From an uncultured Clostridia bacterium (GTDB lineage: Bacteria > Bacillota > Clostridia > TANB77 > CAG-508), in contig CALXVN010000001.1 of the NCBI GenBank assembly GCA_944392085.1, forward strand, positions 1 to 42,010: a stretch of DNA of 42,010 bases, read 5' to 3'. Below the pieces are notes generated by a model. It did not search any database. It worked only from the letters and a program-made list of their open reading frames with translations, and had not been told where the DNA came from. Of this stretch, positions 1 to 42,010 are shown one piece after another (within the stretch, counting starts at the first letter, position 1; each line of letters opens with the position of its first letter). Both the position numbers and the translations under genes were made by a program.

Positions 1-38
1 AAATTATTGTGTTAATATATAATGGTAAGCATAAATAT

Positions 39-113
39 TGGGGTATCGCCAAGCGGTAAGGCATCGGACTCTGACTCCGACATTCCTGTGTTCGAATCAC
101 AGTACCCCAGCCA
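39..113 (+). tRNA. tRNA-Gln (anticodon CUG), CCA encoded
   Basis: Cloverleaf readable by eye: acceptor TGGGGTA/TACCCCA, anticodon stem TCGGA/TCCGA around 7-nt loop CTCTGAC (CUG), T arm CTGTG-TTCGAAT-CACAG, discriminator G then CCA. Layout matches bacterial tRNA-Gln. Confidence 0.93.
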
Positions 114-171
114 ATTAAACTTTATATGAATACAAATAAATAATACCAATAAAAATTATAGGAGTAAAATT

Positions 172-312
172 ATGATAGTTGATAAAAAAGGAAATTTATT
201 TGAAAATAGAAGAAAAAATAAAGAAGATAGAAGAAAAGTTGAAATAGATAAAACAGGAGGAAGGAGAAAAGAAGATAGAAGAAAAGAGGAAAATAAGATA
301 ACGCATAAGTAG
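172..312 (+). CDS. 46-aa highly basic peptide with repeated (K/E)EDRRK motif (MIVDKKGNLFENRRKNKEDRRKVEIDKTGGRRKEDRRKEENKITHK); not in ORF track
   Basis: ATG at 172 lies 7 nt after AGGAG (160-164). TAG is at 310-312 and is followed by the 29-bp-arm palindrome at 332-389. No homology could be checked. Confidence 0.4.
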   Translation: MIVDKKGNLFENRRKNKEDRRKVEIDKTGGRRKEDRRKEENKITHK

Positions 313-331
313 AAAAAATATAGTATGAAAC

Positions 332-389
332 ACAACAATACCCTAAAAAGGAAATATTATATAATATTTCCTTTTTAGGGTATTGTTGT
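332..389 (+). terminator. Perfect 29-bp-arm palindrome (ACAACAATACCCTAAAAAGGAAATATTAT / ATAATATTTCCTTTTTAGGGTATTGTTGT), probable terminator of the small + strand ORF
   Basis: Positions 332-360 are the exact reverse complement of 361-389. Confidence 0.6.
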
Positions 390-435
390 CTAATGTTGAA
401 TAGAAAAAAATGAAGATGTTTGATTAGACAACAAT
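382..435 (-). terminator. Second hairpin (ATTGTTGTCTAAT ... ATTAGACAACAAT) sharing 8 nt with the first; probable ylbJ terminator
   Basis: 13-bp perfect arms at 382-394 and 423-435. Lies 38 nt downstream of the ylbJ stop on the minus strand. Confidence 0.45.
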
Positions 436-472
436 CAAATATGAAAGGATATCAAAAACATTTTAAAATTTT

Positions 473-1690
473 CTAAATATTAAAATTAATTTTTAATATT
501 TTTTTAAAAATATTAAAAAAAACAAAAACAATGGATATAGCAATTACAAATATTCCAAAATCATAAAAAAATGAATAAAAAGAATTGCTTGAACTATTTA
601 ATACTTCAATACTGCTAGCATTTATATTAGATGCTTCTATAATATCTAAATTAATAAAAGGAATAAATTTTAAAGCTAAAAAAGTATAAATACTAGCGAT
701 AATACCTTGTAATAATTTTCCCCAAAAATATTTTTTCATAGATAAATCAGTTTTAGCTACGATGCTAAACACTTGAAGTAAAACAGAAAAACCACCAAAA
801 CCAAGTAAAAATGCACAAAGTACTATGTTTTGTGAAATAGCCTTTATATGAATAGTACTAACAGATTTAACACCATTTGTAAGTTCTATAATTCCAGAAA
901 GTAGTGGCTTAGAAAAATTTAAATCAAAACCTAAAAGACTAAGTATAGGATTTAAAAAACTACTTAAGAAATCTAAAGCATATGTGCTATTTAAAATAGA
1001 AATAATTACTGAGAAAATAACTACAAAACCACCTATCAAAAGAATTGTAGAAATTGCATTATTTATACTATTTCCTAAAACTTCACCAAGATTTTTTAAT
1101 GAAACGTTATTGTTTTGTACAATAGAATTATTAGATTGATAGTTAAATTCATTGATTGATTTATTAGAAAATCTACCTAAAATAATACCAACTGTAATAC
1201 AAGATAATACATGTGTGCATAAAAGTAAAAGACCAGTTTTTGTATCTCCAAATAAACTTATTCCCACACTACTTAATATAAAAAGAGGTCCAGAATTATT
1301 AGTAAAAGCAAGAAGGCGTTCACCTTCCTCTTTAGTAACTAAGTTTTTTTCACGAAAATCAGCAATTATTTTTGCACCCACAGGATATCCGCTAATAAGC
1401 CCCATAATAAAAGCAAAGCTTCCAATTCCAGAAACATTAAAAAGCGGTTTCATGAATTTATCTAAAATCCTTCCAAGAATTGTAACTACTTTTGTATAAG
1501 AAAGAAGATTTGTAATAACAAAAAAAGGAAAAAGAGAAGGAGCTACACAAGTAGCCCACAAAGTAAGTCCATTACTTGCAGCAGAAAGATTTGTTTTAGA
1601 GAATATAACTAGACAAATCGCAATAATTACAAAGAAGAAAGGTAAAAGATTTCTTTTAAAAGATATAATAAAAAATTTCATAAACTTCAC
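473..1690 (-). CDS. ylbJ: Sporulation integral membrane protein YlbJ-like (two nucleoside-recognition/Gate-type repeats)
   Basis: 405-aa polytopic membrane ORF. Segments such as NGLTLWATCVAPSLFPFFV and TNNSGPLFILSSVG resemble the YlbJ family as I recall it. Confidence 0.72.
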   Translation of the reverse strand: MKFMKFFIISFKRNLLPFFFVIIAICLVIFSKTNLSAASNGLTLWATCVAPSLFPFFVITNLLSYTKVVTILGRILDKFMKPLFNVSGIGSFAFIMGLISGYPVGAKIIADFREKNLVTKEEGERLLAFTNNSGPLFILSSVGISLFGDTKTGLLLLCTHVLSCITVGIILGRFSNKSINEFNYQSNNSIVQNNNVSLKNLGEVLGNSINNAISTILLIGGFVVIFSVIISILNSTYALDFLSSFLNPILSLLGFDLNFSKPLLSGIIELTNGVKSVSTIHIKAISQNIVLCAFLLGFGGFSVLLQVFSIVAKTDLSMKKYFWGKLLQGIIASIYTFLALKFIPFINLDIIEASNINASSIEVLNSSSNSFYSFFYDFGIFVIAISIVFVFFNIFKKILKINFNI

Positions 1691-1725
1691 CTAATAATAA
1701 ATATGCAGAAGAAATAAAATAATGA

Positions 1726-1907
1726 TTTTGTCGCGTTAGGGACAGGCATTTTCGAGCCATTAAAAAATAAATTTGATAAGATGAAAAAGATATGAATAAA
1801 AAGTACAAATTTTTCCATAATAAATTAATGAAATTAAATATTTTAGTTAAAATATGTTAAAAATAAGAAATATGTGGTATAATTCGAGTGTCCCTATCGC
1901 GACAAAA
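1726..1907. repeat. MITE-like unit: 19-bp terminal inverted repeats (TTTTGTCGCGTTAGGGACA ... TGTCCCTATCGCGACAAAA, 18/19) around a 144-bp AT-rich core that carries the apparent mgtA promoter
   Basis: Left arm 1726-1744, right arm 1889-1907. The arm sequence recurs at 17115-17182 and 20014-20047. Confidence 0.55.
1855..1883 (+). promoter_or_regulatory. Putative sigma-A promoter of mgtA (TGTTAA -17- TGgTATAAT)
   Basis: Extended -10 TGGTATAAT ends at 1883. The weak -35 TGTTAA is at 1855-1860. Confidence 0.45.
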
Positions 1908-1927
1908 CGAAAGAAGGTATGATATTT

Positions 1928-4501
1928 ATGTACGATAAAGAATGTACAAGCAGTGTAGAAGAATTTATTAAGGAGAATAATTTTAATAAAAGAGGATTAA
2001 CAACAACTGAAGCAAGAAATAATTTGATAAAGTATGGTAAAAATGTGATGAAACAAAAGAAACCAAAACAATGGTACAATTATTTGTTTGAAAGTTTGTT
2101 TAGTACGTTTAATTTAATTTTATTAGGTATTGTTATTGTTTTATTTTATACAGATGTTATTTTATCTGAGCCACCAAGTTATGCAAATATTATAGTTATT
2201 TTAATTTTGATATTGGCAAGTACTATGCTTGAATTTTTTGAAGTGTATAGGTCTAATAAAGCAGCAGAAAAATTAAAAAATTTAGTTTCAGTTAAAACTA
2301 CTGTTATAAGAAATGGAAAAGTTACAAAGGTACCATCTTTTAATGTTACTATAGGAGATGTGGTAGTATTATCTGCAGGAGATTTAATACCAGCGGATTT
2401 AAGAATAATTGAAGCTAAGGATTTATATGTAGTGCAATCTTCTTTAACTGGTGAGAGTGATTCAGTAAAAAAAGTTGCTGAGTCTGAACAAAATGGAAAG
2501 ATAGAAGATATAACAGATTTAGATACAATTTGTTTTATGGGGACAAATGTAATGAGTGGGTCTGCTAAAGGAATTGTATTTAAAGTAGGTGATGACACAT
2601 ATTTTGGAAAAATTGCAGATAATATTACAGATGAAAAACCAAAAACTTCTTTCCAACAAGGAATAGAAAATGTTAGTAAATTGTTAATAAAATTTATGGC
2701 GGTTCTAATACCAATAACTTTTATAGCAAATGCTGCAAAGCATGGAACTATTACTGCTTTTACTTTTGCAGTTGCTATTGCTATAGGTATAACACCACTG
2801 CTATTGCCAGTAATACTTTCATCTAGTTTAGCAAAAGGTGCAACTAGAATGTCCAAGAAAAAAACTATTGTAAAAAAGTTAGACAGTATTCAAAGTTTTG
2901 GTGCAATGAATATTTTATGTACAGATAAAACAGGAACTCTTACAGAGGATAAAATTGTTCTTGAAAAATATTTGGACATAAAAGGAGAGGAAGATACAAG
3001 AGTATTAAAACATGCATTTTTAAATTCATATTTTCAAACAGGACTAAAGGGAAATATAGATGAAGCGGTTATTGCAAGAACAGCTAAGACTGAACTAAAG
3101 GGAATAGAAGAAAATTATGAAAAGATAGATGAGATACCATTTGATTTTTCAAGAAGAAGATTATCTGTGGTAGTATCAGATGGAAAAAAGAATCAATTAA
3201 TTACAAAGGGCGCAGTAGAAGAAATATTAAGTATTTGTACATTGGTTGACTATAAAGGTGAAGTTTCAGAAATAACAAAAGAAATAAAACAAAATATATT
3301 GAAAATAACAAAAGAATTAAACAAGGAAGGGCTAAGAGTTGTTGCAGTTTGTCAAAAAAATGACATAGAAGGAATAACAAGTTTTTCTGTTAAAGATGAA
3401 TGTAAAATGGTACTTATGGGATTTATAGGATTTTTAGATCCACCAAAAGAAAGTGCCAAAGATGCAATAGCAAGGTTAAATAAAGATGGAATAAGGGTTA
3501 TAGTTTTAACTGGAGATAATGAATACGTAACAAAAGCAATATGCGAGAAGGTAAATATAAATACAGATAAAATTATATTAGGAAGCAAAATAGAAAAATT
3601 ATCAGATACAGCATTAAAAAGACATTTAAAGAAAACTAATGTTTATGCAAAGCTTTCTCCTATACAAAAAGCAAGAATTGTAAGAGTGCTAAAAGAAGCA
3701 GGTAATGTAGTAGGCTATATGGGAGATGGAATTAATGATGCACCATCAATGCACAATGCAGAAGTTGGAATTTCAGTAGATACAGCTGTTGATATAACAA
3801 AGGAAACAGCAGACATAATACTTCTTGAAAAGGATTTAGATGTTTTAACAGATGGTGTAATTGAAGGTAGAAAGACATTTGGAAATCTTTTAAAATATAT
3901 AAAAATGGCTGTAAGCTTTAATTTTGGAGAAGTTTTATCTGTATTAATTGCAAGTGTGCTATTACCATTTTTCCCTATTACACCAATACAGTTACTAGTG
4001 CAAAGTTTAATATATGATATTGGCCAACTATCTATTCCATATGATAATGTAGATAAAGAATATCTAGAAAAGCCAAGGGTATGGAATATAAAAAGTTTAA
4101 AAAGGTTTATGCTATATATGGGACCTACAAGCTCAATATTTGATTTAATAGTATTTGCTTCATTATGGTTTGTTTTTGGTTTGAGAATGCCAGATGCTGC
4201 ATTATTTCAATCAATATGGTTTTCATATGGTGTTGTTTCAAATTTAGTAGGATTACACATAATAAGAACTTCTAAAACACCATTTATACAAAGTAATGCA
4301 TCAAAAGCAGTCTATGCTACTTCAATAATTTTAAGCATAGTTGCAATAGCAATACCATTTACTTTTATAGGAAGATATATAGGATTAACAGCAATACCAT
4401 TTAAATATTTTAGTGTAATTTTATGCGTGCCTATTTTATATTGTTTCTTAGCAAGTTTGGTAAAAAGAAGATATATTAAGAAATATGGCGAATGGGTATA
4501 G
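1928..4501 (+). CDS. mgtA: Mg2+-importing P-type ATPase (MgtA/MgtB type)
   Basis: TGES, phosphorylation motif CTDKTGTLT, MGDGINDAPS hinge, about 860 aa with 10 TM-like segments. ATG at 1928 has better spacing to GAAAGAAGG than ATG at 1919. Confidence 0.9.
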   Translation: MYDKECTSSVEEFIKENNFNKRGLTTTEARNNLIKYGKNVMKQKKPKQWYNYLFESLFSTFNLILLGIVIVLFYTDVILSEPPSYANIIVILILILASTMLEFFEVYRSNKAAEKLKNLVSVKTTVIRNGKVTKVPSFNVTIGDVVVLSAGDLIPADLRIIEAKDLYVVQSSLTGESDSVKKVAESEQNGKIEDITDLDTICFMGTNVMSGSAKGIVFKVGDDTYFGKIADNITDEKPKTSFQQGIENVSKLLIKFMAVLIPITFIANAAKHGTITAFTFAVAIAIGITPLLLPVILSSSLAKGATRMSKKKTIVKKLDSIQSFGAMNILCTDKTGTLTEDKIVLEKYLDIKGEEDTRVLKHAFLNSYFQTGLKGNIDEAVIARTAKTELKGIEENYEKIDEIPFDFSRRRLSVVVSDGKKNQLITKGAVEEILSICTLVDYKGEVSEITKEIKQNILKITKELNKEGLRVVAVCQKNDIEGITSFSVKDECKMVLMGFIGFLDPPKESAKDAIARLNKDGIRVIVLTGDNEYVTKAICEKVNINTDKIILGSKIEKLSDTALKRHLKKTNVYAKLSPIQKARIVRVLKEAGNVVGYMGDGINDAPSMHNAEVGISVDTAVDITKETADIILLEKDLDVLTDGVIEGRKTFGNLLKYIKMAVSFNFGEVLSVLIASVLLPFFPITPIQLLVQSLIYDIGQLSIPYDNVDKEYLEKPRVWNIKSLKRFMLYMGPTSSIFDLIVFASLWFVFGLRMPDAALFQSIWFSYGVVSNLVGLHIIRTSKTPFIQSNASKAVYATSIILSIVAIAIPFTFIGRYIGLTAIPFKYFSVILCVPILYCFLASLVKRRYIKKYGEWV

Positions 4502-4517
4502 ATTGACCAATATTATG

Positions 4518-4546
4518 TTGACTTCAACAAGAAAATGTGATAATAT
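4518..4546 (+). promoter_or_regulatory. Near-consensus promoter TTGACT -17- TAATAT with TGn extension
   Basis: TTGACT at 4518-4523, TG at 4538-4539, TAATAT at 4541-4546, about 30 nt upstream of the small ORF. Confidence 0.6.
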
Positions 4547-4577
4547 ATATATATCAACCTAAAAGGGAGGATTAATT

Positions 4578-4754
4578 ATGGCTTTGTCTGATTGCGAAAA
4601 ATGCTGGGATACCCCTTGCACATGTGGATGGGGATATCGAGATTATTCCGATATGGAATTTGCAGAGTTTATTGCGAATATACTCTCATACAGAGAAAAC
4701 AAAATTGGAATTTTAGAAGAAGCCAAAAAAATCATTATTAAGAAATCAGAATAA
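4578..4754 (+). CDS. 58-aa protein with N-terminal CxxCx4CxC knuckle (MALSDCEKCWDTPCTCGWGYRDYSDMEFAEFIANILSYRENKIGILEEAKKIIIKKSE); not in ORF track
   Basis: AAAGGGAGG lies 8 nt upstream of the ATG. The ORF has its own promoter and a strong terminator directly downstream. Confidence 0.7.
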   Translation: MALSDCEKCWDTPCTCGWGYRDYSDMEFAEFIANILSYRENKIGILEEAKKIIIKKSE

Positions 4755-4759
4755 TGATT

Positions 4760-4787
4760 TCCCCATTCTAGTTCGATAGAATGGGGA
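4760..4787 (+). terminator. Rho-independent terminator (TCCCCATTCTA-GTTCGA-TAGAATGGGGA + TTTATT)
   Basis: 11-bp perfect stem, 6-nt loop, T-rich tail. Confidence 0.8.
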
Positions 4788-4854
4788 TTTATTAATTAAA
4801 AAAATAAATAAAATCATCTGGAAATAGTAAACTTTATATAATAAGAGCAACTTT

Positions 4855-5565
4855 TCAAATACTCTCTAAAGCAAGTTTTATCATATCATTTAATGAACGT
4901 TCTCTTTCTTCAGAAGTACTTTCTTGATTTTTGTAATGAGAATCAACTACTGTCAGCAAACAAGCAGCTTTTTTATTAAAATATTTGGCCATGTAAAATA
5001 AAGCAAAAGCTTCCATTTCGCAAGCTATGATATTTAAGTCTTTTGGAAATCTAGATATGAAAGCTTCAATATTATCTAAATACCCATCAAAACAGTCATT
5101 ACACAAGGTATTTCCTTTGATATATGATATACCAATTTTTTTTGCAGTTTCTTCTAATTTTGAATTTAATTCATTATCAGCCTCGGCGATATGGCACTCT
5201 TTCTCGCTCCATTCGTAAGCAAAATTTCCTTCTGTATAACTTTTATCAACTAAAATCGTATCAAATAAGTTTAAATCTTCATTATATGCTCCACAAGAAC
5301 CAATTCTAATAATTTTTTCAACATCATAGAATTTAAATAATTCATAAGAATAAATTCCCATACTAGGCATTCCCATTCCAGAAGAAAATACAGTAACTTC
5401 TTTTCCTTTATATGTTCCAGTATATGCAAGCATATTTCTAACTGTATTTACGAGTGTAGCATCTTCTAAAAAGTTTTCTGCAATATATTTTGCTCTTAAT
5501 GGATCTCCTGGCATAAGTACAGTTTTCTTAATATCTTCTTTTTTCGCATTACAATGTATAGACAT
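4855..5565 (-). CDS. deoD: Purine nucleoside phosphorylase, DeoD type
   Basis: 236 aa. VLMPGDPLRAKYIAENFL, SSGMGMPSMGIYSYELF and ACEMEAFALF are typical of hexameric DeoD PNPs. Confidence 0.9.
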   Translation of the reverse strand: MSIHCNAKKEDIKKTVLMPGDPLRAKYIAENFLEDATLVNTVRNMLAYTGTYKGKEVTVFSSGMGMPSMGIYSYELFKFYDVEKIIRIGSCGAYNEDLNLFDTILVDKSYTEGNFAYEWSEKECHIAEADNELNSKLEETAKKIGISYIKGNTLCNDCFDGYLDNIEAFISRFPKDLNIIACEMEAFALFYMAKYFNKKAACLLTVVDSHYKNQESTSEERERSLNDMIKLALESI

Positions 5566-5669
5566 AAATTACCTCCTTTTTTATTTATATTGTATATACT
5601 ATACCTTTGTTTAATTAAATTGGATTAATATATTTATTAGTTGAAATAATAAAATTATCTGCATAAAAA

Positions 5670-7398
5670 TTAACTGTTTTTTAAAATCAATTTCAATTCT
5701 TCATGTCTTTTTACTTTTTGAGTTGTTGTTTTTATTAAAGGTTTATCTGTTAAAATTATTTCTCTTATATATTTATAGGCAGGCATTTTATGATTTACAT
5801 TTTCTTTTATATCATTCCATACTAAATTTAATAAATCCTCATTAGAAATATTAGGGTGAGTTTCATCTAACATATCTTTGTTATATACAATTTTAGCACT
5901 TATTTTGTAATCTCCATCTTCACAAGGTCTACCAAAAACCATGCTTTCAGAAACATAAGCTAGTTTGTTTATTAAAATTTCAAGTTCTTCAGGGAAAATG
6001 TTTTTTCCATTTTTTAATACAATAACATCTTTTTTTCTACCTGTAACAAATAAAAAACCGTCTTTATCAAAATAACCTAAATCACCAGTATAGAACCAAT
6101 TATCTTTAAGAACTTCTTTTGTTGCATTTTCATTTTCAACATATCCTATCATTACAGTAGGAGCTTTTACGGCAATTTCACCTATACCTTCTTCATTAGG
6201 ATTATCAATTTTTACAGTAATTCCTGGTAAAGGAAAGCCAACAGAACCGCATCTTTTAAATTTATCATTTTCACCAGCTACAACAGGTGAAGTCTCTGTA
6301 AGACCATAACCTTGAAGTAAGTTAATGCCTAAATCTAAAAATCCTTGAATAGCTTCTTTGCCCATAGCAGCACCACCAGCAATAAGTATTCTAAGTTTTC
6401 CACCTAAATTATCAAGAATTTCTTTAAATACTTTTCTTCTAATATCTATACCAACATGTAATAATCCATTACATATTTTTGACATATTTTTTACTAATTT
6501 TGTTTTACCTTTTTCTTCAATGCCTTTCATTATTTTTTTATACATAATTTCAAGCATTAGAGGAACACAAACAAATCCTGTAACCTTAAATTCAGCTAAG
6601 TTTTTTTGTACATATTTTATTCCATCACAAAAAGCAACTGTTATACCAGAAAAAGTTCCATAAAGGAAAGTACAAGTTGATTCAAATGTATGGTGCAAAG
6701 GTAGAAAAGAAAGAAAGGTATCTTCTTTTCTAATATCAGTCATTTGCGCTAAAGAGTAAATATCTTCGCAAATATTTGATTGTGATAATGCTACAGCTTT
6801 TGAAATTGATGTGGTTCCAGAAGTAAAAAGCATGATAGACATTTCTTTGTTATTAATTTCAACATTATCATAATTATTATAACCTTGAGATAATAATAAA
6901 TTTCCTTTTTCAAGTAAACTTGAGTAAGTTATAAATTTATCTGAATTATCCATACAAATATAAAATGAAATATCAGAATTTTTTTTATCAGCAATTTTTT
7001 GAAAAACTTCATTATAATGTTCATCAAAAATAACAGCTTCTGCCTTACTTCTAATAATTAAATCTTCTATCTCATTATTTGGGAGCGATTTATCAAGTGG
7101 AACTACAACCATATCAGAAGTAGTTATTGCAAGATAACTTACGCACCATTCATACCTATTTGGTGCAATTATTGCAATTCTTTTTTTTGATAAACCAAGA
7201 TTTATAAGTGCAGTACCTAAAGCTTTAATATCTTTTACAAATTGATTATATGTAATTTTTATATGTTCTTTAGAACCGAGGATTTTCTTTATATTCAAAA
7301 GCAATTTCATTAGGATATAAAGAAGAATATCTAGCAACTAAATCTCTAAAATCCTGCATTTTAGTAGCATCGTATAGCTTACTTTTATATTTACTCAT
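5670..7398 (-). CDS. Long-chain acyl-CoA ligase (AMP-binding family), interrupted: first 40 codons are in another frame, junction CCT-CGG-TTC-TAA
   Basis: Motifs LFTSGTTSISKAV, YGLTET and GDLGYFDKDGFLFVTGRKKD. ATG at 7398 has RBS AGGGAG and encodes MSKYKSKLYDATKMQDFRDLVARYSSLYPNEIAFEYKENP. The +1 frame continues GSKEHIKITYNQF. Confidence 0.85.
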
Positions 7399-7577
7399 AT
7401 AAGACACACTCCCTAAAAAATGATATAATATATTTTATAATAATAATTGTAATTATTCAAGTAATTTAGAAATTTTTAAAAATATGTTCTAAATATAGAT
7501 AATTATTAAACTGTATAAAGAACTACTGAAAAATATGTTTCATTTTATCAATGTAACTTCACCTTACATACAAAAAG

Positions 7578-7605
7578 AGGGAGTCCTATTTTAGTAGGAC
7601 TCCCT
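7578..7605 (-). terminator. Hairpin terminator AGGGAGTCCTA-TTTTAG-TAGGACTCCCT flanked by an A-run and a T-run
   Basis: 11-bp perfect GC-rich stem, 20 nt downstream of the 79-aa ORF stop. Confidence 0.85.
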
Positions 7606-7625
7606 TTTTTTGTAGGAAGGTAAAA

Positions 7626-7865
7626 TTATTTTACTCGAACTCCACAGAGTTCAGCAGACTTCTGCTCAAGGTACTCGAGCAGCATAAGATCATATGTCAT
7701 GCTACCCGTACCAGTTACAAGTACTCTGGTCTTATCAACAACCCCGTTATTTTGGGGGTGCTGAAAATGTGCGGATGCAAACTCGGAAGAACCGGCCTTG
7801 AGAAAACTTGCAGAGGAACTAGCGGTAGGGAACTCAAAGGAAAAAACTTTGTTCTGATTGGACAT
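7626..7865 (-). CDS. 79-aa hypothetical protein, compositional outlier (GC-rich codons)
   Basis: RBS GGAAGGAGGA lies 7-8 nt upstream of the ATG. It has its own consensus promoter and terminator. Many C/G-ending codons (TCC, CAG, AAC, TTC, ACC, CTC, GCC, CCC, GGG, CTG) are unlike the neighbouring genes. Confidence 0.75.
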   Translation of the reverse strand: MSNQNKVFSFEFPTASSSASFLKAGSSEFASAHFQHPQNNGVVDKTRVLVTGTGSMTYDLMLLEYLEQKSAELCGVRVK

Positions 7866-7918
7866 AAATATGTCCTCCTTCCAATAAAATGTTATTCATC
7901 GAGTAGATGAATATATTT

Positions 7919-7947
7919 ATTATACCAAAAAAACATAAAAAGGTCAA
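7919..7947 (-). promoter_or_regulatory. Consensus sigma-A promoter TTGACC -17- TATAAT for the 79-aa ORF
   Basis: On the minus strand, TTGACC is the complement of 7942-7947 and TATAAT the complement of 7919-7924. The spacer is exactly 17 nt. Confidence 0.7.
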
Positions 7948-7953
7948 CATAAT

Positions 7954-8535
7954 TCATAGATATTTCTCTATTTCTTTCCATACATTATCGGTATAAATCT
8001 TCCTTTCAGAAGAATAAGGTAAAAAAGTAAGGTCTTTTAGTGGATTTAATTCATTTTGTAAATTTTCTACATAAGAATTTACTTTTGTAACAGCAATTTT
8101 ATCCGCTTTATTTGTAATGATAATACAAGGCTTATTACTATCTATAATATAACGATACATAAGTCTATCGTTTTCAGTAGGAGAATGTCTTATATCAATT
8201 AAAAAAATTATTAAAGCAATATTTTTACTTTTAGATAAATATTCCTCTATAAAATTACCTACTTTAACTTGTTCTTGTTTAGACATTTTGCTATATCCAT
8301 AACCTGGTAAATCAACAAAATAAAATTTATCATCCATACTATAGAAATTAATTTGTCTAGTTTTACCAGGTTCACTACTAGTTCTTGCAAGTTTTTTTCG
8401 ATTAACCATAGTATTTATAAAAGAAGATTTACCTACATTTGATTTACCAACCAATACAATTTGTGGAAGTCCATCACTAGGGTATTGTTTTGGACTTACT
8501 GCTGAAATTTTAAAATCTGGATTTTTTATTATCAT
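7954..8535 (-). CDS. engB: Ribosome-biogenesis GTPase YsxC/EngB
   Basis: G1 GKSNVGKSSFIN, G3 DLPGYG, G4 TNKADK, 193 aa. Confidence 0.92.
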   Translation of the reverse strand: MIIKNPDFKISAVSPKQYPSDGLPQIVLVGKSNVGKSSFINTMVNRKKLARTSSEPGKTRQINFYSMDDKFYFVDLPGYGYSKMSKQEQVKVGNFIEEYLSKSKNIALIIFLIDIRHSPTENDRLMYRYIIDSNKPCIIITNKADKIAVTKVNSYVENLQNELNPLKDLTFLPYSSERKIYTDNVWKEIEKYL

Positions 8536-8550
8536 TTTTACTCCTTTTTA

Positions 8551-8644
8551 GTTTGCACAATCGGGGACGTACACCTTTTGCGCAATTTTAAAAAGTAATT
8601 ATATCATTTTTGCGCAAAAGGTGTACGTCCCCGATTGCGCAAAC
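8551..8644. repeat. Large GC-rich palindrome: 35-nt arms (34/35 complementary) around a 24-nt AT loop, exactly filling the serS-engB gap
   Basis: Arm 8551-8585 is GTTTGCACAATCGGGGACGTACACCTTTTGCGCAA. Arm 8610-8644 is its reverse complement apart from one mismatch. Confidence 0.9.
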
Positions 8645-8646
8645 TT

Positions 8647-9933
8647 TTATTTTTTTGGTTCTAATTTTGAGATTCCTCCCATATAAGGGCGAAGAACTTC
8701 AGGGATATTGATGCTTCCATCTTTATTATAGTTATTTTCTAAGAATGCGATAAGCATACGTGGTGGAGCAACAACAGTATTGTTTAAAGTATGTGCATAA
8801 TAATTTCCTTTTTCTCCTTTAATTCTGATTCCTAAACGTCTTGCTTGTGCATCCGTTAGGTTAGAGCAACTTCCAACTTCAAAGTATTTTTTCTGTCTTG
8901 GGCTCCATGCTTCTACATCACAGCTTTTTGCTTTTAAATCAGCCAAATCCCCACTACAACATTCTAAAGTACGAACTGGAATATCCATACTTCTAAATAG
9001 TTCTACTGTATATGACCATAATTTATCATACCATTTCCAACTATCTTCTGGTTCGCATACTACTATCATTTCTTGCTTTTCGAATTGATGAATACGATAT
9101 ACACCACGTTCTTCTATTCCATGAGCTCCTTTTTCTTTTCTGAAGCATGGAGAATATGATGTCATTGTATATGGCATATCTGCTTTTTGCAAGATTTGTC
9201 CTTTAAATTTTCCTATCATAGAATGTTCGCTAGTTCCTATTAAATATAAATCTTCGCCTTCTATCTTATACATCATAGCATCCATTTCTTCAAAACTCAT
9301 AACTCCTGTTACGACATTACTACGAATCATATATGGTGGGATGCAATAAGTAAAACCTTTATTTATCATGAAATCTCTAGCATAAGAAAGTATTGCAGAA
9401 TGAAGTCTTGCAACATCTCCCATTAAGTAATAGAATCCGTTTCCAGCAACTCTACGAGCAGAGTCTAAGTCTAAACCATTTAAACTTTCCATTATATCTG
9501 CATGGTAAGGTATTTCATAATCAGGAACAAATGGCTCACCAAATTTTTCTATTTCAACATTTTTACTATCATCTTCGCCAATTGGAACAGATTCGTGAAT
9601 TATATTTGGAATTTTCATCATTCTTTCTGTTATTGCAGATGCATATTCTGTTTCTAATTTTTCATTTTCTTCAAGTTCTTTATTTATTTCTTGAACTTGT
9701 GCCTTTATAGTTTCAGCTTCATTCTTTTTTCCATTTTTCATTAAGTTTCCAATTTCAGAGCTTAATGAATTTCTTTTCATTCTAAGTTCATCACCTTTTA
9801 ATTTTACATCTCTGTTTTTTTTGTCTAATTCTAAAACTTCATCAACTAAAACAAGTTTGTGATTTTGAAATTTTTTCTTAATGTTTTCTTTTACTAAATC
9901 TGGATTTTCTCTTAAAAATTTAATATCTATCAT
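8647..9933 (-). CDS. serS: Seryl-tRNA synthetase
   Basis: 428 aa. N-terminal coiled-coil arm, class II motifs (FRKE..., GVYRIHQFEKQE, NNTVVAPPRMLIAFLEN). Confidence 0.95.
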   Translation of the reverse strand: MIDIKFLRENPDLVKENIKKKFQNHKLVLVDEVLELDKKNRDVKLKGDELRMKRNSLSSEIGNLMKNGKKNEAETIKAQVQEINKELEENEKLETEYASAITERMMKIPNIIHESVPIGEDDSKNVEIEKFGEPFVPDYEIPYHADIMESLNGLDLDSARRVAGNGFYYLMGDVARLHSAILSYARDFMINKGFTYCIPPYMIRSNVVTGVMSFEEMDAMMYKIEGEDLYLIGTSEHSMIGKFKGQILQKADMPYTMTSYSPCFRKEKGAHGIEERGVYRIHQFEKQEMIVVCEPEDSWKWYDKLWSYTVELFRSMDIPVRTLECCSGDLADLKAKSCDVEAWSPRQKKYFEVGSCSNLTDAQARRLGIRIKGEKGNYYAHTLNNTVVAPPRMLIAFLENNYNKDGSINIPEVLRPYMGGISKLEPKK

Positions 9934-9944
9934 CCATATACCTC

Positions 9945-10195
9945 CTCTTCAAAGATGGTTTCAAATAAAACAAAACCCATATGCAAAAAGCATAAGGGCG
10001 AGATTTATTTCGCGGTACCACCTTAATTATTCAAAAATAAATTGAAAACTTTATAACGCTTATAACCTAGCATCAATCGGTCTTATTTTCATAAGAAGCT
10101 TTTAAAAGTAGATTCATAAAACATTTTAAGCTATTTACACCAACCATAGCCTCTCTAAATAAAATTAATTTTATTACTATTCTTTTATCAAACGC
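9945..10195 (-). promoter_or_regulatory. T-box leader of serS (candidate specifier UCU)
   Basis: Minus strand reads AGAGAG..GGTTGGTG (stem I elements), GAA-TCT-A (candidate specifier, complement of 10110-10112) and T-box AAGGTGGTACCGCG (complement of 10011-10024). The terminator is CCCTTATGC-TTTTT-GCATATGGG + TTTTGTTTT. Confidence 0.85.
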
Positions 10196-10211
10196 TTTTT
10201 AAAACAATAAT

Positions 10212-10240
10212 ATTTTACCACGAAAAAATAAAAATATCAA
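10212..10240 (-). promoter_or_regulatory. Promoter of the serS leader (TTGATA -17- TAAAAT)
   Basis: On the minus strand, TTGATA is the complement of 10235-10240 and TAAAAT the complement of 10212-10217. Confidence 0.55.
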
Positions 10241-10339
10241 TAAAAATTTACATATTAAGTACAAAATGGGTAAAAATAGTATAAATAATTGTGATATAAT
10301 ATAGTGTAATTATAAAGTTTAATAAGATAGGGGTGGAAA

Positions 10340-11155
10340 ATGTTTATAGAATTTGTAAAATTTTTTATATTTTCACTATTAATTGTGATAATTTCAAAAT
10401 ATGTATTAGTTAGAGTTTTAAGAAATTTAGCTCAAATATTGAATTTGAAGCCAAAAACAATTGGAAATATAGCAGGAATTGCAACTTCTATTCCTGAATT
10501 ATTAACAGTTTCTTTTTCAGCATTTACAGGTTTTATAGAGACAAGTATTTTTAATGTTTTAAGCTCTAATATAATAAATGTAGTGCAGTATTTAGTAGCA
10601 GTATTTATGAATAAAAATCAAAGTAAATTAAAAAATGGTGCAATAAAAACAGATTTACTTTTAGTAATTATAACAATAATAATACCAGTTTTTATGATTA
10701 TATTTAATATAGAAAGTAGCTTTTTCTTAGTTCCTATATTTATAATACTTCTTTTAGTATTTTACAAAATAAGTATAAATGCGCATAAACTATATTTAAA
10801 GCATGAGGAAAAAGCAGAAGAAAAAAATGAGAAAAACAAAAAGTCAGCTATTTTAAATGTTTTAGGAATTATTTTATCAGGAATTGCTTTATACTATGTT
10901 GGAAATTTATTAAGTAATACACTTGAAGTTTTAGCTTTAAGTTTGAATGTTCCTGAATCTGTAATTGGTATATTATTAGGAATAGTAACAAGTATTCCAG
11001 AGTTAATAACCTTTTTTGAATCTCAAAAGCATCATAAAGAAAAAGAAAATCATGAAGGAATTGTGGAAGCAACCAGCAATTTATTGTTTTCTAATTTTAT
11101 GAATTTATTTATAATACAATCACTAGGTATAATAATATTTCTAATATTTGCATAA
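10340..11155 (+). CDS. CaCA-family (Na+/Ca2+ exchanger-like) membrane protein
   Basis: 271-aa polytopic protein with two GxSxPE alpha-repeat motifs (GIATSIPELL, GIVTSIPELI). Confidence 0.6.
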   Translation: MFIEFVKFFIFSLLIVIISKYVLVRVLRNLAQILNLKPKTIGNIAGIATSIPELLTVSFSAFTGFIETSIFNVLSSNIINVVQYLVAVFMNKNQSKLKNGAIKTDLLLVIITIIIPVFMIIFNIESSFFLVPIFIILLLVFYKISINAHKLYLKHEEKAEEKNEKNKKSAILNVLGIILSGIALYYVGNLLSNTLEVLALSLNVPESVIGILLGIVTSIPELITFFESQKHHKEKENHEGIVEATSNLLFSNFMNLFIIQSLGIIIFLIFA

Positions 11156-11212
11156 AATGTAAATTAAAGGCATATAATAAAAGAAAGATTATATGTGAGG
11201 GAAGTGAAAGCT

Positions 11213-11488
11213 ATGTATGAAGCATATATTAGAGAGAATAAGATAGAGGACAAGTCAGAAGACGAAAAAAATTTAGAATTAATTGTTAGTATAATTAAAA
11301 CAAAAAATGAGTTAGATTCAGCAAATAAAAATTTTGAATTTGCAGAAGATGGTTTAGTAGATTATTATTCATATCAGATTAAAGCAAATCAAACAAAGTT
11401 AGATTATTTAATGAAAAAAGCCCAAAGCAAAGGAATTGCACTAGATATGATAAATGAGATTTATATAAGAAAAAATAAAGCACAATAA
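11213..11488 (+). CDS. yaaL: YaaL-like small protein (DUF2508-type)
   Basis: About 91 aa from the ATG at 11213 (GAGGGA 10 nt upstream). Lies directly upstream of bofA, as yaaL-bofA does in Bacillus subtilis. Confidence 0.6.
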   Translation: MYEAYIRENKIEDKSEDEKNLELIVSIIKTKNELDSANKNFEFAEDGLVDYYSYQIKANQTKLDYLMKKAQSKGIALDMINEIYIRKNKAQ

Positions 11489-11579
11489 GTTATCAGGTAT
11501 AAAGTGCCAAAAATAGAATAACAACATTCATATTTGTCCAAATTTAATCATACAAATAAGTAAGCATATCTAAATAGAG

Positions 11580-11891
11580 GTGATTAATTTGGACTTTAAT
11601 TCAATTATAACTTTTTTAGCATGTATAATATTCATATTTATATTTGGAAAAATATTTATTTGGCCACTTAAAAACATTTTTAAATTAATTATTAATTCGA
11701 TTTTTGGTGGATTATGTATATATATTATCAATATAATAGGAGCAAGTTTTGGATTTCATATAGGACTAAATTTGTTAACATCAATAATTGTAGGGTTACT
11801 GGGTTTACCAGGGGCAATATTGCTTGTTATTTTAAAAATTATATTGCGGTTAAAAAACAAACAGAACTCCTCTAAAATAAAGAGGAGTTAA
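11580..11891 (+). CDS. bofA: Pro-sigma-K processing inhibitor BofA; the zero-frame tail (after TTG-CGG at 11844-11849) runs through the terminator
   Basis: FGGLCIYIINIIGASFGFHIGLNLLTSIIVGLLGLPGAILLVILKII matches the BofA pattern. A +1 shift at CGG gives GGT TAA (end at 11853). Confidence 0.75.
   Translation: MINLDFNSIITFLACIIFIFIFGKIFIWPLKNIFKLIINSIFGGLCIYIINIIGASFGFHIGLNLLTSIIVGLLGLPGAILLVILKIILRLKNKQNSSKIKRS
11865..11889 (-). terminator. Hairpin AACTCCTCT-AAAATAA-AGAGGAGTT shared by convergent bofA and glmS
   Basis: 9-bp perfect stem. On the minus strand it is followed by CTGTTTGTTTTTT. Confidence 0.75.
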
Positions 11892-11894
11892 ATT

Positions 11895-13748
11895 TTACTC
11901 AACAGTAACCGATTTTGCTAAGTTTCTTGGCTTATCTACATCTAAACCTTTAAATTTAGAAATATAGTATGAAAGTAATTGCATTGGTATAATAGACAAA
12001 ATTGGTGAAAGTAGCGGATTTGTTTCAGGTATATTTATTACATAATCAAAATGGCTATTCGTAAGTATTTGGTTTGTTATAACTAAAGTTTTAGCACCTC
12101 TTGTAATAACTTCTTGTAGATTACTAATTGATTTTTCTACTAAATTTGGATTTGTAATAATCCCTATTACAGTAACACCATTTTCTATTAAAGCAATAGG
12201 TCCATGTTTTAATTCACCTGCTGCATAAGCTTCTGAGTGAATATATGAAATTTCCTTTAACTTTAAAGATCCCTCTAAGGCAACATTATAATCCATGTTC
12301 CTTCCTAAGAAAAACATATCTTTTTCAGTATATATTTTTTGAGCAAACTCTTTTATTGGTTCTACATTATCTAATATTTTTTCTATTTTGGTTGGCAAAT
12401 CAATCATATCAGTCTTTAAATCCAAAATTGTTTTTTCGTCTGAGCTTCCTAAAATTTCTGCAAAATACATTGCAAGGATAGCAATAAGTGCAACTTGTGA
12501 TGTATATGCCTTAGTGGAAGCAACAGCAATTTCAGGACCTGCATGAGTATATATTGTATAATCTGCTTCTCTTGTAATAGAGCTTCCAATAACATTAGAT
12601 ATAGCCAATGTTTTAGCTCCTTTTGATTTTGCAAGCTTTAAAGCTGCAATAGTATCAGCTGTTTCACCAGATTGACTAATATATATACATAAAGTATGTT
12701 CATCTATTATAGGGTCTCTATATCTAAATTCAGAAGCTATATCTACTGTTGTAGGTATTTTGCAAAGATTTTCTATTAAAGTTTTTCCAACTAATCCAGC
12801 ATGCATTGCTGTTCCACAAGCTACAATGTATATGTTATTTATACTCTTTAAATATTCCTTTGAAATATCAATATCATCAAAAGAGCATTTTTCACCTAAA
12901 CGGAATCTTGAACCAATTGTTTCTCTAATTGCAGTTGGCTGTTCAAAAATTTCTTTTAACATATAATCCTCATATCCACATTTATCAGCAGCATTCGAAT
13001 CCCATTCAATATTTTTGATTGGTTTGCTATGTTCTGTTAAAGAACTATCATAGAATTTTACTATATCCTTAGAAATTACAGCAAATTCATTATCATCTAA
13101 AAGATAAAACTCTTTTGTATACTTTAAAATTGCTGGAATATCAGATGCAATATAATTTTCTCCACCTCCTTTTCCTATTACTAAAGGACTATCTTTTCTA
13201 ACTACAATAACTTCATTAGGGCATATAGGAGAGATAACTTCTATAGCATAACTTCCTTTTAAATCATTTACAGCAGATTTTACAGAACCTAAAAACTTTT
13301 CTAAACTATCTTTTAGAACAGAAACTGGTCCATTTGTATAATAATAGTGAATTAGGTTAGGAATAACTTCAGTATCAGTTTGAGATAAGAAAGTATATCC
13401 TTTAGAAATCAAAAATTCCTTAAGCTCTATATAATTTTCAATAATTCCATTATGCACAACAGCAAAAGTATTACTATTATCCATATGAGGATGAGAGTTT
13501 TCTCTGCATGGTTTCCCATGAGTTGCCCATCTAGTATGTGCAATACCAACTGTACCGATTAAATCATGTATTCCATCTAAATTTTCTAAATTTTTTACTC
13601 TACCTTTATCTTTCATTACTTTTATTACATCATTTTCAATAGTTGCAATTCCTGCTGAATCATATCCTCTGTATTCTAAACTTAATAATCCATCAAGTAA
13701 AATTGGTGTAGCTTTTTTATTACCAATGTAACCTACAATTCCACACAT
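11895..13748 (-). CDS. glmS: Glutamine--fructose-6-phosphate aminotransferase
   Basis: MCGIVGYIG Ntn start, two SIS domains, C-terminal LAKSVTVE. Confidence 0.96.
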   Translation of the reverse strand: MCGIVGYIGNKKATPILLDGLLSLEYRGYDSAGIATIENDVIKVMKDKGRVKNLENLDGIHDLIGTVGIAHTRWATHGKPCRENSHPHMDNSNTFAVVHNGIIENYIELKEFLISKGYTFLSQTDTEVIPNLIHYYYTNGPVSVLKDSLEKFLGSVKSAVNDLKGSYAIEVISPICPNEVIVVRKDSPLVIGKGGGENYIASDIPAILKYTKEFYLLDDNEFAVISKDIVKFYDSSLTEHSKPIKNIEWDSNAADKCGYEDYMLKEIFEQPTAIRETIGSRFRLGEKCSFDDIDISKEYLKSINNIYIVACGTAMHAGLVGKTLIENLCKIPTTVDIASEFRYRDPIIDEHTLCIYISQSGETADTIAALKLAKSKGAKTLAISNVIGSSITREADYTIYTHAGPEIAVASTKAYTSQVALIAILAMYFAEILGSSDEKTILDLKTDMIDLPTKIEKILDNVEPIKEFAQKIYTEKDMFFLGRNMDYNVALEGSLKLKEISYIHSEAYAAGELKHGPIALIENGVTVIGIITNPNLVEKSISNLQEVITRGAKTLVITNQILTNSHFDYVINIPETNPLLSPILSIIPMQLLSYYISKFKGLDVDKPRNLAKSVTVE

Positions 13749-13771
13749 AAAAATAACCTCCTTAAAATTTA

Positions 13772-13940
13772 AGAAAGCATTACAAATATAGATTACCCTA
13801 TTAGCTTTGTTTACTAATATTACTATTAGGTTTTAACTAATAATTATGGCAGTAATCTAATGCCAAGAAACCATCCGCCGAATATTTCGATAAGTTTCTT
13901 CCTCGTCAACGTATAAGATAAATACGTCCAGGCGCTTAAA
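13772..13940 (-). promoter_or_regulatory. glmS ribozyme in the glmS 5' leader
   Basis: Minus strand reads AAGCGCCTGGAC ... GTTGACGAGGAAGAAACTTATCGAAATATTCGGCGGATGGTTTCTTGGC. That gives the A|GCGCC cleavage site and the conserved GACGAGG...UAUCGAA..UUCGGCGGAUG core. Confidence 0.88.
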
Positions 13941-14132
13941 ATTTATAGTATGCATTTGTAAAGCTTTTCTCTTATGCATAGTATATTACTATAAAATAAA
14001 AAATGTGTCAAATAGTATTGTAAAATATATAAATTTATGCTAAAATAATACTATTAAAAATAGCTTTGCTATTTTTTCCTTACTTATGACATAAAAGTTC
14101 ATAGGTTATATATCCATAAGGAGGTGAAGGTA

Positions 14133-14411
14133 ATGAACAAATACGAAAGTGTTGTCATTATTAATCCAAATGTTGAGGAAACAGCTTTAAAAGCATTAAT
14201 AGAAAGATTTTCAACATTGATTAATACTGACGGAAAAGTAGAACAAGTTAATGAATTAGGCAAAAAGAAATTAGCTTATGAAATTAATAAGAATAAAGAA
14301 GGATACTATATAGTATATGATTTCGAAGCTAAACCAAGCTTAATTGCAGAACTTGAAAGAAACTATAGAATTACTGATGAAGTAATTAAATTTATAGTAG
14401 TAAAAAAATAA
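14133..14411 (+). CDS. rpsF: 30S ribosomal protein S6
   Basis: MNKYESVVIINPNV... The ATG lies 8 nt after AAGGAGG. Canonical rpsF-ssb-rpsR order. Confidence 0.93.
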   Translation: MNKYESVVIINPNVEETALKALIERFSTLINTDGKVEQVNELGKKKLAYEINKNKEGYYIVYDFEAKPSLIAELERNYRITDEVIKFIVVKK

Positions 14412-14459
14412 TAGTTACTATAGGGGGCCTTTAAAAAAGAAAGGTAAAAGGTGTAAAAA

Positions 14460-14888
14460 ATGAACAAAGTAATTTTAATGGGAAGATTAACAAAAGATCC
14501 AGAAGTAAGATATACTCAAACAAGTAATACATTAGTTGCTTCATTTAGTTTAGCAGTTAATAGAAGATTTGTAAGACAAGGAGAAGAAAGACAAGCAGAC
14601 TTTATAAACATAGTTGCTTGGGGCAAAACAGGTGAGTTTTGCAGTAAATATTTTAAAAAAGGTCAACAAGTAGGAATAATAGGAAGAATTCAAACAAGAA
14701 CTTGGGACGATGATCAAGGACAAAAACATTATGTTACAGAAGTTATAGCAGAAGAAACATATTTTGCAGATAGCAAAAGAGACGGAGATAGCGGAGCTTC
14801 AAGCTTTGATGCAACATTTGGAGCAATGCCAAATATGGGAGAAAGTTCTGATTTTGAAATATCTTCAGGAGATGATTTACCATTTTAA
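14460..14888 (+). CDS. ssb: Single-stranded DNA-binding protein
   Basis: OB-fold N-terminus (MNKVILMGRLTKDPEVRYT), acidic tail ending DDLPF. Confidence 0.94.
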   Translation: MNKVILMGRLTKDPEVRYTQTSNTLVASFSLAVNRRFVRQGEERQADFINIVAWGKTGEFCSKYFKKGQQVGIIGRIQTRTWDDDQGQKHYVTEVIAEETYFADSKRDGDSGASSFDATFGAMPNMGESSDFEISSGDDLPF

Positions 14889-14933
14889 ACCTATTTAAAC
14901 CTTATAAATTAAAGATGCAAGGGGGTAAGAATA

Positions 14934-15218
14934 ATGGCTGATAATAAGAAAAATAAAAGAAACAATAGAAATAACAATGCTGATAATGATTATAATCCAA
15001 AATTTAGAAAAATAAGAAAAAAAGTATGTCCTTTATGTGCAAATAAAGACATGGTATTAGATTATAAGAATGCAGAACAAATAAGAAAATTTGTTAATGA
15101 TAAAGGAAAAATACTTCCAAGAAGAGCAACAGGAGCTTGTGCAAAACATCAAAGAGATATAACATTAGCAGTAAAAAGAGCAAGACAAATAGCAGTATTA
15201 CCATATACAGCTGAATAA
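14934..15218 (+). CDS. rpsR: 30S ribosomal protein S18 (with Asn/Lys-rich N-terminal extension)
   Basis: KILPRRATGACAKHQRDITLAVKRARQIAVLPY core. Confidence 0.93.
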   Translation: MADNKKNKRNNRNNNADNDYNPKFRKIRKKVCPLCANKDMVLDYKNAEQIRKFVNDKGKILPRRATGACAKHQRDITLAVKRARQIAVLPYTAE

Positions 15219-15224
15219 TAAGAA

Positions 15225-15261
15225 AACTTGAGCAAAGAATTATTTTGTTCAAGTTTTTTTT
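15225..15261 (+). terminator. Terminator of the rpsF-ssb-rpsR operon
   Basis: AACTTGAGCAAA ... TTTGTTCAAGTT stem (one mismatch) followed by T8. Confidence 0.8.
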
Positions 15262-15331
15262 GTGTAAATAACAGTTTAAAAATACACCAAAATGCAAATA
15301 ATATATACATATAAAGGAGAGTAATGTATAT

Positions 15332-16183
15332 ATGAAAATCGGTGTAGCTTTGTCTGGAGGAGGAGCAAGAGGTTTAGCACATGCAGGAGTGCTTAAAGCT
15401 TTAGAAGAAAATGGAATAAAAATTGATGTTATAGGTGGAACAAGTGCTGGAAGCATGGTTGCAAGCTTATATGCAATGGGATATAATCCAGATGAGATAT
15501 TTGATAGTTTTGTGAATAATTATAGCAAAATAATTGGAGGAAAAAACTTTTCGCTATTTAATGGAATAAAAAATTTTATAAGCAAAGATATATGTGGTTT
15601 AAAAAAAGGTGAAAATATAGAAGGAGTATTTAATTTGCTAGCTAAAAATAAAAATATTGATGTTATAAGCAATATAAAAATGCCACTAGTAATTCCAACA
15701 GTAGATATTAAAGATTCAAAGGAATATATTTTTACAAACAATATTCCACAAAATGAAAATAATTGTTATAAAAAATATATTACAGACATAGGTATTGGAG
15801 AAGCGGTAAGAGCTAGCAGTAGTTTTCCAGCTGTATTTAATTTATGTACAATACAAAAGCATGCTTTTATAGATGGGGGAGCATTAGATAATATTCCTGT
15901 AGAAGAAGTAAGAAAACAAGGTGCAGATAAAGTACTTGCAGTAAAATTTGAAGAAGATAAGATTGACGAAAATAGTAATATGATGGATATTGTAATGAAA
16001 ACAATAGATATAATGGGAAGCAAAATTGCAGAGAAAAATTTAGAAAAAAGTGATTATGTGTTAAATATAAATACAGAAAAAATGGGACTTTTAGAAATAA
16101 AAAATATGGAAAGATGTTTTGAATATGGCTATGAAGCAGTAAAAATGAATATAGAAGAAATAAAAAAAGCATTGCAAGAATGA
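15332..16183 (+). CDS. Patatin-like phospholipase
   Basis: GGGARG oxyanion motif, GTSAGS nucleophile elbow, DGG catalytic Asp motif (FIDGGALDN). Confidence 0.85.
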   Translation: MKIGVALSGGGARGLAHAGVLKALEENGIKIDVIGGTSAGSMVASLYAMGYNPDEIFDSFVNNYSKIIGGKNFSLFNGIKNFISKDICGLKKGENIEGVFNLLAKNKNIDVISNIKMPLVIPTVDIKDSKEYIFTNNIPQNENNCYKKYITDIGIGEAVRASSSFPAVFNLCTIQKHAFIDGGALDNIPVEEVRKQGADKVLAVKFEEDKIDENSNMMDIVMKTIDIMGSKIAEKNLEKSDYVLNINTEKMGLLEIKNMERCFEYGYEAVKMNIEEIKKALQE

Positions 16184-16237
16184 AAAAAAAATGGTATTAT
16201 TGTATAAGTTATGTAATTATTAAAGGGGAATTTGTAA

Positions 16238-17140
16238 ATGAACAAATACATAAAATATATAATAGTAGCAGTTATATTTTTAGTTATTATTGTAACATTA
16301 GTAATTTTAAATATAAATAAAAAAAATAAAGATAAAGAAAATGATGAAAAAATAAAAATAGTTACATCATTTTATCCAATGTATATTATAGCAGAAAATT
16401 TGCTAGAAGGCACAAACAATACCGAACTTGTTAATATGGCAGATGTGAATGTAGGTTGTTTGCATGATTATACATTAACAACAGAAGATATGAAAAAAGT
16501 AGAAAATGCAGATATTTTTATTGTAAACGGACTTGGAATGGAAAACTTTTTAGATAAAGTTATAAATTTAAATAGTAATATGCATATAATAGATTCAAGT
16601 ACAAATATACAAAACTTAATAAAAGATGAAGATGAAATTAATCCACATATTTGGACAAGTATAGACAATTATATTTTACAGGTTAAAAACATTTCAAAAG
16701 AATTGCAAAATAAAGATAACTTAAATGAAGAAATTTATAAGGAAAATGAAGAAAAATACGTAGAAAAATTAGAAAACTTAAAAGAAGAATATTTAGAAGC
16801 ATCAAAAGAATTAGAAGGGCAAAAAGCGATAATTTTAAATGAAGCTTTTGAATATTTTGCTCAAGAGTTAAAAATAGAAGCAACAACAATAAAAACAGAC
16901 CATGAGGAAAGTACATTATCAGCAGAAACATTAAAAAATATAATAGATAAAGTAAAAGAAGAAAATATTAAAATAATAATAATTGACAAAAACGATAATA
17001 AATCAAATGCAGAAACAATAGCAAATGAAACAGGAGCTACGATATATGAATTAAATTCCGGATTAACAGGAAGTTTAGAAAAAGATGCATATATAAAAGC
17101 TATAGAAGAAAATCTTTGTCGTTTTAGGGACAGGCCCTAA
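16238..17140 (+). CDS. Metal (Zn/Mn) ABC transporter substrate-binding protein, ZnuA/TroA type; the last 8 codons and the stop lie inside a repeat element
   Basis: N-terminal membrane anchor, cluster-9 SBP features (NPHIWTS, HDY). The tail ...EENLCRFRDRP* is encoded by 17114-17140. Confidence 0.82.
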   Translation: MNKYIKYIIVAVIFLVIIVTLVILNINKKNKDKENDEKIKIVTSFYPMYIIAENLLEGTNNTELVNMADVNVGCLHDYTLTTEDMKKVENADIFIVNGLGMENFLDKVINLNSNMHIIDSSTNIQNLIKDEDEINPHIWTSIDNYILQVKNISKELQNKDNLNEEIYKENEEKYVEKLENLKEEYLEASKELEGQKAIILNEAFEYFAQELKIEATTIKTDHEESTLSAETLKNIIDKVKEENIKIIIIDKNDNKSNAETIANETGATIYELNSGLTGSLEKDAYIKAIEENLCRFRDRP

Positions 17141-17182
17141 AACGACAAAAGTGTCGCTTTAAGGCCTGCCCCTAAAACGACA
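17115..17182. repeat. Two tandem hairpins of the GGGACAGG palindromic family, between znuA-like and znuC-like genes
   Basis: Hairpin 1 is TTTGTCGTTTTAGGG-ACAGG-CCCTAAAACGACAAA (15-bp perfect stem). Hairpin 2 is TGTCGCTTT-AAGGCCTGCCCCT-AAAACGACA. It ends 1 nt before the AGGAGG of the next gene. Confidence 0.85.
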
Positions 17183-17194
17183 AAGGAGGAGAAA

Positions 17195-17923
17195 ATGGAG
17201 AAAGCTTGTGGATTGCACTGTACAAAAATTAATAATATTGGAGTTAAAATTGGAAATGATGAGATTTTAAAAAATGTAAATATACATATTCATTGTGGAG
17301 AATTAACTGTAATTATAGGAAGAAATGGTGCAGGTAAAAGTACACTCCTTAAAGCTATTTTAGGAGAAATTGAGCATACGGGGAATATTACATTTGTTGA
17401 CCAAAAAGATAATATCACAAAGAAAATAAAAATTGGCTATGTACCACAAAGTATAAATGTAGAAAAACATATGCCAACAACGGTATATGATTTCTTTGCT
17501 TCTTGTATTACGCATATACCAGTATTTTTAAAAAAAGATAAAAAGATATATAACGAAATAAAAGAACATTTAGCAATATTTGGAGCAGATTCACTTATAG
17601 ACAAAAGCATAGGAGATTTATCAGGTGGGGAACTACAAAGAGTGCTTATAGCTATTGCAACAAAACCAACACCTAATTTACTTATTTTAGATGAACCAGT
17701 TTCCGGAATAGATAGAAATGGTATAAAAGATTTTTACAATATTATAAGTAAATTAAAATCTGAATATGATATGTCTATTATACTTGTATCACATGACTTA
17801 GATTTAGCAAGTAAATATGCAGACAAGGTTATTTTACTAGATAAAGAAGTAATAAAAGAAGGAAAACCAGAAGATGTTTTTAAAAGTTTAGAATTTAGAA
17901 ATAGGTTTGGAGAATTAGCATAA
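17195..17923 (+). CDS. Metal ABC transporter ATP-binding protein (ZnuC type)
   Basis: Walker A GRNGAGKST, signature LSGGELQR, Walker B LLILDEP. Confidence 0.9.
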   Translation: MEKACGLHCTKINNIGVKIGNDEILKNVNIHIHCGELTVIIGRNGAGKSTLLKAILGEIEHTGNITFVDQKDNITKKIKIGYVPQSINVEKHMPTTVYDFFASCITHIPVFLKKDKKIYNEIKEHLAIFGADSLIDKSIGDLSGGELQRVLIAIATKPTPNLLILDEPVSGIDRNGIKDFYNIISKLKSEYDMSIILVSHDLDLASKYADKVILLDKEVIKEGKPEDVFKSLEFRNRFGELA

Positions 17924-17937
17924 AATATGGGGGAAAA

Positions 17938-18814
17938 ATGGAAATAATAGATAGTATATTAGAAGTAATATTACCTTTTGAATTTATTAATTATGAATTT
18001 ATGAAAAATGCGTTAATCGCAATAATATTGATATCACCGATTTTTGCAATACTAGGAACAATGATAGTAAATAACAAAATGGCATTCTTTTCAGATGCAT
18101 TAGGGCATTCAGCACTAACAGGAATAGCACTTCGGAAGTTTAATTGGAATAAGTAATCTAAATATTGGAATGATAATATTTGCAATTGGTTTTGCACTTT
18201 TACTAAATTGGGTAAAAAATAAAACAACATATGGATCAGATACAATAATAAGTGTATTTTCATCAATTGCAATTGCTTTAGGACTTGCAATATTAGCACA
18301 AACAGGTAGCTTTAATCAGTATTCGAGCTATTTGGTAGGAGATATTTTAAGTATAACAGATTCAGAAATATTATATGTATTTTTAATTGCGATAGTTGTA
18401 TTAGTATTTTGGTATTTTACATTTAATAAATTACACTTAATAAGCATAAATTCAACACTTGCAAAGAGTAAAGGTGTAAAAACAAAAAAAATAGATAATA
18501 TTTTTGCTGTCTTAATTGCAATTGTAGTAATGATTTCAATTAGATGGATAGGAATATTATTAATAAATTCATTACTTATTTTACCAGCAGCATCAAGCAG
18601 AAACATTGCAAAAAATATGAGATTGTATCATTTATACGCAGTGCTATTCTCTTTATTCTCAGGTATAACAGGACTTATTTTATCATATTACTTTAATATA
18701 CCAACAGGACCAATGATAGTAATATTGTCTGGTGGAATTTATTTTATGACGTTAGCAGTAAAGGGAAAAGTATTAAATAAATTTAGTAAAGGAGAATTAA
18801 AAAATGGAGAATAA
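17938..18814 (+). CDS. Metal ABC transporter permease (ZnuB type), interrupted: frame break at CTT-CGG (18130-18135)
   Basis: ORF 17938-18156 ends ...FFSDALGHSALTGIAL-R-KFNWNK*. The +1 frame from 18134 reads GSLIGISNLNIGMIIFAIGF... and continues into ORF 18170-18814. Confidence 0.85.
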
Positions 18815-19313
18815 TATTGATTTAGAAAGGAGTCTAAAAAGATTAAAAACAAAAAGAAATTTATTAGTAGTAATATTAGTTGTAGAGTTAATAATAATTA
18901 CTTTATTAGTTAGAGGATTTTTGGAGAATCAAAATTATGAAGGAATAAGTATTAGGGAACAAGAAATAGATATTTATAACTATGAATTTGAAGTATATGG
19001 TGGTATAGTGAGAGGATCAAAAGCTAAGGCTTTGTGTGATAAGATAAAGAATCATAATCTTAGCGCTTCTGATGCTTCTCAGTTAATAGTATTAAAAGAA
19101 GGAAAAGTAGAAGAATCGGTAAAAGCACTAACAGAAGGGGATGACTTGTATTTAACAACAGAAGAATATATAAATAGTATAAAATTAAAAATTATGAGTG
19201 GTAAAACTTATAAAATTAGTTTTGAATATGATCCAGATACAGGAATGATTACAACAATAGGTATTGAAGAAATTGTTATAGAAGAAGGTGAAAATACTAA
19301 TGTTGAACAATGA
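18804..19313 (+). CDS. Hypothetical membrane-anchored protein (169 aa), start overlaps the permease stop
   Basis: ATGGAGAATAA overlap with the preceding stop. One N-terminal TM segment (LLVVILVVELIIITLLV). Confidence 0.6.
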   Translation: MENNIDLERSLKRLKTKRNLLVVILVVELIIITLLVRGFLENQNYEGISIREQEIDIYNYEFEVYGGIVRGSKAKALCDKIKNHNLSASDASQLIVLKEGKVEESVKALTEGDDLYLTTEEYINSIKLKIMSGKTYKISFEYDPDTGMITTIGIEEIVIEEGENTNVEQ

Positions 19314-20010
19314 AAAAGATGAAGAAGTTGAATTAAAAAAATACATAAAAGAAAAAAGAAGATTGATAATACAAATAATTATTCTTACAATATGTATAGT
19401 AGTGTTAACGTTTTTTCTTATAAGTATATATTATAGGAATAGGTCAATGCAGGATACGGCTCTTAAGCCAATAATATATATATATCCAGAAGAAAAAATG
19501 CAAATAAGCGTAAAGCTTGGAAAACCAGAAAAATTAACATGTACATATCCTAAATATACTGATGAGTGGAAAGTAATTGCAAATCCAGATGGAACTTTGG
19601 AAGATATAGCAACAGGAAGAGAATATTATTCTTTATATTGGGAAGGACTAGAATATAGTGCAGGAAAGAATATGCAAGAAGGATTTATAGTAAAAAATGA
19701 AGATATAGTTTATTTCTTAGAAGAAAAACTAGAAATATTAGGATTGAATGATATAGAAGCACAAGAATTTATTATATATTGGTTACCAAAGTTAGAACAA
19801 AATAATTATGTATATATAAGATTTAAAACTATGGAAGAAATAAATGAAGAAATGCCACTAATATTTAGTAAAAATCCAGATACATTAATAAGAATTATGA
19901 TGGAATGGAAAGGAATGGATAAGTATAAAGAAATTAAAGAGCAAAAATTGGAAAAGACAGAAAGAAACGGTTTTACAATTGTAGAATGGGGAGGAGTAGA
20001 AATAAAATAA
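19300..20010 (+). CDS. Hypothetical membrane-anchored protein (about 236 aa)
   Basis: One N-terminal TM segment, then a soluble domain (PIIYIYPEEK...). Overlaps the previous ORF. The start could be GTG 19288 or ATG 19300. Confidence 0.6.
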   Translation: MLNNEKDEEVELKKYIKEKRRLIIQIIILTICIVVLTFFLISIYYRNRSMQDTALKPIIYIYPEEKMQISVKLGKPEKLTCTYPKYTDEWKVIANPDGTLEDIATGREYYSLYWEGLEYSAGKNMQEGFIVKNEDIVYFLEEKLEILGLNDIEAQEFIIYWLPKLEQNNYVYIRFKTMEEINEEMPLIFSKNPDTLIRIMMEWKGMDKYKEIKEQKLEKTERNGFTIVEWGGVEIK

Positions 20011-20013
20011 AGA

Positions 20014-20047
20014 TGTCGCGAAAAGGCCTGTCCCTAACGCGACAAAA
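20014..20047. repeat. GGGACAGG-family hairpin immediately 5' of the trpS RBS
   Basis: TGTCGCG-AAAAGGCCTGTCCCTAA-CGCGACA. GCCTGTCCCTAACGCGACAAA is the reverse complement of the left arm at 1726-1747. Confidence 0.85.
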
Positions 20048-20058
20048 AGGAGAAGGTT

Positions 20059-21072
20059 ATGGAAAAGAAAAGAATTTTAACTGGTGATAGACCAACAGGA
20101 AGGTTACATATAGGACATTATTTTGGTTCATTACAAACTAGAGTAGAAATGCAAAATTCAGGTAAATATGATCCATACATATTAATTGCAGATGTGCAAG
20201 CTTTAACAGATAATTTTAATAATCCAGAAAAGGTTAGGAAAAATGTAAGAGAAGTTATGCTTGATTATTTATCTGTAGGAATTGACCCAGAAAAGACAAC
20301 CATATATATTCAGTCTATGATACCAGAGGTTGCTGAGCTTACAGTATTTTATTCTAATTTAGTTACTATTGCCCGTTTAGAGAGAAACCCAACTGTAAAA
20401 ACTGAAATAGCTCAAAAAAGAGAAATTTTTGGAGAGAGCGTTACTTATGGTTTTTTAGGGTATCCTGTAAGCCAAGCTGCAGATATAACTGCATTTGAAG
20501 GCGAATTAGTTCCAGTTGGAGAGGATCAGCTTCCTTTAATAGAACAATGTAGAGAGATAGTAAGAAAGTTTAATAGTATTTATGGAGAAGTTTTAACAGA
20601 ACCAGAAGCAGTACTATCTTCTTCAAAAAGAATAAAAGGATTAGATGGAAATGAAAAGATGGGTAAATCTTTAGGAAATGCTATATATCTTTCAGATTCG
20701 CCAGAAGAAATAACTAAAAAAGTAATGGGAGCAGTAACAGATCCTAACAGAATTAGAAAAGACGATAAAGGAAATCCTGATATATGTATGGTTGCATATT
20801 ATCATAATTTATTTACATCTAAGGAAGGATGCAAAAAGGTATGTGAAGAGTGTAAGCTAGGTGCAAGAGGTTGCGTGGCATGTAAAAAGGAACTTGCTAA
20901 AAATATAATTGACTTTTTAGAACCAGTAAGAGAAAAAAGAAAATATTATGAGGATAGACCAGAGATTGTAGATAAATTGTTGATAGAAGGTACAAAAAAG
21001 GCAAGAGAAACGGCAAAAGAGACAATGAAGAAAGTAAAACAAGCAATGAGATTAGATTATTTTGAAGTTTAA
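20059..21072 (+). CDS. trpS: Tryptophanyl-tRNA synthetase (Cys-cluster subclass)
   Basis: TGRLHIGHY (HIGH), KMGKS (KMSKS), 337 aa. Has a C-x21-C-x6-C-x2-C arrangement plus two more Cys in ...DICMVAYYHNLFTSKEGCKKVCEECKLGARGCVACKKE. Confidence 0.94.
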   Translation: MEKKRILTGDRPTGRLHIGHYFGSLQTRVEMQNSGKYDPYILIADVQALTDNFNNPEKVRKNVREVMLDYLSVGIDPEKTTIYIQSMIPEVAELTVFYSNLVTIARLERNPTVKTEIAQKREIFGESVTYGFLGYPVSQAADITAFEGELVPVGEDQLPLIEQCREIVRKFNSIYGEVLTEPEAVLSSSKRIKGLDGNEKMGKSLGNAIYLSDSPEEITKKVMGAVTDPNRIRKDDKGNPDICMVAYYHNLFTSKEGCKKVCEECKLGARGCVACKKELAKNIIDFLEPVREKRKYYEDRPEIVDKLLIEGTKKARETAKETMKKVKQAMRLDYFEV

Positions 21073-21077
21073 AAAAT

Positions 21078-21179
21078 AATTGCATTTTGGCGTTGTTACA
21101 TTTCGGCATACATTTAATCAACGTACAAAAAGTACGCCTCATAAATGTATGCCTCATGTGCCTAGCCAAAATAACAATT
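21078..21179 (+). repeat. About 100-nt nested imperfect palindrome after trpS (possible terminator or REP-like element)
   Basis: Pairs are ATTTTGGC/GCCAAAAT (21084-21091 / 21165-21172), GGCATACATTTA/TAAATGTATGCC (21105-21116 / 21142-21153) and CGTAC/GTACG (21122-21126 / 21132-21136). Confidence 0.6.
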
Positions 21180-21217
21180 CTTTTCTAAACTAAATATATA
21201 TAGAGAATGGAGAATAA

Positions 21218-22492
<1,275 letters not shown>

Positions 22493-22616
22493 ATGTTACG
22501 ATTTAATGTATTTAATAAAAATGAACATTAGAAAGCTAGATATATGTTTATTTTTCGAATTTTTTGTTCTTGTTGTCAAAGCCACAAATCATGCAAATAA
22601 AAATTTTTTTAAATAG

Positions 22617-22645
22617 TTGTATAAAAATTAAAAAAGTGCTAAAAT
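22617..22645 (+). promoter_or_regulatory. Putative promoter TTGTAT -17- TGcTAAAAT for the 311-aa ORF
   Basis: TTGTAT at 22617-22622, TG at 22637-22638, TAAAAT at 22640-22645. Confidence 0.45.
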
Positions 22646-22676
22646 AAAAGAAGTTCTAAAAAAGAACTTCTTTTTT
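22646..22676 (+). terminator. obg terminator (AAAAGAAGTTCT-AAAAA-AGAACTTCTTTT + TT)
   Basis: 12-bp stem with T-run. Confidence 0.75.
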
Positions 22677-22710
22677 AGAAAAAAGTATACCACAAGAAGG
22701 AGAGATTAAT

Positions 22711-23646
22711 ATGGTAGAAGATAATGAAATAAAGGCGGTAGTATCACCTTTTGCAGTAAGAGAAGGAGAAATTAAAACTTTTGATGGAAAAGATGGTTAT
22801 GTATCAATGAACCAAATTATACATAAGATAAATATCGGTCATATAAATGATTTACATTTTAAAATATTAGAAATTGTAAATGAATTTGAATTTATAACTT
22901 CAAGACAATTATATCAAATGCTTCAATGGAAAAATATTGAAATAGCATCACAGGATAAACTAAATAATAAATTGGATCAATTAATAAAATCTAAGATACT
23001 TACAAGATATTATTTTAAAGGCGAAGATGGAAAAGGAATTTATAGAATATATTGTTTGGAAAAAATGGGAAAATATTTACTAAATTCAAGAGGAATAGAA
23101 TGTAAATGGCAACCAACAGATAATACTAAACCAGTTCCAATGATAAAGAAAAGATTAGCCGGCAATCAAACTATTATAGCATATTTGAGAAAAGTAAAAG
23201 CATTTGATTCTTATACAGTAAAACCAACAATTACAGCTAAGCAAACAGGAAAAACATTTAAAGCTACTGGTGGAAGTGTAAAATTAACTAAAAATAATAA
23301 ATCAATAGAATTTTTATTTGAAGTAATAAGAAGAGAAGAAGATTGGGAAAAGAAATTAATTGAAAAAATGAAATTATATAAAGATTTTTACGATAATTTT
23401 ATAGTAGGAGATTCAGGTTTTAGTTCAATGCCACAGTTAATCTTGATTTGCGAAGATGATAAAAATATGGCAGAAACCTTTAAAACTATAATTATAAATA
23501 AAGTAGAAATTGACAAAATAAAATTATATTTTTCTACTGATTTAAGGCAAAATGAAGAAACATTACACAAAACTTTAGTAGAATTCAAATTAGAAAATGG
23601 AAAATATAAAATGGATAATGTAGAAGTAAAATTATTAGGAATATAA
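22711..23646 (+). CDS. 311-aa protein, wHTH N-terminal half plus FLFEV(I)R..E segment; resembles replication-relaxation (Replic_Relax) family proteins of plasmids and ICEs
   Basis: GAAGGAGAG RBS. The pattern ILEIVNEFEFITSRQLYQML...LIKSKILTRYY...IYRIYCLEKMGKYLL recalls that family. Assignment is from memory only. Confidence 0.5.
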   Translation: MVEDNEIKAVVSPFAVREGEIKTFDGKDGYVSMNQIIHKINIGHINDLHFKILEIVNEFEFITSRQLYQMLQWKNIEIASQDKLNNKLDQLIKSKILTRYYFKGEDGKGIYRIYCLEKMGKYLLNSRGIECKWQPTDNTKPVPMIKKRLAGNQTIIAYLRKVKAFDSYTVKPTITAKQTGKTFKATGGSVKLTKNNKSIEFLFEVIRREEDWEKKLIEKMKLYKDFYDNFIVGDSGFSSMPQLILICEDDKNMAETFKTIIINKVEIDKIKLYFSTDLRQNEETLHKTLVEFKLENGKYKMDNVEVKLLGI

Positions 23647-23650
23647 TAAA

Positions 23651-23686
23651 AAAAGTTGGTATTAATTTAAGCTAGTGCCAACTTTT
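23651..23686 (+). terminator. Weak terminator (AAAAGTTGG ... CCAACTTTT + TTGT)
   Basis: 9-bp stem with an 18-nt loop directly after the stop. Confidence 0.45.
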
Positions 23687-23790
23687 TTGTATATGAAAAA
23701 TCAAATTTTTACTTAATATTCCAGTATTTATTTTCGTATACAACAAGATTAATTCAGCCTTATACGGCAATACTTGATAATAATTCTGCA

Positions 23791-23835
23791 CCTTTGGACG
23801 TTGACGAAAGCATAGCTTTCGTCAACGTCCAAAGG
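23791..23835. repeat. Perfect 21-bp-arm GC-rich palindrome CCTTTGGACGTTGACGAAAGC-ATA-GCTTTCGTCAACGTCCAAAGG
   Basis: Arms at 23791-23811 and 23815-23835 are exact reverse complements. Lies 3' of the tiny minus-strand ORFs. Confidence 0.9.
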
Positions 23836-23883
23836 GAATAAAGATTAGGTAAAATATAAATGTATCAATAAATGTTTATAAGA

Positions 23884-24003
23884 CTAGCAACATCCACCTC
23901 TGTTACCACCACAGCAGCAACATATTAATATTAATACGATTATAATCCAGCAACAATCATCACCAAATCCAAAACCGCATCCACATCCTCTATTTTCTGG
24001 CAT
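23884..24003 (-). CDS. 39-aa Cys-rich single-TM peptide (MPENRGCGCGFGFGDDCCWIIIVLILICCCCGGNRGGCC); YjcZ-like tiny sporulation-type peptide; not in ORF track
   Basis: RBS AAGGGGGG lies 7 nt upstream of the ATG (complement of 24001-24003). Hydrophobic core flanked by Gly/Cys-rich ends. Confidence 0.65.
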   Translation of the reverse strand: MPENRGCGCGFGFGDDCCWIIIVLILICCCCGGNRGGCC

Positions 24004-24038
24004 ACATATCCCCCCTTTCAAAATAATTTTAATGTAAA

Positions 24039-24161
24039 TTAGCAACCACAAGAGTTGTTACAAGAATTACTACAACAGTTGTTACCTCCACAACAGAATA
24101 GTAGTAAGAATAGGATTATGAACCATAAAAGTTCGCCATTATTACAACAACAATTTCCCAT
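24039..24161 (-). CDS. 40-aa Cys-rich single-TM peptide (MGNCCCNNGELLWFIILFLLLFCCGGNNCCSNSCNNSCGC); paralogue of the preceding peptide; not in ORF track
   Basis: RBS GGAGG lies 7 nt upstream of the ATG (complement of 24159-24161). Same architecture as 23884-24003. Confidence 0.7.
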   Translation of the reverse strand: MGNCCCNNGELLWFIILFLLLFCCGGNNCCSNSCNNSCGC

Positions 24162-24293
24162 GTCTTAACCTCCTTAAAACTTTTTAATGTTTGTAAGTTC
24201 TTTAGTATGGTATATAGTATTCTAATTTTAAAATTTTGTTACAAATTATACAACTTAGTTACTATTCAGTGTATAAAATAAATATATACAAAT

Positions 24294-24379
24294 ATATCCG
24301 TCGCATCTTAGTCGGCCATGTACATTTTCTTTCTCCATGTATTCGAAAGAAAAGTACATGGAGAAAGAAAATATTAATA
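24294..24379 (+). repeat. Class-B repeat, copy A: conserved 5' TCCGTCGCATCTTAGTCGG followed by a hairpin
   Basis: About 66 nt align with 38320-38386, with differences concentrated in compensating stem positions. An alternative 18-bp perfect stem pairs 24324-24341 with 24355-24372. Confidence 0.85.
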
Positions 24380-24541
24380 AGTACGGGAAATTATTACCAA
24401 GCCGAACAGTAACACAACTTACACAAAAATCAAAAAAATTTCTAAAAAACTATACAAAAAATATATATTAATGATATAATTCTATGGAGTAAAAAAATAA
24501 ATTTTCGAAAGAGCTTTAATAAGGAGAGGAACAAATAAATA

Positions 24542-26728
24542 ATGGGAAATATAGTGTTATTAGATGATTTAACAATAAATAAAATTGCAGCAGGTGAGGT
24601 TATAGAAAGACCAGCATCAGTTGTAAAAGAATTAGTAGAAAATTCAATAGATGCAGGAGCAAATAAAATAACAATAGAAACAAAAAATGGTGGAATAACT
24701 TATATAAGAATAACAGATAATGGTAAAGGATTTTTACCAGATGATTTAGAAATAGCTTTTGAAAGACATGCAACAAGTAAAATAAGAGAGGCTCAAGATT
24801 TAGAAACAGTTACTTCAATGGGGTTTAGAGGTGAAGCTTTAGCTAGTATTGCAGCTATTAGTCATGTAGAGCTTGTATCTAAAACAGAGAATAATGAAAT
24901 TGGAAAGAAAATTGAAGTAAAAGGCGGAAATGTAATAAACATAGAAGATGCAGGATGCCCAAAAGGAAGCACAATTACTGTTACAGATTTATTTTACAAT
25001 ACCCCTGTTAGATATAAATTCTTGAAAAAAGATTTTACAGAAGCAGGATATATTGAAGATGTAGTTACAAGAATAGCTTTAGTACATCCAGAAATTTCAA
25101 TAAAGCTTATAAATTCTGGAAAAGTAATTATTCAAACTTCAGGAAATGGAGATATGAAATCAGTTATATATAATATTTATGGAAAAGATGTAGCTGAAAA
25201 TATAGTTCAAGTAAATTATGAATATGAAGATATTAAAGTAAGTGGAGTTGTTGGAAAACCAGTAATAGCTCGTTCAAATAGAGCAAATCAATTATTCTTT
25301 GTAAATAAAAGATATATAAAAGATAAAACACTAACAAGTGCTGCAGAACAAGGATATAAAGGACTTTTAACAATTGGAAAGTATGGCTTTTTAGTACTAA
25401 ATATGGAAATGAATCCTCAAAAAGTTGATGTAAATGTTCATCCTGCAAAATTAGAGGTTAGATTTGAAGATGAAAACAAAGTTTTCAAAGCTATATATCA
25501 TGCTATTAAAGATAGTCTTTTAAAAGAAGATTTAATTCCAGATAAAACAAAAATTGAATTAGATAAACAGGATAATACTTGGAAAATAAATGAAAATAAG
25601 ACACTTCCAAATATAGAAAACAAAAAAGAAGAGAAAAAAGATGAAGAACCAAAAATAGATATTTTAGCAGAGATAAATAAAATGCAGAATGCTTCAATTC
25701 CAGATTTATCAGAGATTATAGGAAAAGAACAAAAAGATGATTCTGCTAAAGAAAATATAGAAAATTTTAATGAAAACATAAAAGAAGAAGGACCTATAGC
25801 AAAATTAGGAGAATTATTTAACAAATTTAATAATAAAAACAAAGAAGAAGAACAAGAAGATGAAACTAAAAATTTTGTAAAACAGATATATGACAAAAAA
25901 GAAGAAAATGATTTAGAAGAAACTAAAAAAATTGATTTATCAGAAGTAAACGAAAAAATGAAAGAATTGGATAAATTAAAAATCGAACCAGATTATAAAG
26001 ATTTTGAAGAAATGTATGCTTTGACTTTTGGCAAAACTATAAAAGAAGAACCAAAGTTAGAAGAAGATTCTAAAGAATATATGGTAACAGAACAAGATTT
26101 AAAAACAGTTCAAAATGTATCTATTTTTGAAAAATTACCAAAGCAAGAGATTCCAAATTACAAATACATAGGAATTGCATTTTCAACATATATAATAATT
26201 GAAATGGAAGGAGAACTTTACATTATAGATCAACATGCAGCACATGAAAGAATAATGTATGAAAAAATTAAAGCAAATTACTATAGTGATGAAAATAAAG
26301 ATTCTCAATTAATGCTACTTCCAGATATAATAAATTTAAGTCATAAAGATATGCAAATTGCAAAAGACAATATGGAAATATTTGAAAAAGCTGGTTTTAT
26401 GTTAGAAGAATTTGGAGAAAATACGATAAAATTAAGTGGAGTTCCTACTGTATGTTTAGATTTAGATACAAAAGAGTTATTTTTAGAAACTTTAGATGAA
26501 ATAAATACAGTTGCAAGAACAGCAAAACAGGAGATAGAAGAAAAATTCATAGCAACAGTTGCGTGCAAAGCTGCTGTAAAAGCAAATATGGCACTTACCA
26601 AAGAAGAAGTGGACAACTTAATGAAGCAGTTATTGATATTACCAAATCCTTTTACTTGCCCACATGGAAGGCCAACAGCTATTAGAATGACAAAAACAGA
26701 TATAGAAAAGAAATTTTCAAGAAGATAA
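24542..26728 (+). CDS. mutL: DNA mismatch repair protein MutL
   Basis: GHKL N-terminus (AAGEVIERPASVVKELVENSIDAG), C-terminal DQHAAHERIMYE and CPHGRP motifs. The long Lys/Glu-rich linker explains the 728-aa length. Confidence 0.95.
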   Translation: MGNIVLLDDLTINKIAAGEVIERPASVVKELVENSIDAGANKITIETKNGGITYIRITDNGKGFLPDDLEIAFERHATSKIREAQDLETVTSMGFRGEALASIAAISHVELVSKTENNEIGKKIEVKGGNVINIEDAGCPKGSTITVTDLFYNTPVRYKFLKKDFTEAGYIEDVVTRIALVHPEISIKLINSGKVIIQTSGNGDMKSVIYNIYGKDVAENIVQVNYEYEDIKVSGVVGKPVIARSNRANQLFFVNKRYIKDKTLTSAAEQGYKGLLTIGKYGFLVLNMEMNPQKVDVNVHPAKLEVRFEDENKVFKAIYHAIKDSLLKEDLIPDKTKIELDKQDNTWKINENKTLPNIENKKEEKKDEEPKIDILAEINKMQNASIPDLSEIIGKEQKDDSAKENIENFNENIKEEGPIAKLGELFNKFNNKNKEEEQEDETKNFVKQIYDKKEENDLEETKKIDLSEVNEKMKELDKLKIEPDYKDFEEMYALTFGKTIKEEPKLEEDSKEYMVTEQDLKTVQNVSIFEKLPKQEIPNYKYIGIAFSTYIIIEMEGELYIIDQHAAHERIMYEKIKANYYSDENKDSQLMLLPDIINLSHKDMQIAKDNMEIFEKAGFMLEEFGENTIKLSGVPTVCLDLDTKELFLETLDEINTVARTAKQEIEEKFIATVACKAAVKANMALTKEEVDNLMKQLLILPNPFTCPHGRPTAIRMTKTDIEKKFSRR

Positions 26729-26746
26729 AACGAATTGGAGGCAAAT

Positions 26747-27322
26747 ATGTTAGCAATAATATTTTTATTTATACTATTTTTTAATATAATTTCAATAGCA
26801 CTTATGTACTATTGTTTAGGAGATTTAACTAAGAAAGAAAAATTTATATTTATAGCAGTAGGAACAGGAATAATGTACATATTAACTTCAATAGTTTACT
26901 GGATTAGCACCAATGGAATAGAAATTACAGAAGTATCAGAAACAGGAAAAAATCTAATAACATTTTTATTTGTGCCTGTAAATGCAATCTTAGTGCTACC
27001 AATACTTGCAAAATCATATTCAAAAACTAAATTTGGAAGTCTTAAATCGGATGTATTTATAAAAAGAGGAATCGTACTTGGAATATTACTTTTTATTGTT
27101 TTAATAGTGGAGTGCAATTACTTTAAAAATATACAAGAAGGAGTAGTTAATTTAATAAAACAAAATGCACAAACTAGTGAGGAAAATAATAATAGTCTTA
27201 ATTACGTGAATGAAAATTTAGAAAACGAAGTTAGTGAAAAAATATTAAATGAAACAGAAGTTAATAGTATAAATCAAAATTTAGTACAAACCAATACTAT
27301 GATAAATGATACTAATGAATAA
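26747..27322 (+). CDS. Hypothetical polytopic membrane protein
   Basis: GGAGG lies 5 nt upstream of the ATG at 26747. About 4 hydrophobic segments, then an Asn/Glu-rich tail. Confidence 0.6.
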   Translation: MLAIIFLFILFFNIISIALMYYCLGDLTKKEKFIFIAVGTGIMYILTSIVYWISTNGIEITEVSETGKNLITFLFVPVNAILVLPILAKSYSKTKFGSLKSDVFIKRGIVLGILLFIVLIVECNYFKNIQEGVVNLIKQNAQTSEENNNSLNYVNENLENEVSEKILNETEVNSINQNLVQTNTMINDTNE

Positions 27323-27344
27323 AGTTTATGCTATATAAAAAGGA

Positions 27345-28301
27345 ATGAATTATAAGATGAATAAAGAAAAAGTTATAGTAATATGTGGTCCAACAGCATC
27401 AGGAAAAACTAGTTTTTCTATAGAACTTGCTAAAAGAATAAATGGAGAGATAGTATCTTGTGATTCTATGCAAATATATAAAGATATGACAATAGGAACA
27501 GCAAAACCAACTATAGAAGAAATGCAAGGAATTAAACATTATTTGATAGATTTTGTATCACCAGAAGAAAGATATAGTGTAGCAGATTACAAAAAAGCAG
27601 CAATAGATGCAATTCATACTATAATAAATAAAGGAAAAGTTCCTATTGTAGTAGGTGGGACAGGTTTATATGTAGAAGCACTAATATATGGAATAGAATA
27701 TCCTGAAATTGAAATAGATTTAGAATATAGAAAAAAATTAGAAGAAATTGAAAAAAGCGAAGGTTTAGAAAAACTATATGAAATGGCTTCTAGTATAGAT
27801 GAAGAAGCAATTAAGAAAATTAGTCCAAATGATAGCAAAAGAATTTGCAGAATTTTAGAAATATATCATTCAACAGGAAAAACCAAAACAGAAGTTGAAA
27901 TAGAATCAAGGAAAAAAGGTCCAGAATTTGATTTTATTGTATTTGGAATAAATATGGATAGAGAAAAGCTATATGAAAGAATAAATAAACGTGTAGATAT
28001 AATGCTTGATAATGGTTTAGTAGAAGAAGTAAGAAATTTGTTAAATAAATATAAAAAATTTCCAACTGCTATGCAAGGATTAGGGTATAAAGAAGCCAAA
28101 GAATATATAAATGGTGAAATTACTAAAGAAGAAATGATAGAAAAAATAAAAATGGAAAGCAGAAGGTATGCCAAAAGACAGCTAACATGGTTTAGAAAAT
28201 ATAAAAATATAATTTGGATAGATGGATTAGCAAATATTGAAGATAACATAAGAATTGTTTTGGAGGAATGTAGTGAAAAAAGTGGCCCAGAAACAGAATA
28301 A
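27345..28301 (+). CDS. miaA: tRNA dimethylallyltransferase
   Basis: P-loop GPTASGKT, DSMQIYKDMTIGTAKP. The start could be 27345 or 27357. Confidence 0.93.
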   Translation: MNYKMNKEKVIVICGPTASGKTSFSIELAKRINGEIVSCDSMQIYKDMTIGTAKPTIEEMQGIKHYLIDFVSPEERYSVADYKKAAIDAIHTIINKGKVPIVVGGTGLYVEALIYGIEYPEIEIDLEYRKKLEEIEKSEGLEKLYEMASSIDEEAIKKISPNDSKRICRILEIYHSTGKTKTEVEIESRKKGPEFDFIVFGINMDREKLYERINKRVDIMLDNGLVEEVRNLLNKYKKFPTAMQGLGYKEAKEYINGEITKEEMIEKIKMESRRYAKRQLTWFRKYKNIIWIDGLANIEDNIRIVLEECSEKSGPETE

Positions 28302-29538
28302 AAAGAAGAGTAAATTAATAGAAAAAATAAAAAAGCATAAGAAGATAATAGTTATGTTTTTACTACTATGTGGTTTAATATATATTGTATATTCTGTAGT
28401 GAATTTAATAAAAAATCCAGCAGATACGGTATATGTAGAAATGGGACATATAGAAGAAGAGGAAACAGCAATTGGGTATGTTATAAGAGATGAAGCTGTA
28501 CTTAAAGGTGAAAACTACAAAAATGGAATTGAACAAAAAAAGACAGAAGGAGAAAAAGTTGCAAAAGGAGAAGCAATATTTAGATATTATTCTAATGATG
28601 AAGAAAATTTAGTGGAAAAGATACAAGCTCTTGATGCGAAAATCGATGAAGCAATGCTTGCTGAAAATCCGCTTTCATCAGATGCTAAAGTATTAGAAGA
28701 ACAAATAGATTCTAAAATAAATGAGTTATATGAAGAAAATAATTTAAAGATAATACAAGAATATAAGCAAGAAATAAGTAGTAACATGACTAAAAAAGCT
28801 AAAATAGCTGGTGAGCAAAGCCCAGCAGGATCATATTTGAAAAAGTTAATTGACGAAAGAAAAGAATATGAAAATAAATTAAATTCAGGTACAGAGTACA
28901 TAAATGCTACAAGAAGCGGAGTAGTTTCATATAGAGTAGATGGCTATGAAGATGTATTGACAGTAGATGATTTGAGTAAATACAATAAAGAATTTTTAGA
29001 GAGCTTGAAATTAAAAACAGGTCAAATTATTCCTAGTAGTAGTGAAAGTGGAAAAATAATAGATAATTATTATTGTTATATAGTAACTGTTTTAGATTCA
29101 AGTTATGCAAAAGATGTAGAAGTAGGAGATGAAGTAAAGCTAAGATTACCAAGTGGACAAGAAGTGAAAGCAACAATAGAATATAAAATAGTAGAAGATG
29201 ATAATTATACTATAACTTTCAAAATAGAAAAAGGAGTAGAAGAGTTAATAAGTTATAGGAAAATTTCTTTTAGTATTATATGGTGGAGTGAATCTGGATT
29301 AAAAGTACCTAATACGGCACTGCAAAAAGAAAAAAACGATGAAAATGAAATATCATATGTAACTAGAACTAGAATAGGATATGAAGATAAAATATTAGTT
29401 AAAGTATTAAAAGCAAATGAAAAATATTCAATTGTTACTAATTATACTACAGAAGAATTATTAGAAATAGGATATTCATCTGCAGAGATAAGAAATTTTC
29501 CAAACATTACAATATATGATGAAATATTAATCTATTAA
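28273..29538 (+). CDS. Membrane-anchored protein with coiled-coil and barrel-like regions (HlyD/membrane-fusion-like)
   Basis: GTG at 28273 lies 6 nt after GGAGG. One N-terminal TM segment. Overlaps the miaA 3' end. Family assignment is tentative. Confidence 0.55.
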   Translation: MKKVAQKQNKKKSKLIEKIKKHKKIIVMFLLLCGLIYIVYSVVNLIKNPADTVYVEMGHIEEEETAIGYVIRDEAVLKGENYKNGIEQKKTEGEKVAKGEAIFRYYSNDEENLVEKIQALDAKIDEAMLAENPLSSDAKVLEEQIDSKINELYEENNLKIIQEYKQEISSNMTKKAKIAGEQSPAGSYLKKLIDERKEYENKLNSGTEYINATRSGVVSYRVDGYEDVLTVDDLSKYNKEFLESLKLKTGQIIPSSSESGKIIDNYYCYIVTVLDSSYAKDVEVGDEVKLRLPSGQEVKATIEYKIVEDDNYTITFKIEKGVEELISYRKISFSIIWWSESGLKVPNTALQKEKNDENEISYVTRTRIGYEDKILVKVLKANEKYSIVTNYTTEELLEIGYSSAEIRNFPNITIYDEILIY

Positions 29539-29678
29539 TTTAGAAATATTACAATTATGTTACAATTATATTAAATTTTTATTACAAAATCATAAAAAGT
29601 ATTGACAATATGAAAAAAATGATAGATACTATACAATAGCAAAACGAATGACGAATATTTATATAGGAGGTTATTAAA

Positions 29679-30173
29679 ATGTCAGGAGCTATTATGGAAA
29701 AAGTATGGGGAATGTTAGGATTACCAGAAAGAGATGAAGAAGAAGAAACAGAAGAAAAAAAAAAAGAAAAAAATATAGATGTAGAAGATCAAGAAGATGA
29801 AGAATACGAAGAAGATGATAGAAAAATATGGGGAAGAAGAAGTAATAAAGTTGTAAATATGCCACAAACTCAACAAGTTAAGATGGTTATTTGTCAACCA
29901 ACAACTTTTGAACAATCAGAAAGTATTTGTAATTTATTAAAAGAAAAGAAATCAATTATTGTAAATCTAGAATATGTTAACAAAGATGTAGCTAGAAGAA
30001 TAGTTGATGTTGTTAGTGGTGCAGTTCATGCTTTAGATGGCAATTTACAAAAAGTATCTAATTCTATATTTTTAGTAGCACCATACAATTATGATATTAC
30101 AAATGAAATGGCAAGAGAAGAAATAAAAAATAAATTATCAGTATCATGGTTAAAAAATAATTCAAATAATTAA
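29679..30173 (+). CDS. sepF: Cell division protein SepF
   Basis: Acidic linker, then the conserved C-terminal domain (VVNMPQTQQVKMVICQPTTFEQSESICNLLKEKKSIIVNLEYV...FLVAPYNYDI). Confidence 0.88.
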   Translation: MSGAIMEKVWGMLGLPERDEEEETEEKKKEKNIDVEDQEDEEYEEDDRKIWGRRSNKVVNMPQTQQVKMVICQPTTFEQSESICNLLKEKKSIIVNLEYVNKDVARRIVDVVSGAVHALDGNLQKVSNSIFLVAPYNYDITNEMAREEIKNKLSVSWLKNNSNN

Positions 30174-30206
30174 TAAATATAGTTATAGAAGTTTAGGAGG
30201 AGATAT

Positions 30207-30656
30207 ATGTACACACCATTAGATATAGAAAATAAAAAATTCGCGAAACAAATGATGAATGGCTATAGTGTAGAAGAAGTAGATAATTTTTTAGATGAAC
30301 TAACACTAGACTATGAAAAACTATATAAAGAATCAAATGAAAATAAAAGTAAAATAGCTGAATTAGAAGAAAGTCTTGTTAAATATAAAAATTTAGAGGC
30401 AACGCTTCAAAATACTTTAGTGATGGCTCAAAGTACAGCTGATGAAATAAAAAAAGTAGCTCAACAACAAGCAGAACAAATTGTAAGAGATGCACAAGGT
30501 TCAGCAAGAGAACAAGCAAAGGAATTAGACCAACAAATAACATTAAAGACTAAAGAATTAGATGAATTACAAAAAAAGTTTGATGTATATAAAGCAAAAA
30601 TGGAATCATTACTAATTTCACAATTAGAGTTAATAAAAGAAGTAAATAAAGAATAA
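30207..30656 (+). CDS. divIVA: DivIVA-domain protein
   Basis: MYTPLDIENKKFAKQMMNGYSVEEVDNFLDE lipid-binding N-terminus plus a coiled coil. Confidence 0.88.
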   Translation: MYTPLDIENKKFAKQMMNGYSVEEVDNFLDELTLDYEKLYKESNENKSKIAELEESLVKYKNLEATLQNTLVMAQSTADEIKKVAQQQAEQIVRDAQGSAREQAKELDQQITLKTKELDELQKKFDVYKAKMESLLISQLELIKEVNKE

Positions 30657-30667
30657 ATTTTTTTAGT

Positions 30668-30729
30668 TTACAAATGGGACAGGTAAAACAGTTTCAAAAT
30701 GGAATCTGTTTTACCTGTCTCGTTTGTAA
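30668..30729 (+). terminator. Imperfect palindrome or terminator after divIVA that carries the GGGACAGG core
   Basis: GACAGGTAAAACAG (30678-30691) pairs with CTGTTTTACCTGTC (30706-30719). An outer pair is TTACAAA/TTTGTAA. Confidence 0.7.
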
Positions 30730-30903
30730 GGGTATCGAAAATTAGTTTACAAAACTAAAAAATTGTTATATAATATTGCAAGAAATATTACAAAAAGTTA
30801 ACAATGTTACAGAAATATTAAATATATATTACAATTGTGTTAAGAATATTGACATATTTTAAATATTGTATAAAATATATATAGTATCAATTAGAGGTAG
30901 CCT

Positions 30904-31464
30904 ATGAGAGTAATAAGCGGAACTGCAAGAGGAACAAAATTAGATTCTATAGAAAGTATGGATACTAGACCTACTTTAGATAGAGTAAAAGAATCGTTAT
31001 TTAATATAATTAATAGCAAAATAGAAAATAGTATAGTATTAGATTTGTTTGCAGGAAGCGGAGCAATTGGAATTGAATGCATAAGTAGAGGTTCTAAAAA
31101 AGTATATTTTTGTGAAAAATCTCATAATGCAGCTAATATGATAAAAAAGAATCTCATTAAAACTAAGTTTGAAAATAAATCTGAAATATTTGAAGAAGAT
31201 TATAAAAAATGCTTAGAAAAACTTGCTAAAAATAAAATAATTTTAGACATTATATATATAGATCCACCATATAAAGCAAATTTAGCAGAAAAAGCAGTAG
31301 AACAAATCATTTCACTTGATTTATTAAATAAAAATGGAATAATTATAATAGAAACAGACGAAGAAAAAAGAGATTTAGAAGAAATGAAAAAATTACAAAT
31401 AGAAGTGTATGATTTGAGAAAATATGGTAGAGTCCATTTAATATTCTTAAATCGAAAGGAGTAG
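30904..31464 (+). CDS. rsmD: 16S rRNA (guanine966-N2)-methyltransferase RsmD
   Basis: MRVISGTARGTKL..., LDLFAGSGAIGIE SAM motif, IYIDPPY. Confidence 0.9.
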   Translation: MRVISGTARGTKLDSIESMDTRPTLDRVKESLFNIINSKIENSIVLDLFAGSGAIGIECISRGSKKVYFCEKSHNAANMIKKNLIKTKFENKSEIFEEDYKKCLEKLAKNKIILDIIYIDPPYKANLAEKAVEQIISLDLLNKNGIIIIETDEEKRDLEEMKKLQIEVYDLRKYGRVHLIFLNRKE

Positions 31465-31468
31465 AAAC

Positions 31469-31906
31469 ATGGAAATATTTACTTTATTAGAGGCTTTAGA
31501 GGATATGCTAGATAAAAGCAGAGGAATTCCTTTTTCAAATAAATGTATTGTAAGCAAAGAAGAAATTTTAGATATAATAAAAGAAATTAGAATAAAATTA
31601 CCAGATGAGCTAAAACAAGCTAAATGGATAAAGGAAGAAAGGCAAAGAATATTAGTTGAGGCGCAAAATGAAGCTGATGAAATAATTAAAGAAGCAGAAA
31701 ATAGAATTATTTCTATGATTGACGAGCATGAAATAACTAAAAAAGCTTATGAGAAAAAAGTAGAAATAATAGAAACTGCAAATGAAATGTCAAGAGAAAT
31801 TAAAAGTGGAACAGAAGAATATGCTGATAATGTTCTAGCAGGAATAGAAGTGGCTTTAGAAGATGCACTAAAGATAATAAAAAACAATAGAAAAGAACTA
31901 AAATAG
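31469..31906 (+). CDS. Conserved coiled-coil protein of unknown function (145 aa)
   Basis: Tightly coupled to rsmD (4-nt gap). Charged helical sequence. Confidence 0.7.
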   Translation: MEIFTLLEALEDMLDKSRGIPFSNKCIVSKEEILDIIKEIRIKLPDELKQAKWIKEERQRILVEAQNEADEIIKEAENRIISMIDEHEITKKAYEKKVEIIETANEMSREIKSGTEEYADNVLAGIEVALEDALKIIKNNRKELK

Positions 31907-31931
31907 AAAAGAATTAAAAAATGAACTAATA

Positions 31932-31969
31932 AAATAAATGTAAGCACAAACGAGTGTTTACATTTATTT
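31932..31969. terminator. Bidirectional terminator between convergent genes
   Basis: AAATAAATGTAAGCAC-AAACGA-GTGTTTACATTTATTT (one mismatch) followed by TTTT. Confidence 0.8.
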
Positions 31970-31974
31970 TTTAC

Positions 31975-32166
31975 TTATTCAAAAATAATTACATTTGATA
32001 AAGCATTACTACTTATATCATCTTCTAAAACAGTAGGAATATTTACGACTATATTTTTGTCCTTGTAATGTAAAATTATTAAAACAATTGAAACCGTAAA
32101 AAATATAACTAAAGCAATAATAGTTATAATAAAAGTACTTTTTCTTATAAATCGATTATTTTCCAT
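31975..32166 (-). CDS. Possible 63-aa single-TM protein
   Basis: ORF with a hydrophobic segment (FIITIIALVIFFTVSIVLIIL) that ends at the shared terminator. The RBS is weak (AAAGAG). Confidence 0.35.
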   Translation of the reverse strand: MENNRFIRKSTFIITIIALVIFFTVSIVLIILHYKDKNIVVNIPTVLEDDISSNALSNVIIFE

Positions 32167-32317
32167 ATTAATCAACTCTTTCTAAAATAATAGCTATGTT
32201 AAATAAATGATATCATAGTTTAAAAATCTAGTCAATATTTGCTAACTAAATAAATTTGACAGTAAACATGAGAAATGATAAAATATAGGCGAAAATAAAA
32301 AAAGGAGGGTGATTACT

Positions 32318-34138
32318 ATGAAGTTTAAAGCAAAACATGTGATAATAATCACAGTAATATTAATGTTATCATTACTATTATTAATAACCTTTTCACATGC
32401 TACAGAGGGTTTAGCAGTTAGCGATATAGAAGTAACATTAATAGGAACTAAAGCAGAGATACAATGGAACAAGACAAACGAAGCTATTGGCTATGAAATC
32501 TATATAGATATACCAAACATTGGATATCTAAATTTAGGTAGTGTATCAACTAACAATGTAAATGTTACAGGTTTCAAAGAAGGAGAAATATATGGGGTAA
32601 AAGTAATAGCTTATAAGATAGAGAATAATACAAAAATTTATTCTGATTTTTCTCCAGAAGTAAGATTTAAAATAGGAGAAAATCTACAAACAACATCAAA
32701 ATTAGGGAAAGTTACAAATGTAAAGGCTGTATCTTATGGAGATAATGGAACTCTAGAATGGAATCCTGTAGAAGCCGCTAGTGGGTATGATGTTTATGCA
32801 AGTGTGGCTAATATTGATTTTATAAAAATTGGAACAACTGATGCAACAAAAGTAAAAATAACAGGAATGAATAAAAATGAAGTATACAGTATAAAAATTA
32901 TACCATTTATAGAAAATAATGGTAAAAAAACATATGGAAGTTTTTCAGATTTAGCTATATTGAAATATGACGAAGAAGAAAAAGTACAAATAGATAGATA
33001 TAAAAAAGTAGAAAATTTAAATGTAATAATGAATGGAGATTCTGCAAAATTAACATGGAATTCTATGAATGGAGCAGATGGTTATGAAATTGCAGTAAAA
33101 ATTCCAAATAAAGGAGAAGCTTTTTATAATGTTAGTAGTAATATAAAAACTTTAACTGGATTTTCAGCAAATTATACATATAAAGCAAGAGTGAGAGCAT
33201 ATCAATATGTTAATGGAGAAAAAGTATATAGTAATTATTCTAATTATGTTTTTATAAGATATGAAAAATTAGAAAAACTAACAAAAGTAACAGGATTAAA
33301 TGTTAAAATGAGTGGAGATAAAGCAACATTTAGTTGGAATAAAGTAATAGGAGCAGTTGGATACGAAATAATAGTAAATATACCAGGAATAGGAGATTGC
33401 ACATATACAGAAACATCAACAAGTAAAGAATTAATAGGTTTTACAGAAAAAAATTACTATTATACAGTAAAAGTAAGGGCGTATAAGTATGGTAATAATG
33501 GAGAAAAGATATATGGAGAATATTCAAATAAGGCATATTTTAGAAATGAAGAAAAAGAAGAAGTAATAGAAAAACCAGCAAAAGTAACAGGATTAAATGT
33601 CAAAATGAGTGGAGATAAAGCAACATTTAGTTGGAATAAAGTAATAGGAGCAGCTGGATACGAAATAATAGTAAATATACCAGGAATAGGAGATTGCACA
33701 TATACAGAAACATCAACAAGTAAAGAATTAATAGGTTTTACAGAAAAAAATTACTATTATACAGTAAAAGTAAGGGCGTATAAGTATGGTAATAATGGAG
33801 AAAAGATATATGGAGAATATTCAAATAAGGCATATTTTAGAAATGAAGAAAAAGAAGAAGTAATAGAAAAACCAGCAAAAGTAATAGGGTTAAATGTTAA
33901 TAGAAATAATCTGTCAGCAACATTTAGTTGGAATAAAGTAACTGGTGCATCAGGATATGAAATAGTAGTAAATATACCATTATATGGGGAATTTAAATAT
34001 ACAGAAACATCAACAACTAGATATATGACAGGTTTTACAGAAAAAAATTACTATTATACAGTAAAAGTAAGGGCATATAAGTATGGTAATAATGGACAAA
34101 AAATATATGGCGAATATTCAGATATAGTGAAATTTTAA
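32318..34138 (+). CDS. Secreted or membrane-anchored protein with six FN3-like modules
   Basis: AAGGAGGG lies 8 nt upstream of the ATG. N-terminal signal or anchor. The signature ...(F/L/I)(S/T/E/Q)WN.....A.GY(E/D)(I/V)... recurs about every 97-100 aa. Confidence 0.85.
   Translation: MKFKAKHVIIITVILMLSLLLLITFSHATEGLAVSDIEVTLIGTKAEIQWNKTNEAIGYEIYIDIPNIGYLNLGSVSTNNVNVTGFKEGEIYGVKVIAYKIENNTKIYSDFSPEVRFKIGENLQTTSKLGKVTNVKAVSYGDNGTLEWNPVEAASGYDVYASVANIDFIKIGTTDATKVKITGMNKNEVYSIKIIPFIENNGKKTYGSFSDLAILKYDEEEKVQIDRYKKVENLNVIMNGDSAKLTWNSMNGADGYEIAVKIPNKGEAFYNVSSNIKTLTGFSANYTYKARVRAYQYVNGEKVYSNYSNYVFIRYEKLEKLTKVTGLNVKMSGDKATFSWNKVIGAVGYEIIVNIPGIGDCTYTETSTSKELIGFTEKNYYYTVKVRAYKYGNNGEKIYGEYSNKAYFRNEEKEEVIEKPAKVTGLNVKMSGDKATFSWNKVIGAAGYEIIVNIPGIGDCTYTETSTSKELIGFTEKNYYYTVKVRAYKYGNNGEKIYGEYSNKAYFRNEEKEEVIEKPAKVIGLNVNRNNLSATFSWNKVTGASGYEIVVNIPLYGEFKYTETSTTRYMTGFTEKNYYYTVKVRAYKYGNNGQKIYGEYSDIVKF
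33284..34138 (+). repeat. 297-bp in-frame tandem repeat: copies 33284-33580 and 33581-33877 differ at 2 positions; third copy 33878-34138 is diverged
   Basis: Hand alignment: the only differences are T/C at 33304/33601 and T/C at 33357/33654. Confidence 0.9.
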
Positions 34139-34142
34139 TAAA

Positions 34143-34172
34143 ATACCTTAGACAACTTAATGTCTAAGGTAT
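34143..34172 (+). terminator. Terminator of the FN3 gene
   Basis: ATACCTTAGACA-ACTTAA-TGTCTAAGGTAT followed by TTTAT. Confidence 0.8.
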
Positions 34173-34317
34173 TTTATATATAATGTTTATTTGTTATAAA
34201 ATGTAATAAAAAATATTACATTTTATATTGCATTTTAAAAAATATGTTTGCTTTTCCAAAACCTTGTGATATAATACCAATGGATATACATCATAAGATA
34301 AAGGAGGAGACTTTAAG

Positions 34318-36732
34318 TTGGCAAAAAGAGGAAGAAGAGCAAAGAAAACTAGTAAATTTGATATAAATGTAGCAGTAGTATTTATGTTTTTAATAAGTAT
34401 TTTACTTGCAATTTTAATATATACAAAATCAGGATATATAGGCGAGAATTTAAGCCCTATTTTAGGTGGAATTATGGGAGTAATAAAGTATATAATTCCA
34501 ATAGGAACATTTTTAATTGCTATATATATGACAACAGAAGATAAGGACTATTTAGTTTCAAAATTAATACAATACGGAATTTTCTTAATTTGTATAGCTA
34601 CAATGCTTAGTGTTTTTCAATTTTCAAATAATACATTTGATATGAATAGCGATTTTACTACAATAGAAAAAGCTGGTTATGAAAGGGGAACTCAAGATAT
34701 AGGCGGAGGAATTATAGGAACAGCAGTAGCGTATATGCTTATAGGGCTTTTAGGAGAAGTAGGAACAGTTATTTTATGTATTGGAGTAGCAGCAATACTT
34801 CTTATATTTATGTTTGGAATTAAACCAGCAGAATTAATAGCAGATTTTGTAGAATCAAGAAGAGAAAATAAAGAAGATAGAAGATTAGAGAAAGAAGAAA
34901 TGAGGCTAGAGAGAAAAAATGCAAGAAGAGAAGAAAAAAATGAAATTCCAGAAAGAAAAGAAACTAAGAGAGAACGTAGATTAAGAGAAAAAGAAGAACA
35001 AAGAAAAGAAGCAGAAGCATTAGCAGAGCAATTAACCATTAATTTAAATGATGATGGACAAGAAAAAGATAAAAAGTTAAAAAAGTATGACCATAAAGAT
35101 GATAATCTTATACCATTTAATATAGGTGGAAGATTAAAAGAGAAAACAGAAGAAAAGCCAAATCCAGATGTATTAGAAGCAAATCTTTTTAAAGCAGAAC
35201 AAGAAACAAAAGAAGAAAAGGTAAAACAAGTATTACAATTAGAGCATACAATAACAGTTGAAGACGAACATTATGAATTTCCACCAATTCAATTATTAGC
35301 AGAAGGAGAGAAAAAAGGAGTAAAAGGTGGGAAAAAAGCGGTTGCAGATACAGCAACTAAACTACAAAAAACATTATACAGTTTTGGAGTATCTGCTAAA
35401 GTAGAAAATGTATCTGTAGGACCTGCAATTACAAGATATGAATTAAAACCAGCAGAAGGAGTAAGAGTAAGTAAAATTGCAAACTTAGCAGATGATATAG
35501 CACTTAATTTAGCAGCAGAAACTATAAGAATAGAAGCACCTATACCAGGAAAGCAAGCCGTAGGAATAGAAATACCAAATAAAGAAAATGAGATAGTACC
35601 ATTAAGGGATATAATAGATTCAGATAGTTTTAAAAACCACAAATCAAAACTAGCATTTGCACTTGGAAAAGATGTTGCAGGAAATGAAGTTGTAACAGAT
35701 ATTGCTAAAATGCCACATGTTTTAATTGCAGGAGCAACTGGTTCTGGTAAATCAGTTTGTATAAATACTTTAATTTCAAGTATTATATATAAAGCAAAGC
35801 CAAGTGAAGTAAAACTTGTTATGGTAGATCCAAAAGTAGTTGAACTTTCTGTATATAATGGAATTCCACATTTGCTAATTCCAGTTGTTACAGATCCTAA
35901 AAAGGCAGCAGGTGCACTCGCTTGGGCTGTTCAAGAAATGGTAAATAGATATAGTTTATTTGCAAGCAAAAATGTAAGAGATATAAAAGGATATAATGAA
36001 GCATTAGAAGGAGAAGGGGAAGGGCATAAATTACCACAAATAGTAATTATAATAGATGAGCTTTCAGATTTAATGATGGTATCTCCTAAAGATGTAGAAG
36101 ATTCAATTTGTAGATTAGCACAAATGGCAAGAGCTGCGGGAATGCATTTAGTAATAGCAACACAAAGACCTTCTGTAGATGTTATTACTGGTATAATTAA
36201 AGCAAATGTACCATCTAGAATATCATTTGCAGTATCTTCACAAGTAGATTCTAGAACAATATTAGATATGGCAGGTGCAGAAAAATTACTTGGAAAAGGT
36301 GATATGTTATTTTATCCAGCAGGTGCACCAAAACCTGTAAGAATTCAGGGAGCATTTGTGTCTGATAAAGAAGTAGAAAAAATAGTAGACTTTGTAAAAA
36401 ATAATGGAGAAGCTACATATAATGATGAAATTTTAAAACAAATAGAAAATGCAAATAGTACGGACAAAGAAATTGATAGCCAAGAAGATGATGATGACAC
36501 AGACCCACTTTTAATGGAAGCTATTGATGTTGTAGTAGAAACAGGTCAAGCATCTACATCATTTATACAAAGAAGATTTAAAGTTGGATATGCAAGAGCA
36601 GGAAGAATAATAGATCAAATGGAAGAAAGAGGAATAATATCCGGATTTCAAGGTAGCAAGCCACGTGAGGTTCTAATGACTAAAGAAAGATGGGAAGAAC
36701 TAAAAATGAGTGGAGCTACAAATGAAGAATAA
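34318..36732 (+). CDS. ftsK: DNA translocase FtsK/SpoIIIE
   Basis: TTG start after AAGGAGGA. N-terminal TM segments, Lys/Glu/Arg linker, Walker A GATGSGKS, Walker B IVIIIDE, C-terminal gamma wHTH. Confidence 0.93.
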
Positions 36733-36811
36733 AAAGGATTTTATGAGAGATACACACAGTACAAGAAAATTAAACTTTTCTATATAGAAAAAATTACTAA
36801 AGAGGATGATT

Positions 36812-38296
36812 ATGGAAAAAGGAAGTATTTTAACTATATTTAATATTAATTTAAAAAATTATAATAATGAATTAGAGAAGATTTTAGAAAATAAATTATT
36901 TTCTTATGATGCAAAAAATTTATTACTAAGTATGTTATATAAAATAGAAAATGCATATAAAGATTATGAAGCAGTAAAGGTAGAAGTTCCAACAAAAAAT
37001 GAATATATAGAAAATATTTTAAGAATAATAAAGGAAAAAGCAACTAAAATACTAATTGCAAAAATTGGCAGTGAAGAGGCAAAAGAATTAGAAAAAGCAG
37101 GGGTAACCTATAAAGTTGATAAAAATAATGGAGAAATAGTTTGTTTTCAAAATGAAATAACTATGCTAATTGCATTATTAAAATTGGATGAAACAGAATT
37201 TAAGCTTAAGGGTATAAAAAATTATGCGCAGATACCTATGTGTGAAATGATAAATCATGGAAAAATGGAAGCAAATTTGGAAGTTATAAGAAATTTTAAT
37301 GGTTGGTCATGGGAGATTTTAATAAACGAAATAAAAAATATAGAGTATAATTTTATATATCAAAATTTACTTTTATTATATGGAAAAAATTTACTTAAAC
37401 TTAAAGATAAAATACCAGACAATATAATAAAAATGGCAATAAAAAAATATATTTTAGATGATGAAAATAATAAGTATAAAAAAGAATTAAAAGATATTGA
37501 AAAAAACAAAAAAGAAAGATTAAGTTTATTTAAAAACAAAAAAGAGTTTATAAATCAGATAACTCAAGAAAAGAAAGAATATACAAAACAAATAGAAAAA
37601 ATAGACAAAATGATAAATAATAATGAGGAATTAAGAAAAGAATATTTTGCAAGAAATGAAAAATTGCCTAACAAAGAAAAAATATTTAGTGTAAGCTTTT
37701 TGGTGAAAATCTTAGATAAGGAAAGAGAAGAACTTTTAGAAAAAATAGATGAGTGTAATAAAATAATTTTGCCAAAAGAGTATATAGCTCAAAAGCAAAA
37801 AATAGAAGCAGAACTGGAATTTATTGAAAATATATTTGATAAAAAAATAGAGGACTATATATTAGAGATTTGCAAGGAGTTTTTACAAAAAGCAAGAGAG
37901 CAGATAGAAAAGATAAATGATGAAAATAAAAAAGAATTAATAAAGTGGATTTATAAAATAAGATATTATAGATATATTCCAATAAATAACCATGAGTATA
38001 TAAAAGATATAAAAGCTATTGAGGAAGATTTTGAAAATGTAATAAAAGAAATTATAAAAAAGGCTCAAAAACTTAAAATTTGGGATATATTCACTGATAA
38101 TTTTAACCTAACATATATGGTACTAAAAGAGATATTTGATACAAAGATTATTTACTTAGAAGAAATAAATATGAGTTTTAGTTATGAAAATAATATGTTA
38201 TATGTGGAATATTATGATGATGATATAATAGAAAGTTCTATAAAATTTGAAGTGGATAATGTTAAGATTAAGAAAAAAGTTAAATTGTTCATATGA
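36812..38296 (+). CDS. Hypothetical about 494-aa Lys/Glu/Ile/Asn-rich cytoplasmic protein, family not recognised
   Basis: Long uninterrupted ORF. AAAGAGG lies 7 nt upstream of the ATG at 36812. No TM segments or motifs I can name. Confidence 0.7.
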   Translation: MEKGSILTIFNINLKNYNNELEKILENKLFSYDAKNLLLSMLYKIENAYKDYEAVKVEVPTKNEYIENILRIIKEKATKILIAKIGSEEAKELEKAGVTYKVDKNNGEIVCFQNEITMLIALLKLDETEFKLKGIKNYAQIPMCEMINHGKMEANLEVIRNFNGWSWEILINEIKNIEYNFIYQNLLLLYGKNLLKLKDKIPDNIIKMAIKKYILDDENNKYKKELKDIEKNKKERLSLFKNKKEFINQITQEKKEYTKQIEKIDKMINNNEELRKEYFARNEKLPNKEKIFSVSFLVKILDKEREELLEKIDECNKIILPKEYIAQKQKIEAELEFIENIFDKKIEDYILEICKEFLQKAREQIEKINDENKKELIKWIYKIRYYRYIPINNHEYIKDIKAIEEDFENVIKEIIKKAQKLKIWDIFTDNFNLTYMVLKEIFDTKIIYLEEINMSFSYENNMLYVEYYDDDIIESSIKFEVDNVKIKKKVKLFI

Positions 38297-38316
38297 GTTG
38301 AAATTATTAATCTTAT

Positions 38317-38398
38317 ATTTCCGTCGCATCTTAGTCGGAAATGCACATTTTCTTTCTCCAAGAATTCAAAAGAAAAGTGCATTTCCTGCGTGCGACTG
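38317..38398 (+). repeat. Class-B repeat, copy B
   Basis: TCCGTCGCATCTTAGTCGG at 38320-38338, then the hairpin GGAAATGCACATTTTCTTT ... AAAGAAAAGTGCATTTCC (38337-38386). Confidence 0.85.
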
Positions 38399-38453
38399 CT
38401 GTGTAATAATTTTTTAGTAACGATATTTTTGATAATAATAAGGAGGAAATTTG

Positions 38454-40104
38454 ATGAAGGTTACTTTTTTAGGAGCAACAAAAACGGTTACTGGATCTAA
38501 CTTTTTAGTGGAAGGAGCAGGCAAAAAGTTTTTGGTAGATTGCGGAATGTATCAAGGTTCTGCTTCTGATGAATTTGAAAATGAAGCTCCATTTTTATTT
38601 AATGTAAATGAAATAGATTTTGTATTACTTACACATGCACATATAGATCATTCAGGAAGAATTCCAAAATTATATAATGAAGGTTATAGAAACCAAGTAA
38701 TAGCTACTAAAGCAACGTGTGATTTATGTGCAATTATGCTTCCAGATAGTGGTCATATTCAAGAAATGGAAGTAGAGTGGAAGAATAAAAAGAGGGAAAG
38801 AAAAGGAGAAAAGCCACTTCCACCATTATATACAGCAGAGGATGCAGCAAAGTCTTTAGAAATCTTTAGACCAGTTCAATATAATGAAATAGTAGAAATA
38901 AGTGATAATATACAAGTTAGATTTAATGATGCAGGACACATGCTTCGGGTCTGCAATAATTGAAGTATGGGTTACTGAAAATGGTAAAAGAGAAAAAATT
39001 GTATTTACAGGGGATTTAGGAAATAACGATATTCCACTTTTATCACCTCCTACAATGATAAGTGATGCAGATTATTTAGTAATGGAGTCAACTTATGGAA
39101 ATAGACTTCATATAAGAAACGATGATAAAGCAAAGATGTTCCTAGATGTTGTATATGAAACACTTGAAAAAGGTGGAACAGTAGTAATACCATCATTTGC
39201 AGTAGGAAGAACTCAAGAAATATTATATGAATTAAATAGAATAAAAGAAGTTGAACATAGTGAAGAATTTTACAAAAAATATCAAAAATTAATGAGTGTA
39301 CCAGTATATGTTGATAGTCCTCTTGCAATATCTGCAACAGAAGTGTTTAAAGAAAATATGAATTTATTTAATGAAGAAACACAAGAAATTATAAATGAGG
39401 GGGATAATCCATTAGAATTTGATGGACTAAAATTTACAAGAACAGCAGATGAATCAAAGGAATTAAATGCAAGCGAGAAGTCTTCAATTATAATATCTGC
39501 AAGTGGTATGTGCGAAGTAGGTAGAATAAAACATCATTTAAAACATCATTTGTGGGATCCAAATAGTACAATTCTATTTGTTGGGTATCAAGCACCAGGT
39601 ACTCTAGGAAGAAAATTAGTAGATGGAGATAAAAAGGTAAAAATATTTGGTGAAGAAATTGCTGTAAATGCTAGAATTGAATATATAGAAGGATATTCTG
39701 GACATGCTGACCAAGAATGGCTTATGAACTTTGTGTATTCATTTACAAATCCACCAAAACATATCTTTTTAGTACATGGAGAAAAAGAAGGACAAATTGA
39801 GTTAAAGGGAAAATTAGAGGAAAGTACACAGATACCAGTAACAATTCCAGATTTTGGTGAAACTTATGAATTAAATGATGAATTACAAATGATAGGAAAG
39901 ACTAAAGATACAGTTAAAGAAAGATATTTAAGATTAGATGTATTAGAAAGAATGAATACATTAAAAGAAGAATTAGAAGATATGGCAAGTATTGTAAAAG
40001 AAGAATATTTGGATAAAAATGCAAGTGATGAAGATATTATAAGAATAAAAGAGAGATTAAAAGAGCTTGAACAACAAATTGTGAAAATTGTTGAAAACAA
40101 GTAA
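38454..40104 (+). CDS. MBL-fold beta-CASP hydrolase (RNA-metabolising type), interrupted: frame break at CTT-CGG (38943-38948)
   Basis: HxHxDH (THAHIDHSGR). ORF 1 ends ...RFNDAGHML-R-VCNN*. The +1 frame from 38947 reads GSAIIEVWVTENGK..., restoring the family AGHxLGSA motif. Confidence 0.85.
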
Positions 40105-40118
40105 AGAAGGAGAAACAG

Positions 40119-42010
40119 ATGAGAAACAAGTATTTTAATGATGCTATAATTGGAGGAAAAGATATAACAGCAAGTTATACAAAAAATGGTGAACTATTAA
40201 GAGCCATGTATAATACACCGGATTTTAGGCAATTTTTAGATTTTTTTCATACAGGGGTAAAAATAAATGATTCATGTATGATATATTTGCATGAGGACCA
40301 AAACAATAGGTATCATCAGTATTATACTGAAGATACAAATGTTTTAAATACAGAAATTGAAAATACATATTTCAATTTACAAATAAAGCAAGTAGATTTT
40401 GTATCAATGAAAAATAGTGTTTTAGTTAAAAGATATATTTTCAAAAATAATAATGTTATAGATTTAAATGTAAATTTCCTAATTCATTCAAAATTATTAT
40501 CAAATCCAAATAATATGGTAGGTTCAAAAATAGAAAATAATGTACTTATGCAATATAGCCATAATAATACGATGTGTATGTTTTCTAAAAATGCCATTGC
40601 TTCACACCAACTAAATGATACTGATAATAATATAGGAAGCGGAGTAATTAGAGATAAAGATTATATTGGAATGAGTGCAGATTCTAGTATAAATTATGAA
40701 ATTGGGATTATAAAACCGGGAGAAAGCAAAGAGTTAGATATTTTCATGTATTTTATAGATAATCAAAAAATCTCACAAGAAGAAATGTGGAAGAATATAG
40801 AAAATATAAAAAAGCAGGATGTGGCACATGAACAAATATCTGTAGAAAAATATTGGAAAAAATATGTAAAAGACCACATAAACATAGAATTAAAAGAAGA
40901 AAATAGCGAATATAATAAAAAGTATAATAAAGTATATAAAAGAAGCATATTGCTATTTCCATTACTTACAAATAAAGAAACAGGAGGAGTTGCAGCAGCA
41001 GTAGAAGTAGATGAAAATTTATCACAATGCGGAAGATATGGATATTGCTGGCCTCGTGATGCAGTATTTATAACAAGAGCATTTGATAAAGTGAAAATGG
41101 AAAAAGAAGCAGATAAATTTTATAAAGTTTTTTGCAAAAATACACAAAGCAAAAATGGAATGTGGGAACAAAGATTTTACACAGATGGAAGGCTAGCACC
41201 ATGCTGGGGCTACCAAATTGATGAAACAGCAGGAGTAGTATATGGAGCTTATGAACATTATGTAGCAACAGGCGATAAAAAATTCTTAAAAGATGTGCTA
41301 AAAATGTGCGAAAATGCAGTAAAGTTTTTATTTGTATATATGGATAATATTTTGGATTTACATGATGACAGCGACATAGTTAAAAATGAGATAGAAAAAA
41401 CATATCATACAGAAGAAAGAAACAAACTTCCAGTAAGCTATGACTTATGGGAAATGCATGAAGGAGTACATTTATATTCATTAGCTAGTATATATGCAGC
41501 TTTTGAAACTATAAAAAAAATGTATAAAGTATTTAAGCCAGAATATGAAGAAAAAAATAGATTAAAACTAGAAAGTGTAAATAAGATTGAAAAGAAAATA
41601 GAATTCTATAAAAAAGAAATAAAAAAATACATAGATAAAAACATGTATAATGAGAAAAGTAATACATTAAAGCGAAATACTAACGATGAGCTTGCAGATA
41701 TATGTGTAATTGGAAGTGTAGTTCCATTTAAATTATATACTGCAAAAGAAAAGAAAATTGCTAACACAGTAGAAAAAATAAATATGACATTAAGGACATA
41801 TACAGGAGGATATTTGCGCTTTGAAGGAGACCATTATAGAGAAGGAAAAAGCCCATGGTCAATATCAACCTTGTGGATGGCAATGTACTATAAAGAAATA
41901 GGTGAAAGAAACAAGGCAGAAGAATGTATAAAGTTTATAGTAAATAGCGCAAACGAGCACGGCTTCATCGGCGAGCAAATAGATAACCAAACCATGCAGC
42001 CAAACTGGGT
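40119..42010 (+). CDS. GH15 glucoamylase-like glycoside hydrolase (3' end outside the window); absent from the ORF track because it has no stop
   Basis: AAGAAGGAG lies 6 nt upstream of the ATG. The frame is open to the window end by hand translation. GRYGYCWPRDAVFITRAF, WGYQIDETAG and YDLWEMHEG resemble GH15 catalytic-domain motifs. Confidence 0.85.
   Translation, partial: MRNKYFNDAIIGGKDITASYTKNGELLRAMYNTPDFRQFLDFFHTGVKINDSCMIYLHEDQNNRYHQYYTEDTNVLNTEIENTYFNLQIKQVDFVSMKNSVLVKRYIFKNNNVIDLNVNFLIHSKLLSNPNNMVGSKIENNVLMQYSHNNTMCMFSKNAIASHQLNDTDNNIGSGVIRDKDYIGMSADSSINYEIGIIKPGESKELDIFMYFIDNQKISQEEMWKNIENIKKQDVAHEQISVEKYWKKYVKDHINIELKEENSEYNKKYNKVYKRSILLFPLLTNKETGGVAAAVEVDENLSQCGRYGYCWPRDAVFITRAFDKVKMEKEADKFYKVFCKNTQSKNGMWEQRFYTDGRLAPCWGYQIDETAGVVYGAYEHYVATGDKKFLKDVLKMCENAVKFLFVYMDNILDLHDDSDIVKNEIEKTYHTEERNKLPVSYDLWEMHEGVHLYSLASIYAAFETIKKMYKVFKPEYEEKNRLKLESVNKIEKKIEFYKKEIKKYIDKNMYNEKSNTLKRNTNDELADICVIGSVVPFKLYTAKEKKIANTVEKINMTLRTYTGGYLRFEGDHYREGKSPWSISTLWMAMYYKEIGERNKAEECIKFIVNSANEHGFIGEQIDNQTMQPNW

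What the first reader, a model, noticed from the sequence alone, without database searches (positions are those of the whole stretch)
1726..20047. GC-rich palindromic repeat family with core TTAGGGACAGGC whose right end abuts the ribosome-binding site of the downstream gene at three loci
The 12-mer TTAGGGACAGGC, or its complement, occurs at 1736-1747, 17124-17135 and 20026-20037. The 8-mer GGGACAGG also sits in the divIVA terminator (30676-30683). With six G/C in this AT-rich background, I roughly estimate that such an 8-mer should appear far less than once per 42 kb. In all three main copies the arm ...CCCTAA(C/A)(G/A)CGACAAA(A) points the same way relative to a + strand gene. It ends 0-4 nt before that gene's Shine-Dalgarno sequence (mgtA, the znuC-like gene, trpS). 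Two of these copies are inside an operon. This positional and orientational bias is not expected of a randomly scattered MITE. It suggests selection as an RNA element, such as a 5' stabiliser or processing hairpin, a translational-control stem or a protein-binding site. All three downstream genes are linked to divalent metals (Mg importer, Zn/Mn ATPase, Cys-cluster TrpRS), which may or may not be coincidental.
Basis: partly seen in the sequence, partly recalled or inferred. Interest (0 to 1): 0.65.

Follow-up and report, generated by a model that had tools for sequence, protein, structure and literature searches.

The report
REP hairpin repeats with RAYT transposase
The GC-rich palindromes are copies of a REP-type mobile hairpin family that goes with a domesticated tyrosine transposase gene lying just past the window's end; they sit hard against ribosome-binding sites in one orientation and against stop codons in the other, which is unusual for this known kind of element.

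Summary
TTAGGGACAGGC occurs exactly where stated, and the arm CCCTAANNCGACAAA occurs 6 times against 0.5 expected.

The elements are 31-35-nt hairpins. Their lower stem differs between subfamilies, but the apical GGGAC(A/G) is invariant. In 228 kb from the window and related uncultured low-GC Clostridia MAGs, the core heptamer occurs 79 times against about 4-5 expected, and 65 copies are intergenic.

An equally large mirror class, GGGACAG-sense, abuts or supplies the stop codon of the upstream gene.

The decisive result is a neighbouring gene. In same-species contigs (98.9% identical), a 266-aa Y1/HUH transposase gene starts 214 nt past the window's end and is flanked by two exact inverted copies of the hairpin. 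Its best structural match is E. coli TnpA-REP (4ER8). Its position next to radA, and its flanking arrays of lineage-specific hairpins, persist down to 45% protein identity.

This is a REP-RAYT system, not a dedicated metal-linked RNA regulator. It is a new variant: no GTAG/CGTC tag, a Clostridia host, and polar placement at ORF boundaries. The cause of that polarity is inferred, not shown.

The parts
1726..1760 (+). Full REP copy (TTTTGTCGCGTTAGGGACAGGCATTTTCGAGCCAT) with a degenerate right arm. The GGGACAG strand is +. It points towards the divergent gene 473-1681(-): CTGTCCC-sense for that gene, with the core 57 nt before its start.
   Evidence: (I5: 91% complementary to 20013-20047)
1886..1907 (-). 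Half copy, arm only: GAGTGTCCCTATCGCGACAAAA. It starts 7 nt after a TATAAT box (1873-1878) and ends 2-4 nt before the mgtA SD. It has the same TATCGCGACAA variant as the copies that flank the transposase gene.
8550..8585 (+). REP of a second subfamily (core GGGACGT, arms TTGCGCAA/TTGTGCAA). It is in ACGTCCC-sense for the minus-strand GTPase gene 7954-8535 and abuts that gene's SD.
   Evidence: (I3: 36-nt arms, 97% complementary)
8610..8645 (-). Inverted partner of 8550-8585. It lies 1 nt after the serS stop codon (gene 8647-9933, minus strand) in GGGACGT-sense. A TGATATAAT box lies between the two copies.
17114..17150 (+). Perfect-palindrome REP with a 16-bp stem (-21.9 kcal/mol). The ZnuA-family ORF (16238-17140) reads into it and ends at the TAA of CCCTAA.
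17152..17185 (-). Second REP of the tandem pair, with variant core CTGCCCC. Its arm runs into the SD of the ABC ATPase gene (ATG 17195).
20013..20047 (-). REP monomer that fills the spacer between ORF 19300-20010 (stop 3 nt upstream) and the trpS SD (ATG 20059).
30669..30727 (+). Hairpin after divIVA that has GGGACAGG within its stem. It shares only the core, so membership of the family is uncertain. It is conserved in same-species contigs.
40119..42010 (+). GH15 gene cut by the window's end. In same-species contigs it ends at a TAG inside a REP that starts 35 nt past the window. The RAYT gene then starts 214 nt past the window and is followed by the exact inverted REP abutting the radA SD.

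Best explanation
The palindromes are REP (repetitive extragenic palindrome) elements of a REP-RAYT system in an uncultured low-GC Clostridia lineage.

Shown:
- They are 31-35-nt hairpins with an invariant apical GGGAC(A/G) and a lower stem that covaries between subfamilies.
- They are dispersed, mostly intergenic, and often arranged as 35-nt-period dimers or inverted pairs.
- A Y1/HUH transposase closest to E. coli TnpA-REP is encoded between the GH15 gene and radA, 214 nt past the window's end. It is flanked by two exact inverted copies of this species' REP variant.
- The gene's position next to radA and its flanking arrays of lineage-specific hairpins are kept in relatives down to 45% protein identity; the GH15 upstream neighbour is kept down to 48%.

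Inferred from the mechanism established for TnpA-REP and IS200/IS605 transposases: the enzyme recognises the hairpin of one DNA strand (here the GGGACAG strand, which folds better and carries the G-T pairs) as single-stranded DNA, and cuts and rejoins it. That activity spreads and homogenises the copies.

Inferred for the polarity: on the GGGACAG strand, the monomer form resembles an intrinsic terminator, with a GC-rich stem base followed by a T-run. Copies therefore persist in that sense only directly after stop codons, where they often supply the TAG. In leaders and intercistronic spacers only the opposite, non-terminating sense is tolerated, so those copies end up against the SD. Inverted pairs with the conserved arms facing outward, the same layout as around the transposase gene, give this arrangement automatically.

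Once transcribed, the hairpins probably have REP-like side effects on mRNA ends. They are not a dedicated regulator of the three metal-related genes.
For: Family and hairpin:
- The core CTGTCCC/GGGACAG occurs 79 times in 228 kb against about 4-5 expected, and 65 copies are intergenic.
- Among 24 subfamily representatives, 10 of 12 stem pairs show compensatory changes. The covariation score is 0.642 against 0.225 for shuffles (0 of 500 reach it), and GGGAC is invariant.
- Dimers have a 35-nt period.

Transposase:
- Pfam Y1_Tnp scores 41-47 bits against a cut-off of 23.
- The NCBIfam best hit is NF047646, REP-associated tyrosine transposase, at 55-66 bits. The IS200 model scores 18-22 bits.
- A profile search of the PDB finds only one relevant match, 4ER8 TnpA-REP (E=0.0012), aligned across the HUH and Tyr motifs.
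- HUH (H62, H64) and Y121 in RYIHxNP are invariant or nearly so.
- The AlphaFold model (pLDDT 89.7) best matches 4ER8 (E=1.9e-7, TM 0.71). IS608 and ISDra2 TnpA follow at about 1e-4.
- JGI names one homologue RayT.

Flanking copies:
- L036 is 98.9% identical to the window. It has TTGTCGCGATAGGGACAGGCCTTTTCGCGACAA at the GH15 stop and its exact reverse complement at the radA SD.
- L026, L034 (a paralogue with its own subfamily), L042, L043, L044 and L045 are all flanked by inverted hairpin arrays.
- The RAYT gene stays next to radA in L042, L043 and L045, and next to GH15 in L042, L043 and L044.

Polarity:
- Between co-directional genes there are 28 CTGTCCC-sense and 28 GGGACAG-sense copies.
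- After removing orthologues, 13 of 20 lie at the SD (1.9 expected) and 10 of 18 at the stop codon (3.4 expected, P=4e-4).
- In the TGTCG subfamily, 17 SD-adjacent copies are all one sense and 10 stop-adjacent copies are all the other. Seven of those 10 use the REP's TAG as the stop codon.
- The GGGACAG strand is the more stable in 59 of 70 copies.
- Twelve of 17 monomer copies have at least 5 T in the 8 nt after the stem on that strand.
- The window's tandem pair is flagged as minus-strand terminators.

Turnover: occupancy of orthologous sites differs between the window and L021, and between L007 and L015.

Precedent: REPs close to ORF 3' ends that supply TAG stop codons (PMC3733652), and REPs within 15 nt of stop codons (PMC12306157).
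Against: - No transposition, excision footprint or empty site at strain level was seen. Presence/absence comparisons are between species about 80% identical, where the spacers no longer align.
- The transposase scores below NCBIfam's trusted cut-off for RayT (58.5 against 80 bits) and carries a roughly 120-aa C-terminal helix-turn-helix extension that E. coli TnpA-REP lacks.
- The elements lack the GTAG or CGTC tags of the described REP superfamilies.
- The selection-filter account does not explain why copies sit within 0-3 nt of the SD even where the leader seems about 40 nt long (L022, L020, L032).
- It also does not explain why the non-terminating sense is absent from 3' ends that are followed by a long spacer.
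- An automated tail count found no T enrichment for stop-adjacent copies as a whole (3.0 of 8, which is background). Only monomer forms show it.
- Copies at the radA and disA SDs persist across deep divergence, which may point to a function.
- The hairpins used in the covariation test were pre-selected by predicted folding.
- Whole-genome copy number and strand bias relative to replication could not be measured.
Confidence: 0.8

Rival explanations
1. Domesticated boundary elements. The REPs are kept because they work in an orientation-specific way. After stop codons they terminate or 3'-stabilise the sense transcript. Before the SD they either terminate antisense transcription leaving the gene body or act as a 5' hairpin that protects or insulates the ribosome-binding site. 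The transposase serves only to maintain them.
For: - Placement is sharp at both ORF boundaries even where spacers are 100-400 nt.
- Sites at the radA, disA and mgtA SDs stay occupied in lineages whose transposases are 45-58% identical, while the hairpin sequence itself has changed.
- SD-adjacent monomers have a T-run on the antisense strand (8 of 11 with at least 5 T).
- The non-terminating sense is absent from 3' ends that have long downstream spacers.
- REPIN doublets in Pseudomonas are reported to be randomly distributed in extragenic space (PMC3116915), so this pattern is not a generic REP property.
Against: - There are no expression data.
- The sense-strand hairpin of many SD-adjacent copies is weak (-6.4 kcal/mol).
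- Orthologous genes in related species do without the element, for example window 5566-5669 against L021 1470-1545.
- At mgtA the transcript probably starts inside the element, so no hairpin can form.
- Inverted-pair geometry together with a filter against terminators inside operons gives the same picture without any benefit to the cell.
Confidence: 0.25
2. One reading: a cis-acting RNA element (5' stabiliser, processing hairpin, translational-control stem or protein-binding site) selected upstream of particular genes, possibly metal-related, and unrelated to mobile DNA.
For: - Fixed orientation and a distance of 0-11 nt from the SD at many genes.
- Two copies in the window lie inside operons.
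Against: - The same sequence also occurs in the opposite sense at stop codons, and in inverted pairs around a tyrosine transposase gene.
- Downstream genes are functionally diverse.
- There is no Rfam match.
- The transcribed strand folds worse than its complement, and the wobble pairs lie on the other strand.
- Occupancy differs between related species.
Confidence: 0.07
3. A miniature inverted-repeat transposable element (MITE) derived from a DDE-type insertion sequence. The about 20-nt arm would be its terminal inverted repeat, and the short hairpins would be minimal repeat-plus-repeat units.
For: - Arms occur as inverted pairs that enclose 25-140 nt, at window 1726-1907 and 8550-8645.
- An arm also occurs alone, at 1886-1907.
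Against: - The 140-nt interior of 1726-1907 is not repeated anywhere in 270 kb.
- No target-site duplication or conserved flank was found.
- No DDE transposase carrying these ends was seen.
- The only transposase that is consistently flanked by the repeats is the Y1/HUH type.
Confidence: 0.03
4. A palindromic DNA operator for a transcription factor, defining a metal or other regulon.
For: - Palindromic symmetry.
- Location near the starts of three metal-related genes in the window.
Against: - Copies lie inside operons, at 3' ends, in tandem arrays and in frame within ORFs.
- The lower stem covaries between subfamilies, which a DNA-binding site would not allow.
- Neighbouring genes are diverse.
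Confidence: 0.02

Closest known systems
REP/REPIN-RAYT systems of Escherichia coli and Pseudomonas (TnpA-REP, PDB 4ER8; Bertels & Rainey 2011, PMC3116915; Bertels et al. 2017, PMC5581495)
   Same: - Short imperfect palindromes, dispersed and mostly extragenic.
- Arranged as singlets, inverted doublets and clusters.
- A Y1/HUH transposase flanked by inverted copies of its own repeat.
- Each transposase paralogue or lineage has its own repeat variant.
- The transposase is inherited vertically at a conserved position.
   Different: - The host is an uncultured low-GC Clostridia lineage. Group 1 RAYTs were noted in Clostridia, but with only low-abundance flanking 16-mers (PMC5581495).
- The protein is 266 aa with a C-terminal helix-turn-helix region, against 165 aa for the 4ER8 chain. 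It scores below NCBIfam's RayT cut-off.
- Copies are not randomly placed in extragenic space, unlike what is reported for SBW25 doublets. They abut SDs or stop codons according to orientation.
GTAG- and CGTC-tagged REP superfamilies (Di Nocera, De Gregorio & Rocco 2013, PMC3733652)
   Same: - A superfamily defined by a short invariant motif plus family-specific stems.
- Copies lie close to ORF 3' ends and often provide the TAG stop codon.
- Some copies lie in frame inside ORFs.
- Copies are rare between divergent genes.
   Different: - The invariant motif is GGGAC(A/G) in the apical stem and loop, not an unpaired GTAG or CGTC at the foot. Neither tag is present.
- That survey does not mention Firmicutes or Clostridia.
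- There, copies between co-directional genes sit near the upstream ORF and at variable distance from the downstream one. Here, half of the copies sit against the downstream SD.
IS200/IS605 single-strand transposons (IS608, ISDra2)
   Same: - The same HUH/Tyr catalytic fold (Foldseek E about 1e-4).
- Recognition of subterminal hairpins on one strand. This mechanism is inferred here, not shown.
   Different: - The IS200 model scores only 18-22 bits.
- The gene appears at one conserved position in each lineage examined rather than as scattered copies.
- The flanking hairpins are inverted relative to each other, not direct.
- No conserved target tetranucleotide was found next to the copies.
5'-terminal and intercistronic stabiliser hairpins of Firmicutes mRNAs, and 3' REP stabilisers such as E. 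coli malE-malF (from general knowledge, not tested here)
   Same: A stem-loop directly upstream of an SD or directly after a stop codon is where such stabilisers act. This matches how the copies are placed.
   Different: - Those elements are locus-specific structures, not a dispersed family tied to a transposase.
- Here the sense-strand hairpin is often weak.
- No RNA ends were mapped.

Membership tests
REP (repetitive extragenic palindrome) elements | Short (20-40 bp) imperfect palindrome able to form a hairpin | tested here: met
   Units of 31-35 nt. Among 24 subfamily representatives, 10 of 12 stem pairs show compensatory changes, with a covariation score of 0.642 against 0.225 for shuffles. 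Caveat: the hairpins were pre-selected by RNAfold.
REP (repetitive extragenic palindrome) elements | Many dispersed copies, predominantly extragenic | tested here: met
   79 cores in 228 kb against about 4-5 expected, 65 of them intergenic. There are 7 units in this 42-kb window, and 14 exact 20-mer matches in one MAG. Whole-genome copy number was not measured.
REP (repetitive extragenic palindrome) elements | Copies flank a RAYT gene in inverted orientation | tested here: met
   L036 has exact inverted 32-nt copies on the two sides of the gene. The same layout is seen in L026, L034, L042, L043, L044 and L045.
REP (repetitive extragenic palindrome) elements | GTAG or CGTC tag at one end (described superfamilies) | tested here: not met
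   The consensus TTGTCGYTTTAGGGACAGGCCTTTTSGCGACA has neither tag at an end. The invariant motif is the apical GGGAC.
REP (repetitive extragenic palindrome) elements | Higher-order units: inverted doublets (REPINs) or clusters | tested here: met
   Where both senses occur in one spacer between co-directional genes, the order is always GGGACAG-sense then CTGTCCC-sense (for example L003, L007, L018, L027 twice, L004, and window 1726-1907, 8550-8645 and 17114-17185). Direct dimers have a 35-nt period.
REP (repetitive extragenic palindrome) elements | Evidence of mobility (insertion or excision polymorphism) | tested here: inconclusive
   Occupancy differs between the window and L021, and between L007 and L015. 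Those spacers no longer align. Same-species contigs showed no empty site.
RAYT (REP-associated tyrosine transposase) | Y1/HUH fold with HUH motif and catalytic tyrosine | tested here: met
   PF01797 at 47 bits. H62, H64 and Y121 (RYIHxNP) are conserved. The model has pLDDT 89.7.
RAYT (REP-associated tyrosine transposase) | Closer to TnpA-REP than to IS200/IS605 TnpA | tested here: met
   NF047646 scores 58.5 bits against 21.5 for the IS200 model, though this is below the 80-bit trusted cut-off. 4ER8 is the only relevant PDB profile hit. Foldseek gives 4ER8 E=1.9e-7 against about 1e-4 for IS608 and ISDra2.
RAYT (REP-associated tyrosine transposase) | Conserved genomic position and vertical inheritance rather than IS-like spread | tested here: met
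   The gene lies upstream of radA-disA in L036, L042, L043 and L045, and downstream of GH15 in L036, L042, L043 and L044, at 45-58% protein identity. Copy number per genome was not measured. A 32%-identical paralogue exists in another MAG.
RAYT (REP-associated tyrosine transposase) | Binds and cleaves its REP as single-stranded DNA | not testable with these tools
   Needs biochemistry. The only indirect hint is strand asymmetry: G-T/G-U pairs and better folding on the GGGACAG strand.
Intrinsic (factor-independent) terminator | GC-rich stem followed directly by a U-tract on the transcribed strand | tested here: inconclusive
   On the GGGACAG strand, 12 of 17 monomer copies have at least 5 T in the next 8 nt. 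Dimer forms and the pooled stop-adjacent class do not (3.0 of 8). Half of all copies are transcribed in the opposite sense.
Curated cis-regulatory RNA families (Rfam 15) | Match to a covariance model at the element | tested here: not met
   Nothing at the elements in the window or in 25 related loci at gathering threshold. Only T-box, glmS, tRNA and SRP matched elsewhere.

The most novel reading that the evidence does not exclude
In this lineage the REPs may be more than tolerated passengers. They may be orientation-coded boundary modules kept in place by a vertically inherited transposase linked to radA and disA. In this reading, the GGGACAG-strand hairpin always faces outward from the intergenic region, so that RNA polymerase leaving a gene body is stopped at the ORF boundary: sense transcription at the 3' end and antisense transcription at the 5' end. 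The copy before the SD would also give the mRNA a defined structured 5' edge.
Probability: 0.15. Interest if true: 0.75.

Novelty: new variant of a known kind. Interest (0 to 1): 0.45.

Why it matters
What REPs do, and why single-copy RAYT genes persist for long periods, is still unsettled. Almost all work has been done in Proteobacteria.

This family adds three things:
- It extends an abundant REP-RAYT system to low-GC gut Clostridia.
- It shows a superfamily defined by an apical GGGAC motif rather than a GTAG or CGTC foot.
- It displays a clean split in placement: one sense sits against stop codons and often supplies the TAG, and the other sits against Shine-Dalgarno sequences.

If that split reflects function rather than a filter on insertions, it gives a concrete handle on REP biology. 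If it reflects a filter, it is a clear case of host gene expression shaping where a selfish hairpin can survive.

There are practical consequences too. These elements extend ORF calls, mimic terminators on the wrong strand, and may coincide with contig breaks and gene gain or loss. One example is an extra gene next to a REP in one strain.

Tried and rejected
- Rfam scans of the window and of 25 related loci found nothing at the elements.
- Metal-regulon idea: rejected, because genes downstream of other copies are diverse.
- Long MITE idea: the 140-nt interior of 1726-1907 has no other copy in about 270 kb.
- Target-site search: the 8 nt flanking the conserved arm share nothing beyond T-richness or the SD complement, and there is no duplication.
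- Idea that SD adjacency is forced by short spacers or short leaders: upstream genes are 17-445 nt away. The best -10-like boxes lie anywhere from 0 to 53 nt upstream of the hairpin, with no fixed position, so this explains only part of the adjacency.
- Test for RNA selection on the sense strand through wobble pairs: at the sixth stem pair, SD-adjacent copies more often have C-A (a mismatch in the sense RNA) than U-G, by hand count of the sequences. Overall, the complementary strand folds better.
- Automated count of T after the stem for all subfamilies: hairpin ends are ill-defined in dimers, so the result was replaced by a count restricted to the TGTCG subfamily.
- A single-sequence PDB search with the transposase found nothing relevant. 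A profile search and a fold search were needed.
- Strain-level empty sites were sought with exact-protein look-ups for the ABC ATPase and TrpRS. Only identical contigs came back.
- Eight of the 33 genome-scan loci (cyanobacteria, Poribacteria, Sphingomonas and others) were set aside as chance matches of the 18-specified-base pattern.

Full report
**1. Observation**

The 12-mer TTAGGGACAGGC is present exactly at 1736 (+), 17124 (+) and 20026 (-). A one-mismatch copy lies at 17164 (-).

The 8-mer GGGACAGG occurs five times against 0.17 expected from shuffles. One site is the hairpin after divIVA.

The arm CCCTAANNCGACAAA occurs six times against 0.49 expected.

The units are about 33-nt palindromes:
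- 17114-17150 is a perfect 16-bp stem into which the ZnuA-family ORF reads, ending at the TAA of CCCTAA.
- 17152-17185 runs into the SD of the ABC ATPase gene.
- 20013-20047 fills the spacer between an upstream ORF and the trpS SD.
- At mgtA there are two separate pieces. A full copy at 1726-1760 faces the divergent gene. An arm-only copy at 1886-1907 starts 7 nt after a TATAAT box and ends just before the mgtA SD.

Gene identities were confirmed.

**2. The family outside the window**

A scan of one genome per species with TTGTCGNNTTAGGGACAGGC gave 33 loci. Twenty-five come from seven uncultured "Clostridium/Clostridia" MAGs, and the rest are chance matches in unrelated phyla.

In the window plus these loci (228 kb, 30% GC), the core heptamer CTGTCCC/GGGACAG occurs 79 times against about 4-5 expected. 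It is the most frequent of all 105 permutations of its letters, whose median count is 5. Sixty-five copies are intergenic.

The core sits at the top of hairpins whose lower stems differ between subfamilies. Examples are TTGTCG/CGACAA, TTGCGCAA, TTGTGCA/TGCACAA, GTGGAAT/ATTCCAC, TGAGAA/TTCTCA and TGGTTAAT/ATTAACCA. Among 24 representatives, 10 of 12 stem pairs show compensatory changes while GGGAC stays invariant. The covariation score is 0.642 against 0.225 for shuffles and 0.14-0.31 for slid controls. The caveat is that these hairpins were pre-selected by predicted folding.

Many copies form dimers with a 35-nt period, of the form core-arm-arm'-core-arm.

The window holds a pair of a second subfamily (core GGGACGT) at 8550-8585 and 8610-8645, between the serS stop codon and the SD of a GTPase gene.

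No Rfam family matches any of these elements.

**3. Position and orientation**

Between co-directional genes, 28 cores are CTGTCCC-sense, and 18 of them lie 17-32 nt before the start codon. That places the arm 0-11 nt from the SD, although the upstream gene is 17-445 nt away.

Another 28 cores are GGGACAG-sense. These cluster at -14 to +19 nt from the stop codon of the upstream gene.

After orthologous loci are removed, the counts are 13 of 20 (1.9 expected under uniform placement) and 10 of 18 (3.4 expected, P=4e-4).

In the TGTCG subfamily, 17 SD-adjacent copies all have one sense and 10 stop-adjacent copies all have the other. In 7 of those 10, the ORF reads TTG TCG YTT TAG, so the element supplies the stop codon.

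Where both senses occur in one spacer between co-directional genes, the order is always stop-side sense then SD-side sense, so the conserved arms face the genes.

Only one copy lies between divergent genes.

The same rule holds for the diverged hairpins of more distant lineages, with some exceptions in L043 and L044.

Downstream genes are diverse, so the metal link is coincidental.

**4. Which strand matters**

The GGGACAG strand folds more stably than its complement in 59 of 70 copies, whatever the class. G-U pairs appear only on that strand.

On that strand, the monomer form is usually followed by a T-run: 12 of 17 copies have at least 5 T in the next 8 nt. The scan tool flags the window's tandem pair as minus-strand terminators.

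SD-adjacent copies are therefore transcribed in the weaker sense, which has no U-tract. Stop-adjacent copies are transcribed in the terminator-like sense. An automated tail count pooled over all subfamilies did not show T enrichment for the stop-adjacent class. The terminator resemblance is thus limited to monomers.

**5. The transposase**

Ten ORFs flanked by cores were scanned against Pfam, and two are Y1_Tnp:
- L034 80-838(-) lies between inverted hairpins of the TGCAC subfamily, and its stop codon TAG is inside one of them.
- L026 6151-6954(-) lies between inverted TGTCG hairpins.

L026 is syntenic with the window's last 670 nt. Same-species contigs (98.5-98.9% identical) continue past the window's end in this order:
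- The GH15 gene (window 40119-42010, cut by the window's end) stops at a TAG inside TTGTCGCGATAGGGACAGGCCTTTTCGCGACAA, which begins 35 nt beyond the window.
- A promoter-like stretch follows.
- A 266-aa Y1_Tnp gene starts 214 nt beyond the window.
- The exact reverse complement of the same hairpin follows, abutting the radA SD.
- A further copy lies at the disA SD.

The TATCGCGACAA variant of these copies is the one found in the mgtA arm in the window.

Evidence on the protein's family:
- Its best NCBIfam hit is REP-associated tyrosine transposase (58.5 bits, below the 80-bit cut-off). The IS200 model scores 21.5 bits.
- HUH and the tyrosine in RYIHxNP are conserved.
- A profile search of the PDB finds only one relevant match, 4ER8 TnpA-REP.
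- The AlphaFold model (pLDDT 89.7) best matches 4ER8 (E=1.9e-7). IS608 and ISDra2 transposases follow at about 1e-4.
- One homologue is named RayT by JGI.

Homologues at 58, 53, 48 and 45% identity occupy the same chromosomal neighbourhood. Each is flanked by inverted arrays of its own lineage's hairpins, with cores GGGACAG or GGGACGT and different arms. This pairing of a transposase with its own repeat family is the signature of REP-RAYT systems (PMC3116915, PMC5581495).

**6. Turnover**

Occupancy differs between related species:
- The L021 orthologue of window gene 4855-5565 has two arms in its leader, while the window has none.
- The two mgtA leaders carry different arrangements.
- L007 and L015 share the SD-adjacent copy but differ in the upstream array.

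No strain-level empty site was found.

**7. Interpretation**

Identity as a REP-RAYT system is well supported.

How the polarity arises is inferred. The simplest account combines three points:
- Inverted pairs have outward-facing conserved arms, which is the layout around the transposase gene.
- There is a filter against the terminator-like sense inside transcription units.
- The terminator-like sense is retained at 3' ends.

This account leaves some features unexplained, above all the 0-3 nt distance to the SD where leaders seem longer. It also does not explain why the non-terminating sense is missing from 3' ends, or why sites at radA and disA stay occupied over deep divergence. An orientation-specific function therefore remains possible (about 0.25, including the boundary-terminator reading at 0.15).

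**8. Comparison with known systems and novelty**

Known REPs also sit close to ORF 3' ends and can supply TAG stop codons (PMC3733652). REPs within 15 nt of a stop codon are discussed as translational modulators (PMC12306157).

The differences here are:
- There is no GTAG or CGTC tag.
- The conserved motif is apical.
- The host is a Clostridia lineage. Group 1 RAYTs were noted in Clostridia, but with only low-abundance flanking repeats (PMC5581495).
- The transposase has a C-terminal helix-turn-helix extension.
- Half of the copies sit against the downstream SD in a fixed sense. By contrast, uni-REPs are reported at variable distance from downstream ORFs, and REPIN doublets as randomly distributed in extragenic space.

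I file this as a new variant of a known kind, of moderate interest.

Noticed in passing
window 24292-24359 and 38315-38382: A 68-nt direct repeat (88% identical). Each copy lies about 70-180 nt upstream of a gene (starts at 24542 and 38454) and contains the hairpin ATGTACATTTTCTTTC...GAAAGAAAAGTACAT. There is no credible Rfam match even at E<=0.5. It may be another repeat family or a shared leader.
   Followed up: partly
window 332-389: A perfect 58-nt palindrome (29 + 29 nt, no loop) between tRNA-Gln and the 3' end of the nucleoside-transporter-like gene 473-1681(-). It contains CCCTAAAAAGG/CCTTTTTAGGG but not the GGGAC(A/G) core.
   Followed up: no
window 33256-34146 (gene 32318-34138); L036 4162-5685: Three tandem 297-nt repeats inside a gene with faint fn3 and GH85_C hits. 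A same-species contig encodes a 507-aa version against 606-609 aa here, so the repeat number varies between strains.
   Followed up: partly
L037 9337-10277: One strain carries an extra 209-aa FGase-family gene inserted directly after the REP at the GH15 stop codon. Its SD abuts the REP's other arm. This is gene gain or loss next to a REP.
   Followed up: partly
L021 5210-6214; window 4580-4755: The related species L021 has a spore-photoproduct-lyase gene between the divergent gene and mgtA that the window lacks. The window has a small Cys-rich ORF (MALSDCEKCWDTPCTCGWGY...) downstream of mgtA that L021 lacks.
   Followed up: no
L017 2283-2313: A REP copy lies in frame inside a 1255-aa ORF, with no stop codon in the reading frame. 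This resembles the intragenic REPs reported in other phyla. It could also be a fused gene call.
   Followed up: no
window 9991-10201 (-) and 13789-13947 (-): A T-box leader lies upstream of serS, and a glmS ribozyme lies upstream of the 617-aa gene at 11895-13748 (not itself identified here). Both score at or above the Rfam gathering threshold.
   Followed up: no
L021 4990-5110 (mgtA leader) and 2268-2400: The L021 mgtA leader is built from two nested helices, GGGGACAGGC...GCCTGTCCCC and AAAGGGACAG...CTGTCCCTTT. The 5' end of the transcript would pair with the sequence that abuts the SD. The convergent region after mgtA holds five further cores, including CTGTCCCTAATTGGGGACAG followed by a T-run.
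   Followed up: partly

What the first reader, a model, noticed from the sequence alone, without database searches (positions are those of the whole stretch)
24294..24379. Class-B repeat pair (second copy at 38317-38398) shows compensatory base changes that preserve a hairpin
The copies share TCCGTCGCATCTTAGTCGG and then a hairpin. Copy A has CCATGTACATTTTCTTT...AAAGAAAAGTACATGG. Copy B has AAATGCACATTTTCTTT...AAAGAAAAGTGCATTT. The differences CC->AA and T->C on the 5' arm are matched by GG->TT and A->G on the 3' arm, giving three covarying pairs. The flanking single-stranded 5' segment and most of the loop (CTCCA...ATTC) are conserved. Covariation points to selection on structure. The element could be a small RNA or cis-regulatory element, or a REP-like or IS200/IS605-type hairpin recognised as DNA. 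Both copies are in the same orientation and lie 5' of + strand genes (mutL, the MBL hydrolase). Copy A additionally can form a mutually exclusive 18-bp perfect stem (24324-24341 with 24355-24372).
Basis: seen in the sequence. Interest (0 to 1): 0.6.

Follow-up and report, generated by a model that had tools for sequence, protein, structure and literature searches.

The report
Hairpin core of a miniature transposon
The two look-alike sequences are copies of a previously undescribed small mobile DNA repeat of one genus of uncultured gut Clostridia, whose 83-base hairpin core keeps its shape through paired mutations; it is a new family of a known kind of selfish intergenic repeat and shows no sign of being an RNA gene.

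Summary
Both copies exist as described, and the three compensating pairs are real. The pair belongs to a family of about 32 copies in this 1.29-Mb genome. The family has an 83-nt core: closing stem P1, an asymmetric internal loop, a long stem P2 and a 13-nt loop. The unpaired parts are conserved across species and the stems covary strongly (18 of 22 pairs). The family is a mobile DNA repeat. I found no evidence that it is an RNA gene or a gene-specific regulator. Copy A (24258-24413) is a complete 156-bp MITE with GTTAC... terminal inverted repeats and a perfect 8-bp target duplication, ACAACTTA. The same 164-169-bp MITE carries the core in sister species, again with 8-bp duplications. Copy B (38318-38400) is a bare core without inverted repeats or duplication, as are about 78% of copies. 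The element occurs in 12 of 25 genomes of the genus (1-39 copies where present) and is almost absent elsewhere. Orthologous sites are empty in close relatives. G:T and A:C mismatches are equal (27:27), so there is no RNA-strand signature. It matches no Rfam family. No transposase was identified, and the neighbouring RAYT gene is flanked by a different repeat. How bare cores spread is unresolved. RNA-seq could not be consulted.

The parts
24250..24257 (.). Left copy of the 8-bp target-site duplication ACAACTTA of copy A
   Evidence: Read directly. Identical to 24414-24421.
24258..24413 (+). Copy A: complete 156-bp MITE. It consists of a left TIR, a left arm, a class-B core with a rearranged 3' half, a right arm and a right TIR.
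   Evidence: TIR pair found and flanks. The left arm matches the arm consensus of the family at E=3e-10.
24258..24269 (+). Left terminal inverted repeat GTTACTATTCAG
   Evidence: The consensus GTTACTGTTCAG is shared by MITE copies in G000, G001, G007, G016 and G046.
24295..24375 (+). Class-B core of copy A. The 5' strand of P1, the internal loop, P2 and the loop are intact. The 3' strand of P1 is missing.
   Evidence: Covariance model R1 scores 67.1 bits, E=2e-13. In the alignment to the other copies the stretch CCTGCGTGCGACTAGTC is replaced by AGAAAGA.
24324..24372 (.). Perfect 18-bp palindrome (24324-24341 with 24355-24372) peculiar to copy A. The 3' arm now copies the 5' arm plus part of the loop, which looks like a template-switch 'palindrome perfection' event.
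   Evidence: Sequence and fold. It is absent from the other copies.
24402..24413 (+). Right terminal inverted repeat CCGAACAGTAAC
24414..24421 (.). Right copy of the target-site duplication ACAACTTA
38318..38400 (+). Copy B: complete 83-nt class-B core of subfamily 1, with no TIRs and no target duplication
   Evidence: R1 scores 96.3 bits, E=5e-21. Fold energy is -32.9 kcal/mol, z=-6.0. No arm similarity.
38323..38328 (+). P1 5' strand, GTCGCA
   Evidence: Pairs with 38391-38396, TGCGAC. P1 covaries in the family as GTCGC/GCGAC, GCCAC/GTGGC, GTTCC/GGAAC and GTCCC/GGGAC.
38329..38336 (+). Conserved 5' side of the internal loop (TCTTAGTC; family consensus CATCTTrn)
   Evidence: CATCTT is at least 90% conserved across species.
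38337..38386 (+). P2 hairpin: stem 38337-38355 with 38369-38386, and 13-nt loop CTCCAAGAATTCA at 38356-38368
   Evidence: Fold. The loop consensus CTCCAwGtaTTC is conserved across species, and all stem pairs except three T:A pairs covary.
38391..38396 (+). P1 3' strand, TGCGAC, preceded by the conserved CGTG
38297..38453 (+). Intergenic spacer that holds copy B. In most species of the genus the stop codon of the upstream gene lies within about 0-13 nt of the ribosome-binding site of the hydrolase gene.
   Evidence: Orthologous regions of 29 genomes.

Best explanation
The class-B repeat is the conserved hairpin core of a family of non-coding, non-autonomous mobile DNA elements (MITE- or REP-like intergenic repeats). 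The family is confined essentially to one genus of uncultured, small-genome gut Clostridia. The core is 83 nt long. It reads 5'-ARTCCGT, then P1 (5-6 bp), an asymmetric internal loop (CATCTTrn on the 5' side, nCGTG on the 3' side), P2 (about 18 bp), the loop CTCCAwGtaTTC, and ACTAyw-3'.

Shown here. About a fifth of copies, copy A among them, sit in the middle of a 156-169-bp element bounded by GTTACTGTTCAG inverted repeats and flanked by an 8-bp target duplication. Copies are present or absent between close relatives, and their number varies from 0 to 39 per genome.

Inferred. That form moves by a cut-and-paste (DDE-type) transposase supplied in trans. The compensating stem changes reflect a requirement for the DNA hairpin itself. 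They could arise through selection during propagation, through quasi-palindrome template switching (copy A shows a fresh example), or both. They probably do not reflect selection on an RNA. Most copies, copy B included, are bare cores with sharp ends and no duplication. These are either survivors of decayed MITEs or a unit that spreads by a second mechanism. Options for that mechanism are a single-strand hairpin route or gene conversion onto existing hairpins, which the nested and replaced copies suggest. In operons the element is transcribed passively. Its 3:1 sense bias probably reflects orientation-dependent harm or benefit to the mRNA.
For: Family size and structure. There are 32 copies in G000. 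The RNAalifold consensus has 16 of 25 pairs with double changes. On 68 distinct copies from 11 other genomes of the genus, 18 of 22 pairs show double changes and 94.4% of cells are paired.

Mobility. The element is in 12 of 25 genomes of the genus, with 1-39 copies where present. It is in 0 of 16 genomes of other genera in the first sample. In the order-wide search it is in 5 of 201 genomes, counting G000 and a second genome of the same genus, and 4 of 32 genera, counting its own.

Empty sites. With 98-100% identical flanks, G007 lacks the C6 and C36:6389 copies of G000. G001 lacks the L176 and L164 copies of G016. The copy-B site and the spoIIIAA-AB junction are empty in most species and hold unrelated inserts in others.

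TIRs and 8-bp duplications. Copy A has ACAACTTA, C32:5634-5799 has AAATAGTA and C36:1945-2112 has AACTTAAT. Nine of the 12 TIR-bounded G046 copies have 8-bp duplications, one with a mismatch. TIR pairs always lie 164-169 bp apart.

DNA-level signature. G:T mismatches number 27 and A:C mismatches 27. Both strands fold equally well.

Negative results for RNA. No Rfam family matches. There is no promoter or terminator in the element. Copies lie between unrelated housekeeping genes, for example frr-uppS-cdsA-rseP-polC and the spoIIIA operon.

Turnover. Copies are nested. Different subfamilies occupy the same orthologous locus in G000 and G007.
Against: No transposase with matching ends was found in any of the draft genomes. 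Seventy-one of 91 copies show no trace of MITE arms and no target duplication at any offset, so the TIR route does not explain most copies. The core, and especially its unpaired loops, is better conserved across species than the arms. That is unusual for a MITE interior and points to a constraint of its own. Intact cores outlasting both arms so often is hard to explain by neutral decay. Orientation is biased, 52 sense to 16 antisense between co-directional genes, which could mean an RNA-level role.
Confidence: 0.7

Rival explanations
1. The core is a functional cis-acting RNA module that has been spread by MITEs and then kept by the host. Candidate roles are an intercistronic mRNA stabiliser, a processing site, or a translation modulator whose CUCC loop can pair with Shine-Dalgarno sequences.
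For: Covariation is strong and loop sequences are conserved across species. Between co-directional genes, 76% of copies are in the sense orientation (52:16, p=1e-5 against 0.5). In the 36 sense copies from sister genomes, the core typically ends 20-100 nt before the next start codon and begins 10-60 nt after the previous stop. Cores persist intact where the arms are gone. The loop contains CTCC, which is complementary to GGAG.
Against: G:T and A:C mismatches are equal, 27:27. The element is absent from half the species of the genus, including genomes that are 94-100% complete. Orthologous sites are empty in relatives, with the stop codon abutting the ribosome-binding site. The neighbouring genes have nothing in common. 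A quarter of copies are antisense. TIR-bearing copies, taken to be recent insertions, are already 11:1 sense, so the bias need not come from long-term retention. No Rfam relative exists.
Confidence: 0.2
2. Bare cores are mobilised as single-stranded DNA hairpins by an HUH tyrosine transposase, either the genome's RAYT-like protein or an IS200/IS605 TnpA. This is the way REPs, REPINs and PATEs move.
For: Bare cores have no target duplication and sharp ends. The hairpin has conserved unpaired nucleotides at its foot. A 268-aa Y1_Tnp gene with HUH and Tyr motifs lies just beyond the window, at C76:285-1091, and is syntenic in the genus. P1 of subfamily 1 (GTCGCA/TGCGAC) resembles the stem of that gene's own REP (GTCGCGA/TCGCGAC). 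Ten of 12 genomes with the element have a Y1 gene, against 6 of 13 without it.
Against: The RAYT-like gene is flanked by the class-A REP and not by class-B copies. The association with Y1 genes is weak (Fisher p=0.10). G006 and G017 have 14 and 8 copies but no Y1 hit. Subfamily 2 and the copies in other species have a different P1 (GTTCC). Inverted doublets are essentially absent. Copy A and its relatives have TIRs and 8-bp duplications, which HUH enzymes do not make.
Confidence: 0.15
3. The copies are genes for a family of small trans-acting RNAs.
For: The hairpin is stable and covaries.
Against: No promoter or terminator accompanies the element. At copy A the only good promoter-like site (24451-24480) lies downstream of the element. 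Copies sit inside operons, 10-60 nt behind stop codons. Distribution is patchy. There is no G:U preference.
Confidence: 0.03

Closest known systems
MITEs of Firmicutes with structured interiors: bcr1 and group-A 'Bacillus cereus repeats', and RUP of Streptococcus pneumoniae (own knowledge; reviewed in Delihas 2011, PMC3184786, found)
   Same: Small (about 100-170 bp), non-coding, multi-copy, intergenic and AT-rich. They have terminal inverted repeats with a fixed-length target duplication, fold into stable hairpins, vary in copy number between close relatives, and are often co-transcribed with neighbouring genes.
   Different: No sequence similarity, and a different TIR and duplication length (8 bp here). 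Here the most conserved part is an asymmetric internal hairpin and not the ends. The same core occurs in at least three different arm 'shells' and, in most copies, with no shell at all. No parent insertion sequence is known.
REP/BIME/REPIN elements with RAYT transposases (Di Nocera et al. 2013, PMC3733652, read; Bertels & Rainey 2011 and Ton-Hoang 2012 from own knowledge)
   Same: Intergenic hairpin repeats without target duplication (as in the bare cores), with conserved unpaired nucleotides at the foot of the stem and compensating stem changes. Distribution between species is patchy. A genuine REP-RAYT system coexists in this genome.
   Different: REPs are 20-40 nt with 8-9-bp stems and a GTAG or CGTC tag, usually occur as inverted doublets, and flank their RAYT gene. 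Class B is 83 nt with two stems and a 13-nt loop, occurs as singletons, and does not flank the RAYT gene. A fifth of copies have TIRs and duplications.
Correia elements (NEMIS/CREE) of Neisseria and ERIC/YPAL of enterobacteria (own knowledge)
   Same: Elements of about 100-170 bp inserted close to genes and transcribed into hairpin-forming mRNA segments that can change mRNA stability. Filled and empty sites differ between strains.
   Different: Those are long foldbacks whose two halves pair with each other, Correia elements have a TA duplication, and their orientation is roughly random. Class B has a compact asymmetric core and a 3:1 sense bias.
Quasi-palindrome template-switch mutagenesis (Ripley 1982; Lovett and co-workers; own knowledge)
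   Same: It explains how one arm of an imperfect DNA hairpin is corrected against the other, which gives 'compensatory' double changes without selection on RNA. The 18-bp perfect palindrome of copy A looks like such an event.
   Different: It is a mutational mechanism and not an element family. It does not explain the conservation of the unpaired loops.

Membership tests
MITE (miniature inverted-repeat transposable element) | Terminal inverted repeats at both ends | tested here: met
   Copy A has GTTACTATTCAG at 24258-24269 and CCGAACAGTAAC at 24402-24413. The same TIRs bound the core in G000 C32, C36 and C19 and in G001, G007, G016 and G046. The feature is not met for copy B or for 71 of 91 copies.
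MITE (miniature inverted-repeat transposable element) | Direct target-site duplication of fixed length | tested here: met
   An 8-bp duplication is present at copy A (ACAACTTA), C32 (AAATAGTA), C36 (AACTTAAT) and C32:11059 (CTTTTTAT), and at 9 of 12 TIR-bounded G046 copies. Bare cores have no duplication at any offset, with k=3-8 tested.
MITE (miniature inverted-repeat transposable element) | Small, non-coding, multi-copy, with presence/absence polymorphism | tested here: met
   Elements are 156-169 bp. There are 32 copies in G000 and 0-39 in congeners. Empty sites are shown.
MITE (miniature inverted-repeat transposable element) | A parent insertion sequence with the same ends that encodes the transposase | tested here: inconclusive
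   No TIR pair lies 0.4-4 kb apart in G000. All exact TIR pairs in 31 genomes are 164-169 bp apart. Lone TIRs lie next to ordinary genes such as RNase R. All but one of these genomes are fragmented drafts, in which insertion sequences are often lost.
REP/REPIN-RAYT | Short (20-40 nt) imperfect palindrome with a GTAG or CGTC tag at one end | tested here: not met
   The core is 83 nt with two stems. Its 5' end is TCCGT(C/T), which is only a partial CGTC. The definition is taken from PMC3733652.
REP/REPIN-RAYT | Copies flank the RAYT gene | tested here: not met
   The RAYT-like gene at C76:285-1091 is flanked by inverted copies of TTGTCGCGATAGGGACAGGCCTTTTCGCGACA, the class-A REP. No class-B hit lies on C76.
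REP/REPIN-RAYT | Frequent inverted doublets | tested here: not met
   There is only one tail-to-tail pair, at C27:9101-9183 and 9195-9277. The others are singletons.
IS200/IS605-derived elements (PATE) | No duplication, insertion 3' of a fixed tetra- or pentanucleotide, and a Y1 TnpA in the genome | tested here: inconclusive
   Bare cores have no duplication. The 5' flank is only loosely T-W-W-A-A, with A at 87% at position -1. Only a RAYT-like Y1 gene is present in G000. Classical IS200-type hits (E about 1e-38) occur in G023, G024 and G041. G023 and G024 lack the element, and G041 was not searched with the core model.
Structured non-coding or cis-regulatory RNA | Match to a curated RNA family | tested here: not met
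   Nothing reaches the gathering threshold at either copy. At E up to 10 there is only microRNA noise, best E=0.09.
Structured non-coding or cis-regulatory RNA | Covariation with tolerance of G:U but not A:C on the transcribed strand | tested here: not met
   Covariation is present, but G:T/T:G mismatches number 27 and A:C/C:A mismatches 27.
Structured non-coding or cis-regulatory RNA | Conserved association with a gene or pathway across species | tested here: not met
   The neighbouring genes are unrelated. Orthologous sites are empty in most species.
Structured non-coding or cis-regulatory RNA | Evidence of transcription or processing | not testable with these tools
Integron attC site | R''/R' core sites (RYYYAAC ... 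GTTRRRY), and copies arrayed behind promoterless cassettes | tested here: not met
   Neither strand carries such core sites (sequence). The copy-rich contig C27 carries housekeeping genes (clpP, clpX, pyrH, frr, uppS, cdsA, polC, glyS) and not cassettes.

The most novel reading that the evidence does not exclude
The 83-nt core is an autonomous kind of 'hairpin module' with its own mode of spread, without inverted repeats or target duplication. It would target the tips of existing DNA hairpins. That would explain why it sits at the centre of several different TIR shells, inside other copies of itself, and why one subfamily replaces another at the same locus. The conserved loops would be read by a so far unidentified protein, and part of the copies may have been taken over by the host as intercistronic RNA elements.
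Probability: 0.2. Interest if true: 0.6.

Novelty: new member of a known kind. Interest (0 to 1): 0.33.

Why it matters
The result settles what the flagged covariation means. Compensating changes in a repeated hairpin are not in themselves evidence for an RNA gene. Here they come with inverted repeats, target duplications, empty sites and symmetric mismatch spectra, all of which point to DNA-level constraints. It adds an undescribed repeat family to a poorly studied group of small-genome gut Clostridia. Their short operon junctions, between stop codon and ribosome-binding site, turn out to be invaded again and again by different miniature elements. The two-layer build, with one conserved asymmetric core in several shells or naked, together with the nested and replaced copies, gives a concrete system for asking how such modules move. 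It would also allow a test of whether they affect polycistronic mRNAs. For annotation, the covariance model built here would mask these sites and avoid false small-RNA calls.

Tried and rejected
Known RNA family. Rfam was scanned at gathering scores and at E up to 10. It returned nothing except microRNA noise.

Intrinsic terminator, or promoter plus small-RNA gene. No such signals lie in the element.

Integron-like cassette array on contig C27, which holds nine of the matches (seven full cores). The genes there are housekeeping genes and there are no attC core sites.

RAYT-mobilised REP. The RAYT-like gene has its own, different REP.

None of 144 occurrences has the apical loop inverted relative to the base.

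Replication-strand orientation test by GC skew. In this genome skew follows gene strand so closely that the test cannot separate replication from transcription.

Target duplication next to the bare core. All offsets from -25 to +25 and k=3-8 were tested and gave no signal. Anchored arm-pairing analysis was also uninformative.

Parent insertion sequence. I searched for TIR pairs 0.4-4 kb apart in G000, scanned 31 genomes for exact TIRs and inspected lone TIRs. Only ordinary genes turned up.

Plasmid and phage records. blastn in distant mode found no match.

Viral contigs. The single pattern hit is a chance match across two divergent gene starts.

Literature. The core and TIR strings occur in no relevant paper.

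RNA-seq.

Full report
**Observation**

The 19-mer TCCGTCGCATCTTAGTCGG occurs twice in the window, at 24297 and 38320, both on the + strand. None is expected by chance. The perfect 18-bp alternative stem of copy A (24324-24341 with 24355-24372) is exact and dominates its predicted fold. Both copies fold much better than shuffled sequence, with z = -5.2 and -6.0. Their reverse complements fold equally well, with z = -5.8 and -5.5.

**The family**

The window is contig C1 of a 1.29-Mb draft genome with 91 contigs, 27% G+C and 73% completeness. The 19-mer with up to four mismatches has 17 copies. A profile search finds about 33 and a covariance model finds 32.

Aligned, the copies define an 83-nt core:
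- ARTCCGT at the 5' end;
- a 5-6-bp closing stem, P1;
- an asymmetric internal loop, with CATCTTrn on the 5' side and nCGTG on the 3' side;
- a stem P2 of about 18 bp;
- a 13-nt loop, CTCCAwGtaTTC;
- ACTAyw at the 3' end.

Two subfamilies coexist in this genome. One has P1 = GTCGC/GCGAC and the other has GTTCC/GGAAC or GTCCC/GGGAC.

RNAalifold finds 25 pairs, 16 of them with changes on both sides. Sixty-eight distinct copies from 11 other genomes of the genus gave these figures:
- 94.4% of cells are paired, against 76.5% in shuffles.
- 18 of 22 pairs have double changes.
- 260 double-change cells are seen, against 57.5 in shuffles and 14-38 when the partners are slid.

In other species the stems are largely rewritten, for example ATATTTTGTATT...AATAAAAAATAT, while the unpaired segments stay the same. 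Copy B carries the complete core (38318-38400). Copy A lacks the 3' strand of P1. There, CCTGCGTGCGACTAGTC is replaced by AGAAAGA, which extends the hairpin into the loop.

**Not a known RNA**

Rfam at gathering thresholds reports only a T-box, a glmS ribozyme and a tRNA in the window. A permissive scan of copy B gives only microRNA noise. The element has no promoter-like or terminator-like signal. At copy A the one good promoter-like site (24451-24480) lies downstream of the element.

**Distribution**

The model finds the element in 12 of 25 genomes of the genus, with 1 to 39 copies where present. Several genomes of 94-100% completeness have none. It finds none in 16 genomes of other genera. 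In 201 genomes of the order it appears in five. These are G000 itself, one further genome of its genus (one weak match), one genome of another genus of the family with four copies, and single copies in two other families. An exact-pattern scan of one genome per prokaryotic species returns uncultured 'Clostridium sp.' and Clostridia MAG assemblies, some labelled as chicken or mouse-gut catalogue bins, plus chance hits. There is no match in plasmid or phage records. The one viral-contig pattern hit is a chance match across two gene starts. The sequences appear in no relevant paper.

**Insertion polymorphism**

The spacer that holds copy B is empty in most relatives. There the stop codon of the upstream gene lies within a few bases of the ribosome-binding site of the MBL-fold hydrolase gene. 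Other relatives carry unrelated small palindromic inserts at the same spot, and G017 carries a 28-nt remnant, GTTCCATCTTCCATTTGGAACTGCTTAG.

The spoIIIAA-spoIIIAB junction behaves the same way. Subfamily 1 is present in G000 and G007, and subfamily 2 in G001, G002 and G046. Thirteen species have a tight junction and the remaining species have other inserts.

Between near-identical genomes the comparison is clean. G007 lacks the G000 copies at C6:13440 and C36:6389, with flanks 98-100% identical. G001 lacks the G016 copies L176 and L164.

**Copy A is a MITE**

Copy A is bounded by GTTACTATTCAG (24258-24269) and CCGAACAGTAAC (24402-24413). It is flanked by a perfect 8-bp direct repeat, ACAACTTA, at 24250-24257 and 24414-24421.

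Further evidence for the same structure:
- It occurs at C32:5634-5799 (duplication AAATAGTA) and at C36:1945-2112 (AACTTAAT).
- It occurs at several loci in G001, G007 and G016.
- In G046, exact TIR pairs always lie 164-169 bp apart.
- In G046, nine of the 12 TIR-bounded copies examined have 8-bp duplications, one with a mismatch.

Three different arm sequences connect the same TIRs to the same core. Other elements in G000 share the TIRs but carry other interiors or almost none (C11:14834-15015, C32:11059-11238, C17:2079-2149, C20:1396-1449). This is the signature of a transposase-mobilised MITE superfamily. I could not find the transposase. No long TIR pair exists in G000, and lone TIRs in other genomes lie next to ordinary genes. 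All but one of the genomes are fragmented drafts, so this is inconclusive.

**Most copies are bare cores**

Only 20 of 91 copies show any arm similarity. For the rest, copy B included, conservation starts and stops sharply at A|ARTCCGT ... ACTAyw|wAG. No direct repeat is found at any offset.

Bare cores also occur nested in the apex of other cores (L166 and L179 in G016; L216-L219 in G006). At two loci G000 and G007 carry different subfamilies at the same orthologous position, while their other shared copies are 95-100% identical.

Either the cores are what survives of decayed MITEs, or they spread and replace one another by a second route. Survival of decayed MITEs would need something to protect the core. 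A second route could be a single-strand hairpin mechanism or gene conversion at hairpins. I cannot decide between these options.

**DNA or RNA?**

Among non-Watson-Crick cells in the stems, G:T/T:G mismatches number 27 and A:C/C:A mismatches number 27. A selected RNA would tolerate the first kind and not the second. Both strands fold equally well. Copy A shows a fresh event in which one arm was rewritten against the other arm plus loop, as in quasi-palindrome template switching. The apical loop is never found inverted (0 of 144 occurrences), so the element is a fixed, asymmetric unit.

Orientation between co-directional genes is 52 sense to 16 antisense. TIR-bearing copies, which I take to be recent insertions, are already 11 sense to 1 antisense. 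Because GC skew follows gene strand almost perfectly here, replication and transcription effects cannot be separated. The copies lie between unrelated housekeeping genes. In sister genomes they typically begin 10-60 nt after a stop codon and end 20-100 nt before the next start. They must therefore be transcribed passively within operons, and an effect on those mRNAs remains possible.

**The RAYT question**

A 268-aa Y1-transposase-like gene lies just past the window's end. Contig C76 overlaps the end of C1 by 77 nt, and the gene is syntenic in the genus. It is flanked by inverted copies of a different repeat, TTGTCGCGATAGGGACAGGCCTTTTCGCGACA. That repeat has about 60 copies, singly and as inverted doublets, including window positions near 1730, 1885, 17118, 17163 and 20025. 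Class B does not flank the gene. Its presence correlates only weakly with Y1 genes (10 of 12 against 6 of 13; p=0.10).

**Verdict**

The element is a new family of a known kind, a structured miniature mobile repeat. Copy A is an intact TIR-MITE and copy B is a bare core. I found no evidence for a small RNA or gene-specific regulator, though this is not excluded for part of the copies. What is unusual is the conserved asymmetric core that occurs in several shells, naked, nested and exchanged between loci. What moves the bare cores is unknown.

Noticed in passing
window 1730-1748, 1885-1903, 17118-17181, 20025-20043; C76:114-145 and 1095-1124: A second repeat family (class A), TTGTCGCGATAGGGACAGGCCTTTTCGCGACA, has about 60 copies in the genome, singly and as inverted doublets about 70 nt apart. 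It flanks a 268-aa RAYT-like Y1 transposase gene (C76:285-1091, upstream of radA) that lies directly after the window's end. Many copies abut ribosome-binding sites.
   Followed up: partly
window 38454-40104: The MBL-fold (beta-CASP type) hydrolase gene is read in two frames (38454-38963 and 38902-40104), whereas most relatives have one open frame of about 555 aa. Earlier notes on this genome attribute such breaks to a CGG-associated +1 reading (a four-base glycine codon). I did not test this.
   Followed up: no
G000 C11:14834-15015, C32:11059-11238, C2:7976-8242, C10:12988-13249, C17:2079-2149, C20:1396-1449: Other miniature elements share the GTTACnnTTCA... terminal inverted repeats but carry different interiors, or almost none (54 and 71 bp). 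C32:11059 has an 8-bp duplication, CTTTTTAT. This points to a MITE superfamily with exchangeable cargo.
   Followed up: partly
G000 C20:740-870; G001, about 25 loci (query positions 2961-3080); G007 C37:2870-3000; G014 L152: Another abundant repeat of about 120 nt (…TTGGAAAAGGATTTCTGTTTTGGCTAGGCAAACGAGCGAGAAAACCGCAGG…) matches about 25 loci in G001 at 85-94% identity. In G007 it occupies the site where G000 has a class-B copy (C20:10633).
   Followed up: no
window 38297-38453 and orthologous sites; spoIIIAA-spoIIIAB junction (G000 C36:7657-7829): The few bases between a stop codon and the next ribosome-binding site inside operons have been invaded independently by at least four or five unrelated small palindromic elements in different species of the genus. 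These junctions look like hot or permissive spots.
   Followed up: partly
G000 C29:2510-2592 vs G007 C7:49542-49624; G000 C27:16103-16185 vs G007 C3:42397-42479: At two orthologous loci the two closely related genomes carry cores of different subfamilies (GTCGC-type against GTTCC-type), although their other shared copies are 95-100% identical. This indicates replacement by conversion or re-insertion at the same site.
   Followed up: partly
G016 L166, L179; G006 L216-L219: Some copies are nested. A complete core with a few flanking bases replaces the apical 30 nt or so of another core, whose basal stem and P1 remain on both sides.
   Followed up: partly
G016 L176 vs G001 C16:25279-25517: A 131-bp insertion (core plus 24- and 25-nt arms, no GTTAC TIR) is flanked by TTATAA(T) on both sides.
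   Followed up: no
G000 C7:1-77 and several G007 contigs: A 75-nt stretch (CAACAAGGTTAAGTTTCCTTGGGCTGTGCATATTTGCGAAGCAAAATGCACATGTGGCGAAGCC…) recurs at 89-100% identity on at least six G007 contigs and at G000 contig ends. It is another repeat at which assemblies break.
   Followed up: no
window 39-110, 9991-10201 (-), 13789-13947 (-): A tRNA, a T-box leader and a glmS ribozyme were found by Rfam at gathering scores.
   Followed up: no
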